Assembly: GCA_044225505.1 (NCBI GenBank) | Contig: JBGAIN010000027.1 | Span: forward strand, 687 to 64,686 | Source: Limisphaerales bacterium | Lineage (GTDB): Bacteria > Verrucomicrobiota > Verrucomicrobiia > Limisphaerales > SIBE01 | Length of the DNA: 64,000 nt | Direction: 5' to 3' | Part shown: piece by piece, positions 1-64,000 of the stretch | Position numbering within the stretch: position 1 is the first letter of the stretch | Layout of the letters: each line of letters begins with the position of its first letter | The notes under the pieces: model-generated | Told to the model about the DNA's origin: nothing | Database searches by the model: none | The model's input: the letters and a program-made list of their open reading frames with translations, nothing else | Program-made: the position numbers and the translations under genes

Positions 1-267
1 GTCGAGCCGGACCATGTCAAGGTAATCCTCCATCTTGCGGTCCGCCTCAGCGAAGATGCGGCGCAGCACGGAGGGGATGGTCACGATGGTCGGCCCCATG
101 TCGAAGCGGAAGCCAGCGCTTTCCAACTGCGCGGCCTTACCGCCGAGCCATTCGTTGCGTTCGAAGAGAACGACCTTGTAGCCGCGCGCCGCGAGGGTGC
201 AGGCAGCGGCGAGTCCGCCGAGGCCACCGCCGATAATGCCGATGCTCTCTTGGGAGGAAGTTTTCAT
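1..267 (-). CDS. Phytoene desaturase family FAD-dependent oxidoreductase (CrtI/CrtN-like), N-terminal 89 codons only; continues past the window start
   Basis: Not in the ORF track because it has no stop in the window. The reverse complement from ATG (265-267) reads MKTSSQESIGIIGGGLGGLAAACTLAARGYKVVLFERNEWLGGKAAQLESAGFRFDMGPT. This carries the GxGxxG dinucleotide-binding fold and the FD.GP motif typical of CrtI-family desaturases. 4-nt overlap with the stop of the upstream ORF at 264. Confidence 0.75.
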   Translation of the reverse strand, partial: MKTSSQESIGIIGGGLGGLAAACTLAARGYKVVLFERNEWLGGKAAQLESAGFRFDMGPTIVTIPSVLRRIFAEADRKMEDYLDMVRLD

Positions 268-1784
268 TGTCTCGTTTGTCTGCGTTGTTTGGTCCTGCCG
301 GAAAGTGATTTGAGGAGCGCCAAGGCGGCGCGGGCACGGTTCCTTAAACTCCGCCCGTGGGTCAGCTCGAGATACGCCTGGAACATTGCCTCGTCCTTGG
401 GATGTGGTGGGTCGAAGGCCGGGCGGAACTTGCTCTGGGTTACAGTAATGACTTTGGGCACGGTCAACTCCATCAAACCTTCGGCGCCACGCGTGACGCC
501 GAAGCCGCTGCGCTTGCGTCCCCCAAACGGCAGGTGGGCATCGGCCGTCGGCACAATGAGGTCGTTGATGCTAACCACGCCTGCGTTGAGACGGGCCGCG
601 AGTTGGCGCGCGGCACTTTGGTCGCGGGTGAAGATACTGGCAGCGAGGGCAAAGGGACAGTCATTGGCCCGCGTCACGGCCTCATCGTCGCTGGCGACGG
701 TGACCACGACCAGAACAGGGGCGAACACGTCTTCCTGGAGCAGTCGATGGCCCGGGGTCGCGCCGCCGAGCACGACGGGAGTGAGGACGCTGCCGTCATC
801 GTGAAGTCCGCCCGCGATGAAGTGAACTCCAGCCGCCAGCGCTTCCCCAAGCATTGGCCGCAGAGTGGCGGAAACAACCGGGGCGAGGCGAAAAGACTGT
901 TCGATAGGAAAAGCGCCGGCCAGCCGACCTTCGAGTTCGGTAGCGATGGAACGATGGACGAAGACGCGCTTGGGAGCCATGCAGGTCGCGCCCGCATTGA
1001 GCGTGAGGCCGAAGACGAGGGCTTTGACAACTAAATCAACATCTGCATCCGCGCAAACCAAGACGGCGTCGGAGCCGCTAAGTTCCATGGTGGCGGGCAG
1101 GAGATGCGGAGCGAGTTGCCTGAGAATCTTCTCGCCGGTGGCCGCACTGCCAGTAAAGAGAACCTTGTCGGGATGTGCTTCGATGGCGGCCTGCGCAGAT
1201 TCGGGGGATTCGGGAAGCAGCGCGACGAGTTCGGAGTCGAAACCGGCCTGAACGATAAGATCGATCAGCGCCAGAGCGGCGGCAGTGCCACCCACTCCAG
1301 GCTTGAGCAGAACGGCATTGCCAGCGGTGAGCGCCTGGATCATTTGCACGCCAGGCAGAAGCAAGGGGTAGTTGCCAGGACCAATGATTAAAACGACGCC
1401 GAGCGGCTCACGGCGAATCTCACGGCGGACTCCGAAGAGCCAAAGCGGCTGGCCACGTCGGCCCAAGCGTCGTGGGGCGAGGATCCCTTCGGCCTCGCGT
1501 TCGAGAAATCGACAAGCCTCGACCAGAGGTAGAACCTCGGCGGTGAGCGATTCGAGCACTGGCCGACGTCGTGCGGAGGTGGAGGCTTCAGCGAGTTGTC
1601 TGGCGTTTTCCGCAATCCGGTGGCGCAACTCGCGAATGAGCGCCAGTCGAGTTGAGAGCGGAGCAGCGGCCCAGCGAGCTTGAGCAACGCGGGCCGCGGA
1701 GATGGCGGCGCGAACAGATTTAATCTCCGACCGCAGTAACTCGGCGGAAAGGCGGCCCGGGGAGCTGTTGACCGAACGGTTCAC
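264..1784 (-). CDS. Aldehyde dehydrogenase family protein (NAD(P)+-dependent)
   Basis: 506-aa ORF. ALDH hallmarks are present: GPGNYP, KPG, FTGS..TG, catalytic Glu context MELSGSD, and catalytic Cys context NAGATCMAP. GTG start overlaps the upstream stop (GTGA) and its stop overlaps the next ATG, so it looks translationally coupled within the crt-like operon. Confidence 0.85.
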   Translation of the reverse strand: MNRSVNSSPGRLSAELLRSEIKSVRAAISAARVAQARWAAAPLSTRLALIRELRHRIAENARQLAEASTSARRRPVLESLTAEVLPLVEACRFLEREAEGILAPRRLGRRGQPLWLFGVRREIRREPLGVVLIIGPGNYPLLLPGVQMIQALTAGNAVLLKPGVGGTAAALALIDLIVQAGFDSELVALLPESPESAQAAIEAHPDKVLFTGSAATGEKILRQLAPHLLPATMELSGSDAVLVCADADVDLVVKALVFGLTLNAGATCMAPKRVFVHRSIATELEGRLAGAFPIEQSFRLAPVVSATLRPMLGEALAAGVHFIAGGLHDDGSVLTPVVLGGATPGHRLLQEDVFAPVLVVVTVASDDEAVTRANDCPFALAASIFTRDQSAARQLAARLNAGVVSINDLIVPTADAHLPFGGRKRSGFGVTRGAEGLMELTVPKVITVTQSKFRPAFDPPHPKDEAMFQAYLELTHGRSLRNRARAALALLKSLSGRTKQRRQTRQ

Positions 1785-3376
1785 AATGTGATCTTGGAGT
1801 TAATGCCCAGCAGGCTCGCCATCGAGGCGAAGACACCGGCTTTTTCCCTAGCCATCACCGGACGCTCTGCGGGTCTAACAGAGCTGAGCGGCGCGGTAGG
1901 AATACCGAACTCCTCGAGCAATAGGCGCGAACTGATGCGGGCGCTCTCAAAGATGACGGGGAGGCCACTGCCCGGATGAGTGCCGCCGCCGACGAGATAC
2001 ATACCGTCAAGATCTTCGAAGCGGTTGTGCGGACGCAGATGCAGCATCTGGTCGAGGGTATGTGCGAGATTGAAGGTGGCGCCGCGATAGATTTCATAGC
2101 GCGAATCCCAATCCGCCGGCGTGATGACCCGTTCGTAGCGGACACGTTTCTCGAGGTCGCCATATCCCGCTTGGCCAATCTTCTCGAAGAGCAATTTGCG
2201 GAAGCGCGGAGTCTCCGTTTCCCAGTTGATGTTCGGATGTTGGTGTGAGACGGGCGCGAGCACATAGAGCGCGCTGTGGCCCTTGGGTGCCAGCGTGGGG
2301 TCGGTAACACAGGCGTTCTGCACATAGAAGCTCGGGTCGCCGCTGAGAACATGCTGGTTTTCGATCTCGTCGAGATTCCGCGCATAGTCGTTCGCGATAT
2401 GGATGGTGTGGTGCGGCAGGTCGAAGGTGCCTTCAACGCCGAGATACATCATAAAGGTCGAACAGGAGTATTTCTTCTTGGCCAGTTTCTTGTTCGTCCA
2501 GCTGACACGCAAGTGGTCGGGCACCATGCGCTCCATGGCGCGAGCGAAGTCGGCGTTGACGACCACGGCGTCGGCGCGATGCGTGCCTTCGCTCGTGCGG
2601 ACGCCTACGGCGCGGCGACCGGAGAAGAGGATTTCTTCGACCGGCTGATTGAGAAGGATTTCAGCGCCTAGTCTTTTCGCGACGCGGGCCATTGCGGCAG
2701 TAATGGCTGCGCATCCGCCGATCGGATGGAACACGCCATGTTCGTATTCCAGGAAGCTGAGGATGCTAAACAGGCTCGGGCAGCGGAACGGTGACATGCC
2801 GAGGTATTTCGACTGGAAACAAAACGCCAGGCGGACGCGCTCATCATTGAAGAAACGCTTGAGGTAGGTGTCCAACGATTGATGTGGACGCAGCATCGGG
2901 AGCATTTTCAGGAGGCGGGAATTCACCAGATCCTGCCAGCCGAGAAAGGGCGTTTCGAGGCACGGCTCCATGGCGGCGAGCTTGGTTCGATTCTCGTTGA
3001 GGAAGCGGCGAAAGCCCGGCGCGTCGGCGGGGAAGAGAGCGGCGATCTGCTTCTCCATGCCATCGATATTCGGAGTGCAATCGAGCCGACCACCCGCACC
3101 AAACTGGATGCGATACTGCGGATCGAGCCGCACCATCTCGACCTCATCGCGCAGGGTCGTGCCGGCGGCGCGAAAGATTTCGTCAAGCACACGCGGGTAG
3201 AGGAAGAAGGTCGGCCCCAAATCGAATTTGTAGCCGTGCGCTTCAATGCTCGAAGTGCGCCCGCCGATCACCGGGAGACGCTCAATGACTTTAACTTTCA
3301 CGCCCACCGCGGCCAGAAGGATGGCCGAAGCAAGTCCGCCCGGGCCGGCGCCGATGATGATGGTTTCTTTCGTCAT
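1781..3376 (-). CDS. Phytoene desaturase family protein (CrtI/CrtP/CrtD-like carotenoid desaturase or oxidase)
   Basis: 531-aa ORF. N-terminus [38 protein letters not shown]...FDLGPT is a Rossmann FAD fold. C-terminal [13 protein letters not shown] is the CrtI-family signature. Confidence 0.85.
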
Positions 3377-3654
3377 GCGAAATGGAGTGCGAGTTGAATC
3401 AAGGTGGTGGTGCGGCTGGCTGGATCGGAATCAAACCGAAAAATTACTCTGAGCGATTCGGTGAGCGGCGTGCGCGTGAGGCCGGGGGCCACACAGTTCA
3501 CGCGAATGTTGTGCCCGGCATAAGTGGCAGCAGCGGATTGAGCGAGACTGGCGACACCCGCTTTCGCCGCGGCGATCGCTTCGTCTCCGCCGTTACTCGA
3601 TTCGAAAATACCCAAGAGCTCCGGGAGATCTGTCCGCATTTCTTCCGACGCCAT
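3373..3654 (-). pseudogene. Short-chain dehydrogenase/reductase (SDR) remnant lacking the N-terminal Rossmann half
   Basis: 93-aa ORF contains [39 protein letters not shown], the SDR region around YxxxK and IRVN.V.PG. The Tyr position is not Tyr. Only about 96 nt lie upstream before the fasciclin stop, so about 130 aa of the fold are missing. The tail overlaps the crtI-like start. Confidence 0.45.
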
Positions 3655-3710
3655 TTGGACTCCAAGGTCGCAGTCAAGGCCCCCTTAAGAACTTGTTCGT
3701 TTCGCTTGCC

Positions 3711-3739
3711 GGGGCGGAGCGCCAAGCGCCCTCCGCCCT
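3711..3739 (-). terminator. GC-rich hairpin just downstream of the fasciclin stop (candidate intrinsic terminator with a weak U tract)
   Basis: GGGCGGAG (3712-3719) pairs with CTCCGCCC (3731-3738), with an inner GCGC/GCGC pairing. It starts 12 nt after the stop codon at 3751-3753. No clear T-run follows. Confidence 0.3.
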
Positions 3740-3750
3740 CGCGGGAGCCA

Positions 3751-4245
3751 TCAGTTCGGCAGCACCACGGTGTCGATGACGTGGATGACGCCGTTGCTAG
3801 CGGCCACGTCGGGCTTGACGACCTTGGCGTTGTCCACGGTGACGGCGCCGTCGGTAACCTTCACGTCGAGCGACTGGCCGTTCACAGTTTTGGCTTTCAT
3901 CGTCTTGACGTCCGCGGCCATTACCTTGCCAGATACGACGTGGTAAGTGAGGATGGAGACGAGCTTGGCCTTGTTCTCAGGCTTAAGCAGATCTTCCACC
4001 GTGCCCTTGGGCAGCTTGGCGAATGCTTCGTCGGTCGGCGCGAAGACAGTGAAAGGCCCGGGGCCCTGCAACGTCTCGACCAGACCCGCAGCTTTCACAG
4101 CGGCCACCAGGGTGTTGAAGTTGCCGTTGCTGGAGGCAACCGCAACGATGTCTTTGCCCGTAGCCTTCGAGTCAGCGTGCGCAACTCCCAAGAAGCTGGC
4201 CATGGCGACAATCGCGACGAGGGCGAGGATGCGGATGGTTTTCAT
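3751..4245 (-). CDS. Secreted fasciclin (FAS1) domain protein
   Basis: The ORF-track frame runs 3751..4341. The likely start is ATG at 4245, which gives the signal peptide [27 protein letters not shown]1 motifs present: [16 protein letters not shown], and [11 protein letters not shown] at the C-terminus. Confidence 0.85.
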
Positions 4246-4419
4246 CTTTCGTATTGGATATTGTGTTGTCTGTCTTGGTGTGAACCCGGATGACCGCCTC
4301 AAACTCAGTCGCCTTGGCGAACCGGCATTTAAGAGGACCACGCGGAGCGACGGTTGCGTTGATAATCCAAGGTTCAGGGTTTGTTTTCATGTTCAGTCTA
4401 TCGCCACCTGGCGTTGAAC

Positions 4420-4478
4420 TTGTATAGAATGTGTCTAACGAATGTCTACTTGTCAATATTTTGTCTCAGATTGTTTCC
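4420..4478. promoter_or_regulatory. Candidate CarH/LitR operator: 11-bp-phased TGT direct repeats in the divergent promoter region
   Basis: TGTATAGAATG|TGTCTAACGAA|TGTCTACT|TGTCAATATTT|TGTCTCAGAT|TGTTTCC, with TGT at 4421, 4432, 4443, 4451, 4462 and 4472. Several units fit nTGTnnAnnTn, the reverse complement of the nAnnTnnACAn repeat as I recall it for CarH operators. TGTCAA at 4451-4456 reads TTGACA on the minus strand, which is -35-like. Confidence 0.3.
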
Positions 4479-4595
4479 AGAGGGTCGCGACACTCTCTAT
4501 TAGCCCACAATACCCAACACAAATGGCATTCCTCAAACAAAGAAGGCACTTTCGGAAAATCCCCGCTTGCCACTTACTCTTGAATTGTCCCATAT

Positions 4596-5552
4596 TTGTC
4601 TAGTTTTATGGTTGAAGCCCACCAAGCCATTAAAGTCGTCGCGCGTCGCACGGGGTTGAGCGCGCACGTCATCCGGATTTGGGAAAAGCGCTACGGCGCG
4701 GTAGAGCCAGAACGTACTGGGACTAATCGTCGCGTTTACTCGGACGAGCAGATCGAACGACTGAGCCTACTGCGCGACATTACCCAACACGGACACAGCA
4801 TTGGCCGCGTCGCAAAGCTGCCAACGGAAAAGCTTCGTGAGCTGTCAAAGCAATCGCACGGCACAGACGGACAAGTTGCAAGAGCTCTCGCTGCCGCTCC
4901 AACCGTACCCTCCTTCTTTGACGAATGTGTCGCGGCCGTGAAGTCAATTGACGCTGGTGCTCTGGACGGCGCGCTGAAACGGGCCGCGATCGGACTGGGG
5001 GCACAGGGTGTGCTGCAACGAGTTATCGCCCCGCTGGCGCAGGCTATCGGCGTGCTGTGGCGCGACGGCACCATCACCGCCGCTCACGAACATTTCGCCA
5101 GCGCGGTCATCCGAATTTTCCTTGGCCATGCTGCGAGGCCGTTCACAGGAACGGATAATGCGCCCGTGATCGTCGTCGCTACCCCAACCGGTCAGATTCA
5201 CGAGCTTGGCGCACTGCTCGTTGGTGCTGCCGCAGCAAACCTCGGGTGGCAAGTCACCTATCTCGGCGCGGGCCTGCCGGCTGCTGAAATCGCCGGTGCT
5301 GTCCGCCAGAGTCGCGCCCGCGCCGTGGCTTTGAGCCTGGTCTATCCTGAGGACGACCCGCGGCTGGAAGGCGAACTAACGCGGCTAGATGAGTCACTGC
5401 CGCCGGAAGTCACGCTCCTGGTCGGTGGCCGCGCGATGCCGGCCTACCACGACGTTCTGACAAAAATCGGTGCGACACAGGTGGAAGACCTCGCCGAATT
5501 CTCCTCAGCGCTCGACGACTTGCGCAAACCCATAAAGCAATCGAAACGATGA
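4596..5552 (+). CDS. MerR-family, B12-binding light-responsive transcriptional regulator (CarH/LitR-like)
   Basis: N-terminal MerR HTH: AIKVVARRTGLSAHVIRIWEKRYGAVEPERTGTNRRVYSDEQIERL. Wx9EH motif WRDGTITAAHEH at 5058-5103. B12-binding Rossmann signature: IHELG (xHxxG), SLV (SxL), VGG. The track start at 4596 is TTG; ATG at 4608 is an alternative. Confidence 0.85.
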   Translation: MSSFMVEAHQAIKVVARRTGLSAHVIRIWEKRYGAVEPERTGTNRRVYSDEQIERLSLLRDITQHGHSIGRVAKLPTEKLRELSKQSHGTDGQVARALAAAPTVPSFFDECVAAVKSIDAGALDGALKRAAIGLGAQGVLQRVIAPLAQAIGVLWRDGTITAAHEHFASAVIRIFLGHAARPFTGTDNAPVIVVATPTGQIHELGALLVGAAAANLGWQVTYLGAGLPAAEIAGAVRQSRARAVALSLVYPEDDPRLEGELTRLDESLPPEVTLLVGGRAMPAYHDVLTKIGATQVEDLAEFSSALDDLRKPIKQSKR

Positions 5553-5758
5553 AATCGTTCTTCTCCCGCAACATTGACAACAAAGGCCGTCTCGTTCGCG
5601 GTATTGGTGCCTTAGCGCTGCTTGTGGGCGCGGGCTTTGCTTTCACCGTGTCCCTATGGCTGGGCATCGCTTTGATCGTGTCGGGAGCTTTCGTCGCCTT
5701 CGAAGCCTTGCGCGGCTGGTGTGCCCTACGCGCGTGTGGCATCAAGACAAAGCTCTGA
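5549..5758 (+). CDS. DUF2892 (YgaP-like) small membrane protein
   Basis: 69 aa with two hydrophobic helices. N-terminal NIDNKGRLVRGIGAL and C-terminal GWCALRACGIKT resemble the DUF2892 pattern. ATGA overlap with the regulator stop. Confidence 0.65.
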   Translation: MKSFFSRNIDNKGRLVRGIGALALLVGAGFAFTVSLWLGIALIVSGAFVAFEALRGWCALRACGIKTKL

Positions 5759-5887
5759 GTCGCATGACGCCGTGAAGAACATTCATCTCCGCAATCGGAC
5801 GGTCAGCCCTCGAAACTGATGAACCGCGGCGTGAGTAATTGAGTCCACCCGTGAATCTCCGCACTTCGCTGCGCGCTTTCTTCCAGG

Positions 5888-7450
5888 TTGCAGGGCCTAG
5901 GTGGACGACCGTATACAATGGGCATGCGTCAAGACTCGCGCGCGAGGCTGTTACCCAATGAACCCGCAAAGTCCGGCGGCAGCGCACAGGCGGAAATAGC
6001 TGTCAGGGAAGAACCGGAATTCCATCCTCCTCTTCCGAGGCGTCTGGTTTCCTGCCACTGCCATCTCCACCTGCTCCTGGCCCGCTTCAGCGCACTGCTG
6101 ATTGCCGTTGCCTTCGTTCAGAGTTTGACGATACGGGCCGCTGAGCCGGTGGTTTTCCGTCCCGCCTATGCGCCCGGCCCAGCGGATAATCCGCTCAAAG
6201 GGTTTGTCCCCTACGCAGGCCGAGGGAGAGAGTTTCCGCATTCATTGGAGTTCAATTACTTGTCGCTCGCGGCATTGATGACAGGCCCGACCAACTTTAC
6301 CTGGAAGCCGCTGGAGCAACTGCTCGACGGCATCGCGGCGCGAGGTTGCCAAGGCATCTTCCGTGTCTACCTGGAATATCCTCGCAAGCCCTCCGGCGTG
6401 CCGGAGTATCTGGTTGCAGCCGGCGTGAAGATACGTGCGTGGACCAATACAAACACTCAGCCTTTTCCTCCCGCCCTCGATCACACGCCGGACTACGAGG
6501 ATCCGCGTCTGCGCGCGGCGCTCACGAATTTCATTGCCGCACTCGGCGCGCGTTACGATGGCGATCCGCGCATCGGCTTCATCACGGCCGGTCTGCTCGG
6601 CACTTGGGGAGAGTGGCACTGCCACCCACATTCGGAATGGTTCGCGTCCAAGGCAGTCCAAGCGGAGGTCATGGACGCCTACGAAGCGGCTTTTCACAAG
6701 ACGCCGGTTCTGCTCCGCTATCCGGCCGGCGACAATAACCGCGCCCATGCGTCGAACAGTCAGCGCAACTTGGGCTACCACGACGACTCCTTCGCTTGGG
6801 CTACGCTGGAGACCGGTCGCAAGAACGACGAGTGGTTCTATCTCACGGCTCTGCGCCAAGCGGGCCCCGCCGCGATGGAGCGCTGGCGAACCGCGCCGAT
6901 CGGCGGCGAGATCCGTCCCGAGCTCTGGTCCTGTTTGTGGCAAACAGATGGTTGCAAGAAAGGCCAGGATTTCGCCCAATGCGTCCGCGAAACCCACGCT
7001 ACCTGGCTCATGGACTCGAGCACTTCTCGTCCGCTCACGCCGGATGCACAAGAGCGCGCCCTTGGTGCGGCGCGCAGCCTCGGATATGAGTTGCAGGTCG
7101 TCCACGCCTCCGCCGCGTTGGCAGGTCGAGTTCTCGAGGTATCTGTCACGATCACAAATCGCGGGGTCGCGCCCTTTTACGCGAACTGGCCCGTTACCGT
7201 CTCGGCGGTTGATTCTGATGGCCGAGAGTCGACGGCAATGCTTCCCTTTGCCCTAAACAAGTTGCTTCCAGCCACCACCGACACCCAATCCGTAGCCCTG
7301 GAGCTTGCGAAACACTCTTCAGGTGAGCTCAAGCTTCTCCTCGGCATCCCCAATCCGCTCAAGAGCGGCAAGCCGTTCCGCTTCGCTAACATGGACCAAG
7401 ACCGCGACCAGGCTGGCTGGCTTACACTCGGGAGGATCGTCATCCCATGA
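5888..7450 (+). CDS. Secreted DUF4832-like protein (putative TIM-barrel glycoside hydrolase-like)
   Basis: 520-aa ORF with NPLKGFVPY and LLGTWGEWHCHP motifs, which I associate with DUF4832 proteins. Hydrophobic signal-like stretch LLLARFSALLIAVAFVQSLTIRAAEP. The start is uncertain: TTG 5888, ATG 5918 or ATG 5924. Confidence 0.6.
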   Translation: MQGLGGRPYTMGMRQDSRARLLPNEPAKSGGSAQAEIAVREEPEFHPPLPRRLVSCHCHLHLLLARFSALLIAVAFVQSLTIRAAEPVVFRPAYAPGPADNPLKGFVPYAGRGREFPHSLEFNYLSLAALMTGPTNFTWKPLEQLLDGIAARGCQGIFRVYLEYPRKPSGVPEYLVAAGVKIRAWTNTNTQPFPPALDHTPDYEDPRLRAALTNFIAALGARYDGDPRIGFITAGLLGTWGEWHCHPHSEWFASKAVQAEVMDAYEAAFHKTPVLLRYPAGDNNRAHASNSQRNLGYHDDSFAWATLETGRKNDEWFYLTALRQAGPAAMERWRTAPIGGEIRPELWSCLWQTDGCKKGQDFAQCVRETHATWLMDSSTSRPLTPDAQERALGAARSLGYELQVVHASAALAGRVLEVSVTITNRGVAPFYANWPVTVSAVDSDGRESTAMLPFALNKLLPATTDTQSVALELAKHSSGELKLLLGIPNPLKSGKPFRFANMDQDRDQAGWLTLGRIVIP

Positions 7451-8856
7451 ACCCGGCCTTCGTTATCGTCCCCTTTGCGTTATTCACGACTGCCTCGCTT
7501 GCCATGGCTGAATTCCGTGTGGGCTGCGCGTCCGCCGAAATCACGCCGCCCGTTGGCTGGAGGCGCGCAGGCAACTACACCGAAGTCATCAGCACGGGAG
7601 TAAATGATCCGCTGAAAACCAAGGCAATGGTCGTGCAAGATGGCGCGACCACGTTTGCCTTTGTTGGCAATGATCTCTGCTCGGTGCCGCGAGACCTGAC
7701 GGACCTGGCCCGCATCCAGGCCAGCCAACTCACCGGGATTCCTGTCGCCAACATTGTCATCACTGCCACGCACACGCACGGAGGGCCGGAGTATCTCGGA
7801 CCACTGCGCAAGTTCCTCCACGAGCGTGCGCTGAAGGCAAGTAACGGAATCGACCCGCATGAACCGATCGATTACCGCCAACAACTCGTCGAGCGCTGGG
7901 CGGGCGTGATCGCCGCTGCGTGGTCGAACCGCCAACCGGCATCGCTCGAGATCGTGATTCCGCGCCTCGAAGGTGTCGCCTTCAATCGCCGCTATTGGAT
8001 GAAAGACGGCTCCACGGGCTGGATCCCGCGCAAGGGCGACACCAACATTTTCCGCCCCGCCGGCCCGGTGGACACAGACTTGCCCTTCCTCCTCGCGCGC
8101 CGCGCCGGTGCTCCAGAAGGCATCGGCTCGCTCGCCGTCTTTGCGATGCACACGGCGATCTATGGGGGTCCGGCTTTTGGCGCAGATTTTCCCGGTCACT
8201 TGCAGACGAATCTGACGGCGGCGTTTGGTTCAAAGTTCGTTTCGATTTTTGGCGAAGGTTGTGCCGGTGACGTGAATCACTTGAATCCGTTCAATCCTGA
8301 TCCTCAGCATTGGACGAGTGAGTCGCCCGCCATCGGCCGCGCGATGGCTCAGGTGGCACTAACGAACCTGCCTTACGCAAGCGCGGTAAAGCCGGGGTCA
8401 TTTGCCGTGCGATCTGCGTTCGTGCTGGCTCCGGTGACGCCCATCAGCGAGACCGAGTTCGAGGCCGCTGAGAAAGTGATGGAGACCCTGGACCAGAACG
8501 GCGCAGCATTTCTAGTAGTCGTGGACGCCTGGCGGAAAATCTTCCGCAAACAATTTTGGGAGCGGCATGCCGGGCGCCTACCGCAGGAGGTGCAGGCCGT
8601 CCGCTTCGATGCCGACACCGCGCTCGTCACTTTGCCGCATGAAATCTTCACCGAGCTGGGCATCGCCATCAAAGCAGCGTCACCCTTTCGCCGCACGATA
8701 GTTGTCTCGCTCGCCAACGATCTCGACATCTACATTCCTACGCGGCGCGCCTTTGAAGAGGGAAACTACGAACCCACCACCTGCCCGCTGGAACCTGGTT
8801 GCGGCGAACGCCTCGTTGAAGCCGCGGTGAAACTCCTCAACGAACTCAAACCATGA
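7447..8856 (+). CDS. Neutral/alkaline non-lysosomal ceramidase N-terminal domain-like hydrolase
   Basis: Signal peptide, then FRVGCASAEITPPVGW...NDPLKTKAMVV...TATHTHGGPEY, which matches the ceramidase_alk N-domain pattern. ATGA overlap with the upstream gene. Confidence 0.65.
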   Translation: MNPAFVIVPFALFTTASLAMAEFRVGCASAEITPPVGWRRAGNYTEVISTGVNDPLKTKAMVVQDGATTFAFVGNDLCSVPRDLTDLARIQASQLTGIPVANIVITATHTHGGPEYLGPLRKFLHERALKASNGIDPHEPIDYRQQLVERWAGVIAAAWSNRQPASLEIVIPRLEGVAFNRRYWMKDGSTGWIPRKGDTNIFRPAGPVDTDLPFLLARRAGAPEGIGSLAVFAMHTAIYGGPAFGADFPGHLQTNLTAAFGSKFVSIFGEGCAGDVNHLNPFNPDPQHWTSESPAIGRAMAQVALTNLPYASAVKPGSFAVRSAFVLAPVTPISETEFEAAEKVMETLDQNGAAFLVVVDAWRKIFRKQFWERHAGRLPQEVQAVRFDADTALVTLPHEIFTELGIAIKAASPFRRTIVVSLANDLDIYIPTRRAFEEGNYEPTTCPLEPGCGERLVEAAVKLLNELKP

Positions 8857-8920
8857 AGGACCTTTCGGCGGCAGGTGGGCACCAAAGCCTCGGTCGGCAT
8901 CAAGGCTCCTGATTTCACGA

Positions 8921-10492
8921 TCACTTAAAGGCGTAGAGATGGTGAACGGTGCGGACATAAAGGGTTCCGTTGGCCATGGCCGGTGTGGCAAAAATGGGCT
9001 CCTTGAGGTCATTTCGAGCAAGCACCTTGAATTCGGGACCCGCCGTAAATACAGCCACAACGCCACGATCCGATGCTGTATAGATCTTCCCGTCCGCAAC
9101 GATCGGCGAGGCGTAATACCCACCGGCCACTCCCGTGCGCTCCTGGTAGATAAGCCGGCCCGAGGCGGCATCACGACAGGTAACGATTCCATCGTTTCGA
9201 ATAAAGTAGAGGCGATCCTGATAGAACAACTCCGAGGCGACCTGCGGCAAACCTTTCTTTTCCGTCCAGAGCAGATTGGTTTTCGTGACGTCGCCCGTGC
9301 CCCCGCAACGGACCGCGATGGCCTTTGGCTCGGTCGCGGTGCACTCTTTGATGAATTGGTCGATCCCTTCCATGTTCTTAAGCCAATTGGCGCGGTCGAG
9401 CTTGATTACCTTTTCTTTGGAATCAAAAAGCAGCAAATCCCGAAGCGAAAAGTTGCCACTCCGATAGCTTTTCCCACTGAACTGCCTTTCGACGACCAGG
9501 AAATCCTCCGGAACCTCATCCGTGCTCAGCAGCTGATCGTGGTTTGAATCAAAACGCTGGAGCATCTCATCGAAGGTCGGAATTTTATGAATATTTTCGG
9601 CTTCGCCGAGTTCATGAGTGGAATACATGTAAACGTTGCCGCTTCCCAGCACGGGAGTGGAGCACGTTTCATTGGAGAGCCCGGTCACCCACCATTTTTC
9701 CTTGCCGTCTTTCAGCCGGTAGGCCGTGAATCTTCCTGGGGTCAAAAGTCCGATAAGTTTCTCGCCCTCTTCGGTCCAGTCGATAGGCGTCGCCCATCCC
9801 CGATCCCCTGGCTTCAGAGCTGTTTTCCAGGCGGTTTGCCCATCCTTTAGACTCACCGCCAAGAGGCACGGGTCTTTAGTCATGTGCAGATCAATTACAA
9901 CCCACTGGTCAGCGATGATGGGTGAGGATCCGCTCCCATGCATTCCGGAAGTATTGGATAACGGACGCTCCCACAGCAGTTTTCCTTGGAAATCGTGGGC
10001 TATCAATCCGTGGGATCCGAAATAGGATACCACGACCGAGCCGTCTGTCGCCGGAGTGGAAGAGGCGGGAGTGTTCGGGCTGAACATCGCGTCGATCTCT
10101 TCGATCTTCTGTGCCTGTGCGACTTGCTCCCAGAGCACATTTCCCGAATGCGATTGCAGGCACAGGGTCAACAGTTTTTGATCGTTGGTTCGAACGGCTG
10201 TAACAAAAAGGCGGTCACCCCATACGCACGGAGAAGAGTGTCCGGAAGGGAGAGCCACTTTCCAGGCAAGGCTCTTCTCGGGTCCAAAATCGACTGGGGG
10301 AAATGCTTTGCCCGACGCGACGCCAGAAGCGTTTGGCCCTCTGAACTGCGGCCATTGTTCCGCGGGATCGACAACGGCACCGGACACGAAGGAATTGGAG
10401 AGTGAGTGGACTCCAAGCCCGAGAAGAAAAAAGGCTTGGCCAAGCCGGCTCAAGGTGCTCAGGAGTTGGTGATTCCGTGAAGTAAATCCCAT
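8921..10492 (-). CDS. PQQ-like (BamB/YVTN-type) beta-propeller repeat protein, secreted
   Basis: 523 aa. Signal sequence followed by WPQFRGPNASGV, the typical opening of PVC PQQ-like propeller proteins. Repeated W/G-rich blades (LLWE, TAWK, KWWV, LYVRT..LYAF). Confidence 0.7.
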   Translation of the reverse strand: MGFTSRNHQLLSTLSRLGQAFFLLGLGVHSLSNSFVSGAVVDPAEQWPQFRGPNASGVASGKAFPPVDFGPEKSLAWKVALPSGHSSPCVWGDRLFVTAVRTNDQKLLTLCLQSHSGNVLWEQVAQAQKIEEIDAMFSPNTPASSTPATDGSVVVSYFGSHGLIAHDFQGKLLWERPLSNTSGMHGSGSSPIIADQWVVIDLHMTKDPCLLAVSLKDGQTAWKTALKPGDRGWATPIDWTEEGEKLIGLLTPGRFTAYRLKDGKEKWWVTGLSNETCSTPVLGSGNVYMYSTHELGEAENIHKIPTFDEMLQRFDSNHDQLLSTDEVPEDFLVVERQFSGKSYRSGNFSLRDLLLFDSKEKVIKLDRANWLKNMEGIDQFIKECTATEPKAIAVRCGGTGDVTKTNLLWTEKKGLPQVASELFYQDRLYFIRNDGIVTCRDAASGRLIYQERTGVAGGYYASPIVADGKIYTASDRGVVAVFTAGPEFKVLARNDLKEPIFATPAMANGTLYVRTVHHLYAFK

Positions 10493-10887
10493 AAAAGTTC
10501 CGCAGTGAGTTTGCCCAAACGTTTATCCCGAAGGTAGTTTTAGCCCGGTGAACACGCGATCTTATGGGATGCGATAGGCAAAATGTAAAGCGAGAAGAAG
10601 AGTAGCATCGCTGGCAATTTGGCAATTCCGCGAACGTTGAATGGAGGTCGGCGAAAAGCCCTGCGCCGACGACACCGCGGCTCTTTCCCACGACGTCAAG
10701 CACGACCGCATGGCCGCGACACCTTGTTCCTAATTCTCCTTCATCGAATTGCTATTGAACTGAAGGCGGGACTTTTGTCCGTCACACCATACGCGTGCAC
10801 CGTGCCTTGGGCGCCTCTTGTGAAGCACTGCGGCTTGGTGGGAGCCACGTGCATCCGCTCACTTTTGAATTGTGTAGGCGCTTGGGA

Positions 10888-11676
10888 ATGGATTATCACC
10901 CGCGCATGGCACATTTTGCCCTCAAATCGCGGCACTCACTACTGCTCTCAGGAATTGTGGCGCTTTTGTTAACACCGCTGACGACTCTGCCCGAGGATTC
11001 GGAGAGGACTTCTGATCCCACGCACGTCGATGCGAAGACCGAAAAGCCTTTGCCTTGGCCGAACGGCATTATTCCCTTTGATATTTCGAAGCTCAGTCCG
11101 GAGCAGGCGAACACGGCCACAATGGCCATGCGACTTTGGATGGATACTGGTGCAAACATCGTCTTTGTTCCGCGCACTACCGAAGAGGAGTATATCTACT
11201 TCACTGGCAACACGGGCGCCGGCAACAACACGACTTTCAATGGCTTCCGCAAAGGATCACGGCTCGACGTAAACATCACCGCGTTCTGGTGGCAGCAAGG
11301 CCCCTGGATGCCGGCCCACGAGTTGGGACACGCGCTCGGTTTCTTTCACGAACATCAGCGGTGGGACCGAGATCAGTATGTGATGATCCACTACGAGCAC
11401 ATTAAGCCCGGCCGCGAATCGGATTATGACTGGGTGCCCAAGTCCCATTGGATAGTCAGCACGCCGTCTTACGATTATCGATCGATCATGCACTATCGAA
11501 CCTGCTGGGCTTCCAAGTGCGAATCCGAATGCAAAGACGGAGTTGGCACCAGTCCTTGTGCAGTGATCGATCCCATTGGCACGGGCTTCGACCAGATTAT
11601 AGGCCAATGGACCGACAACAAGATCAGCCAGGGTGATGCCGAAAAGCTGCGTTTGATCTATGGGACAAAGAAGTGA
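10888..11676 (+). CDS. Astacin-family zinc metallopeptidase (MEROPS M12A)
   Basis: HELGHALGFFHEHQRWDRDQYV is the extended astacin signature HExxHxxGFxHExxRxDRD. SIMHY is the Met-turn. The track frame starts at 10795; the likely start is ATG 10888 or 10906, ahead of the hydrophobic LLLSGIVALLLTPL. Confidence 0.85.
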   Translation: MDYHPRMAHFALKSRHSLLLSGIVALLLTPLTTLPEDSERTSDPTHVDAKTEKPLPWPNGIIPFDISKLSPEQANTATMAMRLWMDTGANIVFVPRTTEEEYIYFTGNTGAGNNTTFNGFRKGSRLDVNITAFWWQQGPWMPAHELGHALGFFHEHQRWDRDQYVMIHYEHIKPGRESDYDWVPKSHWIVSTPSYDYRSIMHYRTCWASKCESECKDGVGTSPCAVIDPIGTGFDQIIGQWTDNKISQGDAEKLRLIYGTKK

Positions 11677-11802
11677 CGGGCTTTTCGCGCCTGATGTGAT
11701 TGACTGTATCGCTTCGGCAAGAGTGCGAAATGCGCGGGACGCCGGCGACTTCCTTCGGGGTTGCGACCAGATCAGCAGCGATGAAGACTTGGAAGGACAC
11801 CT

Positions 11803-11857
11803 GTGAAATGTCTCACACTCTGTCCGCAAATTGCGGACATCGTGTGAGACATTTCAC
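11803..11857. repeat. 55-nt near-perfect palindrome (16-bp + 9-bp stems)
   Basis: GTGAAATGTCTCACAC tc TGTCCGCAA a TTGCGGACA tc GTGTGAGACATTTCAC. It lies 127 nt downstream of the astacin stop. No T-run follows. Confidence 0.85.
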
Positions 11858-12011
11858 TGCTTGCGGTCGTCAGTTGATCCGTTTTGAACCAGAATTGGTA
11901 TTCGACTAGGCCAACTATCGTCCGAATATTGGGGAGCTCATGGGAGCGCGAGTTTTAACTGAGTTTTAACCTGCAGACATGGCCGAGTCGGGAGGGACGC
12001 TAGGGATCATT

Positions 12012-12125
12012 CGGTGCAAAGCCGCTCCAAGGCCGGTGCAAGGCCGGTGCAAGGCCGGTGCAAGGCCGGTGCAAGGCCGGTCGCGGAGCGGCATCGGACC
12101 GAGATTGCACCGGCCCTGCACCCCG
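12012..12125. repeat. Tandem 11-bp repeat (CAAGGCCGGTG, about 4.8 copies at 12028-12081) plus a downstream inverted copy (GCACCGGCC at 12107-12115); REP/REPIN-like
   Basis: Direct reading: caaggccggtg caaggccggtg caaggccggtg caaggccggtg caaggccgg. A degenerate copy lies upstream (cggtgcaaagcc). The downstream attGCACCGGCCctGCACC is the reverse complement of the repeat core. Confidence 0.8.
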
Positions 12126-12481
12126 GTTGGTCCGGAGAAACCATGTGAACTGATCGGAACGAAACGGAGCCAAACAGCGCTCAACTCCTGCGCGTCAGTC
12201 TGTTAAGATATCGTAGCCGTCGAGGTCACGAGGCGCTGTCGCCGACCAAATCCCTAAAAGGAATCAATCCGCCTCGTCCCCCTTGGGCGGCTACGAAGGT
12301 TGGAGCCAAGATTCAACTCACCTAAACTTCTCGTCACAAATCTGTGTGAGTTCTGGTGTCGCCACGGCAAGTAGCTACTGCTCAGAGGCCTGTGATTTCG
12401 TTAACGTTAAGATTTGAGCTTGCGCTCGATTTTCGAGACCGTTTTGGAGCCGTAACGAGGTGAGCTTTATTGCTAAGCTGC

Positions 12482-12800
12482 GCCTTGTCGGACGGCCAAC
12501 CAATTCGATTGCTGCGGCGAGATTCATTACGCGACCCATCGTGCCACAATGAAGCGTGGCTGTTGCAGTTTGCCCGAGACCGAGACGCCTCCTGGGACAT
12601 TCTCCGCCAGCCGTTAGAAGAGTCTGGTTGCTAGATCAGTTTGACTTCCAATCACGTGCACTTGCTGCTCGCTGCGGAGAATTGACTCCAGATTAGCGGT
12701 TTGATGCGGAACGCAGCGGGCCATTTCTTCCGGGCCTACAAGTGGCGCAAAGGGCGGACGAAGGCGGCTTGGGGCGATAGCTTTCATGCGAGCGCGATTG
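12482..12800 (+). pseudogene. Decayed REP-associated tyrosine transposase (RAYT / IS200-like Y1 transposase) fragment
   Basis: One frame reads ...FARDRDASWDILRQPLEESGC*ISLTSNHVHLLLAAEN*LQISGLMRNAAGHFFRAYKWRKGRTKAAWGDSFHASAI. It has the HUH motif (NHVHLL) and a region resembling ...NRR.GRTGHLWQGRFHS. Two in-frame stops, no intact N-terminus, and the C-terminal Tyr region is missing before the GH5 start. Confidence 0.45.
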
Positions 12801-12839
12801 TATGGCTATTTCAGGTGATCATCACTAGGCTTTATAGCC

Positions 12840-13949
12840 ATGAGACGTAAAAGACGCTTCTGCTCATGTCCGACTTTGGCGGTCGCGGCTATGATCGCCC
12901 TCGCTGGGATGGTCACGACCAACGCCGCAGAGGGTTCCAGATTCAAGGTAAAACGCGGCACCAATATCAGTCATTGGCTCAGCCAAAGCAGCCGCCGAGG
13001 AGATCAGCGCCGCAGCTGGTTCACCCGCGAGGATGTCGCCTTCATTGCCGGTCAAGGGTTTGACCACCTACGTATCCCCATGGATGAAGAGCAACTGTGG
13101 GACGAGTCCGGGAAGCGCGAATCTGAAGCGTTTGCGCTGCTGAACGCAGCTTTGGACTGGTGCGCGGAGTTCAATCTGAGCGCGATCGTAGACCTGCATA
13201 TCCTGCGCTCCCATCACTTCAATGAACGAGAACGCCCACTTTGGACCAAGCCGGAAGCGCAGGAGCGGTTCTTCCAATGCTGGCGTGAACTATCTGAGGT
13301 ACTGCAAAGCCGCCCGGTTGAACTGGTGGCCTACGAACTGATGAACGAACCGGTCGCAGACAAGCCGGAAGACTGGAACAATCTTGTGGCCAAGGCCGTC
13401 GCTGTGGTCCGGTCCAAAGAGCCGAAGCGTATCATCGTGATCGGGTCCAACCGCTGGCAATCGGCCGATACCTTTGACCAGCTAAAAGTCCCTGAGGGCG
13501 ATCCCAATATCCTGCTCAGTTTCCATTTCTATGAACCGTTCCTGTTAACTCACCATGAGGCCGGTTGGACGAGCATTGGTGCTTACAAAGGATCGGTGCG
13601 ATATCCTGGTCAGATAGTGGATGACGCCGATCTAACAAATCTCCCTGAGGCGTTGGGCAAAGAGATTCGTCGAAGGAACGGTCGCTGGGATCGTGCCCGT
13701 ATCGCGGCGGGAATGGCCAAGCCGCTTGCCCTCGCCCGGAAAACCCAGTTGCCACTCTATTGCGGCGAGTGGGGATGCCTTCCCACCGTGCCGCGTGAGT
13801 CACGGTTGGCCTGGTATCGCGATATGGCCAGTGTCTTGAATGAAAACGGCATTGGCTGGGCGACGTGGGACTACAAGGGCGGCTTTGGCCTCCGAACCCC
13901 GAATGGAAAGCCAGATGACGCACTCATCGGTATCCTGGTCGCCCAATGA
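12840..13949 (+). CDS. Glycoside hydrolase family 5 (cellulase/mannanase-type), secreted
   Basis: Signal peptide. GTNISHWL and HLRIPMD. YELMNEP contains the acid/base Glu in NEP. FHFYEP. CGEWG contains the nucleophile Glu. WATWDYKG. Confidence 0.85.
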   Translation: MRRKRRFCSCPTLAVAAMIALAGMVTTNAAEGSRFKVKRGTNISHWLSQSSRRGDQRRSWFTREDVAFIAGQGFDHLRIPMDEEQLWDESGKRESEAFALLNAALDWCAEFNLSAIVDLHILRSHHFNERERPLWTKPEAQERFFQCWRELSEVLQSRPVELVAYELMNEPVADKPEDWNNLVAKAVAVVRSKEPKRIIVIGSNRWQSADTFDQLKVPEGDPNILLSFHFYEPFLLTHHEAGWTSIGAYKGSVRYPGQIVDDADLTNLPEALGKEIRRRNGRWDRARIAAGMAKPLALARKTQLPLYCGEWGCLPTVPRESRLAWYRDMASVLNENGIGWATWDYKGGFGLRTPNGKPDDALIGILVAQ

Positions 13950-15280
13950 ACTCCACGACCATGGACCGACTCACTTGGCTCCGAACGTTCTGGGGTGTGC
14001 GTTTTCGCCAACACTTCGGATTGCTCGGAATGGCAGCGATGGTCTGCGTTGGACCCATCGGCACGTCAGGCGCCGATTGGCCTCAATGGCGTGGACCTGG
14101 TCGTGACGGACACGTTCCGATAAGCGAAGCCGTCCCAACAACCCTGCCCTCCGAGCTCAAGCCGCACTGGCGGATTCCAATCGGGAAAGGCTATGCCTCG
14201 CCGGTGGTGATCGGAGGGAAGTCCGATGGCACCGTTTTCTATAGTGACCTGCAGGATGGTAAAGAAGTCGTGCATGCGCTTCACACCGCTACTGGGGAGG
14301 AGTTGTGGCGGAGCCCCTTGGACGACTCGTTCAAGGATGACTGGGGCCAAGGACCGCGATGCACCTCCTCGGTCGATGGCCCGCTGCTATTTGCTCAATC
14401 CTGCCGAGGATTACTCCGTTGTCTGCAACGCGAGACAGGAACTCCCTTGTGGAGCAAGAATTTTGTCGCCGATTTCGGCGCCGTTTTCATGGGAGAGACG
14501 GGCCCGGCGGCAGGAGCAACGCGGCACGGAAACACGGGATCCCCCGTGGTTGACGGGCAGGGCTTAATTGCCCAAGCGGGCGGTCTCCAAGGCGCCAGCC
14601 TGGTCTGTCTGGACAAGGCGACCGGCGCTTTAGTTTGGAAAGCCGAAGGTGATACGGCGGGCAATGCCGCACCGATCATCGCTACGCTCGGTGGCGTTCG
14701 TCAGGTAATTTCATTTACCGCCTCGGGCCTGATCGGAGTCGATCGAAGCGACGGCAAGCTCCTGTGGCGTGTGCCGCTCAAAACACGTTTGGGCCGTCAC
14801 GTGACGACCCCGGTAGTCGTGGGCAACATGGTTATGGTCGGATCTTATGTGTTCGGCTTGGCGGGAGTTAAGGTGACCAGGGATGGGGCCGACTTCAAAG
14901 CGGAAACGGCCTGGATCAACAAAGAGGCGGCGATCAACTTCGCGTCGCCCGTCGCGGTTGGCGACACCATCTATGGTGTCGGACTCCAGAAGAATATCTA
15001 TTGTGCTCAAGCCCAGACCGGCCAAATCGCGTGGTCGCAAACCGGCTTGCTCTGGGGGAGCGGCGAAAAGGCTTTTGCGGCGTTCCTGGTGATGGGCAAG
15101 AACATCCTGATGCTCTCCGATAGCGGCGAACTGATCCTGTTCGCCGTCAATCCGACCAAATTTGATGCGGTCGCACGCGTCCAGGCTTGTGGTGTCACTT
15201 GGAGTTCGCCGGCGTATTCCGGCGGCGCCCTCTACTTGCGTGACGGCGAAGCGTTGCTTCGCTTGGACCTGATACCCTGA
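13946..15280 (+). CDS. PQQ-like beta-propeller repeat protein, secreted (paralogue type of 8921..10492)
   Basis: WPQWRGPGRDGHV opening motif, repeated blades (ELWRS, PLWSK, LVWKA, LLWRV, IAWSQ), and a C-terminal GGALYLRDGEALLRLDL. ATGA overlap with the GH5 stop. Confidence 0.7.
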   Translation: MNSTTMDRLTWLRTFWGVRFRQHFGLLGMAAMVCVGPIGTSGADWPQWRGPGRDGHVPISEAVPTTLPSELKPHWRIPIGKGYASPVVIGGKSDGTVFYSDLQDGKEVVHALHTATGEELWRSPLDDSFKDDWGQGPRCTSSVDGPLLFAQSCRGLLRCLQRETGTPLWSKNFVADFGAVFMGETGPAAGATRHGNTGSPVVDGQGLIAQAGGLQGASLVCLDKATGALVWKAEGDTAGNAAPIIATLGGVRQVISFTASGLIGVDRSDGKLLWRVPLKTRLGRHVTTPVVVGNMVMVGSYVFGLAGVKVTRDGADFKAETAWINKEAAINFASPVAVGDTIYGVGLQKNIYCAQAQTGQIAWSQTGLLWGSGEKAFAAFLVMGKNILMLSDSGELILFAVNPTKFDAVARVQACGVTWSSPAYSGGALYLRDGEALLRLDLIP

Positions 15281-15357
15281 ACGACAAGGCACGTCGATGA
15301 CTGCAAGGTCCTTTTAAAGCCCGCACACTCGTCAGAGGTATCGGCCCGCCCCCCCAA

Positions 15358-16023
15358 CTACGAAATCACCGCGTTGTGGTTCGTGGTCCTACGGTCAACA
15401 CGGCGCCAGAGAGGCCCGCACAACCAGGCGAGACAAGTGCCAAGGACCAACAGATGAGCGGCAGAGAACTCGGGTATCACGACTATCAGGCCAGAACCTA
15501 AGCTGAGCATTCCATCCAAGACTTCGCCCTTGCCAGTGACGAAAATGCTCTCGGATGCGCCAAGAGTGCGGTACAGCTCCAGGGCCAGTGGATAGCTTCG
15601 ACCCACCTCGCCCGAGAGATTCCTAAGGACGACCGTGGCAAGGACGTTTCCAGAATATGCCTGAACATCGGCTGCGAAAATGTCGACCGTCCCCTTTGCG
15701 GCAGCGAAGCCGTCACCCAGAGCGATCATGGGTCCGGGGCCCTGGACGCCATTGAAAGCCAGAGGCGGAGGAATGACAACCGAGGAGGCGCTTTCCACAC
15801 GGGCCATGGCCGCATCCCAGGCGATTCTAAGACCGTAACTGAACAACCCTGCCTCAGGGACCGGGTCGATCAGAACGGTAACACGCACGTCCGCGCCAGG
15901 CACAACAGAGTAAGATGCTTCCTGGAACCGGACTCTAAAAGTGCCTTGGGCAGCCGAGTGCTGTGTTGCGAGTAACCACAACAGCGTAACGATCAGGAAC
16001 GGTCTCATTTGAAAGTGCCTCAC
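15358..16023 (-). CDS. Small secreted cohesin-like beta-sandwich protein with a PEP-CTERM-like C-terminal sorting signal
   Basis: Signal peptide MRPFLIVTLLWLLATQHSAAQG. The ATG at 16008 is the more likely start, with GAGG 9 nt upstream; GTG 16023 overlaps the giant-gene stop. The roughly 150-aa body has a cohesin-like pattern: SYSVVPGADVRVTVLIDPVPEAGLFSYGLRIAWDAAMARVES...GNVLATVVLRNLSGEVGRSYPLALEL. The C-terminus VIPEF + SAAHLLVLGTCLAWLCGPLW + RRVDRR resembles PEP-CTERM. Confidence 0.5.
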   Translation of the reverse strand: MRHFQMRPFLIVTLLWLLATQHSAAQGTFRVRFQEASYSVVPGADVRVTVLIDPVPEAGLFSYGLRIAWDAAMARVESASSVVIPPPLAFNGVQGPGPMIALGDGFAAAKGTVDIFAADVQAYSGNVLATVVLRNLSGEVGRSYPLALELYRTLGASESIFVTGKGEVLDGMLSLGSGLIVVIPEFSAAHLLVLGTCLAWLCGPLWRRVDRRTTNHNAVIS

Positions 16024-19000
16024 GGTCTTGGATTGGCGACGGTGGGCAAAACTGTCAAATAGTGCTCGCGCTGGCGGGCCAAGTCCAACGCGCCCACCAA
16101 ACCGTCGCGGTCGACATCCAAAGCCGCTTCGTAACCAGGTTCTAGCGATGTCCGGAGGTATGCTTTCTGGAAATAAAAGGTATCGAGGAAATCAACGTCG
16201 CGGTCGCCGTCTAAATCGCCGAAATATCTGAAGAACTCAAATTGCAGAGCGGAGTCCGCCGTCTCCAGACGGTTACCGGCGGCATCCGTGATCGTGTCGG
16301 TGGCCAGGATGGCCACGTAGTTGCCGTCGGCGAGCGAACCGCCCTCCAACGACGGGAAGGTGACAATGAAGATCGGCCCAGGGCCATCGGTAACCCGAAT
16401 GGACTCGGGCCTCAGGATGGCGTTGGTATCCAGATTCCGCAGCACAAAGTCTTTTCCAGACCAGCTTCCCATGACGTTTTCGGTGAATTGGAAGGTCAGA
16501 GAATCGACCATGGACCGTTGGGTGTGGCCTTGGTTGACCTGGATGGCGATTAACTTTGGCCGCACTTGATCCAAGGTGATTCCTCGCTCAACCGTCGTAG
16601 TCCCTGTGGCATTGGTGGTTTGGATCTGAATTCTGTTCAGGCCTTCCTTGAGAGTCACGTTAGAGAACATGAATTGCCCGCCGCTAGTCGTCGTGGCAAC
16701 GCCATCGTCGAACCCGTCCCCGTCCAGATCAAGGAGGACCTGTTGGTTGGGATCGCTCGTTCCCGTGAGGATGACCGGGTTTATGTTAGTGATGGAGTCA
16801 CCGACCACACCCGAGTCGCTCGCGCTGTTCAGATTGAATTCGAGCCCTGGGCCAGCGAGCACCTGAACATTCTCAATGTTCACCAAACTGGCGGCGGCGC
16901 CGAAGCCGATAAGGTCAAAGTAGAGGGCAGCCACGGTCCCCGGTGTGACACCTTTGAGATCGATTGTAACCAGCAGCGAGTGCGTTCCCGCAGGAGTGTT
17001 CCCGGAAGTCGCCACCTCGGAGGTTGTGACCATCTTGCCGAAGAATACCTTTCCAGAGGACTGTATGTTGAGCAGCGCATCTGTCCCTGTCAGTCCGTCA
17101 ATGACTCCGGCGAGCGGACGTCCGGTAGCGGCGTCGAGAAGGGCCACCTCCAACGCGTCTGGAGGAGCCCCTTCACTGCTGGTGAGGTTCAAGAGCGTCA
17201 AGGTGAACCGCAAAGTGCCGCCCTTGTCGGGAATGGTGAAGGTCTGAGCCAGTCGTGCGAGCCAGCGATCGGCTTCACGAAGCACTCCACCGTTCAGTTG
17301 CGGGAACGTGGTGACGGCGGATCCGATCCCAACGTCTCCGGTCCGCGCATCGCTGCGCTCGGAAAACCCGCTTGCGGCACGTGACGGGTCTCTGCCAATG
17401 ACCGGGGCCGTGACGCTGAACGGGCTGATATCTGATTGGGTTAAACCGGCGCGCGCGGTGCGGATGGTGGCACGAGCGGCTGAAGTGACTCGTCTAGGAT
17501 CTGAGCCCACGACTGGGGCTGGCACTTCCAAGACGATCCGTGTCGCGATCCCACTGCCCGAGGTCACAACTGGGGGCGATCCATTGCGTTTTGGATCTGA
17601 GCCAACGGCTGGGGCGTTGACAGCCGTGAGCAATCTCGGGCTGGTCGCGACGAGAGTTTTACCCACGGCTGAGAGGGATACCAGGCTCACCAGTTCCTCA
17701 AACGACGCGTTGGTCAGCATGCTGGACGAATCTGGCCCTGAGACAGTTGGTCTCTCCTCTGAGAGAGTGGTCGATAAGAGACTCACGCCTTCCGTGACAG
17801 CCCCAACCGCAAAGACAACCGTGTTGTTGTTCTCAAGGACCTCCGGCACTTCCTCCAAGCTGTCGAGCTTGACGACGTAGTAGTCTTGCTTGCTCGCGCG
17901 ATCCGTAATTATGCCAGCTGGGATTTCGAAGGTGATCGTGTGAGGTCCAGGCAGGAGATCGACGGCGTCGGAGATGCGTTTGGTGAACACCCTGGCTGTC
18001 AGAGTTGCGGCCAAGGACGATGTCGGTGAAGCGTAGAGTGCTAGTGTAAAGCTAGGGGCAGCACTGCCCACAACGACGTATCGGAGCTCGACTTTATCGC
18101 TCGCACTGGTGCTGGCAGGCGTCCAAGTGACGCTTCGAGCCACCAGGTCCATCACCGCCGTGCCGACGCCTTTACCACCGGTGGCCATGCCGGATGGCAT
18201 CCGACCCGAAGCGATTCGCCGGATCAGAATGCCGCTAAAGTAGGCCCGGTCTCTCAAGTAACTCTGGTAGATCCGGAGTTTCCAGGCATCCGTTCCCTCG
18301 GTGATTGTCTCATTGGGATGTTGCTTGTTGTAGTCCAGGATAGCGTCTTTGTACGCCTGCAGCGTCTCTGGATGATTCACCAATAACCAATCGGAGACGT
18401 TCTCATATGGGATCAACCAATAGTTCTTGCTTGATCCAGGCTGCACCTGCGACCAATCCACCTTGCCCACGCCTTGATCTTCCATGATGAGTTGCTCGAG
18501 AGGTTTGCGGTAAACGAGCATCGCGACTGTCTGATAGGCCTTATAGTCGTAACGCTTGAATTCTTCCTCGTCCTTTTCCCGAATCGACTTTGGATCTTCT
18601 CCGTCTTTTTCGACTGCTGCGCGAATCTTCGCGATGTCATAAACGAAGACTTCATTGGTGCCTTTGAAAGTCGCGAACAGATATTTTCCGGAGCTGTCAA
18701 TGATCAGCTTGTCAGGCCAGGCATAGGGAATCTCGAGGGTGGCGGCGATAAACCCTGAGGTGTCGGACGAGAGAGGATTGACAATGATGCCGATATTGCC
18801 GCCGCGGCCCCGGTTGGGATCGCGTTGCACGTCGGCTACCGAGATCGTTGTTTCCGGACTGCCCAGGTAAGGAGCCGGCTCGCTGGTCGCCTGAAATGTA
18901 TTATTGAAGAGCACGAAGGCCATTTCGTAATCGGACGTGAACACCACGGACTCGGCGGACTCGATATCGAACAGGTAGTCGTTGACCAATTGGAGGCGCG

Positions 19001-22000
19001 CCGCCCATTCCTCCGTGTCATGTGTGCCAAAAGTCTCGGGAGTATTCGGTTCAAACCCGCGGAGATTGGTGGCCTGGGTCAAGGTTGAATTGATGGCATT
19101 CGTTCGGGTATTGATCACTGTGAAGCCAGTCCTTTCAGAACCGCGAACGGCGACGACAACGTAGGGTTTCTCCACATCTTTGCTGGCCGTGACTTCGAAC
19201 GGTTTGGAACCGACCGGGATGACAGCCACCTGGGCCTGGTCCTCGAGATCATAGACAAAGACGTAACCGGGCTGGCGATCCCGGTCATCTCCGGCCCAAG
19301 AGTCCTTGCCCGGGCTGGCAATGTAGAGGTAGCGGCCGTCCGCGGTGATATCCAGTCCAGTCAGCCCAGTCAGTCCGGAGACTTTGCCGGCGACCACGTC
19401 GATGGCCTGAGCGCTGTAGGTCGTTTTGGAACTGGGCGGCCGCAAATCGAATTGGAATACTCTACCAGAAGCCCGATCAGTGGCGTAGCCAACCTGGCGG
19501 TCTGCGTCGACGATAACGTAGTAAGGCTGGCCTCCCGTGACGATGCGATCCATGGCGGTCGTCGACGGGACAAGGTCCACCTCCATCAGCGCGAGAACGC
19601 TGATAATCGAGATCGTGCCTTCGCCAGTGTTAGTCACATAAGCGAACAAGCCGTCCGGTGAAACCGCGACATGAGAGGGGTTACGGCCGACGGGAATTCT
19701 CGCCACCAAGCCGTCCGGAGAGGCGGTCCCATCGGTGTTGGCCGAAGTGATCGCGCCCGGAGCGATGACACTGACCGTGTCCTCGCCCGAGTTGACGACA
19801 AAGACATACGCCGGAGCTGGCGGGACGAAATTCACGGACTGACTGTAAAACGTGCGCGGCTCGGTCGTGTCGTTGCCGCCCGGGGAAGAAGCGCGGGTAT
19901 TGGCGTTCTTCCCCATACGAACCGTGCTATCTGTTCCGAAGCCATACAGGTCGTTCGCGGTCAGGGGCACGATGGCACTGCCATTGGCGCCATCGAGCGC
20001 GACAACTTTGATAATCCTGGAGAGGACGACCGGGGCAGCGCCGCCGGTCAGAGCATCGGGCACTAGCGCGGAGCCGTCAGACCCAAGGCGCAGCGAACTC
20101 TTGGCCCTGCCGGTCGCGAGATCCACTTCGTGAATGATGCCGCTCGCGTCGAGCACGAGGACGTTGGAGCCGTTGCATGCTGCCGCCATGGGCACAGCGA
20201 TGTTGGTGACCACTGTCCGGGTGTCTCCCGTGATCGGGTCGATGCCGATCAACAGACTGCCAGCCAGAGCCCACAGTTCGTGCTGGCGCAAGTCAAACGC
20301 GAGGCCCGGCGCAAATTCATAGCCGACGAAGCGAAGCTCCTTGCGCACGTAGGTGCCGGTCAGATCGAGTTCCGTGATGCGGCGACGATCGAAATCCAAC
20401 AAGTAAAGCGAGGTTTCGCTGGCCGCCAGCCCGTCGACATCACCCAGGCCGCCCGGGACGCTGAAGCTCGAGAGCACCTGCCCATCCGTCGGATGGAGCT
20501 GGAAGATCCGGCGCTTGCTATCAGCCGCATCAAAGTAGTAAAGGTGCTGCTCGTTGTAAGCCAAGAAGACCCTGGAGCGGCTGGTGATCGGGATTGGCGG
20601 GGAAAGCAGCTTCGAGCTGCCCTCATTGACCAGGACGAGGACCCCACGGCTCGAATCCACCGCATAGAGCACTTGACCAGTGACATCCTTCGAGGCAGGT
20701 CGGAGGATCTCGAGGAAATTGTCGCTGGCCGCCGGGGCAAAATCGGTTCCGGTAAGGCGCAGGACCGATCCGTACGGAGCCAGGATTTCGAGGGAAATGG
20801 ATTTCACCTCAGGATCCAAATCATGTTTCACAGCCGCCGGCAGCTCTACGGTGTATTCTTTGTGCTCACCTGGGGCGATCTGAATATTAAAGCGGGTGCT
20901 TTCCATCGCGGTGGGTGTCGCGCGCATGACCGTAATCACCGCACTGCTGTATGGAATCGGCACATTCGCGTCCGCCAGGAGCCCAACGGCCGTGGAGAAG
21001 CCAAACCCAGTTTCTGGATCAACCCGCAAGCGACCATCGGGCGCAGCCGATGCCGCACGCTCACCCAGACAATTCATGGTGACATACGAGCCCACCACGG
21101 AAGTGCCCAGAGCGCACGCATCATTGGTTCGCAGGTCCCAGAGGGGCGGAGACTGGGTGGTTGCGGTCCGGCCATCCGCCTGCACGACCAGTTTGTCGAC
21201 CAGATCCCATCCCGCCTCGAGCACGCCCTGAGCATTATAGAATTGGCCAGCGCGGAACAACCAGAGGACATCCCCTGGCTTGGCTCCGGCCGGTGCCGGA
21301 ACGGTCAGTGCCAAGCCGGTCGAGGCCTGCGGCGTGCCGATGTCGACTTTGAACCCGCCGGAGAAGGCAAAGCCCGTTGGCATTTGCATCGGCAAGCTGG
21401 CCTGAGCCAGCGTGGTGACCTGGACCGTGACATCGCTGCCGAGCGCGCCGGGTGGGACGCTCACGATGAAACCGTCGCTGTTGGCGACAACCCCGCCGTT
21501 GGAGCTGACGATGGTGGGACCGACGTTAGCCTGGCTGATTTGCATGGGAACCACCGCGCTTCGTCCACCGTAGACTACCGTAACCCAGAACCGGCCTGGA
21601 GCTGTGGCTGTCAGCAAGCCATTGGAAGTGATGGCGCCGAGGCTTGCACTGGATAGGTAATACTCAGCGCCTGAGGCGGCGCTCGATCGGTCCACCACTC
21701 CCCCGTCAGACAATCGTTCGCGGACAACGAACTGGCGAGTAGCGCCCACGACCATCGTATAGGCAAGCGGGTAGAACTGCAAAGTGGGATCGGCTCCGCC
21801 AGAACCGACCGAGATCGGAGTTGCCGCTGTGAGATTCCCAAACCTGACCACGATCGTGGCCGTTCCCTGGGATACCCCAAACACGAGCCCGTCGCTCCCA
21901 ACCACGGCAACTTTCGGATTATTGGAACTGAACTGAACGGCATTTTGCGGTATCGCCACAAGCGAACCATCGGGCTGTTCTCCGGCCAACTGCAGCGCAA

Positions 22001-25000
22001 AGGAGCCGCCGACTTCGATCTGGGCGTCGCGCTCCAGGATGCGCAGATTCACGAACTGGGCGGCACCAATGTTGACCGTGACTGTGGTATCGTCTGAGAA
22101 GAAGAGCCCATCGTCCGCTCGAAACGTCAGTTTGGCTGTCCCGACAAAGCCGGCATCGGGCTTGAACAGAAGGGTGTGTCCATCTCCGCCCAAAGCGATT
22201 GTGCCGTGCTCGAACGCGGACATACCATAAGCCAGCAGGTTCCCATCCAGATCTGAGCTGAGGCTGTTGAGATCGATGGTAACGACGATGTCCTCATAAC
22301 CTGGGACCGTCGCACCGACAGTCGCTGGCGCCCGGTCCGCAACGAAGCCCGTGCTGTTCTGAAGCAGTTGTCGATCTTCGACCGTCACGCGGCCATCTCG
22401 ATTGGCGTCCGCTCCTCGGTTATATCCAGCCTGTCCCTGTTGAGTGCCAAGGGATATAGCCAACGACGCTGCATCTGCCCCGGTAATAGAACGGTCCCCA
22501 TCCGCGTCGCCGGCGAGGTAGACTTCAAGGGTGTAATTCCCAGCCGCTTGAGCGTTCGCTCCAGTGACCTCAATCACGTAGGCCGCTTGAGAAGAGCTTG
22601 CAGTAAGTGGGAATAGCGCAATACCGTGACTTGCATCTGAGGTTGAGGCAGCCGGGGTCTGCCCGTCGAGAGTGACAGGCGCGGGAATGAATCCAGATAA
22701 GCCGACGATCTCGATTCCGAGCGTGACGAAGTCGGTGTTTGACGTGGCACATTCCGAGTCGCTGAGGAGGAACGCGAATCGGTCGGTTTGTCCGGCAGCA
22801 AGCGAATCATTCTTGAGCACGCCCAGGAACTGCCGTGAACTCCCGAGGAACACCTGAATCGGTTCGGAACCGAGATAGCGCCCCTGCACGTCGTAGCGGA
22901 TGAGCACGCTTGGTTCCGTGGCGGCGGTGGAGACTATGCTGGTCAGACGTGCGGAGTCGCTCTGACTATAGCCATAGAATTGACGCTGACTCGCAGCAAA
23001 ATCCGTGACGGAGGCAAGGGCGCCTGCGCTCGAGTAAGTGTAAAGAACCTGACTGCCGTCCGGAGCGGTGATGCGGCTAATACGTCCTTGAGCATCCCGT
23101 CGGAATTCGATGCGTTCACCAGTGGTGGCGATCACTCCATTTTCACTCCAAAGCAACTGTTGTCCTGAGGCGCTGACCATCCGTTGTAACCCGCCGTCGA
23201 GCAGATAATCGTAGCGGGTGCCGTCGTCCGCAGTCAGGGTCAAGTCGTAACCACCGAAGTCACTGTTTGCCATGTTGTAGGGCAGCCCACTCCCGGCCTG
23301 ATAAAAGGCACCCTGGCTCTCGACCAGCAGGGCCTCAGCGGTCGTCATCGTGTAACCGACTCCAGCGTCAGCTTGCCAGCCGGGGCGGTAAACCGTGGTG
23401 TTACCGAGTTGGGTCGCCACGGGGGCAAAGGTGAAGCCGACTCTTCGGCCGTCCGGGAGATTCACGTAGGCGCGCGTGCCCTGGAGGAAGGGGCTAAACA
23501 CGCCCCAAGCTTCGCTGCCGGTGGCACGGAGATCGGTGGCGAACTGGATATCGACAGCGCCAAGGCTCCAACCCGGCCCGAAGCTACCGGATTCACCTTC
23601 GTTCAGACTGGAGTAAAGGCGGCGGATCTGCACTTGCACTCCTCCCAAATTGGCCACGAGATCCGTGACCGCCGTTTGATACGCCGCAGGTTTGGTCGCG
23701 GAGTCGATTTCAATCACCCGAGTCAGCCGGGTAGAGCGACCGCTCATGTCGGTGGCGCTCAGCACCAACTCGTAAGCGCCGTTCGGGAGCAGACCAGGAT
23801 CCAGGTCGGCTTGAACCTCGAGCAATGCTGGATCCACCAGGCTCGTTCTGGTTGTCAGGGTCGCGGGAACCCCGCCACCCAAAGGCGCCAACCGGAGCGT
23901 CCATTCATCCAGATTGCTCTCAGCGATCCGGCCTCGGATGGTGACCGCAGCCGAGATGACGGCATGGTCCGCGAGCGAGTCGAAGGCGAGCACTGGGGCA
24001 CTCGGATCGGCACTGTCGCGCACCTTAATCGCGGTGGTCGCCCGGCCGGTATATCCATCCAGGTCGGTGGCGGTGGCGATAACTTGATACTGCCCCGGCT
24101 GAGAGGGTGTGAATCGGACCTGGCCAAGCGGATCCAGTTCCTGTCTCTGACCGTTAATCGAGAGTGAGACGGAGACAATGTCCGCGATGCCGGAAGCGGC
24201 AACCTGCACCCAGAACGTCTGGCCGATGGACGCGGGGAAGCTTGGAGTCGACTCGATCCGAACTTCGGGCAGAATCGGCTGATTTGAGACCACAAGGCGG
24301 AAGGTGCGGTAGGCGGTCCATTGGCCATCCGAGACGGTCACGCGCAGATCGTAGTTACCCAACTGCACGCCGGAGGGAGCCCAGGTCAGCAAACCACTGC
24401 TGCTATCAAACTTGGCGCCGTTCGGCAATCCGGTGATCGAGTAGCTGAGCGTTGTGCCAGCATCGGGATCCGAGCCTGTGGCCTTGAGGGTAAACGTCTG
24501 ACCAGACAATAGGAGATGGTCACTGATATAGGCGATTTCAGGAGCAAGATTGACGTTGAGCACTTCGATCTTGGTCTGATACGACGCGGCAGCGCCGGAG
24601 GGATCCTTCACGCCAAAAGTCAGGCTATGCGTGCCGGCCTGGTCATTTCCAGGAGTCCACGCGAAGTGGTTGCTTTCTGGATCAAAGGAGGCGCCAACGG
24701 GAAGGTCGCCGACCACATAAACTGCGATGGCATCGCCGTCCGGGTCACTCGCTGAGATCGTGAATGACAGGGCAGTCCCTTCCAGAGTCAACAACCCAGG
24801 CAGCGGAACGATTCGCGGCGCCTGGTTCACATTTTGCACGGTGATGGCGATCGTCTCTCTCTTGCTGCGGTTGCCATCCGAAACTTCGAAAGTGACGGGG
24901 TAAACTCCAGCCTGGCTAAGACTCGGTTGCCAAGCAAAGGAGCCGGTCGTCGAGTTGAGAGCTGCGCCGTTCGGCAGGGCAACGGCTCGGTAAGTGAGGA

Positions 25001-28000
25001 AATCTGCATCGGCGTCGGAACCCAGCACCGTGAAGGAGAGGAGTTCACCTTCTTTGACCACTCGATTGCCCAGCGGGGCCAGAGTTGGAGCGGTGTTGGC
25101 GGCCCGCACAGTCAGTTGGACCGTGGCAGAGCTCGACTTCACCTGGGTCGGCGTGCCATGCCCGTCATCTTTGACTGTGAAGGTTAACTGGCGCGATCCG
25201 ATGTCCGCAGCGGCCGGTGTCCAGCGAAACTCGGCGATCCCATAAACGCCGGTCGGCGCAAAGGTTGCCCCGGCCGGAAGACCCGTCGCACTGAAACTCA
25301 ACGGATCGAAATCCAGGTCGGACGCACTGACTTGGAAGACCAGTTCCTGGCCGATCACCGCCAGTCTGCCGCCAGTGAAGTCCAACTGAGGCGGTGCGTT
25401 CGGCAACACGACGGCCAGCACAAATGTGCCCTCCCCGGCGAGCGCGGCGGCCGGGTTGCCGTTGCCGTTGTCAGTCGCAGAAATCGTCACTGTGTAGTTG
25501 CCCCGCTCCAGCGGGCCTGGGGTTGCTCGGATCGTGGCGGTTCCGTTGCCGTTATCCCTGAAAGTCGCGAAGGCAGGCAGTCCGGAAGCGGCCAGGGTTG
25601 GGACGGTCCCGTTGGGGTCGGTGGCCGCCACCGTGAACTCGAGCACTTCGCCAGCGTTGACCCTCTGATTGGTAATCGCGGCGACCGCGGGCGGTCCGTT
25701 GTCGTCTCTCACCTCGATGAGAACCGTGGTTATGGCGCTCGTGGAAGTGCCTGTGCCATCGCCGTCGTCCTGGGCGGTGAACTTGATTTCGTAGACCCCC
25801 GCCTGGGTGTACGCGGGCGTCCAGGTTAGGAGCTGGGTTTCGCCGTCGAACACCGCCCCGTTGGGCAAGGCGCTGTAGGTCCAAGTAAGATCCGGCATCA
25901 CCAACCCAGCTTCGAGCAGATCGTCGATCGGGAGGTGCTCAATTCCGGTTGGGTGGTCCAGATCTTCGGCCGCAATCCGAATTGAGAGTGTCTGTCCCTC
26001 ATAGACCGCAAACCGTCCGGGTTCGGCGAACCGGACCGGTCCATTGACATTTAAGACATTGATCTTGAGCGATTGCCCGGTCTCAAACTGGCCATCCGAC
26101 ACGCTGAACTTCACCAGATACTCCCCGTGCTGATCGTAGCCGGGAGCCCAGGTGAACACACCGGTATCCGGCGTTAGGACAGCCCCGGGTGGCAAGTTGG
26201 GAGAAGAGTAACGGACTGTAGTGCCGTCGGGATCGATAGCGCCAAGCGTGAGAGTGAGAGTATCGGCTTCGCGGATCGTTTGATCGACCAGAAGAGGAAC
26301 AGTCGGCGGCTGGTTCACGTTCAGGACCAGCAGTTCGAAGGTGCGAGAGACCACGTTGATGCCATCACTGACAAACACCTCCACGTTGGAATAGCGCCCT
26401 GCGGAAGTCGCATCGGTCTGCCATCGCAAGACATGATTACGGCTGTCGAAGACAGCACCGGGAGGCAGATGGTTGGCCCCGAACACGAGATTGTTGGCCT
26501 CGGGGTCATAGCCACTCGCATAGATCTCGAGAGCCTCGCCCTCATGGATAACGCGATCCAGGATCGGTAACAGCACCGGCGGGGCATTGGCTCCGGCAAC
26601 CTGCACAGTCCATTTTTGCGGCGTGTAACCGCCACGGCTATCATAGGCTCGCAGTTCGAAGGTGACGCTGGTGCCATCATTCACTTTGGGCGTCCAGGTA
26701 AGTTGGCCGGTGGTCGAACTCACGGATGTCCCAGGCGGACCGTCGACGAGCAAGTACGACACGGAAACACCATCCGGATCGGCGGCCAGCGGAACATAGG
26801 CATAGGGTTGGTTAACGGTTGCGGCCGTCAACGGAGACGAACTGAACACCGGCCGTTGATTACCGGGCACCTGCGCGACCACCTGCGCTTCGAGATTCAG
26901 CCTGCCGTCGCCGGGGTTCTGGATGGTGATTGGGTGGGTGACCGACTGACCCGGCGAAAGCAGGGTGAGAGCCGAGCTGGAAAGTTCGATGTAGGGATGC
27001 CCCTGGGGAGTAATCCCCGCGGCCCTCAACAGCGTCGGCAGACCAGCGTCGCTGTTACCTCCTGTTACCGTCAAACCGTTGAACACAACGCGAATCGGCG
27101 CCAACACCGGCAGCGACGTGCTGTTGGTGATGGTCAGATCGAAGGAGAGAGTGTTATCCGCCCGGGTGAGGCGCGTGTTAGCAAACTGAGGCTTAAGGTC
27201 AGTGGTGACGTCCTGGAGGACAACGAACTGAGTTGCATATGGCTGGGCCAGGGCAATCCCCAAGCCACTCTTCACGGTTGCCGCGACGGCCAGTTCGTAT
27301 TCATCCGGCAGGAGTCCTTCAAACAGAAGGTAAACCGTGTGGGTTGCAGTGTCGTAATTTGCCGACGAGATCGAGATCGTCTTGCCCGTATTCAGGTCTT
27401 TGAGCGAATACTGGGTCAAGTTGGTCGCTGAGGCCGAGGTGGTGTCGTGGAGCATCTCCGTGTTGAAGGTGATGCTGGCGCGAGTGACGACTGGGGTGAC
27501 ACTGGAATCGGCGACGGGCGAGGTGGCAACGATCTTCGGTGGAAACACGGGGAAGAAAACGTCCACCTGGTTACTCTGTGTGACGAAGAGCTGACCATTG
27601 GGACCAACATGCAAGAAGTCCCCGCGCGTGCCGCCTGCAGCTAATCTGACGGTCTCCATGGAGGCGAGATCGACCAGGGTGAGAGCGCCACCGGTGGCAT
27701 GACTGATGAAAAGCAGACCTTCAAGCGGTGTCCCACTCTGCCCGAAAGCCAGGCATTCCGCCTCCGAATCCAACCTCAGCATGACTTCGGCTTTGTGGAC
27801 GCGGTTGAAACGGACGACCACTCCGTCTCTAGGCCAAGTGGTGGCCCAAAGCGAGCCGTCAGGCGCGAAGGCGAGGCCGTCCACACGAGTGTCGGAGAAC
27901 CTGGTAAATTGGTGACTGACGGGGTCGAAGATTTCGATGCCGTTCCGAGTGGAAACATAAAGGTCACCCGTCTTTGGCTCCACGGCCAGGCCGAGCTGGA

Positions 28001-31000
28001 TGCCATCGCCATACCGGGCGATGATCTGACCAGTCTGGGGATCAAGCTGCACGAGCGGGCCACCACCTGTCGTCGCCCACAGCATCCCAGCTCCATCGAA
28101 GGCAAGGTCGTAGATGGGTAGTTCAAGCATTGCCAGAGGAGCAACGGCATCTCCTCCGGCCATGTCGAATACGTAGAGACTCTTACGCCCGGCTCCCCCG
28201 CTAATGAAGACCGACTGTCCATCAGGGGTAAAGGCGATGCCGAGCGGGCCGATATCAGCGCCCGAGGTGGGAACCTTGCGCGCAAAGCTGCGGGCGGTGA
28301 ATGGCTCAAAGACAGCGGTGAAGGAAGAAGGATACTGGCGGGATTGGGTGCTGGGGATTTGCAGCAACGCCTGTGTGAAGAGCGGGTTAGTGACCGGAGT
28401 GCTCGGTGGCTCGATCTCGGAAAGTTCTGTGGCAGTCGTTTCCGGAGCCACCGGAATTCCGCCCAGGTTCACGTCTGGCGCAAAGGCGGGCAATAACACG
28501 CCGACGGGCTGGGTCTCGCGATTGCCTGCATGATCAATGGCCAGGACGATGAACTCGACGGCTGAGCTTTCCACGCCTTCGTAGAGGGCGGATGTTTCTG
28601 TCGTATGCGATTTCCAGGTCGTGAAGGCCCCGCCATCCACTGAAACGTAGACCATGAAGTCCTTGAGCCCGGAGCCCAGAGAATCTTCCACGGCTTTCCA
28701 GTTCAACGCATACGAGCCTCTACTCAGAGCCTGGACGTGCACTGTGGTTGTCGGTCCCGAGGCGTCGAGCGTGTGGCGAACGACATTGGTATCGATGGGA
28801 GCCTGGTCGTCGAAGAGGACTCGCGCGCTGGCCGTGATTTCAGCTCCGGTGGCAGAGTCGGGGTTTGCCCGAATGATGTAGCTCACCATGCCCCCCTGGG
28901 TAAGGTCTACGTTGGGGAACAGAAGACCCAGATCGGGATCGGCGGCAGGCAAGCCAGTAAGAGGATCCACGGCCGTGAGCTGCCAGGTAACGGTATTGGT
29001 CAACACATCGATCCCCGCCGTGACCTGGAGGACAATTCCGTAGTCATCGGTCAGATCGAACTCACCGGTAAAAGCAGCGCGGTTGCCCGGGAAGTGAATC
29101 ACCAGATCGCCCAGGCGTAGGTCGCCCAAGCGGAATGAACGGACATCCAGGTCGGCGTCCAACTGCTGCAAGATCCGGATTTGAGAGATCGGAGCAGTCG
29201 CGGAGGCGGGATTCTCGAAACTAATGGCGTAGGGCAAGTCGGTGTTGGCAGGCACAAAGAGACTGGCTCCGTAGCCGTTGGGTCCGTTCATCGAAACACT
29301 GTCGCTGCGCGCGCCGAAGAGACCAAAGAACTGGCCCAGATTCGGGTTCTGTACTGCGGCCGGGGAATCGGCCTCCGGTTCGCCCACTTGGATGACGTAC
29401 GAAACATAGTGAGTCGGATGCGAGAGGTGGAGGTCGAAGGTGGAGGCGGCTGGCGGCGTTGAACTCCCGTAGGCTTCCTCATCGTGGCCATACCAGGCTC
29501 GCACCTGTTCAAAGAACTGGACGAGGTTGCCACCGGCAATGATTTCCTGACCACCCGAGCCGCCCAACAAGCCCGCCGCCAGGACAGAAACCAGGCTCGC
29601 GAATGCGGGCTGTTCCCGGATCGCAGGTGGCTCGTCTTCGGGGCGTAGCAACCCAGCATCGGTCAGGGCCGCGAGATAAAGATCACCCCAGGTCTGCTTG
29701 TCAGCCGCCAGCGCCAGCAAACCTTGAGGAGCATTCGGGTCTGCAAGAATCCTTTCCCGCAATGCCGTTGCCTGGTCACGCTGGTAAGCGACGTACTCAA
29801 GTGCGGTCATGGGAGTCGCAGCAGCTTGGATGTAGAACTCAAAAGCCAGGTCAGAAAGGAAGATGGTACCTTCGAGATTCTTGAGGTAATCGGGATCTTC
29901 GGCCAACAAGCGACGCAGTTCAGGATAGGTGTCAGCAGTGAAGGTCAAGGCCGCATACCCGTCGTTGATGAAGTCGTAGGTGAACCCGGAGGCCACCAAG
30001 TCTCCCTTCAGATTCACAACCGGGTCAAGTTCGATCCAGGGAACGTCCCCGATATTCGGGCTTCCGCTCAAGTTGGTCCGAAAGACCAAGCGCTCGCCCG
30101 GGATAATGCCGGTGGAATCGGAGGGTAACCTGGGCATGCCAAACTCCACATGAACATAGGGGGCATCGACGTTGGTCAGGCTGTGGATGCCGATTCCATA
30201 CCAGCCGACCTCGCCCAATTCCAAATGGGCGGGGCCGCCCAGCCCGACGGTCAAATCCAGCGGCAAGGCTTTCTCGACAAGGTACCGGTAGGGCAACACC
30301 GCCGTTTGCCCGTTGGGGTTTGTGACCTGGATGTCGTAGAGGCCGTGCGCCGCATCGCGCAGATCGAAAACGGCGGTAATCTCCGTGGCAGAGACTCGCT
30401 TATAGTTGATTGGAGCGAACTCGGCGATCTGCGGCCGAACCAGCTTAACGGTAGCCGATTCATCGAACTTGGCACCTGTGACCGTCAAGGTGACATAACG
30501 GCTGTCGCCGCCGACATCCGAGGTCACGTCACTGATCTCGAACGGAACGAGTCGCGCCTTGAGCTGGATGCCCGCCTTCCCAGGGACGCTGGCGCCCCGC
30601 ACCAGGATGTAATAGTAGCCCGCGTTGGTGCTGGGCACGCAAGCTGTTTGGTCCGCCCACAGATGGCCCTCGTAAGCGGCGTCATAGGCCAACGAACTCG
30701 GCAAGCCTTCGTAACGCAGGAAAAGCTCATTCGCGGCGGCATCATTGTCACAAGCCAGAACCACCTCCAGCGTTTCACGAGCCGGGACAGCGACGCGGTA
30801 GAGCAGTTCCTGGCCAGTCGAAATCGAGCTGCTGGCCACGACGTCCACGGTCAGCGCGCGCACTCCGACCTCCATCACTCCTGAGGAAGCACGAGCATTG
30901 TTGCCGTTAAACGTACCCTCGTTAATGTCATCATAGACATCGGTTCGGACGATCAGTCGGTACGTATTGGGCAACACCGTGGGCAGGGCAGCGGTAAGCG

Positions 31001-34000
31001 TTGCCGTGTAGCTTTCACCCGAGGCGAGCACCTGGATGTGCTTGGCATCGCCGCGCTCCAGTTTGCCAACCAGACGGTCCCCCACGTCCCATACGCCGTC
31101 GAGAGACAGGTAAAGGGCGTCGGCCCAGAATCCCTCAGCCTTTTCCGTGCTATGGTTCTTCACGGTCCAGAGGATCTGGACGGATTCGCCAGCCAGCCCC
31201 GTGCTCGGCATAACAACGGGGTCCTCCACCTGCAGATCCGTCGGCGGTGGCAGTTCGATCAGCATGGGTAAGGCGCTGGGGGTGGCGTTGTTCGTCTCTT
31301 TGCTCCCTTCATACACGCTGGTATACCCCGCCCCGGAAGCGGTGTCGGTCAGCACGAACACGTAGTAAGGGCCAACAAGCCCACGCGGCAGGGTGTATTC
31401 GTCAGTGACCGTATACGACTCTCCGGGCTTCAAAACCCCGATATGTCCGACGCCTTTCACGAAGTGATCACTGGCGGCATCCAAGTACTGGTCGCGAGAA
31501 AGGTATATGTCATCGTACCAAGCGTTCTGCCGGTCTGGGACTTGCCCCTGGCCCGTGTTGGTCACGACGTAGGTAACCGTGAAGCCATGACTGCTCAGAA
31601 TCCGCTCTGGAGCTTGCACCTGGGTCACTTTGAGGTCCGGCAACGGTTGCAGCGCGATCTGGACGGCGGAAACGACGGTATTGTTGCCTTCGTTCTGGTA
31701 CTCGTTCACGGCGCCTGAACCTCCTCCCAGGATGCGAGCCGGGCCGTCCGCCAGCGGATAGGGAACTTGCCCTGGAGACCATTCAGTGTGTGGTGAATCG
31801 GCGCAGACGATGAGATAGAACGGTCCTTGGATATCGTCCGGCAACCGGACCGTGGTGGTCGCCGTGTACTCGCCGCCCATTTCGACTACTCCATCATGCC
31901 GCACGCCACCGAGCAGCAGGTCATAGACATCCAGGGATTTGTCCTGCGAAATGAAGACGCGGTCAAACCAGACTCCGGTGCGCGTAGCGCGCGTGCCCTG
32001 GTTCGCAACTTTCCAGGACAGAGCGATGTCGCTGCCAGAGAGCGCTTGGTCGCTGTCCGCCATCGGCAGGATGACAAGGTCCGGTTCGCGGAAGAGAATA
32101 TTGATAGGCGTCGAACCGCCGCTATTATTCGCGTTGGCGCCATCCTCCCAAACGCGCTGTTTAAAGTTCGTCCTCCAGCTGGGGTAGGAGCCAGGGCTCA
32201 AAGCACGATAATCCACCGGACGAGGCGCCCATTCGGACGGATTGTGATCCGTCAGGACATAGATATATCGCTTGCCCGAGACGCCGCTCGGGAGTTGAAC
32301 GGTAGCGGCGGCCGTATAACTCTGCCCGGGCTGGAGTGGTTGGTCGGCCGTGTGGACAACGCGGGTCAGGAACAGGGCGCGGCCAACTTCAAACGGCCGG
32401 TCCGGTGGATCCGGCGACAGGAAGATGTTGTCAAACCAGCGTGTCGTCCCTTCCCACACCGCACCGGGACCTTGGTTGGTGACCGTCCAGGAGATCTGGA
32501 TGACCCCGTCCGAGTCGGCTTCCCCTGGCACCTGGCTAACGACGGCCACCAAGTCGGCAGGAAGGTTACTCACGGTGCTCGCGGCAGCCTTTTCATTGTT
32601 TTGGGTCCACGGTCCCTCGAAGACCAACTGCTCACCTTGTCCGGTCGGGGAGCCAACGATGATGTACATTAGCTGGTCCTTGCTCAAACGGGAGATGTCC
32701 TCGGAAGAGACCTGGTCCAGGGACTCGCCAATGGTCTCTTCCAAGCGCGACATGACTCCCTCAAATTGCTGGGTTAGCTCCTGCATCGCTTTCTGGTCGT
32801 AGTCCTCCTCTTCGACGACCTCGATCGGGGCGACGTTGGTTTTAACGATGAAGAACTTTCCTTCGGCTGACGGCGGCAGCGTGAAGGTGACGGTTTGCGT
32901 ATAGGACTCGCCAACTTGAAGGGTTCCTTCGTGAGGAGCAGCGAAGACCAGCAAATCTTTTCCGAGATCGAGCTGATCATCATCGGACAGATAGATCGAG
33001 TCTCCCCAGCGATCAACGCCGGTCGCCACGGCGCCGCGGTTCGCTACGGTCCAGGCAAGCGTGACTTGCTGTCCGCCCAGGGCAGAGGCGGGAGCGATGA
33101 CCGAGGTGACTTCCAAATCGGCAGGTGGAGTCACGAAGAGGTTAATCGGGGTGAACGCGAAGTTGCTACCCTCGATGTCCGTGGGCATCGCCGGATTAAC
33201 GTTGACGTCAAATGCCTGTTCAAAAACGTTGTCGGGGGCATCGGTCCAAACCGCCAGGTAATAGACACCTTGCAGGCTCTTGGGAATTGTCACGGTAACC
33301 GCGTTGTCATACGACTCACCCACCTCGAGTGCGCCGCTGTGCCCGAAGGTCCCGAGTAGGATATCGCCGCTCAACGGGTTAAACGCGTTCGGTTTTGGAC
33401 GGCCTTTGGCACGCACGAGCCAGATGGCATCGGCCCAACCTGCCGGATAGGTTATCCCGGACCCGTTGTTCTTAATCCGGTATCGAACGGTGATCTGAGA
33501 ACCGTCAAAGGCATCGAGCGGAGCCGAGATTTCCGAAGCCACAAAGTCGGGAGGCGGCACGGGTGTAACGTCGACGGCCAGAGGTTGCGCCTTCTCGTTG
33601 TTGCCGTCGTTGGGGAACTCATCAACCACGCCCTCGGAATCAGCCTTGACGATAATGTAAACGTTCCCGCTGACTCCCAGGTCGACCTGATAATGGCCCT
33701 CACTGCTATACGCCTGGCCCGAGGCCAAGGCCGCGCCGTTTGCCAGGGATCCGAGCAACCGATCGCCCGTGTCCCACTTGTGGTCCAGCGAGAGGTAAAC
33801 GCCATCAATCCAGCGCGAGCCGCCCGTAGGCGTAGACGCAGCTCCAAGGTTGTAGACCGTCCACTGGACATCGATATATCCGCCGCTGGTGATTTTGGCC
33901 GGCACGGTCAAAGCCGTCACCTGCAGGTCCGGTCGAGGCTTAAGGGAAAGGACCAACGTGTCAGAAGCGGCCAGAACATTGTTGGTCTCAACCGTCTCGG

Positions 34001-37000
34001 GCAAGCTATCGGCCACGTCGGTCTCAACCACAAGGGTGTAGACACCTTGAGCGGCTGGGAGCTTCACGAATTCGCTGCGGGCATAGCTCTGGCCGGCCTC
34101 AAGTCCGATGGAACGTGAGTAGTCGCCCAACACAATCGCCCTCTCCAGATCTCCACCAGGAGCAAAGAAAACCCGGTCCGTCCAGTAGCCAGTAGCGTTC
34201 TGCGGCCCGTTATTCTTGACCGTCCAGGTGACTTCGATCCGGGCACTGTCCTGGGCCTGCGATGGACCGCTCACCTGGGTGACCTGGAGATCCACCGGCG
34301 GCGGAGGCGTGTAAGTCACGTTCACGGCCTGGGAGCGTCCGGTGTTGTTGTCGGTATAAACAAACTCGAACGGACCGCCTGTGGTGACAAAAACGTAATA
34401 GGTTCCGTTGGCATCAGTCGGCAACGTGACCTCAGCGGTGCGAGGATAGCCGTCGTCGACGCGGAGTGCGCCCAGGTGGCTGAACGTGCCTAAGGTCACC
34501 CGACCTGTTGCGCCGGTGGGATCTTTCGACCACCACACCTGGTCCGACCAATTGTCCGGGGTGGTAATCCCGATGCCGAGGTTGGATACGGTCCAACTGA
34601 CGGCGAGCGGTTTCCCATTCTGGCCGGTTGACCCTGCGGTCACTTGATCCACCACGAGATCCGCGTAGGGGATGTACATGACATCCACCGTGTGCCCCCC
34701 AACCGCGATGTTCGCGCCTTGGCCAGTGTGCTCGTAGACCACATCGGCCGCATCCGTCATGACCAATAAATAAAAACGCCCCTGGAGGCGGGAAGGAAGG
34801 GTGACTATCTTGGTTTCAGTGTAACTCAGGTGGACCGGTAAGAGACCGATGTGCTGGAAATTGCCCACCAACTGATCATCGCCATTTCCGTAGACCTGGT
34901 CCGTGGAGAGCACAACTCGATCCGTCCAACTGTCCACAGGGCCAGGGCCCGTGCCGTCGTTCGTAACCGTCCAGGAGACCGTCAAGTCGACCGGATCCCC
35001 GATGAGCACGGATGGGGCGGTCACGCCGCTGACCCGCAAATCGGCATAGGGAGCGAGTGTCACCTCGATCACAGGCGAGGCGCCAAGATTGTTGTCCTCT
35101 TTGACGCCTTCCGCAACTTGATCTGCGGCATCTGTCCGAACGAGCAGATAATAGGAACCAGCCAAGCCGTTAGGAACCGTCACCTCGAGTTGAGCGTTAT
35201 AGGTCCCACCGGACGGCAAGATCCCCGAATGAAGTTCTTCTCCGAGCAACAGATCAGCGGTGGACAAGGTTTGGTCGCTGGAAAGGAAAACTCGGTCAGT
35301 CCACTCGGCAGCGGTCGCGAAGGTGCCAATATTGTGACCAATCCAGGTTGCCATGAACTTGGCGCCAGACACCGCCGCGGAAGGAGCCGTCACGCTGTCA
35401 ACGACCAAGTCTGCGTGTGTGATGGCCAAGGGCTGTGTATTTGCCAAGGTGTTGTTGCTTTCCCCGTCCCATTCCGTGACGTTGCCATCGGCATCCGTGA
35501 CCACGATAAAGTAGTAATTCCCGGCAGACACTGTCGGCACCTGGACATTCTCAGTCCGAGTGTCCTGGGCGTCCCTGGAGAGTTCGGTTGCCCGGACGAA
35601 GCTCGCCACCAGGGTCGCAGCGTTCATAGTGCCATCTACGGAAAGATAGATCCGATCGACCCACGGAGCGGGAGCAGAAGCCGCACCGTTGTTCCCGATG
35701 GTCCAGGTAAGCGGGATAGCCGCTCCGATGCTCGCGGTGGCCGGCGCGGTGATATTGCTAATGACGAGATCGGCCACCATCACGACACTGAGGTTCTGGG
35801 AAATGCCGGTGTTGTTCATCTCCCCCTCGCGTTCAAAGACCGAATTCGCAACGTCGGTCACCACTTGCACAGTGTAGCGTTTGAAGGGCAACGACGGCAC
35901 AACCAAGGTTTCCGTTCGACGATAGCTCGCGTCGGAGACCAAGTCGCCTGAGTGCGTGAAGACTCCCAACTCGACGGCTGAAAAGCGATTGTCGTCGGGC
36001 CAGAGGATTACTTGGTCCTTCCAGGAACCGGCGGCGACAGCGGTGCCGCTGTTGGTGACGGTCCAGGATACGGCGATTGGGGAGCCCACCGGCAATTCCG
36101 CAGGCGCGGTCACTTGCGAGACGATCAAGTCAGGCACTGGGGAGACCGAGACGACCATCGCGGAGGCGCTCCGTCCCACATTATTGCCTTCGGCGGTCAG
36201 CTCCTCGACCTGGTTGCCGACGTCCGTCTGGACGAAGACGAAGTAACTCCCGGCCGTGAGACTCACAGGTAGCGTGATCGTTTGGGTTTGAGTCACCACC
36301 GCTTCGGCGGCGAGGGCTCCGGTGTGTTTAAAGGTCCCGAGCTCGATATCGCTACCGAACTGGTCGTCTGCCGAGAGATAAATCCGATCGGACCACTCCG
36401 CCACGGACGTGCTGTTGGCACCCTGGTTTTTAACGTCCCAGGAGATCTGCACAATGGCCCCGGTGGCAGCAGAGCCCGGAGCGGTCACGGTGACAACCGC
36501 AAGATCGCTCGGTGGTGGGGCAACGGCCACCTGGATGGTAGACGCCAGCAGGTTATCAGCCTCGTCCTGTTCCAGAACGGAGTCGCGACCGTCTAATTTG
36601 ATGTAGACGCGGAACTGGCCTTCGATGCCGTAGGGAACCACCGCACTGAACTCGCGGCTGTAACTTGCGTTGACGGCAAGATCGCTCTCCACAGTAGTTG
36701 CGCCCAAGGCAATGTCGTCACTGTTCCCGAAGACCTCGTCCTTGGAGAGCACGGCTACGTCACTCCACGAAGCTTTGGCTGAGGCCCCGCCGGAGTTCAC
36801 AGCGGTCCATTGGATCGTGAGTGTCTGCCCGTTCGCGGTGGAGGAAGGGACCTGGGAGGATTTGAACCTCAGGTTTGCCAGCTTAAGCTCAAGATTTAAT
36901 CCAAACACGTCGCCCGTCTCGCCCAAAATGCCATTGTCATTCTGATCCATGGGATTGCCGACCAGATCGGTGATGTTCGGACCGATGACAAAGCGATAGC

Positions 37001-40000
37001 TCCCGACCTGGCTTTGCTCAAGGAAAGTAAGTTTGAAGTGCGTGGCATCGACCCGTGCGACGGAGGCAACCGCGATTGGCCCGGTGGGGCCCGTCAACTC
37101 CACATCGGCCGGCGAGAAAGAGGTCGCCAAAATCGCCTTCTTGAATTCGAGCACTAACGCAGAGAAGGGTTGTTCCACCACTCCGCTGAGGCTGGTCGAA
37201 ATGATGCGAGGACCGTTGCTTTCGATCGTGAAGGTTCCCTGATAAAAGTCGGTCGATTCTCCTGTGATCCCGTTTCCGTCCTGGTCCATGAGTGTCCCAC
37301 CCAGATCGCTCACGGCGGGGCCCAGTTTGAATGTATACATGCCGTTGGCAGTCTGAGGAGCGAACTGAAAGCGATACGTTTGGGCACTGACGGCTGTGAT
37401 GCCTGTGATACCAATCGCACCCTTGGGACCGGTCAGAGCCACATCGCTGAGCTGCAGGCTCGAGGCGAGGATGGTCTCGCTGAAAGTCACTTCGATGGAA
37501 TTGACCGGAGCGGCAGCGGCGCCAACTGGACCATGGGAGATCACGGTCGGTCCAACAGCATCCAACTGGAAGTTGGAGATGTAGCCATCCTCTATTTCGC
37601 CCGCCGTGGCGTTTTGGTTCTGATCCATCATCCGTCCCGCCAAATCCAGGATTTCGGGACCGACCCTTAGGCGATAGATGCCTTCCGCTGTCAGGCGATC
37701 GAAGGTAATGCGGTAGGTCCTCCCATCGAGTTGGCTGACACCCGTGACATTGACGAGGCCTTGCGGTCCCATGAGTTGAATATCAGCAGGCCCGAAGCTG
37801 CCGGGCTGGATCGGGCCGGAGAATGTCAGATCGAGGTGGTCCAGGACACCGAGCACTGCCCCAGTTGGGACCTGGCCAACGATGCGCAAGGGCTGGAGAC
37901 TGAGAGTGAAATCGTTTTGGTACCGGTCGGCCGGGTCTCCTCCGTTGGCCCCGTCCTGGTTCTGGTCCATCGGGTTTCCAGCCAGATCAGCGATGCGTGG
38001 TCCGACTTGGACAACGTACTCGCGATTCGTAATCAAAGGATCGAAGCGGACGCGGAACTCGATATCGGAAGTCTGAGTAATACCAATGACACTGGTGGCC
38101 GGCACCAGGGAACTTGGGACCGCGGCAACCACCAGGCCGCCGTTGGCGGTATCGCCCACGAGATCAAAGTCCGCGGCATTCCACTCTGTCTTGGCTCCTG
38201 GGGCCGCGAACAACTCGACCTGAGCCCCTCCTCCATGCTCGTAGTAGATAAGTCGGAGCGGGTAGTCACCCGCCGCGGCGAACTGGAAAGTGGCCAGCGT
38301 GGTGGCCGAACCGCGGTCCGTCGTATAGGAGGTGACATTTGTTCCCACCTGCAAGGCAAAACCGTCGTCACTGTTCACCCCAAAAGTCCATTCTCCGGCT
38401 GTTGGGATGGAAATAGCAGCGGTAGCCAGCACAACAAAGTTATCAACATCCTGGCCCACGGTCTGGCCTGGGAAGGGTCGATTTCCGGTGGCATAGATAC
38501 CCTCGCCGGTACCGAGGTAATTGATGATGGGCGTCACCTCGCCGAGCACCTGGCTAAAATAATTAGCAGCGGCAATGACCGTCTCTGCGGTCGAGATGTC
38601 GCCCACTCCGCCGATGGCTCTGAAGTAGAGGGCCCAGAATCCAGGAACGGGCGAAGTCCCGGAACCGAGATGCTGCAGGATTTGGATATCAGCGGCAGTG
38701 AAGGTGGAACTGGCAATTGGCTCGGAGAATTGTAGAGCCAGTTCGTCAACCGCAGACGAAAGCGCTCCAGTAGGCGTCTGAGCGACGATCCGTGGTCCTT
38801 TGGTGTCAAAGGCAAATGTCGTGGAATAAACATCGCCCGGCGCTTCTCCGCCAATCCCATTCCGGTTTTGGTCGAGGGTGAAACCGCCGATGTTGGTGAT
38901 GATCGGTCCAATCTTCACCTGATAAATGCCATCGGTCGTGATCAGCGATAAGAAGTTGATTCGGAATGTGGTATTGGTAAGAACAACCGGATCTGCAGGT
39001 GCGATCGTCTGCGGGCCTGTGATGACCACATCGGCCGTGGTGAACGTAGCGGCATCGATCGGGTCCGAGAATGTGACGTCGACATAGGAAACGTTGCGTG
39101 GGATCGAGCCTGCGGCCACGAGCGCCTGAATCTCAGCGGAGTTGAGTGCGCGGTTGGTAATGCTGATCTCATCGACCAATCCGGCGAAGTTGGCGCCAGA
39201 ACAGCAAGATTCTCCACCGATCCGGGTGCCGCCCGTCGTGCCCGCGTATCCCGGATCGACGCCTCCCGATGCCTTGAGTTCGCCGTTGACGTAGATGCGC
39301 GCCGTGGCGCCATCGCACGTTGCCACGACGTTGAACCACGTCCCGACGGTCGCAGTCACTCCGGAACTGATGATGGCAACGCTGCCGCCTGCCTGGCGGA
39401 CATTAACGCCTATGATTCCATCCTGGACGACCAGGCCCCAATCGCGGTAGTCAGACGTGCCCCCCACGATGGTATGGCGCCCCGTCAGAGTTGCCGAAGC
39501 ATTGATCCACGCGGCCAAGGTCCATTGGGAGCCAGGGCTCCATCCGCCCAGGTCAACGTAATCATCCACGCCGTCTAACTGAAAGGCTTGTCCGACCTTT
39601 CCGGTCGCGTAGGTCGCGCCGTTCTGGAGGGTCCCATGGTGGGTGGTGCCAGTGTCATTCGCATTGCCCTCGGCGCGCCACGAGTTCACCGTATCGGTCA
39701 GGCCGCCAGGAGTAGCCGATAGGACATAGGCGCCGAGCTGGAGTGCGGGCAACGATGTCAGCCAACTGCCGTAATCGACCCAGTCACTGACTTTTTGCCC
39801 GGCGGGATTTTCATGAACGCGGCCGTCGGCACCGGATGGGTCGTTCGGACCGGCGGCGTCATTCCACCAATTCCCTGTTGCCACCACATGCGTGAAGTCA
39901 CCCGTGCCCTCATAACTAACTGCAGTGGTAAGGCCACTAAAGACACAACCGGAGAGAGTCGCATTCTGACCCGCAACTACGGCCACGCCGCTGCTTGCTG

Positions 40001-41354
40001 ACGAAAACCAGACGTTCGACACCAGGGCCGTCCCTTCCTCGACGCGCAGATTAGTCTCGCTGTTATCAGACAATTGCCCGCCCTTTAGGGTCAGAATCGC
40101 CCCGGACGATACAGTCAAGCCCCAGCTATCCCCGTAACGGACATTCAGGCCGACGGCGGTAACGTTGGCATTGACGCGAACCTGGGGGGTATAGCCCTGA
40201 CCATGGTTTGGATAGTACATATTGCCGCCATAGCGCACCTCCAGATGGTTCAGAACCGTTCCGGTGCTCAAGGTATTAACCTGGAAGACGTACCAGTCTC
40301 CAGAGCTGGGACTGCCGCCGTCACGATACGTATCGCCAAGCACCGCATCATCGGTGCGGGCGGTAAAGACCACTGGTTCGGCGAGAGTCCCGTTGACAAG
40401 GAGCGTTCCATTGATCCAAACGCCTTGCCCACGCCAGAGCTTGAACACCACCCCTGGATCGATCGTCAGCGTTTTGTCCACGGCCACGGTGACGCTGCCG
40501 GAGAATACGTAAGGCATCTCCGTGACGGTCAAGTGGTGATCGCTCTCGAGAGTGACATCTCCATCGCCGAGCATCATCGCTTCGTAACCGTTGTCACGGA
40601 TGGTCAGACGCGTGAGGTTCGGGCGCGTGAGGTGATCCATCCAAAAAGGATACCATCGGCTGCCCGTGACGGTGATACCCTCCAAGGTGGGCGAACTGGC
40701 GCCTTCCATTCGGATCGCGTTGGCGTCCGAGAACTCAACTCGCAAGTGCCGGGCCGAGGCGGCGGTGCTCTGGAAGCGGATGGCGTAGGTATACCCTTGG
40801 CCGTGACCGTGGTAATAAAGATTGCCGGCATAACGGACGACGACATTCTCCAAAACGGATGCATCCGATCCAGCATTGAGATAGATGGCCTCCCAATCAC
40901 CGCTGTCAGGGCTGTCGGCAGTGCCATTCGCGTTGGAGTCTCCTCCATACGTATCATCACGCCACGATGTAAAGACGATGGGCTTCTCTGCAGTGCCGAT
41001 CGCCCTCAACGTCCCGTTGACGTTGATCTGCTGCCGCTGACTGAGTTTGATGATCTGACCGGGTACGATCGTGAGCTTGGTTCCACCAGGGACGGTCATC
41101 TCATCGGCCATGTGGATCGGCAGACCGCCGCCGTCCCACGTCCGGTCACCAGGCATGCTGCCTCCAGCCATGACAATGCAGTCGCCCGCGCCGTTGCCTG
41201 AAGCAAGCAAGCCGACAAATTCCGGAGAGGCCAAGAGGTTGAATACGTAAATCGCGTTGTGCCTCGACCCGCGAATCTCGACTTCTTGGATACGCGGTGC
41301 ACCACCCAACGTATCGCTGCCGATCCCGATCCCCTGCGAATCGCTCCAGAGCAC
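16020..41354 (-). CDS. Giant multidomain surface/adhesin-like protein, downstream 8,444-codon ORF (continuation of 41096..45406 after a frame break)
   Basis: Uninterrupted 25.3-kb ORF. The N-terminus continues the roughly 200-aa module series of the upstream ORF. It is followed by LamG, PA14, SbsA-type Ig domains, 15 CARDB units, PPC/IPT, propellers, 9 cadherin-like (He_PIG-type) units, a YD segment, an internal dockerin, Big_2 x2, a YVTN propeller and a C-terminal dockerin. The track start codon (GTG 41354) has no signal peptide after it, which argues against an independent start. Confidence 0.9.
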   Translation of the reverse strand: MLWSDSQGIGIGSDTLGGAPRIQEVEIRGSRHNAIYVFNLLASPEFVGLLASGNGAGDCIVMAGGSMPGDRTWDGGGLPIHMADEMTVPGGTKLTIVPGQIIKLSQRQQINVNGTLRAIGTAEKPIVFTSWRDDTYGGDSNANGTADSPDSGDWEAIYLNAGSDASVLENVVVRYAGNLYYHGHGQGYTYAIRFQSTAASARHLRVEFSDANAIRMEGASSPTLEGITVTGSRWYPFWMDHLTRPNLTRLTIRDNGYEAMMLGDGDVTLESDHHLTVTEMPYVFSGSVTVAVDKTLTIDPGVVFKLWRGQGVWINGTLLVNGTLAEPVVFTARTDDAVLGDTYRDGGSPSSGDWYVFQVNTLSTGTVLNHLEVRYGGNMYYPNHGQGYTPQVRVNANVTAVGLNVRYGDSWGLTVSSGAILTLKGGQLSDNSETNLRVEEGTALVSNVWFSSASSGVAVVAGQNATLSGCVFSGLTTAVSYEGTGDFTHVVATGNWWNDAAGPNDPSGADGRVHENPAGQKVSDWVDYGSWLTSLPALQLGAYVLSATPGGLTDTVNSWRAEGNANDTGTTHHGTLQNGATYATGKVGQAFQLDGVDDYVDLGGWSPGSQWTLAAWINASATLTGRHTIVGGTSDYRDWGLVVQDGIIGVNVRQAGGSVAIISSGVTATVGTWFNVVATCDGATARIYVNGELKASGGVDPGYAGTTGGTRIGGESCCSGANFAGLVDEISITNRALNSAEIQALVAAGSIPRNVSYVDVTFSDPIDAATFTTADVVITGPQTIAPADPVVLTNTTFRINFLSLITTDGIYQVKIGPIITNIGGFTLDQNRNGIGGEAPGDVYSTTFAFDTKGPRIVAQTPTGALSSAVDELALQFSEPIASSTFTAADIQILQHLGSGTSPVPGFWALYFRAIGGVGDISTAETVIAAANYFSQVLGEVTPIINYLGTGEGIYATGNRPFPGQTVGQDVDNFVVLATAAISIPTAGEWTFGVNSDDGFALQVGTNVTSYTTDRGSATTLATFQFAAAGDYPLRLIYYEHGGGAQVELFAAPGAKTEWNAADFDLVGDTANGGLVVAAVPSSLVPATSVIGITQTSDIEFRVRFDPLITNREYVVQVGPRIADLAGNPMDQNQDGANGGDPADRYQNDFTLSLQPLRIVGQVPTGAVLGVLDHLDLTFSGPIQPGSFGPADIQLMGPQGLVNVTGVSQLDGRTYRITFDRLTAEGIYRLRVGPEILDLAGRMMDQNQNATAGEIEDGYISNFQLDAVGPTVISHGPVGAAAAPVNSIEVTFSETILASSLQLSDVALTGPKGAIGITGITAVSAQTYRFQFAPQTANGMYTFKLGPAVSDLGGTLMDQDGNGITGESTDFYQGTFTIESNGPRIISTSLSGVVEQPFSALVLEFKKAILATSFSPADVELTGPTGPIAVASVARVDATHFKLTFLEQSQVGSYRFVIGPNITDLVGNPMDQNDNGILGETGDVFGLNLELKLANLRFKSSQVPSSTANGQTLTIQWTAVNSGGASAKASWSDVAVLSKDEVFGNSDDIALGATTVESDLAVNASYSREFSAVVPYGIEGQFRVYIKLDGRDSVLEQDEADNLLASTIQVAVAPPPSDLAVVTVTAPGSAATGAIVQISWDVKNQGANSTSVAEWSDRIYLSADDQFGSDIELGTFKHTGALAAEAVVTQTQTITLPVSLTAGSYFVFVQTDVGNQVEELTAEGNNVGRSASAMVVSVSPVPDLIVSQVTAPAELPVGSPIAVSWTVTNSGTAVAAGSWKDQVILWPDDNRFSAVELGVFTHSGDLVSDASYRRTETLVVPSLPFKRYTVQVVTDVANSVFEREGEMNNTGISQNLSVVMVADLVISNITAPATASIGAAIPLTWTIGNNGAASAPAPWVDRIYLSVDGTMNAATLVASFVRATELSRDAQDTRTENVQVPTVSAGNYYFIVVTDADGNVTEWDGESNNTLANTQPLAITHADLVVDSVTAPSAAVSGAKFMATWIGHNIGTFATAAEWTDRVFLSSDQTLSTADLLLGEELHSGILPSGGTYNAQLEVTVPNGLAGSYYLLVRTDAADQVAEGVKEDNNLGASPVIEVTLAPYADLRVSGVTAPSVLIGDPVDLTVSWTVTNDGTGPGPVDSWTDRVVLSTDQVYGNGDDQLVGNFQHIGLLPVHLSYTETKIVTLPSRLQGRFYLLVMTDAADVVYEHTGQGANIAVGGHTVDVMYIPYADLVVDQVTAGSTGQNGKPLAVSWTVSNLGIGITTPDNWSDQVWWSKDPTGATGRVTLGTFSHLGALRVDDGYPRTAEVTLPTDANGTYYVFVTTGGPFEFVYTDNNTGRSQAVNVTYTPPPPVDLQVTQVSGPSQAQDSARIEVTWTVKNNGPQNATGYWTDRVFFAPGGDLERAIVLGDYSRSIGLEAGQSYARSEFVKLPAAQGVYTLVVETDVADSLPETVETNNVLAASDTLVLSLKPRPDLQVTALTVPAKITSGGYIDVQWTVYNLGAASTPTGGSRWIDGVYLSLDHKWDTGDRLLGSLANGAALASGQAYSSEGHYQVDLGVSGNVYIIVKADSEGVVDEFPNDGNNEKAQPLAVDVTPVPPPDFVASEISAPLDAFDGSQITVRYRIKNNGSGITYPAGWADAIWLVRAKGRPKPNAFNPLSGDILLGTFGHSGALEVGESYDNAVTVTIPKSLQGVYYLAVWTDAPDNVFEQAFDVNVNPAMPTDIEGSNFAFTPINLFVTPPADLEVTSVIAPASALGGQQVTLAWTVANRGAVATGVDRWGDSIYLSDDDQLDLGKDLLVFAAPHEGTLQVGESYTQTVTFTLPPSAEGKFFIVKTNVAPIEVVEEEDYDQKAMQELTQQFEGVMSRLEETIGESLDQVSSEDISRLSKDQLMYIIVGSPTGQGEQLVFEGPWTQNNEKAAASTVSNLPADLVAVVSQVPGEADSDGVIQISWTVTNQGPGAVWEGTTRWFDNIFLSPDPPDRPFEVGRALFLTRVVHTADQPLQPGQSYTAAATVQLPSGVSGKRYIYVLTDHNPSEWAPRPVDYRALSPGSYPSWRTNFKQRVWEDGANANNSGGSTPINILFREPDLVILPMADSDQALSGSDIALSWKVANQGTRATRTGVWFDRVFISQDKSLDVYDLLLGGVRHDGVVEMGGEYTATTTVRLPDDIQGPFYLIVCADSPHTEWSPGQVPYPLADGPARILGGGSGAVNEYQNEGNNTVVSAVQIALQPLPDLKVTQVQAPERILSSHGFTVTYVVTNTGQGQVPDRQNAWYDDIYLSRDQYLDAASDHFVKGVGHIGVLKPGESYTVTDEYTLPRGLVGPYYVFVLTDTASGAGYTSVYEGSKETNNATPSALPMLIELPPPTDLQVEDPVVMPSTGLAGESVQILWTVKNHSTEKAEGFWADALYLSLDGVWDVGDRLVGKLERGDAKHIQVLASGESYTATLTAALPTVLPNTYRLIVRTDVYDDINEGTFNGNNARASSGVMEVGVRALTVDVVASSSISTGQELLYRVAVPARETLEVVLACDNDAAANELFLRYEGLPSSLAYDAAYEGHLWADQTACVPSTNAGYYYILVRGASVPGKAGIQLKARLVPFEISDVTSDVGGDSRYVTLTVTGAKFDESATVKLVRPQIAEFAPINYKRVSATEITAVFDLRDAAHGLYDIQVTNPNGQTAVLPYRYLVEKALPLDLTVGLGGPAHLELGEVGWYGIGIHSLTNVDAPYVHVEFGMPRLPSDSTGIIPGERLVFRTNLSGSPNIGDVPWIELDPVVNLKGDLVASGFTYDFINDGYAALTFTADTYPELRRLLAEDPDYLKNLEGTIFLSDLAFEFYIQAAATPMTALEYVAYQRDQATALRERILADPNAPQGLLALAADKQTWGDLYLAALTDAGLLRPEDEPPAIREQPAFASLVSVLAAGLLGGSGGQEIIAGGNLVQFFEQVRAWYGHDEEAYGSSTPPAASTFDLHLSHPTHYVSYVIQVGEPEADSPAAVQNPNLGQFFGLFGARSDSVSMNGPNGYGASLFVPANTDLPYAISFENPASATAPISQIRILQQLDADLDVRSFRLGDLRLGDLVIHFPGNRAAFTGEFDLTDDYGIVLQVTAGIDVLTNTVTWQLTAVDPLTGLPAADPDLGLLFPNVDLTQGGMVSYIIRANPDSATGAEITASARVLFDDQAPIDTNVVRHTLDASGPTTTVHVQALSRGSYALNWKAVEDSLGSGLKDFMVYVSVDGGAFTTWKSHTTETSALYEGVESSAVEFIVLAIDHAGNRETQPVGVLLPAFAPDVNLGGIPVAPETTATELSEIEPPSTPVTNPLFTQALLQIPSTQSRQYPSSFTAVFEPFTARSFARKVPTSGADIGPLGIAFTPDGQSVFISGGAGRKSLYVFDMAGGDAVAPLAMLELPIYDLAFDGAGMLWATTGGGPLVQLDPQTGQIIARYGDGIQLGLAVEPKTGDLYVSTRNGIEIFDPVSHQFTRFSDTRVDGLAFAPDGSLWATTWPRDGVVVRFNRVHKAEVMLRLDSEAECLAFGQSGTPLEGLLFISHATGGALTLVDLASMETVRLAAGGTRGDFLHVGPNGQLFVTQSNQVDVFFPVFPPKIVATSPVADSSVTPVVTRASITFNTEMLHDTTSASATNLTQYSLKDLNTGKTISISSANYDTATHTVYLLFEGLLPDEYELAVAATVKSGLGIALAQPYATQFVVLQDVTTDLKPQFANTRLTRADNTLSFDLTITNSTSLPVLAPIRVVFNGLTVTGGNSDAGLPTLLRAAGITPQGHPYIELSSSALTLLSPGQSVTHPITIQNPGDGRLNLEAQVVAQVPGNQRPVFSSSPLTAATVNQPYAYVPLAADPDGVSVSYLLVDGPPGTSVSSTTGQLTWTPKVNDGTSVTFELRAYDSRGGYTPQKWTVQVAGANAPPVLLPILDRVIHEGEALEIYASGYDPEANNLVFGANHLPPGAVFDSRNHVLRWQTDATSAGRYSNVEVFVSDGINVVSRTFELLVLNVNQPPTVPLLVDQTIREADTLTLTLGAIDPDGTTVRYSSPNLPPGAVLTPDTGVFTWAPGYDQHGEYLVKFSVSDGQFETGQSLKINVLNVNGPVRFAEPGRFAVYEGQTLSIRIAAEDLDHPTGIEHLPIDDLLEAGLVMPDLTWTYSALPNGAVFDGETQLLTWTPAYTQAGVYEIKFTAQDDGDGTGTSTSAITTVLIEVRDDNGPPAVAAITNQRVNAGEVLEFTVAATDPNGTVPTLAASGLPAFATFRDNGNGTATIRATPGPLERGNYTVTISATDNGNGNPAAALAGEGTFVLAVVLPNAPPQLDFTGGRLAVIGQELVFQVSASDLDFDPLSFSATGLPAGATFAPTGVYGIAEFRWTPAAADIGSRQLTFTVKDDGHGTPTQVKSSSATVQLTVRAANTAPTLAPLGNRVVKEGELLSFTVLGSDADADFLTYRAVALPNGAALNSTTGSFAWQPSLSQAGVYPVTFEVSDGNRSKRETIAITVQNVNQAPRIVPLPGLLTLEGTALSFTISASDPDGDAIAVYVVGDLPVGASFDPESNHFAWTPGNDQAGTHSLTFGVKDPSGAAASYQTKIEVLNVNLAPEIAYISDHLLLSGQTFTLKATGSDPDAGTTLSYSITGLPNGAKFDSSSGLLTWAPSGVQLGNYDLRVTVSDGQWTAYRTFRLVVSNQPILPEVRIESTPSFPASIGQTFWVQVAASGIADIVSVSLSINGQRQELDPLGQVRFTPSQPGQYQVIATATDLDGYTGRATTAIKVRDSADPSAPVLAFDSLADHAVISAAVTIRGRIAESNLDEWTLRLAPLGGGVPATLTTRTSLVDPALLEVQADLDPGLLPNGAYELVLSATDMSGRSTRLTRVIEIDSATKPAAYQTAVTDLVANLGGVQVQIRRLYSSLNEGESGSFGPGWSLGAVDIQFATDLRATGSEAWGVFSPFLQGTRAYVNLPDGRRVGFTFAPVATQLGNTTVYRPGWQADAGVGYTMTTAEALLVESQGAFYQAGSGLPYNMANSDFGGYDLTLTADDGTRYDYLLDGGLQRMVSASGQQLLWSENGVIATTGERIEFRRDAQGRISRITAPDGSQVLYTYSSAGALASVTDFAASQRQFYGYSQSDSARLTSIVSTAATEPSVLIRYDVQGRYLGSEPIQVFLGSSRQFLGVLKNDSLAAGQTDRFAFLLSDSECATSNTDFVTLGIEIVGLSGFIPAPVTLDGQTPAASTSDASHGIALFPLTASSSQAAYVIEVTGANAQAAGNYTLEVYLAGDADGDRSITGADAASLAISLGTQQGQAGYNRGADANRDGRVTVEDRQLLQNSTGFVADRAPATVGATVPGYEDIVVTIDLNSLSSDLDGNLLAYGMSAFEHGTIALGGDGHTLLFKPDAGFVGTAKLTFRADDGLFFSDDTTVTVNIGAAQFVNLRILERDAQIEVGGSFALQLAGEQPDGSLVAIPQNAVQFSSNNPKVAVVGSDGLVFGVSQGTATIVVRFGNLTAATPISVGSGGADPTLQFYPLAYTMVVGATRQFVVRERLSDGGVVDRSSAASGAEYYLSSASLGAITSNGLLTATAPGRFWVTVVYGGRSAVVPMQISQANVGPTIVSSNGGVVANSDGFIVSVPPGALGSDVTVQVTTLAQASLPMQMPTGFAFSGGFKVDIGTPQASTGLALTVPAPAGAKPGDVLWLFRAGQFYNAQGVLEAGWDLVDKLVVQADGRTATTQSPPLWDLRTNDACALGTSVVGSYVTMNCLGERAASAAPDGRLRVDPETGFGFSTAVGLLADANVPIPYSSAVITVMRATPTAMESTRFNIQIAPGEHKEYTVELPAAVKHDLDPEVKSISLEILAPYGSVLRLTGTDFAPAASDNFLEILRPASKDVTGQVLYAVDSSRGVLVLVNEGSSKLLSPPIPITSRSRVFLAYNEQHLYYFDAADSKRRIFQLHPTDGQVLSSFSVPGGLGDVDGLAASETSLYLLDFDRRRITELDLTGTYVRKELRFVGYEFAPGLAFDLRQHELWALAGSLLIGIDPITGDTRTVVTNIAVPMAAACNGSNVLVLDASGIIHEVDLATGRAKSSLRLGSDGSALVPDALTGGAAPVVLSRIIKVVALDGANGSAIVPLTANDLYGFGTDSTVRMGKNANTRASSPGGNDTTEPRTFYSQSVNFVPPAPAYVFVVNSGEDTVSVIAPGAITSANTDGTASPDGLVARIPVGRNPSHVAVSPDGLFAYVTNTGEGTISIISVLALMEVDLVPSTTAMDRIVTGGQPYYVIVDADRQVGYATDRASGRVFQFDLRPPSSKTTYSAQAIDVVAGKVSGLTGLTGLDITADGRYLYIASPGKDSWAGDDRDRQPGYVFVYDLEDQAQVAVIPVGSKPFEVTASKDVEKPYVVVAVRGSERTGFTVINTRTNAINSTLTQATNLRGFEPNTPETFGTHDTEEWAARLQLVNDYLFDIESAESVVFTSDYEMAFVLFNNTFQATSEPAPYLGSPETTISVADVQRDPNRGRGGNIGIIVNPLSSDTSGFIAATLEIPYAWPDKLIIDSSGKYLFATFKGTNEVFVYDIAKIRAAVEKDGEDPKSIREKDEEEFKRYDYKAYQTVAMLVYRKPLEQLIMEDQGVGKVDWSQVQPGSSKNYWLIPYENVSDWLLVNHPETLQAYKDAILDYNKQHPNETITEGTDAWKLRIYQSYLRDRAYFSGILIRRIASGRMPSGMATGGKGVGTAVMDLVARSVTWTPASTSASDKVELRYVVVGSAAPSFTLALYASPTSSLAATLTARVFTKRISDAVDLLPGPHTITFEIPAGIITDRASKQDYYVVKLDSLEEVPEVLENNNTVVFAVGAVTEGVSLLSTTLSEERPTVSGPDSSSMLTNASFEELVSLVSLSAVGKTLVATSPRLLTAVNAPAVGSDPKRNGSPPVVTSGSGIATRIVLEVPAPVVGSDPRRVTSAARATIRTARAGLTQSDISPFSVTAPVIGRDPSRAASGFSERSDARTGDVGIGSAVTTFPQLNGGVLREADRWLARLAQTFTIPDKGGTLRFTLTLLNLTSSEGAPPDALEVALLDAATGRPLAGVIDGLTGTDALLNIQSSGKVFFGKMVTTSEVATSGNTPAGTHSLLVTIDLKGVTPGTVAALYFDLIGFGAAASLVNIENVQVLAGPGLEFNLNSASDSGVVGDSITNINPVILTGTSDPNQQVLLDLDGDGFDDGVATTTSGGQFMFSNVTLKEGLNRIQIQTTNATGTTTVERGITLDQVRPKLIAIQVNQGHTQRSMVDSLTFQFTENVMGSWSGKDFVLRNLDTNAILRPESIRVTDGPGPIFIVTFPSLEGGSLADGNYVAILATDTITDAAGNRLETADSALQFEFFRYFGDLDGDRDVDFLDTFYFQKAYLRTSLEPGYEAALDVDRDGLVGALDLARQREHYLTVLPTVANPRP
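16050..16223 (-). other. C-terminal dockerin module of the giant protein (residues 8378-8435)
   Basis: GDLDGDRDVDFLDTFYFQKAYL ... LDVDRDGLVGALDLARQREHYL: duplicated 22-residue segments with Asp at loop positions 1, 3, 5, (9) and 12. The DNA was checked around 16200-16230 (ttcggcgatttagacggcgaccgc on the minus strand). Confidence 0.75.
18630..19817 (-). other. YVTN/lactonase-type beta-propeller region (residues ~7180-7575)
   Basis: YVFVVNSGEDTVSVI, PVGRNPSHVAVSPDGLFAYVTNTGEGTISIISV, ITADGRYLYIASPG, VIPVGSKPFEVTAS, IIDSSGKYLFATFKGTNEVFVYDI. Confidence 0.6.
21534..22061 (-). other. Two bacterial Ig-like group 2 (Big_2) domains (residues ~6432-6607)
   Basis: IEVGGSFALQLAGEQPDGSLVAIPQNAVQFSSNNPKVAVVGSDGLVFGVSQGTATIVVRFGNLTAATPISV, followed by a second copy, MVVGATRQFVVRERLSDGG...YYLSSASLGAITSNGLLTATAPGRFWVTVVYGGRSAVVPMQI. 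Confidence 0.7.
22344..22514 (-). other. Internal dockerin-like module (residues 6281-6337)
   Basis: AGDADGDRSITGADAASLAISL ... ADANRDGRVTVEDRQLLQNS: two EF-hand-like D.D.DG.....D loops, each followed by a helix. Anchor checked: the Ala6281 codon is at 22512-22514. Confidence 0.7.
22860..23582 (-). other. Short YD/Rhs-repeat-like segment (~240 aa; residues ~5925-6165) without any recognisable toxin or shell-closing domain
   Basis: FGPGWSLG...LPDGRRVGFTF...DDGTRYDY...RDAQGRISRITAPDGSQVLYTYSSAGALASVTD...QFYGY...LIRYDVQGRYL. These are YD-repeat consensus fragments (G....Y.YD..G.L). Confidence 0.5.
24279..26858 (-). repeat. Nine tandem cadherin-like / putative Ig (He_PIG, dystroglycan-type) domains (residues ~4833-5692)
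   Basis: Units begin N(V)NQ(A/P)P... and contain G..L.F.V.A.D.D.D.L.YS...LP.GA.FD...G.F.W.P...Q.G.Y.V.F.VSDG. Unit starts are near residues 4833, 4921, 5013, 5103, 5219, 5319, 5419, 5509 and 5601. Confidence 0.65.
27555..28262 (-). other. NHL/SGL-type beta-propeller-like region (residues ~4365-4600)
   Basis: Repeated blade-like segments: PLGIAFTPDGQSVFIS, IYDLAFDGAGMLWATT, QLGLAVEPKTGDLYVST, VDGLAFAPDGSLWATT, AECLAFGQSG..LLFISH, GDFLHVGPNGQLFVTQ. Confidence 0.55.
30270..30857 (-). other. Pre-peptidase C-terminal (PPC)-like beta-sandwich followed by an IPT/TIG-like Ig domain (residues ~3500-3695)
   Basis: ELLYRVAVPARETLEVVLACDNDAAANELFLRYEGLPS...AGYYYILVRG is PPC-like. It is followed by ISDVTSDVGGDSRYVTLTVTGAKFDESATVKLV...ATEITAVFDL..AAHGLYDIQVTNPNGQTAVLPYRYLV, which is IPT-like. 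Confidence 0.5.
30864..36878 (-). repeat. Array of 15 tandem CARDB-like domains (~120-190 aa each; residues ~1493-3497)
   Basis: Each unit starts with PDL.V..V.AP and contains ..I.VSWTV.N.G......W.D.VYLS.D......D..LG.......L..G.SY.......LP....G.YY..V.TD....V.E..E.NN. Unit starts are near residues 1493, 1617, 1742, 1862, 1982, 2105, 2232, 2355, 2476, 2603, 2746, 2934, 3092, 3240 and 3373. Anchor checked at 36876-36878. Confidence 0.7.
38199..38642 (-). other. PA14 domain nested inside an SbsA-type Ig-like domain (residues ~905-1052)
   Basis: GEWTFGVNSDDGFALQV...GDYPLRLIYYEHGGGAQVELFAA. The flanking segments (GPRIVAQTPTG...FSEPIASSTFTAADIQIL before it, TSDIEFRVRFDPLITNREYVVQVGPRIADLAGNPMDQNQDG after it) together form one Ig-like repeat of the type seen 4 more times nearby. 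Confidence 0.65.
39105..39692 (-). other. LamG / concanavalin A-like lectin domain (residues ~555-750 of the 8,444-aa ORF)
   Basis: WRAEGNANDTGTTHHGTLQNGATYATGKVGQAFQLDGVDDYVDLG...WTLAAWI...WFNVVATCDGATARIYVNGEL...FAGLVDEISITNRALNSAEIQAL is the typical Laminin_G_3 pattern. Coordinates were anchored on the CC codons at 39201-39206. Confidence 0.7.
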
Positions 41355-44300
41355 ACGGCAGCTGCGGATCGTGGGAGAGGACCCTCGATTCTGACCGAGG
41401 GCGTGTATCCCTGGCCGTGGCCGTTGTAATGAATGTTGCCGGCGTAACGAACATCGACATGGTCAAGCACGCTGTCTTTGCTCGTCTGGGTGAAACGCAG
41501 ATAGGCCCAATTACCACCTGCCGCGGGCGTGTCGCCATCGTGCCAGGTGTCCCCGAGGGCCGTGTCATCCCGACGCGAGGTAAAGACAATGGGGCGAGCC
41601 AGGCTGCCCTGGGCATCAAGAGTGCCGCTCACTTCGATCGCCTGCTCGTTGGAAAGCTTAAAAACGACCCCCGGATCCAAGGTGAGTTTCACGCCCTCAG
41701 CGATGGTGAAGTTGCCGTCCAGGACGTAAGGCATGGTGATGATGTTAAGACGACGGTCGCTGGCGAGTGTGCCTCCGTCCAAGACAAAGGCGTCGCCAGG
41801 ATTGTTGACCGAGGCGAGACCGGAAAGCTTCGGATCGGAGTCAAGCGTCATCCAGAACGCGTATCCCCTGGCCGAGGATTCGACTCGCACATTCTCTAAG
41901 GTAGGAGCGCCCCCTTCCAGGCGGATCCCATGCCAATCTGGCTGATAGACGCGTAGGTGGGAGGCCCTGGCCTTGGTGTTTTTGAATCTCAACGCCCATT
42001 GATACCCTTGTCCATGTTCGTGATAGTAGACATTTCCAGCGTAGCGAATCTCGACGTAATCCAAGACGGAAGCGTCTGATCCGGCGTTGAGGAACACCGC
42101 CTGCCAGTCGCCAGAGATCGGGGCGTCTCCCGCGCCATTGTCATTGGAATCTCCGCCTACCGCATCATCTCGCCAGGACGTTAGAACAATGGGTTTGTTT
42201 TCCGTGCCAATGGCTTCCAGAGTGCCCTCGACGATCAACTGCTCTCCATTGCTGAACTTGAGCACCTGCCCCGCCGCAATCACAAGCTTCTTGCCAGCAG
42301 GAACTGTGAGGTCACCGTAAAGCTCGATGGGGAGGCCTCCTCCCCAGAGGGTGCGGTCTCCGGGCAACTCGCCTCCATCGAGGGCATACCGATCCCCGCT
42401 GGCATCCGTGGCCGACAGGTTGGTTAGCACTGGAGTAGCGGTAAGAGTCCCGTAGAAAGCATCATGCCGGGCGCGAACGACAGCAACGTTAGTGAGCGTG
42501 GGTGCCCCCGAGACAATCCGGACAGCGGTGGAATCCGAGTCACTCACGATGACATCGGTCATCGTGACCTCAGCGCCAGTGATCCGGACAGCGGGGCGAT
42601 ATCCCCCCCCATGACCCGGATGGTAAAGATTACCGGCATAACGAACCTGGACATTTTGCAGGACTGAGCCATCGGCACTGTCATTCAGATCGATTCCTTG
42701 CCACTCACCTCCCGCCGTGCCTTCGGATGGATCTCGGTAGCAGGTAAAAATGATTGGGGCGTCGGCAGTGCCAATGGCATTGAGCTTGCCGTTCACGCTT
42801 AAGACTGTGCCTCGGTAGAACCGGAAGGTGTGTCCCGCCAAAATAGTTAGCGTCACCCCCGCGGCCACTGTGATGTGTCCCTCCAATTGCACTGGCACTC
42901 CGCCAAAGTCCCACGTCCAGTCGGTCGAGATGGTGTTATCTCCTCCCTCAAGGAAGTAGGCTCCATCCAAACTCGTCCCGGAAGAGGAGAGATTACGCAA
43001 TACGGGGGTCGCAGTAGGCTTCCCAGCAAAACCTTGGTAACGAGCCCGGAGGACAGAGACTCGGACGAGTTGGGGGGAACCGCCCTCGATCTGAATACCG
43101 CGAGCATCGGCATCCCTCACCAATACATCCTTGAATGTCGCGCTGCTATTGATGCTAAGGCTGGGGAGATAACCACCGCCATGACCTGGGTGGAAAGTAT
43201 TTCCGGCAAAACGCACTTCCACGAACGCCAGGATGGACTGGTCAGATCCAGGGTTGAAGGCAAGCGCCCGCCACTCGCCAGCCCCCCCTTCACTCGGACC
43301 ATCTGCGTTGGTATCGCCGCCGGCCGAATCATCATTGTGGGCGGTGAAGATGATGGGAGCCGCCGCTGTTCCTATCGCAGTGAGGGTCCCGTCGACAATA
43401 ATGGTCACACCCCGGTGGGACTTGATGATCTCGCCTTCCGCAATCTTCACCGTTCCTCCCGTGGCGATCGTCATATGGCCACCTAAACGGACAGGTTGGG
43501 TATTGACGATCGTGAGGGTGATTCCTTTTTCGACAATCACATCCCCCTGCACATAGATCGGAAGTCCCCCCATGAACCAAGTCCGATCGCTCGTTAGCGA
43601 GCCACCGCGGAGCACATATTGGTTGCCGCCGGTTTGGCTCGCGCCGAGTTGGACACAGTCTGGATTGGCCATGAGCGCTCCGTTGAAAGCTTCATGCCGG
43701 GCGCGGACCACTTGGACCCGACTGAACTTCGGCGAGCCAGAATTGATGGAGACGCCGCTGGAGTCAACGTCCCGGATCAAAACATCGGACAGAGCCGCCG
43801 TCGTGCCACTGAGACGGATCGCCGGTGTATACCCGCCGCCATGGCCTGGGTGGTAGAGATTGCCCGCATAGCGGATTTCTGCAAATTGGACAACGGATGC
43901 GTCGGAACCGTCGTTAAAGACGAGTCCTGTCCATTCGCCCGCTGCTCCGACCGTATCGCCGTTCGCGTTCGAGTCCCCTCCAGCAGAATCATCGTTGGCA
44001 GAGGTAAAAACTATCGGCTCAGCCGCCGTGCCGATAGCCTGCAAGGTTCCGTCCACAATGATCAACTGGCTGCCGGTTAGTTTAATAACCTGACCTGGCA
44101 CGATCGTCAGAGTGACACCGGAGGGGATAGTAACGGCACTGGCGAGATGGAGAGGAAGATTCCCGGTATCCCAAGTGAGGTTCCCGGCCACCGCGTCTCC
44201 TTCCAATCGGTAGCCGTTCAAGGCTGTGCCAGAGATGGTGACGTCGGTAATGACGGGAGTCGCCATCATCAGGCCAGCCAAGCCCGCATCGCGGGCCGTA

Positions 44301-44794
44301 TCAATCTTGACCCGGGTAAGTTTCGGGGAATCGGAGCTAATTCGAATTCCGATCCAATCCGAGTTTCGAACGGTCACATCAATGAGGCTGATACTGCTGC
44401 TGATCGCGATGGCAACCTGATAGCCTCCACCGTGACCCGGATGATAGATATTCCCGGCATATCGAACCTCCACATTCTGCATCACGGAAAGGCCAGCCCC
44501 CGCGCCGAAAACCAAGCCTCTCCAATCTCCGGCTGCCACAGTCGCGGTGCCCTCGCCTGAAACATCTTCCCCAATGGAGTCATCGCGTGAAGCGGTAAAA
44601 ACAATTGGAGTCGCAGTTGTGCCTCGCGCATCTAAAACACCGTTCACCAACATCTGCGCGCCGCGATCAAATTTGAGAACTGCTCCCGCGCTAATCGTCA
44701 ACCGGACACCGGCGTCAATAGTTAGATCCCCGGTAATGTGGATTGTGCCAGCCCAGGTGGCGTCGCTGGAGATCGTGCCGTTGACAGTCGTAGC
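39720..44794 (-). repeat. Eight tandem ~190-220-aa modules (parallel beta-helix-like) spanning the frame break, capped by a PbH1/CASH-like beta-helix
   Basis: Conserved blocks per module: LTI.PG.V.K...I.V.GTL.A.GT...PIVFTS.RDD..GGD.N.NG....GDW.G...N.GSDASV......(V/I)RYAGN.Y.(P/H)GHG(G/Q)GY. The RY(A/G)GN Arg lies at fused residues 315, 512, 732, 922, 1121, 1320, 1525 and 1725. One anchor was checked: the R315 codon is at 44462-44464. Confidence 0.75.
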
Positions 44795-45406
44795 GCTTGC
44801 GGCGGAAGTAGCGAGCCGGGAAAGGGCAGAGATCCGCGATCCATTGCTGGTGCGGTTATCCGAAAGCACGACACCGGTCAAGGCGGCGTTCTGACTAATC
44901 GGGGGCGCATTGGCCGTGGTCAACGTCTGAACAAGAAAAGTCCGGAGGAGCGGGAGCGGCTCCCCAATCCCAGTGTCGCTGTCAATGGTGTCGGAAGCCA
45001 CGGCCGCCACGCCGAATCCCAAATTACCGGGTAGCGCAGCGCCCATTGATCTTGTTTCCAACTGGCCCTCTGAACGGACGGAACTGACCTCACTTTCACT
45101 GCGGGCAGCTGTCAGGACCGGGGATGAGGCCAGGGCGTCCGGCTCACCCTCTAAAGGGACGAGGGACTCCAGATCAGGAATCAAGGGCAGAGTTTCTCCC
45201 TGAGTCCCGGCAGCGGTGGCTTCCACAGGCTGGATTAGAACGAGCCCTTCCTGGCTCAGATTACCAACCCCGATCGGGTTCATGAGCTCGGCCGCGGTCC
45301 CGACATCGGGAAGCGGCTGCGCGCCGACCGCGAGCGCGGCCTCTGCGGAAAGCAGCAGGCGCGATTCTAGAGCCTCGAGTTGGAAGTTGGTCTGTGAAAC
45401 ACTCAT
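41096..45406 (-). CDS. N-terminal part of the giant surface protein (1,436-codon ORF; authentic sequence to about residue 1342, then out-of-frame tail)
   Basis: Starts MSVSQTNFQLEALESRLLLSAEA. Six copies of a roughly 200-aa module end in (V/I)RYAGN.Y.PGHGGGY. After ...GQGYTPSVRIEG (codon at 41381-41383) the sequence becomes low-complexity (PLPRSAAAVCSGAIRRGSGS...), while the -1 frame continues the module (SSPTIRSCRVLWSDSQGIGIGS...). Confidence 0.85.
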   Translation of the reverse strand: MSVSQTNFQLEALESRLLLSAEAALAVGAQPLPDVGTAAELMNPIGVGNLSQEGLVLIQPVEATAAGTQGETLPLIPDLESLVPLEGEPDALASSPVLTAARSESEVSSVRSEGQLETRSMGAALPGNLGFGVAAVASDTIDSDTGIGEPLPLLRTFLVQTLTTANAPPISQNAALTGVVLSDNRTSNGSRISALSRLATSAASATTVNGTISSDATWAGTIHITGDLTIDAGVRLTISAGAVLKFDRGAQMLVNGVLDARGTTATPIVFTASRDDSIGEDVSGEGTATVAAGDWRGLVFGAGAGLSVMQNVEVRYAGNIYHPGHGGGYQVAIAISSSISLIDVTVRNSDWIGIRISSDSPKLTRVKIDTARDAGLAGLMMATPVITDVTISGTALNGYRLEGDAVAGNLTWDTGNLPLHLASAVTIPSGVTLTIVPGQVIKLTGSQLIIVDGTLQAIGTAAEPIVFTSANDDSAGGDSNANGDTVGAAGEWTGLVFNDGSDASVVQFAEIRYAGNLYHPGHGGGYTPAIRLSGTTAALSDVLIRDVDSSGVSINSGSPKFSRVQVVRARHEAFNGALMANPDCVQLGASQTGGNQYVLRGGSLTSDRTWFMGGLPIYVQGDVIVEKGITLTIVNTQPVRLGGHMTIATGGTVKIAEGEIIKSHRGVTIIVDGTLTAIGTAAAPIIFTAHNDDSAGGDTNADGPSEGGAGEWRALAFNPGSDQSILAFVEVRFAGNTFHPGHGGGYLPSLSINSSATFKDVLVRDADARGIQIEGGSPQLVRVSVLRARYQGFAGKPTATPVLRNLSSSGTSLDGAYFLEGGDNTISTDWTWDFGGVPVQLEGHITVAAGVTLTILAGHTFRFYRGTVLSVNGKLNAIGTADAPIIFTCYRDPSEGTAGGEWQGIDLNDSADGSVLQNVQVRYAGNLYHPGHGGGYRPAVRITGAEVTMTDVIVSDSDSTAVRIVSGAPTLTNVAVVRARHDAFYGTLTATPVLTNLSATDASGDRYALDGGELPGDRTLWGGGLPIELYGDLTVPAGKKLVIAAGQVLKFSNGEQLIVEGTLEAIGTENKPIVLTSWRDDAVGGDSNDNGAGDAPISGDWQAVFLNAGSDASVLDYVEIRYAGNVYYHEHGQGYQWALRFKNTKARASHLRVYQPDWHGIRLEGGAPTLENVRVESSARGYAFWMTLDSDPKLSGLASVNNPGDAFVLDGGTLASDRRLNIITMPYVLDGNFTIAEGVKLTLDPGVVFKLSNEQAIEVSGTLDAQGSLARPIVFTSRRDDTALGDTWHDGDTPAAGGNWAYLRFTQTSKDSVLDHVDVRYAGNIHYNGHGQGYTPSVRIEGPLPRSAAAVCSGAIRRGSGSAAIRWVVHRVSKKSRFAGRGTTRFTYSTSWPLRNLSACLLQATARATALSWLEAACLVTGRGTAAVCRSTWPMR
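41379..41386 (-). other. Frame-break point joining the 1,436-aa and 8,444-aa ORFs (-1 shift, equivalent to one missing base, at a GAGGGT/CCC run)
   Basis: Minus-strand sequence is ATC GAG GGT|CC TCT CCC ACG. Frame A gives IEGPLPR (junk after this point). Re-reading one base gives IEG-SSPTIRSCRVLWSD, which matches the position-equivalent segment of the other modules (for example GYTPAIRLSGTTAALSDVLIRDVDSSGVSI). Confidence 0.7.
45347..45406 (-). other. N-terminal LE.R.LL(S/A)A-type leader motif of the giant protein (no classical Sec h-region)
   Basis: MSVSQTNFQLEALESRLLLSAEAALAVG. Motifs of the form LE-x-R-x-LL-S/A near the N-terminus recur in large secreted planctomycetal/PVC proteins. This is from my recollection; the function is unknown. 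Confidence 0.4.
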
Positions 45407-45935
45407 TTCGGCAAGACCACTTTCAGCCTGGACCGGCTCAAGGAAGGCAGTATAACCCAGAACCGCGGCACGCTGCGGCGGTTATAACAGCACAAAGTCT
45501 TAGGAACCCAGCCGATCCCCGTGATTCTTTCTCTGCGGCAGATCCGGACGCCCTAAGCCCTAACGTCTTTTCGGTGCACCCTGGGACGCTCCACCGATGC
45601 GATCGAACGGCCGGTGCAGCACCGGGTAGTCTGCGCATCTGGTGGGAGCACCGCTACCCATTTATTGTCCAGTATTAGACTTCAGTTGTCTCTCAGAGCG
45701 GAAGCGACCGCCCGGACGCCACACAGCTGCGGTCGCTACCGTCACCAGGAGCAAACGCCCAAGCGTGAATCCGGGCCTCAAGTGCTCAGCGGCAATGACT
45801 CTAGCGAACGGGGACAGTGGCAGTCCCCGACCTCAGGACTGAGCCCCTCGCGGATGGAAGCGGAGTTACTCGCGTCTGACATAGCTGGCGGCTGCGGTGT
45901 TCGTCCAGAAGTGATCCCTGCTCTTTCCGCTGGCG

Positions 45936-47684
45936 CTATGGCGCGGAGACACGGAAGAAGCGCGCTGCCTGGCCGGTGAGGGCCGGATAATTGAATTCAA
46001 CAGAGCCATTGTCTGAGGGATGCGCGCCGATCGGTGACCAGTGCACTAGATCGGACGAACTTTCACAGAGGCAAACCAGACCCTTTTCAGCTCGAACCGA
46101 TAAGTGCAGCGTGCCATCGCTATCCCGAGTTACGCCGTTAAACTCCGGTGGTGCCGCTGAACCCGTAATCTCCTGATGTTCGACTACCGTCAGAATTTTA
46201 TTTACCGGAACGTTGGTTAACGTTTGAACGATGCCGGAAGGCCATTCGATGCGTACGTTTGATGCCACGGTGGCATTCCCAAGTCCAAAATGAGCCACGA
46301 GAGGCGTGCCGCGTGAGCCTCCGAAGATCTCGCGGAGCTGCCAAACGTCTTTTCCCCCGAGCCGTGACTGGACACGAATCTTGGCGCCGATGCCGGCACG
46401 ATTGGACGCCCGTCCAGCGAGCCTCACTTCCAGCCACGCATTGGCACTTCCAGTGTTTCGGTAAAAAAGGTTCGGGAGAGCGGAGTCTCCTAGCCGGGTC
46501 ACGAATAAACTGAGCGCTCCCGAGTTGTTATAGTCGACCCAAGAAGCCGCCCAGCAAGTAACGTCAGATGATTCGTCTTCGGTGACGACATCGCCGGTCA
46601 GAATTTCCGGGAATGTTCCATCTTGGTTATTGTGAAAAAGTCGATTTCGGCCACCGACCGCATGGATAAATAGGTCAAGGTATCCATCGCCATCGTAGTC
46701 CCCCCAAGTGCCGCCCAGAGACCCGGATCCGTCCGGGCGCGGTCCAAACTCAGTCGTTGTGACGATGGAAAACTTCCCGCCGCCGTCGTTGTGGTAGAGC
46801 CGATCGTTCATCCCGTCGTTTCCGGCCAAAAAGAGATCTGGCAATCCGTCATTATCGTAGTCCCCCCAAGCGCCCCCGGGCGATCCTTCCGACCAACGAT
46901 CAAGCGCGACCGCGTTCGTCAGGACACGAGTGAAACTGCCGTTGCCATCGTTGTGGTAAACAGAATTGACGGCATTGCGAGTATTATTAGCCACAATCAA
47001 ATCGGGCCAACCATCATTATCGTAGTCGCCCCACAGGCAGTCATATCCCACACTCGTATCTGAAACGACCGCTCCGGATGTTACCCGCGTAAAAGTGCCG
47101 TCGCCGTTATTGTGCAATAAAACGTTCTTAGCGCCTCCATCGTCGAAACCGTGGTTTGCCGCTAGAATATCAACGAAACCGTCTCGGTCATAGTCGGCCC
47201 AGGTGATCGGCCCAAAATAACCGGTTTGATTGGTGACCACACCTCCGCTAATCGAGCGGAACGTTCCATCACCATTTCCGGCGTAGAGCGCCAGCCTCCG
47301 CGACGACGACGCCCCAACACCGGAGGCAACTGCAATGTCCAAGTTGCCGTCGTTATCGAAGTCCGCAGTGGCTGCGCCCACGTGGTCATTGACGTCCAGG
47401 ACCGGTTCACGCCCCTCAACTTTAGTGAAACCGGCCGTCGACGAATTTAAATAGAGCGCGTTCCTTTTCTGGAAGCCCGTCACGAAAAGGTCGAGCATGT
47501 CATCGTTGTTGAAATCACCCCAGGCACAGTAGACGTAGCCCCCGAGATCACTGGCGATAACGCTGTTCGTCACTTTAATGAGCTGGACGGAGTTGGATCC
47601 TGTGGCGTTTTCACTCGCGCGAAGTGTTCTTCCGGAGCCGTTCATGAGGAACGCTAGACAAAGAATCACTGTCATCGTTTTCAT
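45936..47684 (-). CDS. Secreted FG-GAP/VCBS repeat protein with an ASPIC/UnbV domain (CRTAC1-like) and a C-terminal ~60-aa RFFRV module
   Basis: Signal peptide MKTMTVILCLAFLMNGSG. Seven D.(D/N).DG..D repeats (DFDNDGNLDIAV, DYDRDGFVDILAAN, DYDNDGWPDLIVANN, DYDNDGLPDLFLAGN, DYDGDGYLDLFI...). ASPIC/UnbV block: NAWLEVRLAGRASNRAGIGAKIRV...REI.GGS....AHFGLG.......VRIEWPSG. Confidence 0.8.
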   Translation of the reverse strand: MKTMTVILCLAFLMNGSGRTLRASENATGSNSVQLIKVTNSVIASDLGGYVYCAWGDFNNDDMLDLFVTGFQKRNALYLNSSTAGFTKVEGREPVLDVNDHVGAATADFDNDGNLDIAVASGVGASSSRRLALYAGNGDGTFRSISGGVVTNQTGYFGPITWADYDRDGFVDILAANHGFDDGGAKNVLLHNNGDGTFTRVTSGAVVSDTSVGYDCLWGDYDNDGWPDLIVANNTRNAVNSVYHNDGNGSFTRVLTNAVALDRWSEGSPGGAWGDYDNDGLPDLFLAGNDGMNDRLYHNDGGGKFSIVTTTEFGPRPDGSGSLGGTWGDYDGDGYLDLFIHAVGGRNRLFHNNQDGTFPEILTGDVVTEDESSDVTCWAASWVDYNNSGALSLFVTRLGDSALPNLFYRNTGSANAWLEVRLAGRASNRAGIGAKIRVQSRLGGKDVWQLREIFGGSRGTPLVAHFGLGNATVASNVRIEWPSGIVQTLTNVPVNKILTVVEHQEITGSAAPPEFNGVTRDSDGTLHLSVRAEKGLVCLCESSSDLVHWSPIGAHPSDNGSVEFNYPALTGQAARFFRVSAP

Positions 47685-47727
47685 ACGATTAATTGAATTC
47701 GGTCGGATTGGGTTTGTATTTAGAACG

Positions 47728-48516
47728 CTAGTTCACCGGCAATCGCCGTTGAAGGTCGCGGAGATCGAGAAGGTCATCAGCTTTGGATCTCTCGAGATGG
47801 GCAGAGAACCGCTTGGGTGCCCGCCAGCGTTGATACTCGACGTGCCCATCAAGGAAGGACAGGTTGCATCCACGAGAATGCCGATCTGCAGGAAGATCAT
47901 TCCAGTTAGCGTAATCGCCCGAACCGATAAAAAAGAGACCGTCGTCAATGCTCTCTTCATGCTCGTCCAGGAACGCGAATACCTCCGAAGGGCCTGGCGA
48001 GGTAATGTAGGTCAAACGAGTTTTGAAAATGTAACCAGGGAAGGGGGCGGCCTCCAGGCTCGGCCAGACATTGCCGTAAATGTTGAAATTACTGCCCAGC
48101 CAACCCTCGACGCTATAGCTGCGCAAACGACTGACTCGGGTGCCTTGGATCAAGGACCGATCAGACGGGCACCGATAGACAGCGGGCGAGCCCACGGACG
48201 CATAGAGACAGCCGTTCGTGAGCGTCGCGACGTTCGTGTCGTACTGCGCATTACCCAGAATCCAAGAGTTGGAATAGGCCGTGGGGCGCCCTCCGATCAT
48301 CTTCGAAAAATTCGCTGGGAAGGCGTCATTGTTATCGGTTTCATAGAGAGTCCAAGCCAGCTGCAGTTGCCGCAGGTTATTTGCGCATTGCCTGGCTTGC
48401 GCTTTGCCTTTCGCCTTGGCGAGCGCCGGCAAGAGCATTGCCGCTAGAATGGCTATGATCGCGATTACGACCAATAACTCGATCAGTGTAAAGGCAGCGG
48501 TTGTCACTTTGTTCAT
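47728..48516 (-). CDS. Prepilin-type N-terminal cleavage/methylation protein with an H-X9-DG C-terminal motif (DUF1559-like pseudopilin)
   Basis: Likely start is ATG 48516, giving [36 protein letters not shown]. The track ORF extends to 48579. The C-terminus [18 protein letters not shown] contains H-X9-DG. Confidence 0.85.
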
Positions 48517-48585
48517 AGATGCCAGCTCCCATTTCCGTTGGTTTTCCGATGCGACTGCGACCCACCATCCCGTTTGCATCGGTGG

Positions 48586-49392
48586 CTAGTGCGCTGCAAA
48601 TTCGCTTAGCTTGCGAAAGTCTCTCTCGTCGTCGTCGTTCGAAACCGGCTGGACATCGCCTTCTTCCATTCCTTTTTTGGGCGCGCGCCAGGCCACGTGA
48701 TCCACATGCCCATCCGCAAACGACAAATTGCATCCTCGGTCATGGCGATCAGAGGGCACACTCCCTCCCCAGCCACCAAGCTCGATCTGATCGCCATAGA
48801 AAAAGCCGAAGATGCCGTCGCCAATGCTCTGCTCGTGCTCGTCGATGAAAACAAACGTGCCAGAAGGGCCAGGATTGACGAGTTGGTCAAGCGTGCGCAG
48901 GTTCGACGAGGAGTCATCATTGATTCCTTGCTGGAGATCGCCCGAGTCAATGTGAACATTTAGGTAAAGGTTCGCTGAGTAACTACGGAACCGACGCAAC
49001 CCCGGATGATCGGCCACGATCGAATGATCGACCGGGCAGTGATAGACAGTCACGGAACCAACTTCCGGATAGAGGATGCCATTGGTTATGCCACGGGTGT
49101 TAGTGTCCGTTTTGGCGTTTCCCCAAACCCAGGAGTTGCCCCATTGGTTGCTGACTCCTACCTGCGTAAATCCATTAATCTTGGTGGAAACATTGGGCGG
49201 AAAGCGGTCCTGATTCGATTGCACATACGCGCACCAGCCAAGTTGGATCTGCTTCAGATTATTCTTGCAGTAAACTGAGCTCGCTTTGGATTTCGTTTTG
49301 GCAAGAGCGGGAAGCAGCAGTCCTGCTAGAATAGAGATCACCGCCAGAACCACCAGGAGCTCGACCAATGTGAACGCCTTGTCTTGCTTCAT
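48586..49392 (-). CDS. Prepilin-type N-terminal cleavage/methylation protein with an H-X9-DG motif (DUF1559-like pseudopilin), paralogue of 47728..48516
   Basis: [37 protein letters not shown]; C-terminus [23 protein letters not shown] overlap with the anti-sigma stop. Confidence 0.85.
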
Positions 49393-50747
49393 CGATGTCC
49401 TCCTCTTACGGCTTTGCCCTCCTGCGGCGACAGAAACTCACCCGAAATCACTGTCGGCTCAGCTGTGCCAGGTAACGTCCACGCCACCGCAAGATGATCA
49501 TGGCCAAGGGCGGCCTTGTGGATGATTTGGAAGTAATATTTCTGGCCGGCGGTCAATGAGACGGGTGCACTTTGCTGACTGGGTTTTCCACCCCAATCCC
49601 GCGGTGCGGACTGATAGGCATGGGCAATTTGCACGCGATGATCGGCGGAATCATCCCGACTCAGCCAGAACGACGCGTCATCGTCCGCCGCAATCCAAAA
49701 CGTATATTCTCCCGTCGCGGGTGGGTGAAGGTATCCTCGAATGCGGGCTCCGTAATTGTCACCCCAATCGGATTCGCCTTCTAAACGATGGAGAATGTTT
49801 GTGCCATCCGGAGGCGCTGCAAAACGTTTGCTGAAGACAAAGCGTGCCCAAGAATCTCCGGAGACCTTTGTCCAATATTCGCGGGTAACGCTTCCCGTTA
49901 AAGGTAAGGCGATGGTGGAATCATTCGTCGCGACCAGGGCATAATGCCCCGCCGATACCGTGGCCCGGTTTGTTCCGCTCAAGCTGCGAATTGCAACTAT
50001 CCCTTCGTCAACTTCCAAGCGCGTTTCGTTTGTTAGGGATCGAAGCGAAAACTGCGTCCCAACGATGCGCGCCTCCGCTTCGGCCGTACGGAGAACCATT
50101 GGTTTGCCAAGCGGCTGAGACGCAACTGTTGCCCGGACCTCTCCCTGCAAAAGCTCAAATTTCTTTCCCCGAGACCAGGGAAGGATCTTGAGAACCGTTC
50201 CCGGCATCAGATTTAAATGCGTCGCTTCGGTGAGTGACTTAATTTGGATGGCTGTGGATCCCGAGACCATCAATTTATCGTTGGCCAGCAACTTCAGCAC
50301 TGCGGTTGGTTTCAGGGTCAGACTGGCTCGCTCCAGTTCCACGATGGCATCGCCACTCGCCATGAGGACCATTTCGGCCTGGTGAGGCCACCCCCAGACG
50401 AGAATCATCGCCAGCACGGCGAAGCACGCAGCCATTGCCAGCCAAGATCGGCTAGTGATATCCAAGCGCCAGGGCCGTTCCGGTTGACGAACACTGCCTG
50501 CGGCGTCTGCATAAGGCCGTTCCTGGAAAGGCAAGGATGGTTTCGAGCCGGTGACCCATTCCGGTTGGCTCACGGCGTGGCGAACGAGCACGTCCATCTC
50601 GAGTTGCGCGAGAATGATGCGAGCCAACCCTGGACGCTGTCGGAGTTCCGCTTTCAACCGGATAGCTTCCGCCTCGGTGAGGTCGCCTTCAACATAGGCG
50701 CCGACCAGCGTTTCGACCTCCCCAGGAATGCGTTCTTCGGGAATCAT
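49389..50747 (-). CDS. Membrane anti-sigma factor: N-terminal sigma-binding helix, one TM segment, FecR-like domain, C-terminal PA14 domain
   Basis: [22 protein letters not shown] is an anti-sigma N-domain style. TM segment [19 protein letters not shown] (residues ~102-120). FecR-like beta region ~125-255 ([10 protein letters not shown]...[10 protein letters not shown]). PA14 ~286-437: [18 protein letters not shown]...[23 protein letters not shown]. 4-nt overlaps on both sides. Confidence 0.75.
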
Positions 50748-51304
50748 GCCTGGTCTTTGAGGACATCCTGGATGCAGCGGCGCAACTGGTCGCGCAACCG
50801 GAACAGGGCACGCCTCACCGCATCCGCCTTTATGGCCATTTGTCGCGAGATCTCAACCGATGTCACCTCCAGGTAGTAGTGCAATTCAATGAGGCGGCGG
50901 CTTTTATCGGGCAACTTCGCCACGCAGTCCTGCAGCGCTTGGAGGCCTTCCTGGGCAGGCCAATCGACCTCTTGAGATTCCGCCAAGCCACGGATGTGCT
51001 CGGCCAGGTCGGCTAACTGATCGGGCATCGATCGGGTGCGTTCACGCCACGTGCGCAAAGCCACGTTCCTGGTCATACCGGCCAAAAGCGGTCGAACGTC
51101 CCGCTGTAAATCCCATTGATCGGCTTTGACCAGGAACTCCAGAAATACTTGTTGGGCAATGTCCTCTGCCAGTCCCGGCCATGGCGCCAGCCGGACGGCC
51201 AAGGCTCGCACAAAGCCGCTATGCACTTGCACAATTTCTTCTGGTGTCGTCTGGCTCACGGGACTGTTTCCTAATATCCCACCGCAGCCGCTGAAACGTG
51301 ACAA
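50744..51304 (-). CDS. ECF-type RNA polymerase sigma-70 factor (Rhodopirellula/Verrucomicrobium-type)
   Basis: Region 2: AEDIAQQVFLEFLVKADQWD. Region 4 HTH: LPDKSRRLIELHYYLEVTSVEISRQMAIKADAVRRALFRLRDQL. The track start is TTG 51304; an internal GTG (VSQTTPEE) is an alternative. Confidence 0.8.
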   Translation of the reverse strand: MSRFSGCGGILGNSPVSQTTPEEIVQVHSGFVRALAVRLAPWPGLAEDIAQQVFLEFLVKADQWDLQRDVRPLLAGMTRNVALRTWRERTRSMPDQLADLAEHIRGLAESQEVDWPAQEGLQALQDCVAKLPDKSRRLIELHYYLEVTSVEISRQMAIKADAVRRALFRLRDQLRRCIQDVLKDQA

Positions 51305-51370
51305 ACTTTTTTCAGAAAATGCTCATTCTGAGATCCAGCAGCTCACCTGATTCATCATGGCGATTCTGTC

Positions 51371-51399
51371 GAATCGAGCTCGGCGCAAACCAAGGTTCC
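51371..51399 (-). promoter_or_regulatory. Candidate ECF-type promoter upstream of the sigma gene (GGAACC-N17-CGATTC)
   Basis: The minus strand reads GGAACC (51399-51394), then ttggtttgcgccgagct, then CGATTC (51376-51371). This is about 70 nt upstream of the sigma start. It resembles the GGAAC-N16/17-CGT architecture of autoregulated ECF promoters. Confidence 0.25.
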
Positions 51400-51538
51400 C
51401 CTTCTAACCCTGGTTTGACAGCGTTGTGCGGTAACTTGAAAGCCGGCCGTACCGAGCCCCCGAGAGCCAGGCCCTCACGCCAGAAAGCGGCACTTAATCA
51501 CTGTATCTGAATTGCCTGAGGGAGGTGCCCTGCCTCAC

Positions 51539-52390
51539 TCAAGGCTCCGGAGCCGCATTCTGAATCAGATGACGCCAGGGCTGAGGGATGGAATCGTCGC
51601 GGTTGGCGAAGCTTGTGGAGAGCGATAACCCCGTCGCGGTATCGACGACTTTCATGAGAATCTTGCAGTCGCCGCGTGTGCCATCCGGGTTTTCGCGATC
51701 TAGAAATGTGATAGTCTTCTCCGTGCGGCCAAAAGGTTCGTATCCAACGGCCGAGAGCGAGTTCAGGTCGGCATACCCGACGAGCAATTCCGTCCGTTCC
51801 GGACCGATCGCCGCTTGCACCTGAGTGATCAGTTCGTCGGCAAGCTTCCGCCCTTCCTGGGGATAGGCCGGGACTTTGTAGGAGGTCTTCCGCCCTTCTT
51901 CACTCGTCAGATGTTCGCCGATCGGTTGCAAGCGAGAGACGTCCATCTGCTGCTGGGTTGTCAAAAGTTTGGCGACAGCCTGATTCACGACAGTCCTTTC
52001 GGATTCGCTGACGCCGAGCACGGCGCAGACTTCGTCGGTGAGTCTAAAATCCTCGGTCAACGGAGCGAGCTCAAGCTGTTTCAGATTGGCCTTGCTCAAA
52101 GTCACAAACGGGACTGGCGTCGGCGCGCTCGAAGCACCCGACAGTGCGGCCACAGAACGGCTCGAGGCGCTGGATGGGACGGGCACTAACGGCGGCTTGC
52201 TGGATGCGGTTGGAGGCGTTGTGAGTCGAGTGCTTTCCAGGGCACCAAGCTCATTTTCAATCGACGTGATCGACTGTTGGACTCGAGCGTTGCTTTCCTG
52301 CTGGCGAGCCACGGAACGATGCTGGAGTAACAAGACGCCGAGGGTGGCGGCGAGCACTGCTGCCAAAGTAATCAGTTTTGGGAAAAACAT
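51539..52390 (-). CDS. Membrane-anchored hypothetical protein; its extracytoplasmic domain is paralogous to the C-terminal domain of the upstream sigma-fusion protein
   Basis: N-terminal anchor MFFPKLITLAAVLAATLGVLLLQ, then a coiled/Ser-Pro linker. Then FVTLSKANLKQLELAPLTEDFRLTDEVCAVLGVSESERTVVNQAV aligns with VYVPKSLLPKIAMPALGEDGSITADMARALELDERQIQWVNGAL of 52416..53960. Confidence 0.6.
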   Translation of the reverse strand: MFFPKLITLAAVLAATLGVLLLQHRSVARQQESNARVQQSITSIENELGALESTRLTTPPTASSKPPLVPVPSSASSRSVAALSGASSAPTPVPFVTLSKANLKQLELAPLTEDFRLTDEVCAVLGVSESERTVVNQAVAKLLTTQQQMDVSRLQPIGEHLTSEEGRKTSYKVPAYPQEGRKLADELITQVQAAIGPERTELLVGYADLNSLSAVGYEPFGRTEKTITFLDRENPDGTRGDCKILMKVVDTATGLSLSTSFANRDDSIPQPWRHLIQNAAPEP

Positions 52391-52415
52391 AAGCGGGATC
52401 GTAGTGATTTAAAGT

Positions 52416-53960
52416 CTACGGATGGATCGAAAGATACTCGCGCTTCCAGCGCTCAACGACGGCGCGCACTTGCGGCAGATCGACTTCGTCCGGGGAACGC
52501 ACCGGCCGGATCGACGCACTCGCCCACCCTCCGTTTGAAGTGCGATACTCCTGGCCATAGTAATAGGGCCCTCCCCCTTCCTCGTCTTTTTCCGGACGCA
52601 CGAGCGTGACGCGTTTGGCCACGGCAGCCTCACGTTCGGAGAGGGCGGGCGTCCGGTCGGCATTCTTCCAAAAATACTCGCCTTTGTCCGCTCCCAGAAC
52701 GTTGTCGACAGATTCTTTCAACTTGGCCAGGACGGGAGCGTACTCCTCTGTGAAATCGTCCCGGATCAGACTGACCTGTTCGGCGACCGGCGAGAATTTC
52801 ATTGAGGTCGGATGCTCCGTCGACACTTGGAAGTGGGCATTTTCCAGAGCATGGTATTGTTGGTAAAACTGTCCGAGAGCTCCATTCACCCACTGAATTT
52901 GGCGTTCGTCCAACTCCAGCGCGCGCGCCATGTCCGCCGTTATCGATCCGTCCTCGCCCAATGCGGGCATCGCGATTTTCGGAAGCAAGCTTTTGGGAAC
53001 GTACACCGAATCCGAGTTCGCCGACCAAATAAAAGGATCAATTGCCGGTCGTGGCGCAGCCTGGACGGTGGTGCTTGCGACCACAGTATTCCGGGATGGA
53101 CTCTGCGGAAGTGCGCGGTTTTGACGGGCCACAGCCAGGCGCTCCTGCACTGAGACCAGTTGCGCCTCCAAGGAGAAGGATTCGGCGGATAGTTGGCGCC
53201 CGGTGTTCCACTGGTAAGCGATAGGCGACGAGGCAAGGACGATACAGGTCGCAGCAATCTGCGTTTTGGTGACACTCATAATCTTGGCCAGAATCAAAGA
53301 CGCGCCCGCAAGAGAGCCAGTAGCGCCTTGGGTCAATAAGGTTTGGGTAGCGATCTGTTTAAACAAATGAATCGGAGCCGCCACTGTGCTTTGACGCAGC
53401 GCTGCCGCCACCACGGCGGTGGTTGGAACAGCGTGGCCAAAGCGCCGGAACACAGTGGCCAGTTCATCCAAAGCCTTAGCAACCCGCTTTTGGGCCGTGT
53501 CTTCGGAGATACCCAACACGGCACCAACTTCCGCCAGGCTTTTTTCCTCAAAGAACCGCAACAGCAGCACCCGGCGGTCTCTCTCCCGGAGCTGGAGCAG
53601 GGCGTTGTCGAGTTCTTCGGAGAGCGGGCTTTGCTCAGGATCGGAAGTTTTCATGGTCGACCCGAGTTCGATGGCCAGGGCCTCACGACGTTGGCGCCGA
53701 GACTCTTCTCGGTAGCGTTCCTTAGCTTTGAACAAGGTGGTCTTGTGGAGCCATCCGCCCAGATCTCCTGGGATAAAGAACGGCGCCCTTTGCGCCAGGA
53801 GGGTGAAAACGTTTTGGGCCACCTCTTCAGCCACCGTGGCATCTCGAGATTGGCGAAACGCCGCCCCATAGACCAAGTTGAGATAGCGGTCGACGAGAGC
53901 ACGGAACGCGGCTTCCTTCCCCTGCTCCACATATTCCCGCAGTAGTTCATAATCGGTCAT
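52416..53960 (-). CDS. ECF sigma-70 factor fused to hydrophobic segments and a ~260-aa extracytoplasmic domain
   Basis: Residues 1-175 are the sigma part. Region 2: FRALVDRYLNLVYGAAFRQSRDATVAEEVAQNVF. Region 4: ERDRRVLLLRFFEEKSLAEVGAVLGISEDTAQKRVAKALDEL. Hydrophobic stretches at ~180-250 (AVPTTAVVAAAL, IAATCIVLASSPIAY). The C-terminal domain of unknown family runs to residue 514. Confidence 0.75.
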   Translation of the reverse strand: MTDYELLREYVEQGKEAAFRALVDRYLNLVYGAAFRQSRDATVAEEVAQNVFTLLAQRAPFFIPGDLGGWLHKTTLFKAKERYREESRRQRREALAIELGSTMKTSDPEQSPLSEELDNALLQLRERDRRVLLLRFFEEKSLAEVGAVLGISEDTAQKRVAKALDELATVFRRFGHAVPTTAVVAAALRQSTVAAPIHLFKQIATQTLLTQGATGSLAGASLILAKIMSVTKTQIAATCIVLASSPIAYQWNTGRQLSAESFSLEAQLVSVQERLAVARQNRALPQSPSRNTVVASTTVQAAPRPAIDPFIWSANSDSVYVPKSLLPKIAMPALGEDGSITADMARALELDERQIQWVNGALGQFYQQYHALENAHFQVSTEHPTSMKFSPVAEQVSLIRDDFTEEYAPVLAKLKESVDNVLGADKGEYFWKNADRTPALSEREAAVAKRVTLVRPEKDEEGGGPYYYGQEYRTSNGGWASASIRPVRSPDEVDLPQVRAVVERWKREYLSIHP

Positions 53961-54236
53961 AGCACCGGATTCATTAAGTAACTGGCCACCGCAGGAGGAA
54001 ATCCGAAATTTTTCTTTTCGTCACCTCATCGTCCGAAGAAGAGATTCAAAAGAAATCGCTTAAGTCTTCGGGGAGCAATGGCTTGAGATGCTGTCGAGCG
54101 ATCCGGAAATGACCGGCTATCCTATGGGAACGTCCTCCATCCTTGAGCGAGGAGCGCGCCGCTAAAATGCCGCCCAAACCATTTCAGCTTACCACGGTCC
54201 GATCGCGAGGGGGTGGGCAACCGTTTCGCCAGAAGT

Positions 54237-56936
54237 TCATTCTGAACGCAAGGCCAGCATCGGATCGACCTTGGTCGCACGACGCGCTGGGATATAACAT
54301 GCCAGCATCGCGCTAAGGCAAAGCGCGAAGGTCACCGTGACATAGGTTAACGGATCGGTCGGCGCGACCTGGAAAAGGACGCTGCCTAACACCCGAGTCA
54401 ACGTAAATGATCCCAAAAGCCCCACGACCACACCGGCGAGGATCAACCGCATTCCATGTCCAACCACCAGTCTGAGCACATCGTAAGGTTGAGCGCCCAA
54501 AGCCATGCGCACACCAATTTCCCTTTGCCGTTGAGTGACTGTGAAGGAAAGCAGTCCGTACACGCCGATGATGGCCAAAATCAGGGCAAGGCTCGCGAAC
54601 CCACCCAACAAGCCGAGGTTGAGTCGATCCGAGGCAACATTTTGGTCGCGAATTTCTTTCATGGTATAAATTCCATAAATGGGCAACGTCGGATCGACCT
54701 GCGATACCTGTTGCCGAATGGAACTAAGCAAGGCCGCTGGTTCACTCGTCGTTTTGACGACTCCAGCCACGCTCAGGAGCGGTTGCTGAAAGATCGGAAA
54801 GTAAGCCTGGACGAGCCCAGCCTGCTCGCTCAGCCGATTCTCTTTAATCCGTCCGACGACTCCGACCACAGTCACGACCGGCTGTTTCTCCCGTTCGCCG
54901 AAAGGGATCCGGACACGCTGGCCAATCGGATTCTGGTCAGGCCAGTAGCGCCTGGCGAATTCCTCATCGATAATCACTGATTTGAGACCGGATCCCCAAT
55001 CACCCCCGGAGGGAGAGCCAGCGAGGTGTTCTCGATTGTCCGATTCCGCGAAGTCACGCCCTTGGAGAAGTGGAATGCCCAGGGTCTGGAAGTAATCCGG
55101 GGCAATGAGATGAACTTGCAGCGACGGTCGAAGATGAGGCGGAGGTTCCGGTCTTCCCTCAATTAAAAAGAGCATATCCCATCCCCCTTCGTGCAAGGGA
55201 ATCGAATTCTGAGAGGCAAGACTCGCCGCTCTCACGCCTGGGAGCCCACGCAGCCTTTCCTGCAACGCTCTACAAAATAGAACGTTCTGCTCGGCCGATG
55301 CATACTTCTCCTTGGGCAAGTTGATGCGAAACGTCAAAACACGATCGATCACAAAGCCAGGACGGACCTTCAATAATCGATGAAAACTGAGGAGCAGCAA
55401 ACCGGCACCCACCAGGAGGACGAAAGTCAGCGCGACTTCGGCAATGACCAACCCTTGGCGCAAACCCGCCCGGCTGGAGGTTGCTCCCCGCCCCGCTTCC
55501 TGTAACGCACGCTGTAAGTCGAGTCGGTTGATATGCCAAGCTGGGGCAAGGCCAAACAAAATGCCCGTGACTATCGCAATGAGGCCCGAGAACAGTAGCA
55601 CGCGCAGATCCAGGCTGATTTCGTCGACGCGCGGCAAGCTCTCGCCCGCCAGGATTGTTACAACTCGAAGTGCTCCTTTGGCAAAAATCAAACCTGCGAT
55701 AACGCCAAGGACCGCGAGCAAGCCGCTTTCCGTGAGCAATTGTCGCGTGATCCGCCATCGGCCCGCCCCTAAAGCTGCGCGCAGCGCCATTTCTTTCTCA
55801 CGGGCGACGGCACGGGCAAGCAACAAGTTCGCCACATTGGCGCAGGCAATCACCAAGACAAAACTGACTGCCCCAAGGAGAATCCAAAGTGCGCGGCGGA
55901 AATTTCCCACGACTCTGTCCAATAACCTATCGATCTGCACACGCCGAGTCTTGTTGGTTTCCGGGTACTGCTGTTCCAACCGAACCGCGATGACGTCCAG
56001 GTCCACTCGCGCCTTTTCAAGAGTCACTCCCGGTTTCAGGCGCGCCAAGCCGAACAGTCCAGGATGATTGTCTCGGTTTTGCCAACCAGACTCGGCAAAG
56101 AGCGGGCCGACGGGAAGCCAGAGGTCTACCTTATTGGGAAATTCAAATCCCGCGGGCATCACGCCCAAGACCGCATAACTAACCCCACCGAGGTTGATCG
56201 TTCGGTTAACAATCCCAGCATCACCTCCGAACCGATTCCGCCAGAGCGCATGACTAATGACGGCGACAGACGGGGCCCCTGGCCTGTCTTCTTCTTCCCG
56301 GAAGACGCGTCCGATTTCCGGTTGAGTCCGCAACGCCGCAAACACATCCGCGGAAACAAGCGCCCCCGTTAACCGAACAGGCTCGGCTGCGCCCGTGAGG
56401 GTAAAACTGTTAACCGTGTAGGCCCCGAACGTTTCAAAAACCGACTGCTGGCTCCGCCAATCGGCGAAATTCGGATAAGAAAGAGATCCACCCGACCAAT
56501 CTGGACCTCGCTCGCTCAGCGAAACCAACTGTCCGGAATCGGGATAAGCGAGCGGACGCAACAAGACCGCATCTACCACGCTGAAAATCGCGGTGTTCAC
56601 GCCGATGCCCAGTGCCAGAGTGAGCACGGCCACAGCGGTAAAGCCCGGGTTCTGACGCAATTGCCGCGCTCCGAAACGGATGTCCTGGAAAAATGCCTCC
56701 AAGACCGGTAATCCTCGTTGGTCCCGGTAGGCCTCCTTCGCTGACTCAATCCCGCCGAATTGAAGCATCGCCTGACGGCGGGCTTCGTCCGGGGTCATCC
56801 CCGAGCGAAGATTGTCTTCGATGTGCAATTGAAGGTGGCTCTCAATCTCCGCCTCAAGCTCCCAGTCCTGGCGCGACTTGTTAAACAACCCGCCCAATCT
56901 CGCCATCCATTCGCGAAGTCTTCGCATCACGGTCAC
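54237..56936 (-). CDS. ADOP-family duplicated FtsX/MacB-like ABC transporter permease
   Basis: 899 aa. N-terminus MRRLREWMARLGGLFNKSRQDWELEAEIESHLQLHIEDNLRSGMTPDEARRQAMLQFGG is the ADOP leader pattern. There are two MacB_PCD+FtsX halves. The track start is GTG 56936; ATG 56927 is more likely. Confidence 0.8.
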   Translation of the reverse strand: MTVMRRLREWMARLGGLFNKSRQDWELEAEIESHLQLHIEDNLRSGMTPDEARRQAMLQFGGIESAKEAYRDQRGLPVLEAFFQDIRFGARQLRQNPGFTAVAVLTLALGIGVNTAIFSVVDAVLLRPLAYPDSGQLVSLSERGPDWSGGSLSYPNFADWRSQQSVFETFGAYTVNSFTLTGAAEPVRLTGALVSADVFAALRTQPEIGRVFREEEDRPGAPSVAVISHALWRNRFGGDAGIVNRTINLGGVSYAVLGVMPAGFEFPNKVDLWLPVGPLFAESGWQNRDNHPGLFGLARLKPGVTLEKARVDLDVIAVRLEQQYPETNKTRRVQIDRLLDRVVGNFRRALWILLGAVSFVLVIACANVANLLLARAVAREKEMALRAALGAGRWRITRQLLTESGLLAVLGVIAGLIFAKGALRVVTILAGESLPRVDEISLDLRVLLFSGLIAIVTGILFGLAPAWHINRLDLQRALQEAGRGATSSRAGLRQGLVIAEVALTFVLLVGAGLLLLSFHRLLKVRPGFVIDRVLTFRINLPKEKYASAEQNVLFCRALQERLRGLPGVRAASLASQNSIPLHEGGWDMLFLIEGRPEPPPHLRPSLQVHLIAPDYFQTLGIPLLQGRDFAESDNREHLAGSPSGGDWGSGLKSVIIDEEFARRYWPDQNPIGQRVRIPFGEREKQPVVTVVGVVGRIKENRLSEQAGLVQAYFPIFQQPLLSVAGVVKTTSEPAALLSSIRQQVSQVDPTLPIYGIYTMKEIRDQNVASDRLNLGLLGGFASLALILAIIGVYGLLSFTVTQRQREIGVRMALGAQPYDVLRLVVGHGMRLILAGVVVGLLGSFTLTRVLGSVLFQVAPTDPLTYVTVTFALCLSAMLACYIPARRATKVDPMLALRSE

Positions 56937-57017
56937 TCCTTAATTTTGAGACTTTTCAGGTATGGGTAAGCCATAGGAACCAAGCGCTCTAACTCCGTCA
57001 ACGTCGGCCCCGGCGAC

Positions 57018-57356
57018 TCACGCGATTTCGGGATTCAGAAATCGGGCCAGAATGGCGGTGGCTTGTTTCCAGTCTCGAGTCTCCTTCTCGATCTGTTTGC
57101 GCCCAGCTCGGGTGAGTTGGTAGTACTTCGCCTTCCGATTGTTGTCCGAAAGGCCCCACTCGGAACGGATGTATCCCTCTTGTTCCAACTTGAGCAGCGC
57201 CGGGTAGAGGGTGCCGTAATTCACAGACAACAGATCAGCGCTCGTCTGTTCGATCTGGCGCGCTATTCCGTAGCCATGTAAGGACCCGGTCCGCTCGAGA
57301 GTTTTAAGAATCATCAACGCCAGAGTTCCCTGCCACACGTCGGTTTTGCTGCCCAT
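57018..57356 (-). CDS. PadR-family transcriptional regulator (the type paired with ADOP permeases)
   Basis: 112 aa. GTLALMILKTLERTGSLHGYGIARQIEQTSADLLSVNYGTLYPALLKLEQEGYIRSEW...KYYQLTRAGRKQ is a winged-helix PadR signature. Confidence 0.85.
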   Translation of the reverse strand: MGSKTDVWQGTLALMILKTLERTGSLHGYGIARQIEQTSADLLSVNYGTLYPALLKLEQEGYIRSEWGLSDNNRKAKYYQLTRAGRKQIEKETRDWKQATAILARFLNPEIA

Positions 57357-58003
57357 GCCAAAGACGGTATCATTCTTCTATTGGCAAGCAATAGGAAAGA
57401 TGGACCCATGGCGACCGCCATGCTCAAACCAGTCCTGTGAATCTCGGCTATACCGGCTTCTTCGTTTCCTATAGCGACGTAAAACCTGATCTGGAACCCA
57501 GTGCAGCCGGCGCAGGGACTTGGACTTATCTTAAACCAACGCCCTTTGCCTGAGTGACCACGACTCGCGTGAAGCATAACTCGACATTGAATATTGCCTG
57601 GCCTAGCGTCTCGGCATCCAATAGGGCTCACCTGTTGAACCTGGACTGATTTCCGAGTTCTTGTCGGGCGCCAAACGGGTCGTTCCTGGAACTGAGCCAG
57701 TCTCATGGTAAAGCCGTTGATTCAAAGGCGCGTTGACGACGCGCTGCTCAGCGACCTTGGGCGGACAAGTTGTTTGAAACGTTGGGGTCAGGGCGCTGCT
57801 CGCCATTCGTAATCGCGGTTCATGATAAAAAGCTATGCCCGCTTAGGGCTGCCGTGCCAGGTGCTTGCCTCTCAGGCAAGCCCTTCGACGAGCATTCGTG
57901 AGGATCCAAAGGAGGACATCCTTCGACTCGCATGAATGTGCCCGCGCTCGCCCAATCTGTTTCCCCTGTCTGACGCCATGACGATCGGTCACCTCTTCCA
58001 TCC

Positions 58004-61000
58004 ATGAATGTCGCATCCAGAACCCACCAGGTCATCGCCGTAATTTCCATAGCCTTGGCTCTCTCCGCAACTGCGCAGCAATCGGCTATCCCATCGCTAA
58101 GTGTCTCGCTTTCCGGGAACGGAGGCATTCGGTTGGGTTGGCCAACGGCCGCAAATGGGTTCTCTCTCGAAGAAGCAGGGACTTTGGGCAATGCCAGTAT
58201 ATGGACGCCCCTGGTCGGATCTCCTCTGCCCGAAAACGGCCAGTTCACGGTAACACTCGTTCCGGGCAACGCCCCGCGCTTCTATCGACTGCGTCAAACC
58301 TTGACGCCCTCCACGTTTCAAATTGCTGCTCACACGCCACTCGACGGCGCGACCGAAGTCGGCGTAACGGTGCGACCCCAGGTGTTTTTCTCTGAACCCG
58401 TCGACGCAACAACGCTCTCAGCCGACAACTTCTTCGCCGAGGCCGCCGGGGTCGATCTTGGGGCGAGCATCGTCCCGGCCAATGACGGCTCCTTTGCCTG
58501 GTTATTCTTCAAACAATCCATGCCGGGAGACACACGGGTGCGGGTCAGCATCGACGGAGCGGGCATTCGTTCTCGGACTGGCGAAAGTCTCGACCCCGAC
58601 GGCGACGGAGTGCCAGGAGGAGTCGGAGAGTTCGAATTCACAACCGTCAGCACGCAAGGGATGCCAGGCACTTCACTGTCCGGTATCGTAGTGGATCCGG
58701 GTCCGGACCTGATTCCGCGGAGCGACGACGATTTGCAGGCTGGACCAGACGGCCGCTTGGGGACGACGGACGATAATTTCCTTTTACCCATTCAGGGAGT
58801 CAAAGTGCACCTTTTGGGTTTGGAGAGCCGAGTCGTCACGACCCAGGCGGACGGCAAATTCCACTTTGATACCGTCCCGGTCGGAGACGTGAAAGTCGTG
58901 ATCGACGGGACGACAGCCACCCTGGCGCCGACAGGGATCTACTTCCCGGAGATGGTGATCGATGCTCAGATGGTGCGTGGCAAAGAGAATTGGAGCATGA
59001 CGAACGGCTCAGAGGTTTATCTGCCCAGAATTTCGAAGAACATACTCCAGACGGTGAGCGCCGGAAGCACCAATCAGATAAACGCCACTCCAGACGGGGC
59101 GTCTGGGTTGAGCGCCTTTCAACGGTCGCAACTTTCCATCCGTCTCCCTCCGAATAGTCTGATCGGCGCGGACGGACGGCCCTTGAGCGGCGGTCAAGTG
59201 GGCATCAGCACGGTGCCGGCGGAGATCGTGCGGGACATGTTGCCCCCGGGGGTGCTGCAACATACGTTCGACATTACGGTGCAGGCGCCGGGAATTGCGG
59301 CCTTCAGTACGCCAGCGTCGATGAGCTTCCCGAACATGTTCAATGCCGCGCCTGGAACCCAGCTCAACTTCCTCAGCTTTGACCATACGACCGGCCGATT
59401 GGTGATCGAAGGCACAGCCACGGTCTCGGCGGATGGCAGTTCCGTGCAGACGGACCCCGGGACCGGAATAACTCATCCGGGATGGCATGGTTTAACACCG
59501 CCGGGCGGCCCGAACGACCCGTCCGACAATCCGGACCCGGAATGCCAGTCAGAATTGCTGGCTGCAGACGAGCCCGCCGATGATTCGGGAGTTTCGCTCC
59601 AGCGTTTCAACCCCAGCAGCCCCGGCGGCCTTCGACCGGAAACGGAGGGAATCTCCGATTACTTCTTCAACGCGGGTGATGGAGAATCGTTCACCTTGCG
59701 TTTTCGAAATCCGGCCCCCGCGCCAGCGAAGGCGTCAAAGGCGATTTGTGGGCCGGACAGCACCGGGCCCAAGCCGCTCGTTTTCAAGATTTCGATCCAG
59801 GGCAATGATCGCGCCGTTCGTTTCCTGGAAGGCTTGGACAAATCCATAGTGCGCCCCTTCCTGCTTCGCCCTGGCCAGGAAAAGAAGCTCAAAGTCACCC
59901 TTACGCCTCTGCTCAAAGGGATCAGAAAGATCGAAGTGGACCGGCTCTACGGAGCGAAACTCACCATCCAAGGCTGGGAGTCTGGAAGCCCAAATAATCT
60001 GTTGCTCAACAAAACCATTTACGTAGGGCGTTACCTGGATGCCATGGACGCCAACCACGTCGATGGCACCTTGACGATGGCCCCGACCGCTGTGGGCCAC
60101 GACGGGATACCCGGTGTGGTCCGCGAACGCAATTTCGAGGTGTTAGGCGTGCCGCTGCGCCTGCGCCTGCCTGCCAACGCCGGAGACGCTCCGTTCGTTA
60201 TTCTGGGTCATCAGGTCGATTTTGCGCCCTCGGGCCGTGGGCCAACCTCTAGAATCGAGGCTGAGGTTGTCTCCCCGGCCAACGAGGTGATCGGCAGGTT
60301 GAATTTAGAAGGAAATGCCACCTTGCAGGAGTATTACGTGGATGGCGCCAGAATTCGTGACGTTCTGGCCAAAGCAGCCGCCGGGCAGATCCCAGGCGTA
60401 ACGGACGCGCAGAAGGCGTTTCTGAAACCCAACGGTGCTCTGGACCGGATTGTATCCAATGTTCTCGCGTCGGCCGATTCGCTCTTGCAGACCTACGCGA
60501 GCGGAGTGGCGCGGGCGACGGTCGAACCCACGTTAGGCGTGAAGATCACTGCTTATTCTACTGACCAAGCCTCAAGCCCTGACCAAGTCGATGGCGACAC
60601 CCTCGGAAGGAGTGATGGCATCGATATTTGTTCCCTGGACGCCGTCAACTGCACCCGCGAGGTGGCCAAACCACTCTCTGAACTGCTCGCCCTGGTCCCA
60701 AAGATGAGCCGAGCGGAAGCGGCCTTTCGACTTAGCAAATCGTTGAACACGCGGCCCAACGGCAGTTTTGAACTGTACATCGACCATTTCCTCACCGCCA
60801 AACGACGCAGCGGACCGCAGACGGGAGTGCCCTACCTGTTGAGCGAAGACGCGCTCGTCCTGCATCTGGCCACGACCATCGTCCACGAGCTCGGCCACAC
60901 CTTAGGGATGGTCCATACCTACAATTCCTACGTCGCGCGGACGACGAAAACGTGCGGCTGCTCGCTGAACGCTCAAGGAAAACCAATTCCAGATTACCGC

Positions 61001-64000
61001 ACCGACATCATGGCTCATGGCGAAGTGCTGGGCGCCTCCGTTTTCACCGCCTCGGGAGCCGCGTTTCAGGTCGCGCTCGGACTCGAGTTTGTTCCCGGGG
61101 AAGCGATGCTCGCGCTGAAGTACTTCGAAGCGAATTTACGGGGGGCAAAAAAGATTGGCGCGGGCAGCTTTCTCATGGGATTCGAAGGAGCGCCAGATGG
61201 CAATGAGTTGGTTTTCCAGGATGAATTGCCAGGCGGGCTCACGGTTTATTCTGGCGAGGAGGATCTGGTCTTAGCGAGCGCTTACGACTTCGGAAAGGTC
61301 CTGACCGACGGCCCGGGAGGCAATTCGACAAACCGCACCTTTTACCTGGTTAATAACGGAGACCAAAGCGCGACGATTCTTGCGACACACCTCTCTACCT
61401 CCGTGAGCAACAGCTTCACTGTCCCGACCTTGCCGTCGGGCACCATAATTCCTGCGCACGAGTCTCTTCCCTTGGTGATCGAGTTTGACCCGACCCAAAC
61501 GGGCCCCGCAGTTGCGACCCTGGAACTCCTTCTTGACGGTGTCCCAGACAGCGTCGAAATCGACGTCGCCGGCTTTGGCCTGAGCCCGGGTCCGGATCTT
61601 CGGATCGAACTTGAGAACAATAATGTCGGCGGCGCGATCGTGGGTGTCAGTCCGAAACAGATTCGGCATTTTGGCACATTGACCAACATCGGCTCCAGCG
61701 AGCTGGTTATGTCTGGGATTGCCTCTGGCCTGGGAGGCAATGTCAGCAGTTTTTCCTTAACTGGCCTCCCCCCCAACTTCGGTGCCGCCAATCCGATCCG
61801 GCTCAAGCCCGGGGAGTCCTTCACCTTTGACATTTCCTTTGCTCCAACGCGCCTGGGACTGCAACGCGAAGAACTCCATTTCCTTTCGAACGATGCCGAC
61901 GCGCCCATTTTTACTCTGCACGTGGTCGGAACGGGTTTACCCACGGTCGGTTCATCGCTCGATTATGGCCATGACTTTGTGGCGATGGAATCCCCAGACT
62001 TCCCGAACAGCCCGGTGCTAAGGGCCCAGTCCGATGCCGAGGGTCATTTCACTGTCTTCCTTCCTCCCGATCAGCGCTACCACCAAGCGACCTTTGATCC
62101 TGTGAGCGGTCTGATCGCCCATAACCTCGGCATCACTGCGACCAGTGGGAAGAATACACAATTGGGAGTTCCGGTCTTCTTGCCCAGCCTCGCTCCCGAC
62201 TCGGACGACGACGGTCTGCCGGACGACATTGAGTTTGCTCTCGGCACCAATCCAAACAAGGCCGATACGGACGGCGATGGCGTCGATGATTTTATTGCCG
62301 TGTTGCAAGGGGTGGATCCGCTCGGCGGCAAAGCTGCGGTCACGGGCGTGATTGCCCAGGTAACGATCGAGCAAGCCATCGATGTGGCTGTGCTACCCAA
62401 TCCGCGTGGAGATGCCCTGCTGGCCTACGTGATCGATAACGCGCGAGGGCTTGTCATTGTCGATGTGACCCGGGCTTCCCAGCCAGTCGTCCTTGGAAGG
62501 TTGGCACTGCGGGGACGGAGCGCGTTCGTCGCTGTCGATCCGGTCTGGCAGATCGCCACCGTCAGCGGTGATTCGTTCGTTCACTTGATTGACATCTCAG
62601 ATCCGGGTTCCCCCAGGCTGATTCAAAGCTCCCCGTTCAATGCCCCTTCCCAAACGGCGGCGGTGGATGGGTACGCCTATTTCGAGGCGAACTACGGGAC
62701 TCTCCATGCGCTGAACACGCGCTCCGGGATCATCGACCAACACATCGATCTGCCTGGCAATTATGTCAAAGCCATCGTGCGTGAAGGCGCTTTCCTTTAC
62801 ATTCTCGACCCCAATGATCTGCTCCGGATCGTCCAGATCGATGGCGCTCAAATGCGCTTGCGGGGCTCGTTACCAATCACCGGAGGCGCGGGAAGATTGG
62901 TTGTCGTCGATGGGATTGCCTACGTTCCCTTGAGCGGCAGGTTTGATTCCCAAACCGGGGTGACGGTGGCCGGCGGATACGCCACCTTTGACGTTTCAAA
63001 TCCGGATAACCCAATCTTAATCGCGAACTCGAGTGTCCCGGTGGGGATCGGCGCACCCGGTACCGCGGTGGCTCTGAGCGGCTCGGGCTTTGGACTCTTG
63101 CTCGGCCGAGCTCCGGTCGTTGGCAATTCCGCGGACTTGCTGAATGTGTCCGATCCAAAGAACACCTACTCGTTTATCACGCGCTTTAACTTGCCGGAAA
63201 CGCCGGTGGCCGCGGTGATCTCGTCGGGAACGGCCTATATTGCCGACGGCACAGCGGGATTGATCATACTCAATTACCAAGCGTTTGATACGGCTGGCCA
63301 ACTCCCCACACCGACGCTGTCCGGTGTCTTCGCCCCATCGGACCCGACCAAGTCCATCACCGACATCATCGAAGGCAGCCGATTTCGAGTCCAAGCCGCG
63401 GTAACGGATGACGCGCAGGTCAGCACCATTGAACTACTGGTCAACGGTCAGTCGGTAAAAAGCAGCCGCGCTGTGCCTTTCGATCTGGAAGGTTTTGCGC
63501 CCAACATCACCGGCACGACGAATACTTTTCTTGTCCAGGTCCGCGCCACCGATACAGGCGGCAATGTGGGGCTTTCAAAACCGATCCTCATTCACCTGCT
63601 GCGCGATACCACCGCTCCGGTCTTGCTACGGTCTGATCCGACAGAAGGCGATGAGGAACTCCGAGGGTTGGCCTCGATCCGCCTCGTTTTTTCCGAACCC
63701 CTGGCCAGCGCCAGTCTGCAGGCGGCGAATTTTGAAGTCGTCCACGAGAGCGGCCTGGTGACTCACCCAACAGCATTCGTTTGGCGGGATTTCAATCGGG
63801 AATTGGAATTGACCGTCGCGCCGCTGGACTCGCCCGGGAACTATCGATGCGTCATTCATGCCGCAAACGTCACCGACGGAGCGGGCAATCCGCTCGGGCG
63901 GACGGATATCGCTCGAGCCTTCCGGGTCTTGCCCTATTCCATCCGCTGGGATCGAAAGGAAAAAGCCAATTGGTTCACGGCCACCAACTGGTTCCCACAA
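58004..64000 (+). CDS. Secreted multidomain metzincin-type zinc metalloprotease megaprotein (partial, at least 1,999 codons; runs off the window end)
   Basis: Not in the ORF track because it has no stop. Frame 2 is the only plus frame without listed short ORFs after 58004. ATG 58004 gives the signal peptide MNVASRTHQVIAVISIALALSATAQQ. HELGHTLGMVH at 60884-60916. Also present: SbsA-type Ig, CarboxypepD_reg-like, two choice-of-anchor-D/ASH-like Ig domains (~61270-61930), TSP3-like DSDDDGLPDD..DTDGDGVDD (~62195-62300), LVIVD-type propeller repeats (~62340-63290), and further Ig domains. Confidence 0.8.
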   Translation, partial: MNVASRTHQVIAVISIALALSATAQQSAIPSLSVSLSGNGGIRLGWPTAANGFSLEEAGTLGNASIWTPLVGSPLPENGQFTVTLVPGNAPRFYRLRQTLTPSTFQIAAHTPLDGATEVGVTVRPQVFFSEPVDATTLSADNFFAEAAGVDLGASIVPANDGSFAWLFFKQSMPGDTRVRVSIDGAGIRSRTGESLDPDGDGVPGGVGEFEFTTVSTQGMPGTSLSGIVVDPGPDLIPRSDDDLQAGPDGRLGTTDDNFLLPIQGVKVHLLGLESRVVTTQADGKFHFDTVPVGDVKVVIDGTTATLAPTGIYFPEMVIDAQMVRGKENWSMTNGSEVYLPRISKNILQTVSAGSTNQINATPDGASGLSAFQRSQLSIRLPPNSLIGADGRPLSGGQVGISTVPAEIVRDMLPPGVLQHTFDITVQAPGIAAFSTPASMSFPNMFNAAPGTQLNFLSFDHTTGRLVIEGTATVSADGSSVQTDPGTGITHPGWHGLTPPGGPNDPSDNPDPECQSELLAADEPADDSGVSLQRFNPSSPGGLRPETEGISDYFFNAGDGESFTLRFRNPAPAPAKASKAICGPDSTGPKPLVFKISIQGNDRAVRFLEGLDKSIVRPFLLRPGQEKKLKVTLTPLLKGIRKIEVDRLYGAKLTIQGWESGSPNNLLLNKTIYVGRYLDAMDANHVDGTLTMAPTAVGHDGIPGVVRERNFEVLGVPLRLRLPANAGDAPFVILGHQVDFAPSGRGPTSRIEAEVVSPANEVIGRLNLEGNATLQEYYVDGARIRDVLAKAAAGQIPGVTDAQKAFLKPNGALDRIVSNVLASADSLLQTYASGVARATVEPTLGVKITAYSTDQASSPDQVDGDTLGRSDGIDICSLDAVNCTREVAKPLSELLALVPKMSRAEAAFRLSKSLNTRPNGSFELYIDHFLTAKRRSGPQTGVPYLLSEDALVLHLATTIVHELGHTLGMVHTYNSYVARTTKTCGCSLNAQGKPIPDYRTDIMAHGEVLGASVFTASGAAFQVALGLEFVPGEAMLALKYFEANLRGAKKIGAGSFLMGFEGAPDGNELVFQDELPGGLTVYSGEEDLVLASAYDFGKVLTDGPGGNSTNRTFYLVNNGDQSATILATHLSTSVSNSFTVPTLPSGTIIPAHESLPLVIEFDPTQTGPAVATLELLLDGVPDSVEIDVAGFGLSPGPDLRIELENNNVGGAIVGVSPKQIRHFGTLTNIGSSELVMSGIASGLGGNVSSFSLTGLPPNFGAANPIRLKPGESFTFDISFAPTRLGLQREELHFLSNDADAPIFTLHVVGTGLPTVGSSLDYGHDFVAMESPDFPNSPVLRAQSDAEGHFTVFLPPDQRYHQATFDPVSGLIAHNLGITATSGKNTQLGVPVFLPSLAPDSDDDGLPDDIEFALGTNPNKADTDGDGVDDFIAVLQGVDPLGGKAAVTGVIAQVTIEQAIDVAVLPNPRGDALLAYVIDNARGLVIVDVTRASQPVVLGRLALRGRSAFVAVDPVWQIATVSGDSFVHLIDISDPGSPRLIQSSPFNAPSQTAAVDGYAYFEANYGTLHALNTRSGIIDQHIDLPGNYVKAIVREGAFLYILDPNDLLRIVQIDGAQMRLRGSLPITGGAGRLVVVDGIAYVPLSGRFDSQTGVTVAGGYATFDVSNPDNPILIANSSVPVGIGAPGTAVALSGSGFGLLLGRAPVVGNSADLLNVSDPKNTYSFITRFNLPETPVAAVISSGTAYIADGTAGLIILNYQAFDTAGQLPTPTLSGVFAPSDPTKSITDIIEGSRFRVQAAVTDDAQVSTIELLVNGQSVKSSRAVPFDLEGFAPNITGTTNTFLVQVRATDTGGNVGLSKPILIHLLRDTTAPVLLRSDPTEGDEELRGLASIRLVFSEPLASASLQAANFEVVHESGLVTHPTAFVWRDFNRELELTVAPLDSPGNYRCVIHAANVTDGAGNPLGRTDIARAFRVLPYSIRWDRKEKANWFTATNWFPQ
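60884..60916 (+). other. Metzincin zinc-binding motif HExxHxxGxxH
   Basis: CAC GAG CTC GGC CAC ACC TTA GGG ATG GTC CAT translates to HELGHTLGMVH. A possible Met-turn lies downstream (RTDIMAHG). The closest resemblance is to reprolysin/M12B-like HELGHNLGM.H. Confidence 0.75.

Follow-up and report, generated by a model that had tools for sequence, protein, structure and literature searches.

A recurring gene pair suggests that a cellulosome-style plug and socket is reused by a Gram-negative cell to hold a giant adhesin

Here we describe two adjacent genes, both on the minus strand of a 64-kb stretch of DNA (the whole stretch analysed, hereafter the window), one encoding a giant surface protein and the other a small protein with a predicted cohesin fold. 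The recurrence of this pair in relatives and the modelled fold suggest that a Gram-negative cell has reused a cellulosome-style plug and socket to retain a giant adhesin. We give a probability of roughly 0.55 to the reading that the small protein anchors the giant adhesin at the envelope via a dockerin. Under this reading, the small protein would be exported by its Sec signal peptide and fixed at the envelope by its PEP-CTERM tail, either through exosortase processing or by the transmembrane helix alone. Its cohesin face would then bind a dockerin of the giant in a Ca-dependent manner, most likely the C-terminal one of the RYFGDxDGDRDVD type, and this contact would hold the adhesin-like giant on the cell surface. 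We infer the physical contact itself, the choice of dockerin, the processing by exosortase and the final localisation. The concrete candidates are a cohesin-fold domain of 155 residues and a dockerin of 67 residues whose coding regions lie 11 nt apart, and the pair bears both on what many non-cellulosomal dockerins bind and on how Gram-negative PVC bacteria keep hold of giants measuring 5,000-13,000 residues.

The features discussed below are located as follows in the window:

12840-13949: GH5, without dockerin
15358-16008, minus strand: small gene encoding a 216-aa protein (ATG at 16008, stop codon at 15360-15358)
15361-15480, minus strand: PEP-CTERM-like tail of the small protein, VVIPEF-SAAHLLVLGTCLAWLCGPLW-RRVDRR-TTNHNAVIS
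15475-15945, minus strand: predicted cohesin-fold nine-strand beta-sandwich, residues ~22-178
15949-16008, minus strand: signal peptide MRPFLIVTLLWLLATQHSAA, residues 1-20, followed by QG (read from the sequence)
16018-16021, minus strand: GAGG Shine-Dalgarno-like motif, 9 nt before the ATG at 16008, overlapping the TGA of the giant gene
16020-41354, minus strand: 8444-aa main ORF of the giant
16023-16223, minus strand: dockerin at the C-terminus of the giant, residues ~8378-8444 of the main ORF
16239-16571, minus strand: Big_5-like, Ig-like 'QRSMV' module (weak Big_5 match), directly before the C-terminal dockerin
22356-22514, minus strand: internal dockerin of the giant, residues ~6281-6333 (Pfam Dockerin_1)
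41096-45406, minus strand: N-terminal ORF of the giant gene, 1436 aa, with beta-helix repeats
45338-45385, minus strand: conserved N-terminal motif of the giant, FQLEALESRLLLSAEA

We found that the last ~67 residues of the giant, read as a duplicated dockerin in the preliminary description, do form one: they match Pfam Dockerin_1 (PF00404) with 29.2 bits, which passes the gathering cut-off of 22.9. They run ...RYFGDLDGDRDVDFLDTFYFQKAY...LDVDRDGLVGALDLARQ..., that is, two 12-residue Ca-loop/helix segments, and the Ca-binding loops DLDGDRDVDFLD and DVDRDGLVGALD are spaced ~35 residues apart. A type I dockerin is defined by a duplicated ~22-residue segment composed of a 12-residue EF-hand-like Ca loop (D/N at positions 1, 3, 5, 9 and 12) and a helix, and such a duplication is present here. 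Among the six related dockerins compared, the Asp and Gly of the loops are invariant; position 6 of loop 1 in the giant is R, where G is usual. The window contains two dockerins only, both of them in the giant, and together these two stretches score 39.6 bits on Dockerin_1 while sharing just 26% identity.

The C-terminal dockerin and the Big_5-like module before it move as one C-terminal cassette. We found this cassette in 85 database proteins, which include types as unrelated as sulfatases and PKD proteins, and also at four of the loci compared below (L011, L015, L024 and L026). Furthermore, at L011 and L015 the dockerins next to cohesin-like genes are of the subtype RYFGDxDGDRDVDFxD, as is the C-terminal dockerin of the giant. 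When the final 206 aa of the giant serve as query, all matches are short fragments of at most 361 aa, with no giant among them; the last 1200 aa returned no match at E <= 1e-10 among 8000 candidates.

Besides its two dockerins, the main ORF of the giant carries nine CARDB, seven He_PIG and seven Big_9 domains together with Cadherin_5, Laminin_G_3, PA14 and an RHS repeat. The size of ~9,800 aa first given for this protein is right if the 1436-aa ORF is joined to the 8444-aa ORF, but the gene as read lies in two frames, separated by a frameshift at ~41368-41437. In two homologues of the giant (L002, a protein of 13,009 aa, and L013) the reading frame is unbroken across the equivalent of this point.

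The giant gene ends with a TGA at 16022-16020, and the small gene starts immediately behind it. The GAGG motif and the ATG at 16008 are as previously claimed, with the gap between the stop codon and the ATG being 11 nt rather than 12. A GTG at 16023, which had been offered as an alternative start, does overlap the stop codon of the giant; the Shine-Dalgarno spacing and the N-termini of the homologues speak against it as start codon. The ATG at 16008 is the likely start because homologues all begin at its equivalent ('MR...'). Between the two genes there is no promoter-like site, and a weak terminator-like match inside the giant coding sequence occurs at background frequency. Judged from this arrangement, the small gene is co-transcribed with the giant gene, and the two are probably translationally coupled. 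A family HMM scores 242.8 bits at the small gene and matches nothing else in the window; neither this HMM nor tblastn finds a second copy or remnant upstream of the giant N-terminus.

Next we consider the identity of the small protein. An AlphaFold2 model built from 81 homologues reached a pLDDT of 93.5 and a pTM of 0.81; in this model the signal peptide is an N-terminal helix, and the mature N-terminus QGTF is conserved among the homologues. When the model was compared with the PDB using Foldseek, every one of the best 50 matches was a cohesin, with E values between 8.7e-10 and 1e-5, TMt 0.6-0.79 and rmsd 3.2-4.2 A across ~155-180 columns, and many of these 50 come from cohesin-dockerin complexes or anchoring scaffoldins (OlpA, OlpC, ScaE, ScaC). 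An earlier, shallower and independent model gave the same cohesin outcome. Cohesins are defined structurally by a nine-stranded beta-jelly-roll of ~140-150 residues that can be superposed on solved cohesins, and the modelled domain is a nine-stranded beta-jelly-roll that does superpose on them, which bears out the ~150-aa cohesin-like beta-sandwich of the preliminary description.

Profile searches with the two proteins gave a divided result: Dockerin_1 is recognised in the giant, but the small protein remains below threshold for Pfam Cohesin and the tail of the window copy has no match to a PEP-CTERM HMM (TIGR02595, PF07589). Pfam Cohesin (PF00963) reaches 12.8 bits (E 0.14) over residues 36-76 only, below its cut-off of 24.1, and it matches five of the 81 family members, with a best E of 0.015. 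A profile of the small protein run against PDB sequences finds cohesins at sub-threshold E values of 0.1-0.7, and these weak matches fall on the same N-terminal strands as those of PF00963. No cohesin match above threshold was obtained with Pfam, NCBIfam, phmmer against the PDB or the profile against the PDB, so that sequence searches would wrongly have dismissed the cohesin idea had the fold not been searched. On the strength of the model, the small protein is confidently predicted to have a cohesin fold, and we read it as a highly divergent, single-module cohesin.

The tail of the window copy consists of IPEF, a hydrophobic helix of ~20 residues, RRVDRR and nine further residues. The family consensus, by comparison, is VVPEP followed by a transmembrane segment and RR, a true PEP-CTERM: residues P179 and E180 do not vary and at least 90% of members have P181, whereas the window copy has F181. 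PF07589 matches 37 of the 81 family members (best E 1.6e-7), and one member (P0005) scores 19.9 on TIGR02595 against a cut-off of 16. The PEP-CTERM-like tail proposed at the outset holds for the family, but the window copy, to judge by its residues, is a degenerate PEP-CTERM. The family consensus fits the PEP-CTERM/exosortase system (TIGR02595, PF07589), in which a secreted protein bears PEP, a transmembrane helix and, at its very C-terminus, a cluster of Arg/Lys; unlike typical members, the window copy has PEF and an extended tail. None of the curated NCBIfam PEP-CTERM subfamilies covers the body of the small protein, matches being confined to tails. Sorting of this kind calls for an exosortase of the XrtA/EpsH family in the genome; among the genes of the 64-kb window there is no exosortase gene, and no further PEP-CTERM tail is found there. 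Sorting by the PEP-CTERM/exosortase system is said to go back to work by Haft et al. in 2006.

We then asked how the gene pair is arranged in relatives, over flanks of 10 kb at each locus. The family of the small protein, which is unannotated, comprises at least 541 clusters at 50% identity, and every named member comes from Verrucomicrobiota. The pairing that had been proposed on the basis of the window recurs in that each of the 15 dereplicated independent loci has a family member adjoining the gene of a very large surface protein, but the juxtaposition right behind the dockerin end is limited to the window and to L015/L016. In L015/L016, a Big_5-like module and a dockerin form the end of a protein that has at least 3303 aa, and the N-terminal domain of the next protein is a family member. 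The family member in L011 has 386 aa, and two genes away is a protein with an ordinary signal peptide, Big_5 and a dockerin. Cohesins bind their cognate dockerins on the 8-3-6-5 sheet in a Ca-dependent manner; for such a contact here the evidence is indirect, namely the dockerin-bearing neighbours in the window, L011 and L015/L016. Two results weigh against the tether, as do the sub-threshold Pfam Cohesin score, the PEF tail and the lack of an exosortase gene in the window. Ten larger family members (348-894 aa) have no fused dockerin and carry the Ig-like domains Big_7, He_PIG and Big_9. At five loci found by way of the dockerin cassette (L024, L025, L026, L027 and L028), no family member follows it; in L026 the next gene encodes a small PEP-CTERM protein of another kind. 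Collectively, the dockerin score, the fold match and the adjacency in all 15 loci indicate that these features are more than chance.

The arrangement in relatives is also what lends weight to a different reading, in which the small protein is the dedicated partner of the giant without involving the dockerin, perhaps recognising the N-terminal F.LE.LEPR.LLSA motif or another module instead and serving as an accessory factor of the periplasm or envelope for export, folding or anchoring. In ten relatives the small gene lies immediately upstream of the giant N-terminus, away from the end at which a dockerin would lie, and in these ten independent loci the large gene always starts with the motif F.LE.LEPR.LLS(A/G). 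Two Big_7-containing family members (at L017 and on the P0137 contig) stand beside RHS/He_PIG giants in which no dockerin is seen, and the tail, if left uncleaved, would simply anchor the protein in the inner membrane with the domain in the periplasm. We nevertheless hold this reading to be unlikely. The fold is specifically that of a cohesin and, to our knowledge, dockerin binding is the sole known function of cohesins; the dockerin-bearing neighbour in L011 lacks the LEPR motif, the cohesin gene adjoins the dockerin end in the window and in L015/L016, and gene order within an operon says little about which ends of two proteins touch.

The wide distribution of the cassette raises another possibility, namely that the small protein serves many dockerin proteins of the cell as a general surface cohesin and that its adjacency to the giant reflects co-regulation only. 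Consistent with this, dockerins far outnumber recognised cohesins outside cellulosomes, according to Peer et al. 2009 as relayed in PMC9012536 and PMC5244752. Given the tight pairing with a giant gene at every one of the 15 loci, which argues for a specific relationship, and the presence of a single dockerin-bearing gene in the window, we regard this as quite improbable. Lower still we place the reading in which there is no cohesin-dockerin contact at all, the dockerins being structural Ca modules and the small protein a co-located, EPS-associated PEP-CTERM beta-sandwich that might, for example, bind carbohydrate. Beta-jelly-roll folds are also found in some carbohydrate-binding modules, the Pfam Cohesin score is sub-threshold, and the general function of non-cellulosomal cohesins and dockerins is unknown according to the literature (PMC5244752, PMC9012536). 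However, no carbohydrate-binding module appears among the 50 best structural matches, and neither the constant synteny with giants nor the repeated dockerin neighbours would be expected by chance.

Should the small protein indeed tether the giant through its dockerin, the principle of cohesin-dockerin anchoring would come to include the exosortase/PEP-CTERM system, and a definite passenger function could be assigned to PEP-CTERM proteins, a group of poorly understood biology; an orthogonal high-affinity pair would also be of use in protein engineering. More tentatively, and with somewhat more doubt than belief, we propose that the whole family represents the 'missing' cohesins for the orphan dockerins of Verrucomicrobiota, perhaps PVC-wide, with PEP-CTERM/exosortase, as the Gram-negative equivalent of scaffoldins anchored by sortase or SLH, being the standard outer-surface anchoring of giant adhesins of at least 10,000 aa. 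The family is missed by standard HMMs and is a candidate addition to domain databases.

The preliminary description knew of no such pairing as the attachment mechanism of giant PVC adhesins. The concept is less new than this suggests, as non-cellulosomal systems including the 'planctosome' hypothesis have been published (PMC6461901, PMC9012536); the combination of cohesin, dockerin and PEP-CTERM was not found in our literature search, nor was a PEP-CTERM protein with a cohesin-fold passenger. Non-cellulosomal cohesin and dockerin modules are the subject of Peer et al. 2009, in the account given by PMC9012536 and PMC5244752. The planctosome is a hypothetical system of freshwater Planctomycetes (PMC6461901), and ANME archaea also have cohesin and dockerin proteins (PMC9012536, PMC5244752). 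As in the present case, cohesin-dockerin pairs are proposed there, from genomics only, to assemble or anchor non-cellulolytic extracellular proteins. Unlike the small protein described here, the planctosome and ANME modules are recognisable by Pfam/InterPro; the planctosome has an LTD-domain protein of 2,210 aa as its anchor and peptidases as its cargo (PMC6461901). Neither these two cases nor those of Peer et al., as far as the citing papers convey them, feature a PEP-CTERM cohesin or a giant adhesin. The 'dockerin-type' giant proteins of Omnitrophota (bioRxiv 10.1101/2023.11.21.568195) are likewise giant, extracellular, adhesion-type and dockerin-bearing, and their hosts are non-cellulolytic relatives of the PVC group. 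They differ in having many dockerin/TSP3 repeats and in being described as self-anchored, by transmembrane segments at the C-terminus and by SecA-like domains, and a separate cohesin partner is not reported for them.

A cellulosome requires dockerins on glycoside hydrolases or other CAZymes and a multi-cohesin scaffoldin with a CBM. Domain searches of the window confirmed the earlier view that the GH5 and the other flanking enzymes lack dockerins, which rules out a cellulosome; the small protein has one cohesin module and no CBM. The proposed tether would rather be a Gram-negative, exosortase-type counterpart of the single-cohesin anchoring scaffoldins of Firmicutes. Single-cohesin scaffoldins anchored by sortase or SLH modules are known: ScaE of Ruminococcus flavefaciens is anchored by sortase through LPXTG and binds both ScaB and the adhesin CttA by their XDoc, while OlpA and OlpC of Clostridium thermocellum are SLH-anchored. 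Like these, the small protein comprises a signal peptide, one cohesin and a putative C-terminal envelope-anchoring signal, and its proposed role is that of a surface tether for a dockerin-bearing protein. Unlike these, the host is a Gram-negative member of the Verrucomicrobiota, the putative anchor is of the PEP-CTERM/exosortase type and not LPXTG/sortase or SLH, a single adhesin-like protein of ~9,800 aa takes the place of enzymes or a scaffoldin as cargo, dockerin-bearing cellulosomal enzymes are absent and the cohesin falls below the Pfam threshold. The nearest functional parallel to the proposed tether is ScaE holding CttA, a non-enzymatic adhesin. ScaE (2zf9), OlpA (3ul4) and OlpC (4dh2) are all among the structural matches of the small protein.

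The giant gene and the small gene that follows it both lie on the minus strand, where the coding-strand junction reads ...CCA AGA CCG TGA GGCACTTTCAA ATG AGA CCG.... The features of this pair are as follows.

41096-45406, minus strand: N-terminal ORF of the giant, 1436 aa, beta-helix; in a different frame from the main ORF, whose start it overlaps
16020-41354, minus strand: main ORF of the giant, 8444 aa
22356-22514, minus strand: internal dockerin (residues ~6281-6333), Pfam Dockerin_1
16023-16223, minus strand: C-terminal dockerin (last ~67 residues), Pfam Dockerin_1
16022-16020, minus strand: stop codon TGA of the giant, read from the sequence
16021-16018, minus strand: GAGG, 9 nt before ATG 16008
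15358-16008, minus strand: small gene, 216 aa

The preliminary description placed the small gene directly after the giant with a GAGG ahead of ATG 16008, which we confirm, with the intergenic gap corrected from 12 to 11 nt. Because all homologues of the small protein start at the equivalent methionine, we favour ATG 16008 and set aside the alternative start at GTG 16023. We found no promoter-like site between the two genes. Upstream of the small gene, the sole terminator-like match falls within the coding sequence of the giant, and such matches occur at background frequency. The two genes are almost certainly co-transcribed.

According to Pfam, the main ORF carries stretches of CARDB (x9), He_PIG (x7) and Big_9 (x7), together with Cadherin_5, Laminin_G_3, PA14, Big_5 and an RHS repeat. 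Dockerin_1 matches it in two stretches (39.6 bits in total), and when the C-terminal 326 aa are scanned alone the score is 29.2 bits, above the gathering cut-off of 22.9, with both Ca-loop segments legible (DLDGDRDVDFLD and DVDRDGLVGALD). The giant thus ends, as had been proposed, in a dockerin that is a member of PF00404.

The length of ~9,800 aa attributed to the giant holds for one gene that is now read as two overlapping ORFs, with a change of frame at about 41368-41437, within the beta-helix repeat region. Since the homologous giants of two database loci, L002 and L013, are continuous across this point, we consider the window giant to be a single gene broken by a frameshift, either genuine or introduced by sequencing; errors of sequencing or assembly in the repeats, true pseudogenisation or a programmed event could each account for the split. 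The L002 giant is called as a single 13,009-aa gene, the L001 giant is also split (960 aa + 1305 aa) at a different place, and the L013/L014 giant is split elsewhere again, with an identical break in two samples.

Next we consider the small protein, in which a signal peptide (MRPFLIVTLLWLLATQHSAA|QG) precedes a body of about 155 residues and a tail, VVIPEF-SAAHLLVLGTCLAWLCGPLW-RRVDRR-TTNHNAVIS. Sequence methods almost miss a cohesin here: Pfam Cohesin gives 12.8 bits (E 0.14), under its cut-off of 24.1, and neither an NCBIfam scan nor phmmer against PDB returned a match. Family profiles searched against PDB reach E 0.1-0.7, and cohesins are three of the six best matches, aligned at the same N-terminal strands. 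A first AF2 model built on 9 sequences (pLDDT 71.7) has only cohesins as its 46 best PDB matches. The second, built on an alignment of 81 sequences made after an exhaustive profile search, is a nine-strand sandwich (pLDDT 93.5, pTM 0.81). Cohesins of types I, II and III fill all of its top 50 Foldseek places, with E values starting at 8.7e-10, target-normalised TM reaching 0.79 and an rmsd of 3.2-4.2 A across ~155-180 columns. Many of these matches belong to cohesin-dockerin complexes and to anchoring proteins, OlpA, OlpC, ScaE and ScaC among them. The predicted cohesin fold is therefore established as firmly as prediction allows and bears out the structural part of the claim; because its sequence scores under the Pfam cut-off despite this fold, we prefer to describe the protein as belonging to a divergent cohesin-like family.

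This family is large. A word-indexed search with the small protein recovered only 9 relatives, and the exhaustive HMM search yielded 541 representatives (50% identity) at E <= 1e-3, of which 335 reach E <= 1e-10 and 106 reach E <= 1e-30. Most are 190-270 aa long and match end to end; in a minority the domain heads longer proteins (350-1,800 aa) that also contain Big_7, He_PIG or beta-helix domains. All members with a source name are from Verrucomicrobiota and are annotated as hypothetical or Ig-like, and no Pfam or NCBIfam model covering the body of these proteins was found. The most conserved motifs (GLFSYG, FNG..GPGA, KGTVD and L.LE.(Y/F)RTLGP.E..FV.G.G..LD) map to strands 4, 6 and 8 and the long 8-9 loop. 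Five other giants (P0102, P0117, P0164, P0168 and P0180; 2,513-7,677 aa) match only profile positions ~21-52, the first strands (F.V.FD...Y.V.PG..V.V.V), 16-34 times each, so these proteins reiterate a short repeat that looks like the beginning of the cohesin-like domain.

The family consensus ends in ...VVPEP-x-(hydrophobic ~18)-RR; in the 81-member alignment P179 and E180 never vary, and at least 90% of members have P181. PF07589 matches 37 of the 81 members (best E 1.6e-7), and one member passes TIGR02595 (19.9 against 16). Judged by sequence, the PEP-CTERM tail suggested for the small protein is thus predicted at the level of the family, and the window copy is degenerate, with PEF and 9 extra residues; its closest relatives, P0002-P0004, likewise have degenerate, extended tails.

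The reading that we consider best supported, at a probability of roughly 55%, is that Sec would export the small protein, that its PEP-CTERM tail would retain it at the envelope or be processed there, that its cohesin face would bind a dockerin of the giant in a Ca-dependent manner, most likely the C-terminal one, and that the giant adhesin-like protein would thereby be tethered to the cell. Given the family signal and what is established for TIGR02595 systems, processing by an exosortase would be expected; no exosortase was found among the genes of the 64-kb window. The tether put forward in the preliminary description is supported in all its testable parts.

That the two genes are merely co-located is improbable: a very large surface-protein gene adjoins the family member in 15 of 15 dereplicated loci, so that the pair is kept in relatives. 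In ten of them (L001/L007, L008, L009, L010, L012, L013/L014, L018/L019, L020/L021, L022/L023 and L002-L006) the small gene lies directly upstream (0-430 nt) of the big gene, whose product starts F.LE.LEPR.LLS(A/G), L002-L006 being placed here by colinearity and not by this motif. Where enough sequence is visible the big gene is colinear with the window giant (35-39% identity over 3,300 aa in L002; likewise L001 and L013). Two Big_7-containing members, P0149 (L017) and P0137, lie ahead of He_PIG/RHS giants (2,276 and 4,786 aa, respectively), and the L017 giant showed no dockerin motif. Among loci with a small member, the order giant then small occurs in the window only, where no second copy or remnant of the small gene was found upstream of the giant. 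The main rival explanation is that the cohesin-fold protein serves the giant otherwise, for instance by recognising its conserved N-terminal LEPR.LLSA segment, next to which the small gene is usually encoded; we regard this as possible but unlikely. The window giant, whose N-terminus is MSVSQTNFQLEALESRLLLSAEA, carries the motif as FQLEALESRLLLSAEA (45338-45385, minus strand). In place of a classical signal peptide, the motif stands strongly conserved at the N-terminus of all the giants beside cohesin-like genes (window, L001, L008-L010, L012-L014, L018-L023), and we take it as a possible, so far uncharacterised signal for export or recognition of PVC giants.

Predicted cohesin-dockerin tethering is also consistent with dockerins adjoining a family member in two further independent loci, L015/L016 (two JGI metagenome contigs) and L011 (a Verrucomicrobiota MAG). 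In the former, the C-terminal end of a protein of at least 3,303 aa comprises the same Ig-like 'QRS' module as in the window giant, a dockerin (HRLFGDVDGDTDVDAMD...DIDTDGDVDAAD; Dockerin_1 18.2 bits) and a ~90-aa tail, and the gene directly after it encodes a 1,834-aa protein with a signal peptide, an N-terminal family domain (31% identity, E 9e-16) and beta-helix/PATR repeats. In L011, the order is a 386-aa family member that lacks PEP-CTERM, a 443-aa protein and then a dockerin protein with a signal peptide, a Big_5-like module, the dockerin (FIRYFGDADGDRDVDFID...; 21 bits) and Ig domains. Three independent lineages, the window included, therefore place a family gene at most two genes from a dockerin that our alignment assigns to one subtype, RYFGDxDGDRDVDFxD; the internal dockerin of the giant shows only 26% identity to this subtype. 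The Ig-like module and dockerin cassette also occurs widely elsewhere, with sulfatases and PKD proteins among its 85 matches, and the cohesin could therefore have clients beyond the giant; contigs retrieved via this cassette showed no family member following it. That the small protein is a general, non-dedicated anchor seems to us improbable.

Two side observations concern these loci. The 443-aa protein of L011 (4058-5389), with a signal-peptide-like N-terminus, the C-terminus ...LGLSLSF and no Pfam match, may be an outer-membrane beta-barrel and might be the membrane anchor in a PEP-CTERM-less variant. On L026 (10001-11677), a Planctomycetes-like long-read contig with PSD/PSCyt neighbours, a frameshifted giant ends in the same cassette of a Big_5-like module and a dockerin, here RYFGDHDGDRDVD. 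It is followed, after ~110 nt, by the gene of a 182-aa PEP-CTERM protein (FTAIPEPSS...FRRQR), which the family HMM does not place in the cohesin-like family and which could be an analogous partner.

The giant and the small protein are not a cellulosome. Closest to the small protein in proposed function are the single-cohesin anchoring scaffoldins ScaE, OlpA and OlpC, all three among the structural matches: R. flavefaciens ScaE, which holds ScaB and the adhesin CttA, consists of a signal peptide, one cohesin and LPXTG, and C. thermocellum OlpA and OlpC of one cohesin and SLH. Cohesin-dockerin anchoring is thus already known as a principle; what is new is an unannotated Verrucomicrobiota cohesin-fold family, its exosortase-type anchor signal and a giant adhesin as predicted cargo. 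A catalogue of non-cellulosomal cohesin-dockerin systems exists (Peer et al. 2009, as cited by both PMC9012536 and PMC5244752), and the 'planctosome' hypothesis for Planctomycetes envisages an LTD-anchored cohesin protein with peptidase cargo (PMC6461901). The giant dockerin-rich proteins of Omnitrophota are described as anchored by their own TM segments, without a cohesin partner (bioRxiv 10.1101/2023.11.21.568195). In the literature searched we found no report of cohesin, dockerin and PEP-CTERM together, and only an ANME domain census has exosortase and a cohesin domain in the same source.

The window flanks encode an aldehyde dehydrogenase, an amine oxidase, a MerR/B12 regulator, DUF4832, an astacin, GH5, two PQQ-like propellers and MacB/FtsX. 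The last ~7 kb (56936-64000) holds few long ORFs, the largest of 153-200 aa at 58330-61944. Sigma, anti-sigma-like and prepilin-like genes lie upstream of the giant at 47728-51304 and 52416-53960 (minus strand), and the following genes were found there.

50744-51304, minus strand: ECF sigma factor
49389-50747, minus strand: FecR + PA14/GLEYA anti-sigma-like protein
47728-49392, minus strand: two N_methyl/DUF1559 prepilin-like proteins
45936-47684: FG-GAP/ASPIC protein

A second sigma-70-like protein of 514 aa is also encoded upstream, and these genes may form a regulatory or secretion neighbourhood for the giant. In L022 (263-7139), RND-type membrane-fusion genes and a SecA-like gene (678 aa) come before the cohesin-like and giant pair, reminiscent of the SecA-related domains that have been reported within Omnitrophota giants or beside them.

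What the first reader, a model, noticed from the sequence alone, without database searches (positions are those of the whole stretch)
16020..45406. A ~29.4-kb single gene (~9,795 codons after frame repair) with an unusually heterogeneous adhesin-like architecture
Reading N to C, the architecture is:
- LE.R.LLSA leader
- 8 x ~200-aa beta-helix-like modules
- PbH1/CASH cap
- LamG
- SbsA-type Ig domains, one of them carrying a nested PA14
- 15 x CARDB
- PPC + IPT
- a ~650-aa region I cannot assign
- NHL-like propeller
- 9 x cadherin-like units
- Ig domains
- YD fragment
- PPC + internal dockerin
- cadherin-like domain
- 2 x Big_2
- ZU5-like stretch
- two propeller-like regions
- CARDB
- three short APxVGxDPxR repeats
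- Ig domains
- terminal dockerin

Several carbohydrate-binding folds (LamG, PA14, CARDB), propellers and two dockerins in one chain suggest a long, modular surface fibre. It takes up nearly half of the window.
Basis: partly seen in the sequence, partly recalled or inferred. Interest (0 to 1): 0.7.

Follow-up and report, generated by a model that had tools for sequence, protein, structure and literature searches.

The report
Giant adhesin gene with cohesin partner
The 29.4-kb reading frame is real and encodes a giant, modular surface protein of a type already catalogued in Verrucomicrobia-like bacteria; the new point is that the small gene next to it encodes a membrane-anchored protein with a cohesin fold, the likely docking site for the giant protein's two dockerin modules.

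Summary
On the minus strand, 16020-45406 is one coding sequence of 9,795 codons, broken by a single missing base at about 41382 inside a repeat module. Nearly all the by-eye domain calls were reproduced:
- 8 beta-helix modules
- LamG
- Big_5 with a nested PA14
- 15 CARDB
- 9+1 cadherin-like units
- a YD fragment
- propellers
- 2 dockerins
- 3 APxVGxDPxR repeats

The IPT and ZU5 calls were not reproduced.

The N-terminal "LE.R.LLSA" leader is the NCBIfam LEPR-XLL domain, so the gene is a new member of a known class of giant PVC proteins. Its architecture is not an oddity.

The added finding concerns the next gene, 11 nt downstream (15358-16008). It encodes a 216-aa protein with a signal peptide, a domain whose AlphaFold model matches only cohesins in the PDB (top 46 hits), and a PEP-CTERM-like tail. 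This family has at least 541 clusters and Pfam does not recognise it as cohesin. In 10 lineages it sits next to LEPR-XLL giants, and in 3 lineages next to dockerin-bearing proteins.

Best explanation: a surface fibre with no membrane anchor of its own, tethered by cohesin-dockerin binding to an exosortase-type anchor protein. Binding is inferred, not shown. I could not determine whether the frameshift is real.

The parts
16020..45406 (-). Giant gene: 9,795 codons once one missing base is restored. It is annotated as two ORFs, 41096-45406 and 16020-41354.
41378..41386 (-). Frame break: one base is missing in the run GAGGGTCC, inside beta-helix module 6 of 8. It is not a canonical slippery heptamer.
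45320..45385 (-). LEPR-XLL N-terminal domain (residues 8-29, QLEALESRLLLSA).
   Evidence: NCBIfam NF012209, E=1.1e-5, 24.9 bits against a cut-off of 17
40068..44869 (-). Eight ~200-aa right-handed beta-helix modules (residues 180-1780). A PbH1-like cap follows, down to about 39768.
   Evidence: self-HMM; Pfam Beta_helix; homologues carry PF13229 and PF28492
39126..39575 (-). Laminin_G_3 (LamG / concanavalin-like lectin) domain.
   Evidence: Pfam E=2.3e-21
36954..39152 (-). Big_5 (SbsA-type Ig) array. One unit is interrupted by a PA14 domain at 38178-38447.
30888..36878 (-). Fifteen tandem CARDB domains (residues 2844-4840).
   Evidence: Pfam CARDB E=3e-54; self-HMM finds 15 copies
28728..30857 (-). 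That region models as Cna/Cnm-adhesin-type beta-sandwiches with a helical insert, and includes DUF7619.
   Evidence: PPC E=0.011; DUF7619 E=2e-10; AF2 pLDDT 73 and Foldseek matches
27582..28250 (-). Beta-propeller (residues 5720-5942). The propeller type is not resolved.
   Evidence: PDB PkwA WD40 E=1e-4; weak Pfam SGL
24285..26861 (-). Nine cadherin-like / He_PIG / Big_9 units (residues 6183-7041).
22848..23660 (-). Short RHS/YD fragment (residues 7250-7520). It is not a full shell.
   Evidence: RHS_repeat E=3e-7; weak DUF6531
22356..22514 (-). Internal dockerin (residues 7632-7684) with two Ca-binding loops, DADGDRSITGAD and DANRDGRVTVED.
   Evidence: Pfam Dockerin_1, 25.8 bits against a GA of 22.9
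18528..22334 (-). A cadherin-like unit, two Big_2-type Ig domains, an unassigned ~265 aa, a weak propeller, and a YVTN/lactonase-type propeller.
16239..18152 (-). A CARDB-like unit, three APxVGxDPxR repeats, and Big_13/Big_5-type Ig domains.
16068..16223 (-). C-terminal dockerin (residues 9729-9780) with loops DLDGDRDVDFLD and DVDRDGLVGALD.
   Evidence: Pfam Dockerin_1 above GA; sequence inspected
15358..16008 (-). Partner gene, whose start codon lies 11 nt after the giant gene's stop. Its 216-aa product has a signal peptide, a cohesin-fold domain, and a PEP-CTERM-like tail (IPEF, a hydrophobic helix, then RRVDRR).

Best explanation
The locus encodes a two-part surface system of a Verrucomicrobiota-like (PVC) bacterium.

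Part 1 is a 9,795-residue LEPR-XLL giant protein with no membrane anchor of its own. At its N-terminal end it carries eight beta-helix modules plus LamG and PA14 lectin-type domains. A long stalk follows, made of about 40 Ig-like units (CARDB, Big_5, cadherin-like), propellers and Cna-type sandwiches. It has two calcium-type dockerins, one internal and one at the extreme C-terminus.

Part 2 is a 216-residue protein encoded 11 nt downstream. It has a signal peptide, a single cohesin-fold domain and a PEP-CTERM-type (exosortase-substrate) tail.

Proposed mechanism: the small protein is fixed in or on the envelope by its PEP-CTERM tail. Its cohesin domain binds the giant protein's dockerin or dockerins. 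The fibre is thereby held by its C-terminal end, and the beta-helix and lectin end projects outward to bind polysaccharide, particles or other cells.

Shown here: the gene structure, the domain content, the cohesin fold of the model, the PEP-CTERM signature of the family, and the conserved gene neighbourhood.

Inferred: export, envelope location, the cohesin-dockerin contact itself, the ligand, and the role of the LEPR-XLL leader.
For: - One continuous coding sequence, with domains confirmed by HMMs.
- LEPR-XLL hit above its cut-off.
- No transmembrane segment in the giant protein.
- Two Dockerin_1 hits above the gathering score, each with duplicated D-x-D-x-D...D loops.
- AF2 model of the partner protein: pLDDT 68.7, pTM 0.61. 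Foldseek against the PDB gives cohesin modules for all of the top 46 hits, with best E=1.4e-8 and TM-score up to 0.71. The only weak sequence hits also point to cohesin.
- PEP-CTERM HMMs hit 40 of 82 family members, and 3-5 of the 9 closest members.
- Synteny with LEPR-type giants: the cohesin-like gene abuts an ORF with a LEPR-type leader in the window and in L005/9, L006-8 (a 13,009-aa gene), L010, L011, L012, L014, L015/16, L019 and L020.
- Synteny with dockerins: wherever a neighbour's C-terminal or dockerin region is visible (window, L013, L017/18), a dockerin lies 0-1.3 kb from the cohesin-like domain. L013's dockerin protein has no LEPR leader.
- The partner gene is conserved between strains, with 2 synonymous and 0 non-synonymous changes.
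Against: - No binding data exist, and no complex prediction was possible.
- The cohesin assignment rests on fold only. Pfam Cohesin scores E=0.14, below threshold.
- The model is of moderate confidence.
- The window's copy of the anchor motif reads PEF, not PEP, and it misses the PEP-CTERM HMMs.
- No exosortase gene was seen in the window.
- There are two dockerins but only one cohesin.
- For most related giants the C-terminus lies off the contig, so a dockerin is confirmed in only three lineages.
- The frame break could mean the gene is inactive in this strain.
Confidence: 0.55

Rival explanations
1. The cohesin-fold protein works with the LEPR-XLL N-terminus rather than the dockerins. It might act as a secretion, processing or retention partner that recognises the leader. 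The dockerins would then bind something else, or only bind calcium.
For: In 9 of 10 lineages the small gene lies immediately upstream of the giant gene's 5' end, next to the LEPR leader. LEPR adjacency is documented in more lineages than dockerin adjacency.
Against: The only known ligand class of cohesin folds is dockerin (established knowledge of cellulosome biology). In the window the small gene abuts the dockerin end of the giant gene, not the LEPR end. In L013 the neighbouring dockerin protein has no LEPR leader. In L017/18 the cohesin-like domain follows a dockerin-bearing C-terminus.
Confidence: 0.2
2. The frameshift is genuine, and in this strain the giant gene is a very recent pseudogene or a switched-off variant. 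Only a 1,436-aa N-terminal fragment would be made. This rival concerns the gene's state in this strain and is compatible with the ancestral function proposed above.
For: The window shows 0 indels against about 26 kb of aligned independent short-read contigs from closely related strains, so the assembly is not indel-prone. All other genes scanned in the window look intact. Frame breaks also occur in the beta-helix part of relatives: L009, and L015/16, which are two independent assemblies.
Against: The break is a single base in a G-run, a typical sequencing or polishing error. There are no further stops in 25.4 kb downstream, although only 0.7-3.1 would be expected at strain-level divergence, so this is weak evidence. 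No independent contig covers the site: L001 stops 200 nt short, the JGI scan found 0 hits, and no near-identical protein fragment was found.
Confidence: 0.4
3. The locus is a cellulosome-like enzyme scaffold for polysaccharide breakdown. The beta-helix modules would be lyases or hydrolases, working with the neighbouring GH5 cellulase.
For: A GH5 cellulase lies 1.4 kb away. Beta-helix folds include polysaccharide lyases. LamG and PA14 are carbohydrate-binding.
Against: There is only one cohesin-like gene in the window, and the dockerins occur only inside the giant protein. The GH5 and other neighbours carry no dockerin. No catalytic family was detected in 9,795 residues. The GH5 gene is on the opposite strand and is not conserved beside related giants.
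Confidence: 0.1
4. The protein is an Rhs/teneurin-type toxin-delivery protein.
For: An RHS_repeat hit, a weak DUF6531 hit, and a match to a bacterial teneurin-like protein.
Against: The YD region is only about 270 aa, far short of a shell. The teneurin match covers Ig-type domains (residues 7798-7981). There is no C-terminal toxin domain: the C-terminus is Ig domains plus a dockerin.
Confidence: 0.03

Closest known systems
LEPR-XLL domain-containing giant proteins (NCBIfam NF012209, 'LEPR-8K') of Planctomycetota and Verrucomicrobiota
   Same: An N-terminal LExRxLLSA leader at residues 8-29 that scores above the model's cut-off. Very large size. A mosaic of beta-helix, Ig-like, cadherin-like and dockerin modules.
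   Different: Nothing essential. This is a new member with its own domain order. The function of the leader is undescribed in the literature I could search.
Single-cohesin cell-surface anchoring proteins of cellulosomes (C. thermocellum OlpA/OlpC; R. flavefaciens ScaE, which is sortase-anchored, from my own knowledge)
   Same: A small protein with one cohesin fold plus a C-terminal sorting or anchor signal, which tethers a very large dockerin-ending partner. The best Foldseek hits include Coh-OlpA (3ul4) and Coh-OlpC (4dh2).
   Different: The anchor is PEP-CTERM (exosortase type, diderm bacteria), not SLH or LPXTG. Sequence similarity to Pfam Cohesin is below threshold. The cargo is an adhesin-like fibre, not an enzyme scaffold.
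'Planctosome' hypothesis: non-cellulosomal cohesin/dockerin proteins in freshwater Planctomycetes (PMC6461901)
   Same: Cohesin-dockerin pairing proposed for a PVC bacterium outside cellulose degradation.
   Different: That model uses Pfam-recognisable cohesins, a lamin-tail-domain anchor and peptidase cargo. Here the cohesin is cryptic, the anchor is PEP-CTERM and the cargo is a LEPR-XLL giant.
Dockerin-type giant proteins of Omnitrophota (bioRxiv 10.1101/2023.11.21.568195)
   Same: Giant PVC-supergroup proteins rich in dockerin/EF-hand modules and proposed to mediate attachment. Type II secretion-like pilin genes lie upstream of the giant genes, as they do in this window.
   Different: Those proteins are over 30,000 aa, have many dockerin and thrombospondin repeats, and have their own C-terminal transmembrane anchor. 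No partner cohesin gene was described.
Giant repetitive T1SS adhesins (LapA, SiiE, MpIBP)
   Same: A long Ig-like stalk with ligand-binding domains at one end and retention at the cell surface by the other.
   Different: No RTX repeats or T1SS signal were detected. Retention here would be by dockerin-cohesin binding rather than by an outer-membrane plug.

Membership tests
LEPR-XLL domain-containing protein (NF012209) | N-terminal LEPR-XLL motif scoring above the curated cut-off | tested here: met
   Residues 8-29, E=1.1e-5, 24.9 bits against a cut-off of 17. The same leader is present in relatives.
Dockerin type I (PF00404) | HMM score above the gathering threshold | tested here: met
   Two hits of 25.8 bits against a GA of 22.9, at residues 7632-7684 and 9730-9777.
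Dockerin type I (PF00404) | Duplicated 12-residue Ca-binding loop followed by a helix | tested here: met
   Both modules have two D/N-x-D/N-x-D...D loops on inspection of the sequence.
Dockerin type I (PF00404) | Calcium-dependent binding to a cohesin | not testable with these tools
   Needs a biochemical assay or a complex prediction.
Cohesin (PF00963) | Sequence HMM above the gathering threshold | tested here: not met
   E=0.14, 12.8 bits against 24.1. Only 4 of 82 family members give weak hits, best 0.015. PDB profile hits to cohesins have E of 0.3-0.8.
Cohesin (PF00963) | Nine-stranded beta-sandwich cohesin fold | tested here: met
   The AF2 model has nine strands. The Foldseek top 46 PDB hits are all cohesins, with E down to 1.4e-8. 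The model is of moderate confidence (pLDDT 68.7).
Cohesin (PF00963) | Binds a dockerin | not testable with these tools
   Supported only indirectly by gene neighbourhood.
PEP-CTERM / exosortase substrates (PF07589, TIGR02595) | C-terminal PEP motif, then a hydrophobic helix, then a basic tail | tested here: inconclusive
   At family level, 40 of 82 members hit PF07589 (best 1.6e-7) and 3-5 of the 9 closest hit TIGR02595 or NF038129. The window's copy reads IPEF, a helix, then RRVDRR, and misses the HMMs.
PEP-CTERM / exosortase substrates (PF07589, TIGR02595) | An exosortase gene in the same genome | not testable with these tools
   None among the window ORFs scanned. The rest of the genome is not available.
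Cellulosome | A scaffoldin with several cohesins, plus dockerin-bearing enzymes | tested here: not met
   The window holds one cohesin-like gene, and the dockerins occur only in the giant protein. No catalytic domain was found in the giant protein.
RTX / T1SS giant adhesins | RTX nonapeptide repeats and a C-terminal T1SS signal | tested here: not met
   No such Pfam hits in overlapping tiles. The C-terminus is a dockerin.
Rhs / teneurin YD-shell toxins | A complete YD shell with an encapsulated C-terminal toxin | tested here: not met
   One RHS_repeat hit within about 270 aa, and no toxin domain.

The most novel reading that the evidence does not exclude
The 216-aa neighbour represents a large, sequence-divergent cohesin family of at least 541 clusters at 50% identity, mostly ~200-aa PEP-CTERM proteins. 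This family would be the missing partner for the many 'orphan' dockerins of PVC bacteria. It would define a Gram-negative, exosortase-linked counterpart of the sortase- or SLH-anchored cohesins of Firmicutes, dedicated to holding LEPR-XLL giant adhesins on the cell.
Probability: 0.4. Interest if true: 0.7.

Novelty: new variant of a known kind. Interest (0 to 1): 0.5.

Why it matters
Dockerin modules are abundant in Planctomycetota, Verrucomicrobiota and some archaea that make no cellulosome. Their partners and role are described as unknown in the literature I could read (PMC5244752, which cites Peer et al. 2009).

A conserved pairing of gene neighbours would give that question a concrete, testable answer: a cryptic cohesin with a PEP-CTERM tail beside a dockerin-ending giant protein. 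It would also suggest how a 1-MDa protein without a membrane anchor stays on a diderm cell. And it would assign a cargo-holding role to one family of exosortase substrates, whose functions are mostly unknown.

The giant gene alone is an ordinary, if well-preserved, example of its class.

Tried and rejected
**Independent check of the frameshift failed by every route**
- Exact look-up of ORF A found nothing.
- A homologue search with a 501-aa stretch spanning the junction returned only hits of 45% identity or less.
- A junction pattern scan of JGI metagenomes gave 0 hits.
- The nearest Logan contig ends 200 nt before the site.

**Programmed frameshifting rejected as unsupported**
- The site C_GAG_GGU is not an X_XXY_YYZ heptamer.
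- The breaks in relatives go in different directions: -1 in L009, +1 in L015.

**Repeat collapse or mis-assembly rejected**
- The gene has no exact repeat of 20 nt or more.

**Sequence-level proof of cohesin homology not obtained**
- Pfam, NCBIfam and PDB profile searches, with 9- and 82-sequence alignments, gave only sub-threshold cohesin hits.

**Upstream genes not counted as part of the system**
- The upstream sigma, anti-sigma, pilin-like and FG-GAP genes are not conserved beside related giants, so I did not treat them as part of the system.

**Other searches**
- Rfam and tRNA scans of the window found nothing.
- Promoter and terminator scans were uninformative.
- The C-terminus of the intact 13,009-aa relative (L006) could not be fetched.
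- Peer et al. 2009 is not held in the paper library.
Full report
**Observation**

The minus strand carries two long ORFs, 41096-45406 (1,436 aa, starting MSVSQTNFQLEALESRLLLSA) and 16020-41354 (8,444 aa). They are offset by one base. Translating the junction in three frames shows frame 0 reading ...GYTPSVRIEG and the next frame continuing SSPTIRSCRVLWSDSQGIGIG. The join falls in register with the other repeat modules: IRLEGGAPTLENVRV, IRMEGASSPTLEGITV. The coding sequence was therefore continuous until very recently, or still is. The other five frames hold 120-450 stops per 9,795 codons, so the open frame is not chance.

**Is the frameshift real?**

I could not decide.
- Four short-read (Logan) contigs from closely related strains align to the window at 99.1-99.8% identity with no gap over 26.5 kb. 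The window is therefore not indel-prone. However, the contig that enters the gene stops 200 nt before the site.
- An exact look-up, a homologue search across the junction and a JGI pattern scan gave no independent copy.
- The site is a short G-run and not a slippery heptamer.
- If ORF B had drifted neutrally since the strains diverged, only 0.7-3.1 new stops would be expected. The absence of stops therefore says only that a real break would be recent.
- Frame breaks also occur in the beta-helix region of relatives: L009 has two within 150 nt, and L015/L016 are two independent assemblies with the same break. I leave this unexplained.

**Architecture**

| Feature | Residues |
|---|---|
| Eight beta-helix modules | 180-1780 |
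| Laminin_G_3 | 1945-2094 |
| Big_5 units, one split around PA14 | 2086-2818 |
| Fifteen CARDB | 2844-4840 |
| Nine cadherin-like units, plus one | 6183-7041; 7705-7780 |
| RHS repeat | 7438-7471 |
| Dockerins, both above the gathering score | 7632-7684; 9729-9780 |
| Big_2-type Ig domains (Big_2 hit near 7822; PDB teneurin-like match 7798-7981) | 7798-7981 |
| Propeller (weak) | 5720-5942 |
| Propeller (strong: PDB 1l0q E=5e-16, Lactonase E=3e-7) | from 8533 |
| Three APxVGxDPxR repeats | 9265, 9297, 9334 |

- PPC is sub-threshold (E=0.011).
- IPT and ZU5 were not reproduced.
Its AlphaFold model (pLDDT 73) is three beta-sandwiches with a helical insert. The best PDB matches are collagen-binding adhesin domains (Cnm, CNA), integrin leg domains, antigen I/II and Gram-positive pilins. 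This is more adhesin-type stalk, with no enzyme.
- The leader is the NCBIfam LEPR-XLL domain (NF012209, above its cut-off).
- The protein has no convincing transmembrane segment.

**Assembly**

The protein repeats are old. At the DNA level the gene has no exact repeat of 20 nt or more, and its best internal similarity is 71-81% over fewer than 90 nt.

**The neighbouring gene**

Eleven nucleotides after the giant gene's stop codon starts a 216-aa ORF (15358-16008, minus strand). It has a signal peptide, a beta-rich domain and the tail IPEFSAAHLLVLGTCLAWLCGPLWRRVDRR.
- Pfam gives one hit, Cohesin, at a non-significant E=0.14.
- An AlphaFold model built from nine homologues has pLDDT 68.7, pTM 0.61 and nine strands plus a C-terminal helix.
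- A Foldseek search of the PDB with that model returned cohesin modules for all of the top 46 hits. The best are 5lxv_C (E=1.4e-8), 4uyp, 5nrm, 6kgf, 3ul4 and 1ohz, with TM-scores up to 0.71.
- Profile searches of PDB sequences again put cohesins among the few weak hits.
- An exhaustive profile search finds 541 clusters at E<=1e-3 and 335 at E<=1e-10. Most are 190-270 aa.
- Of 82 aligned members, 40 hit the Pfam PEP-CTERM model and only 4 hit Cohesin weakly.
- The closest nine members hit NCBIfam PEP-CTERM models in 3-5 cases. The window's own copy, with PEF in place of PEP, does not.
- Larger family members carry the same domain at the N-terminus of Ig-rich stalks.

**Neighbourhood conservation**

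All five related loci returned by the scan of species-representative genomes come from Verrucomicrobiota MAGs. The window's own genome was not among them, and the rest of the 541-cluster family has no taxonomy in the library. The cohesin-like gene directly precedes an ORF with a LEPR-type leader in:
- L005/L009
- L006-8 (LEARLYLSA leader; a 13,009-aa gene)
- L010, L011, L012 and L014
- L015/16
- L019 and L020

In the window the order is reversed, with the small gene after the giant gene's dockerin end.

An HMM built from the window's two dockerins finds a dockerin in an L013 ORF that lies 1.2 kb from the cohesin-like gene. That ORF has the same Ig-plus-FRYFGDxDGDRDVDF module as the window's C-terminus and has no LEPR leader. 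The HMM also finds a dockerin at the C-terminus of the large ORF that directly precedes a protein with an N-terminal cohesin-like domain in L017/18. The window has only one cohesin-like gene, and its only dockerins are those of the giant protein.

**Mechanism**

I propose that the small protein is a PEP-CTERM-anchored cohesin that tethers the anchorless giant protein by its C-terminal dockerin, and perhaps also by its internal one. The beta-helix, LamG and PA14 end would then be exposed distally as the binding end.

Shown:
- the gene structure
- the domains
- the fold of the model
- the family's PEP-CTERM signature
- synteny

Inferred:
- export
- location
- the protein-protein contact
- the ligand

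Rivals:
- The partner recognises the LEPR leader instead of the dockerins (0.2).
- The gene is freshly inactivated in this strain (0.4; compatible with the ancestral function).
- It is a cellulosome-like enzyme scaffold (0.1). No enzymes with dockerins were found, and the GH5 neighbour is on the other strand and is not conserved.
- It is an Rhs-type toxin (0.03).

**Comparison with what is known, and novelty**

- The giant gene is a member of the catalogued LEPR-XLL class. Proteins of 5-15 thousand residues are documented in Verrucomicrobia and Planctomycetes (bioRxiv 10.1101/2023.11.21.568195).
- Non-cellulosomal cohesin-dockerin use in PVC bacteria has been hypothesised before, as the 'planctosome' (PMC6461901). 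That model used recognisable cohesins, a different anchor and peptidase cargo.
- Full-text searches found no paper combining cohesin, dockerin and PEP-CTERM. The one paper combining exosortase and dockerin does not link them.
- The closest functional analogue is the single-cohesin anchoring protein of cellulosomes. Here it has an exosortase-type anchor instead of a sortase or SLH anchor.

Overall interest is 0.5.

Noticed in passing
window 45936-51304 (-): Directly upstream of the giant gene, on the same strand, lie five genes: an ECF sigma factor (TIGR02989-like), a FecR anti-sigma factor with a PA14 domain, two prepilin-type N-methyl / DUF1559-like genes, and an FG-GAP + UnbV_ASPIC protein. 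A 529-nt gap follows. The set is not conserved beside related giants. A type II secretion-like locus upstream of giant genes has been reported in Omnitrophota.
   Followed up: partly
L009 ~13380-13500; L015 ~5830 and L016 ~8560: Related giant genes also have frame breaks inside the beta-helix module region. One L009 break lies in a G-run at the same module position as the window's break. L015 and L016 are two independent assemblies with the same break.
   Followed up: partly
window 12840-15280 (+): A GH5 cellulase and a PQQ_2 beta-propeller protein run convergent with the cohesin-like gene. Neither has a dockerin.
   Followed up: partly
window 15400-15480 (-), partner residues 177-201: The anchor motif of the window's partner protein reads PEF rather than PEP. 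PEF-CTERM is a named archaeosortase signal (PMC5244752). Relatives have PEP, PET or PEV.
   Followed up: partly
window 1781-5552: A MerR + B12-binding (CarH-like) regulator at 4596-5552 lies near an amine-oxidase / phytoene-desaturase-like flavoprotein at 1781-3376 and an aldehyde dehydrogenase at 264-1784. This may be a light-regulated carotenoid-type cluster.
   Followed up: no
window 52416-53960 (-) and 54237-56936 (-): A second ECF sigma factor with a ~340-aa C-terminal extension, and a full-length ADOP duplicated permease (TIGR03434, E=4e-293).
   Followed up: no
window 16023-17117 (-), compared with L003: Between strains, the last 365 codons of the giant gene differ by 5 non-synonymous and 0 synonymous changes. 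The first 1,275 codons show 14 synonymous and 5 non-synonymous changes. The numbers are too small to interpret.
   Followed up: partly
L017 9911-15421 / L018 8505-14015: In this lineage the cohesin-like domain is fused to the N-terminus of an 1,837-aa protein with beta-helix and PATR repeats, instead of standing alone with a PEP-CTERM tail.
   Followed up: partly
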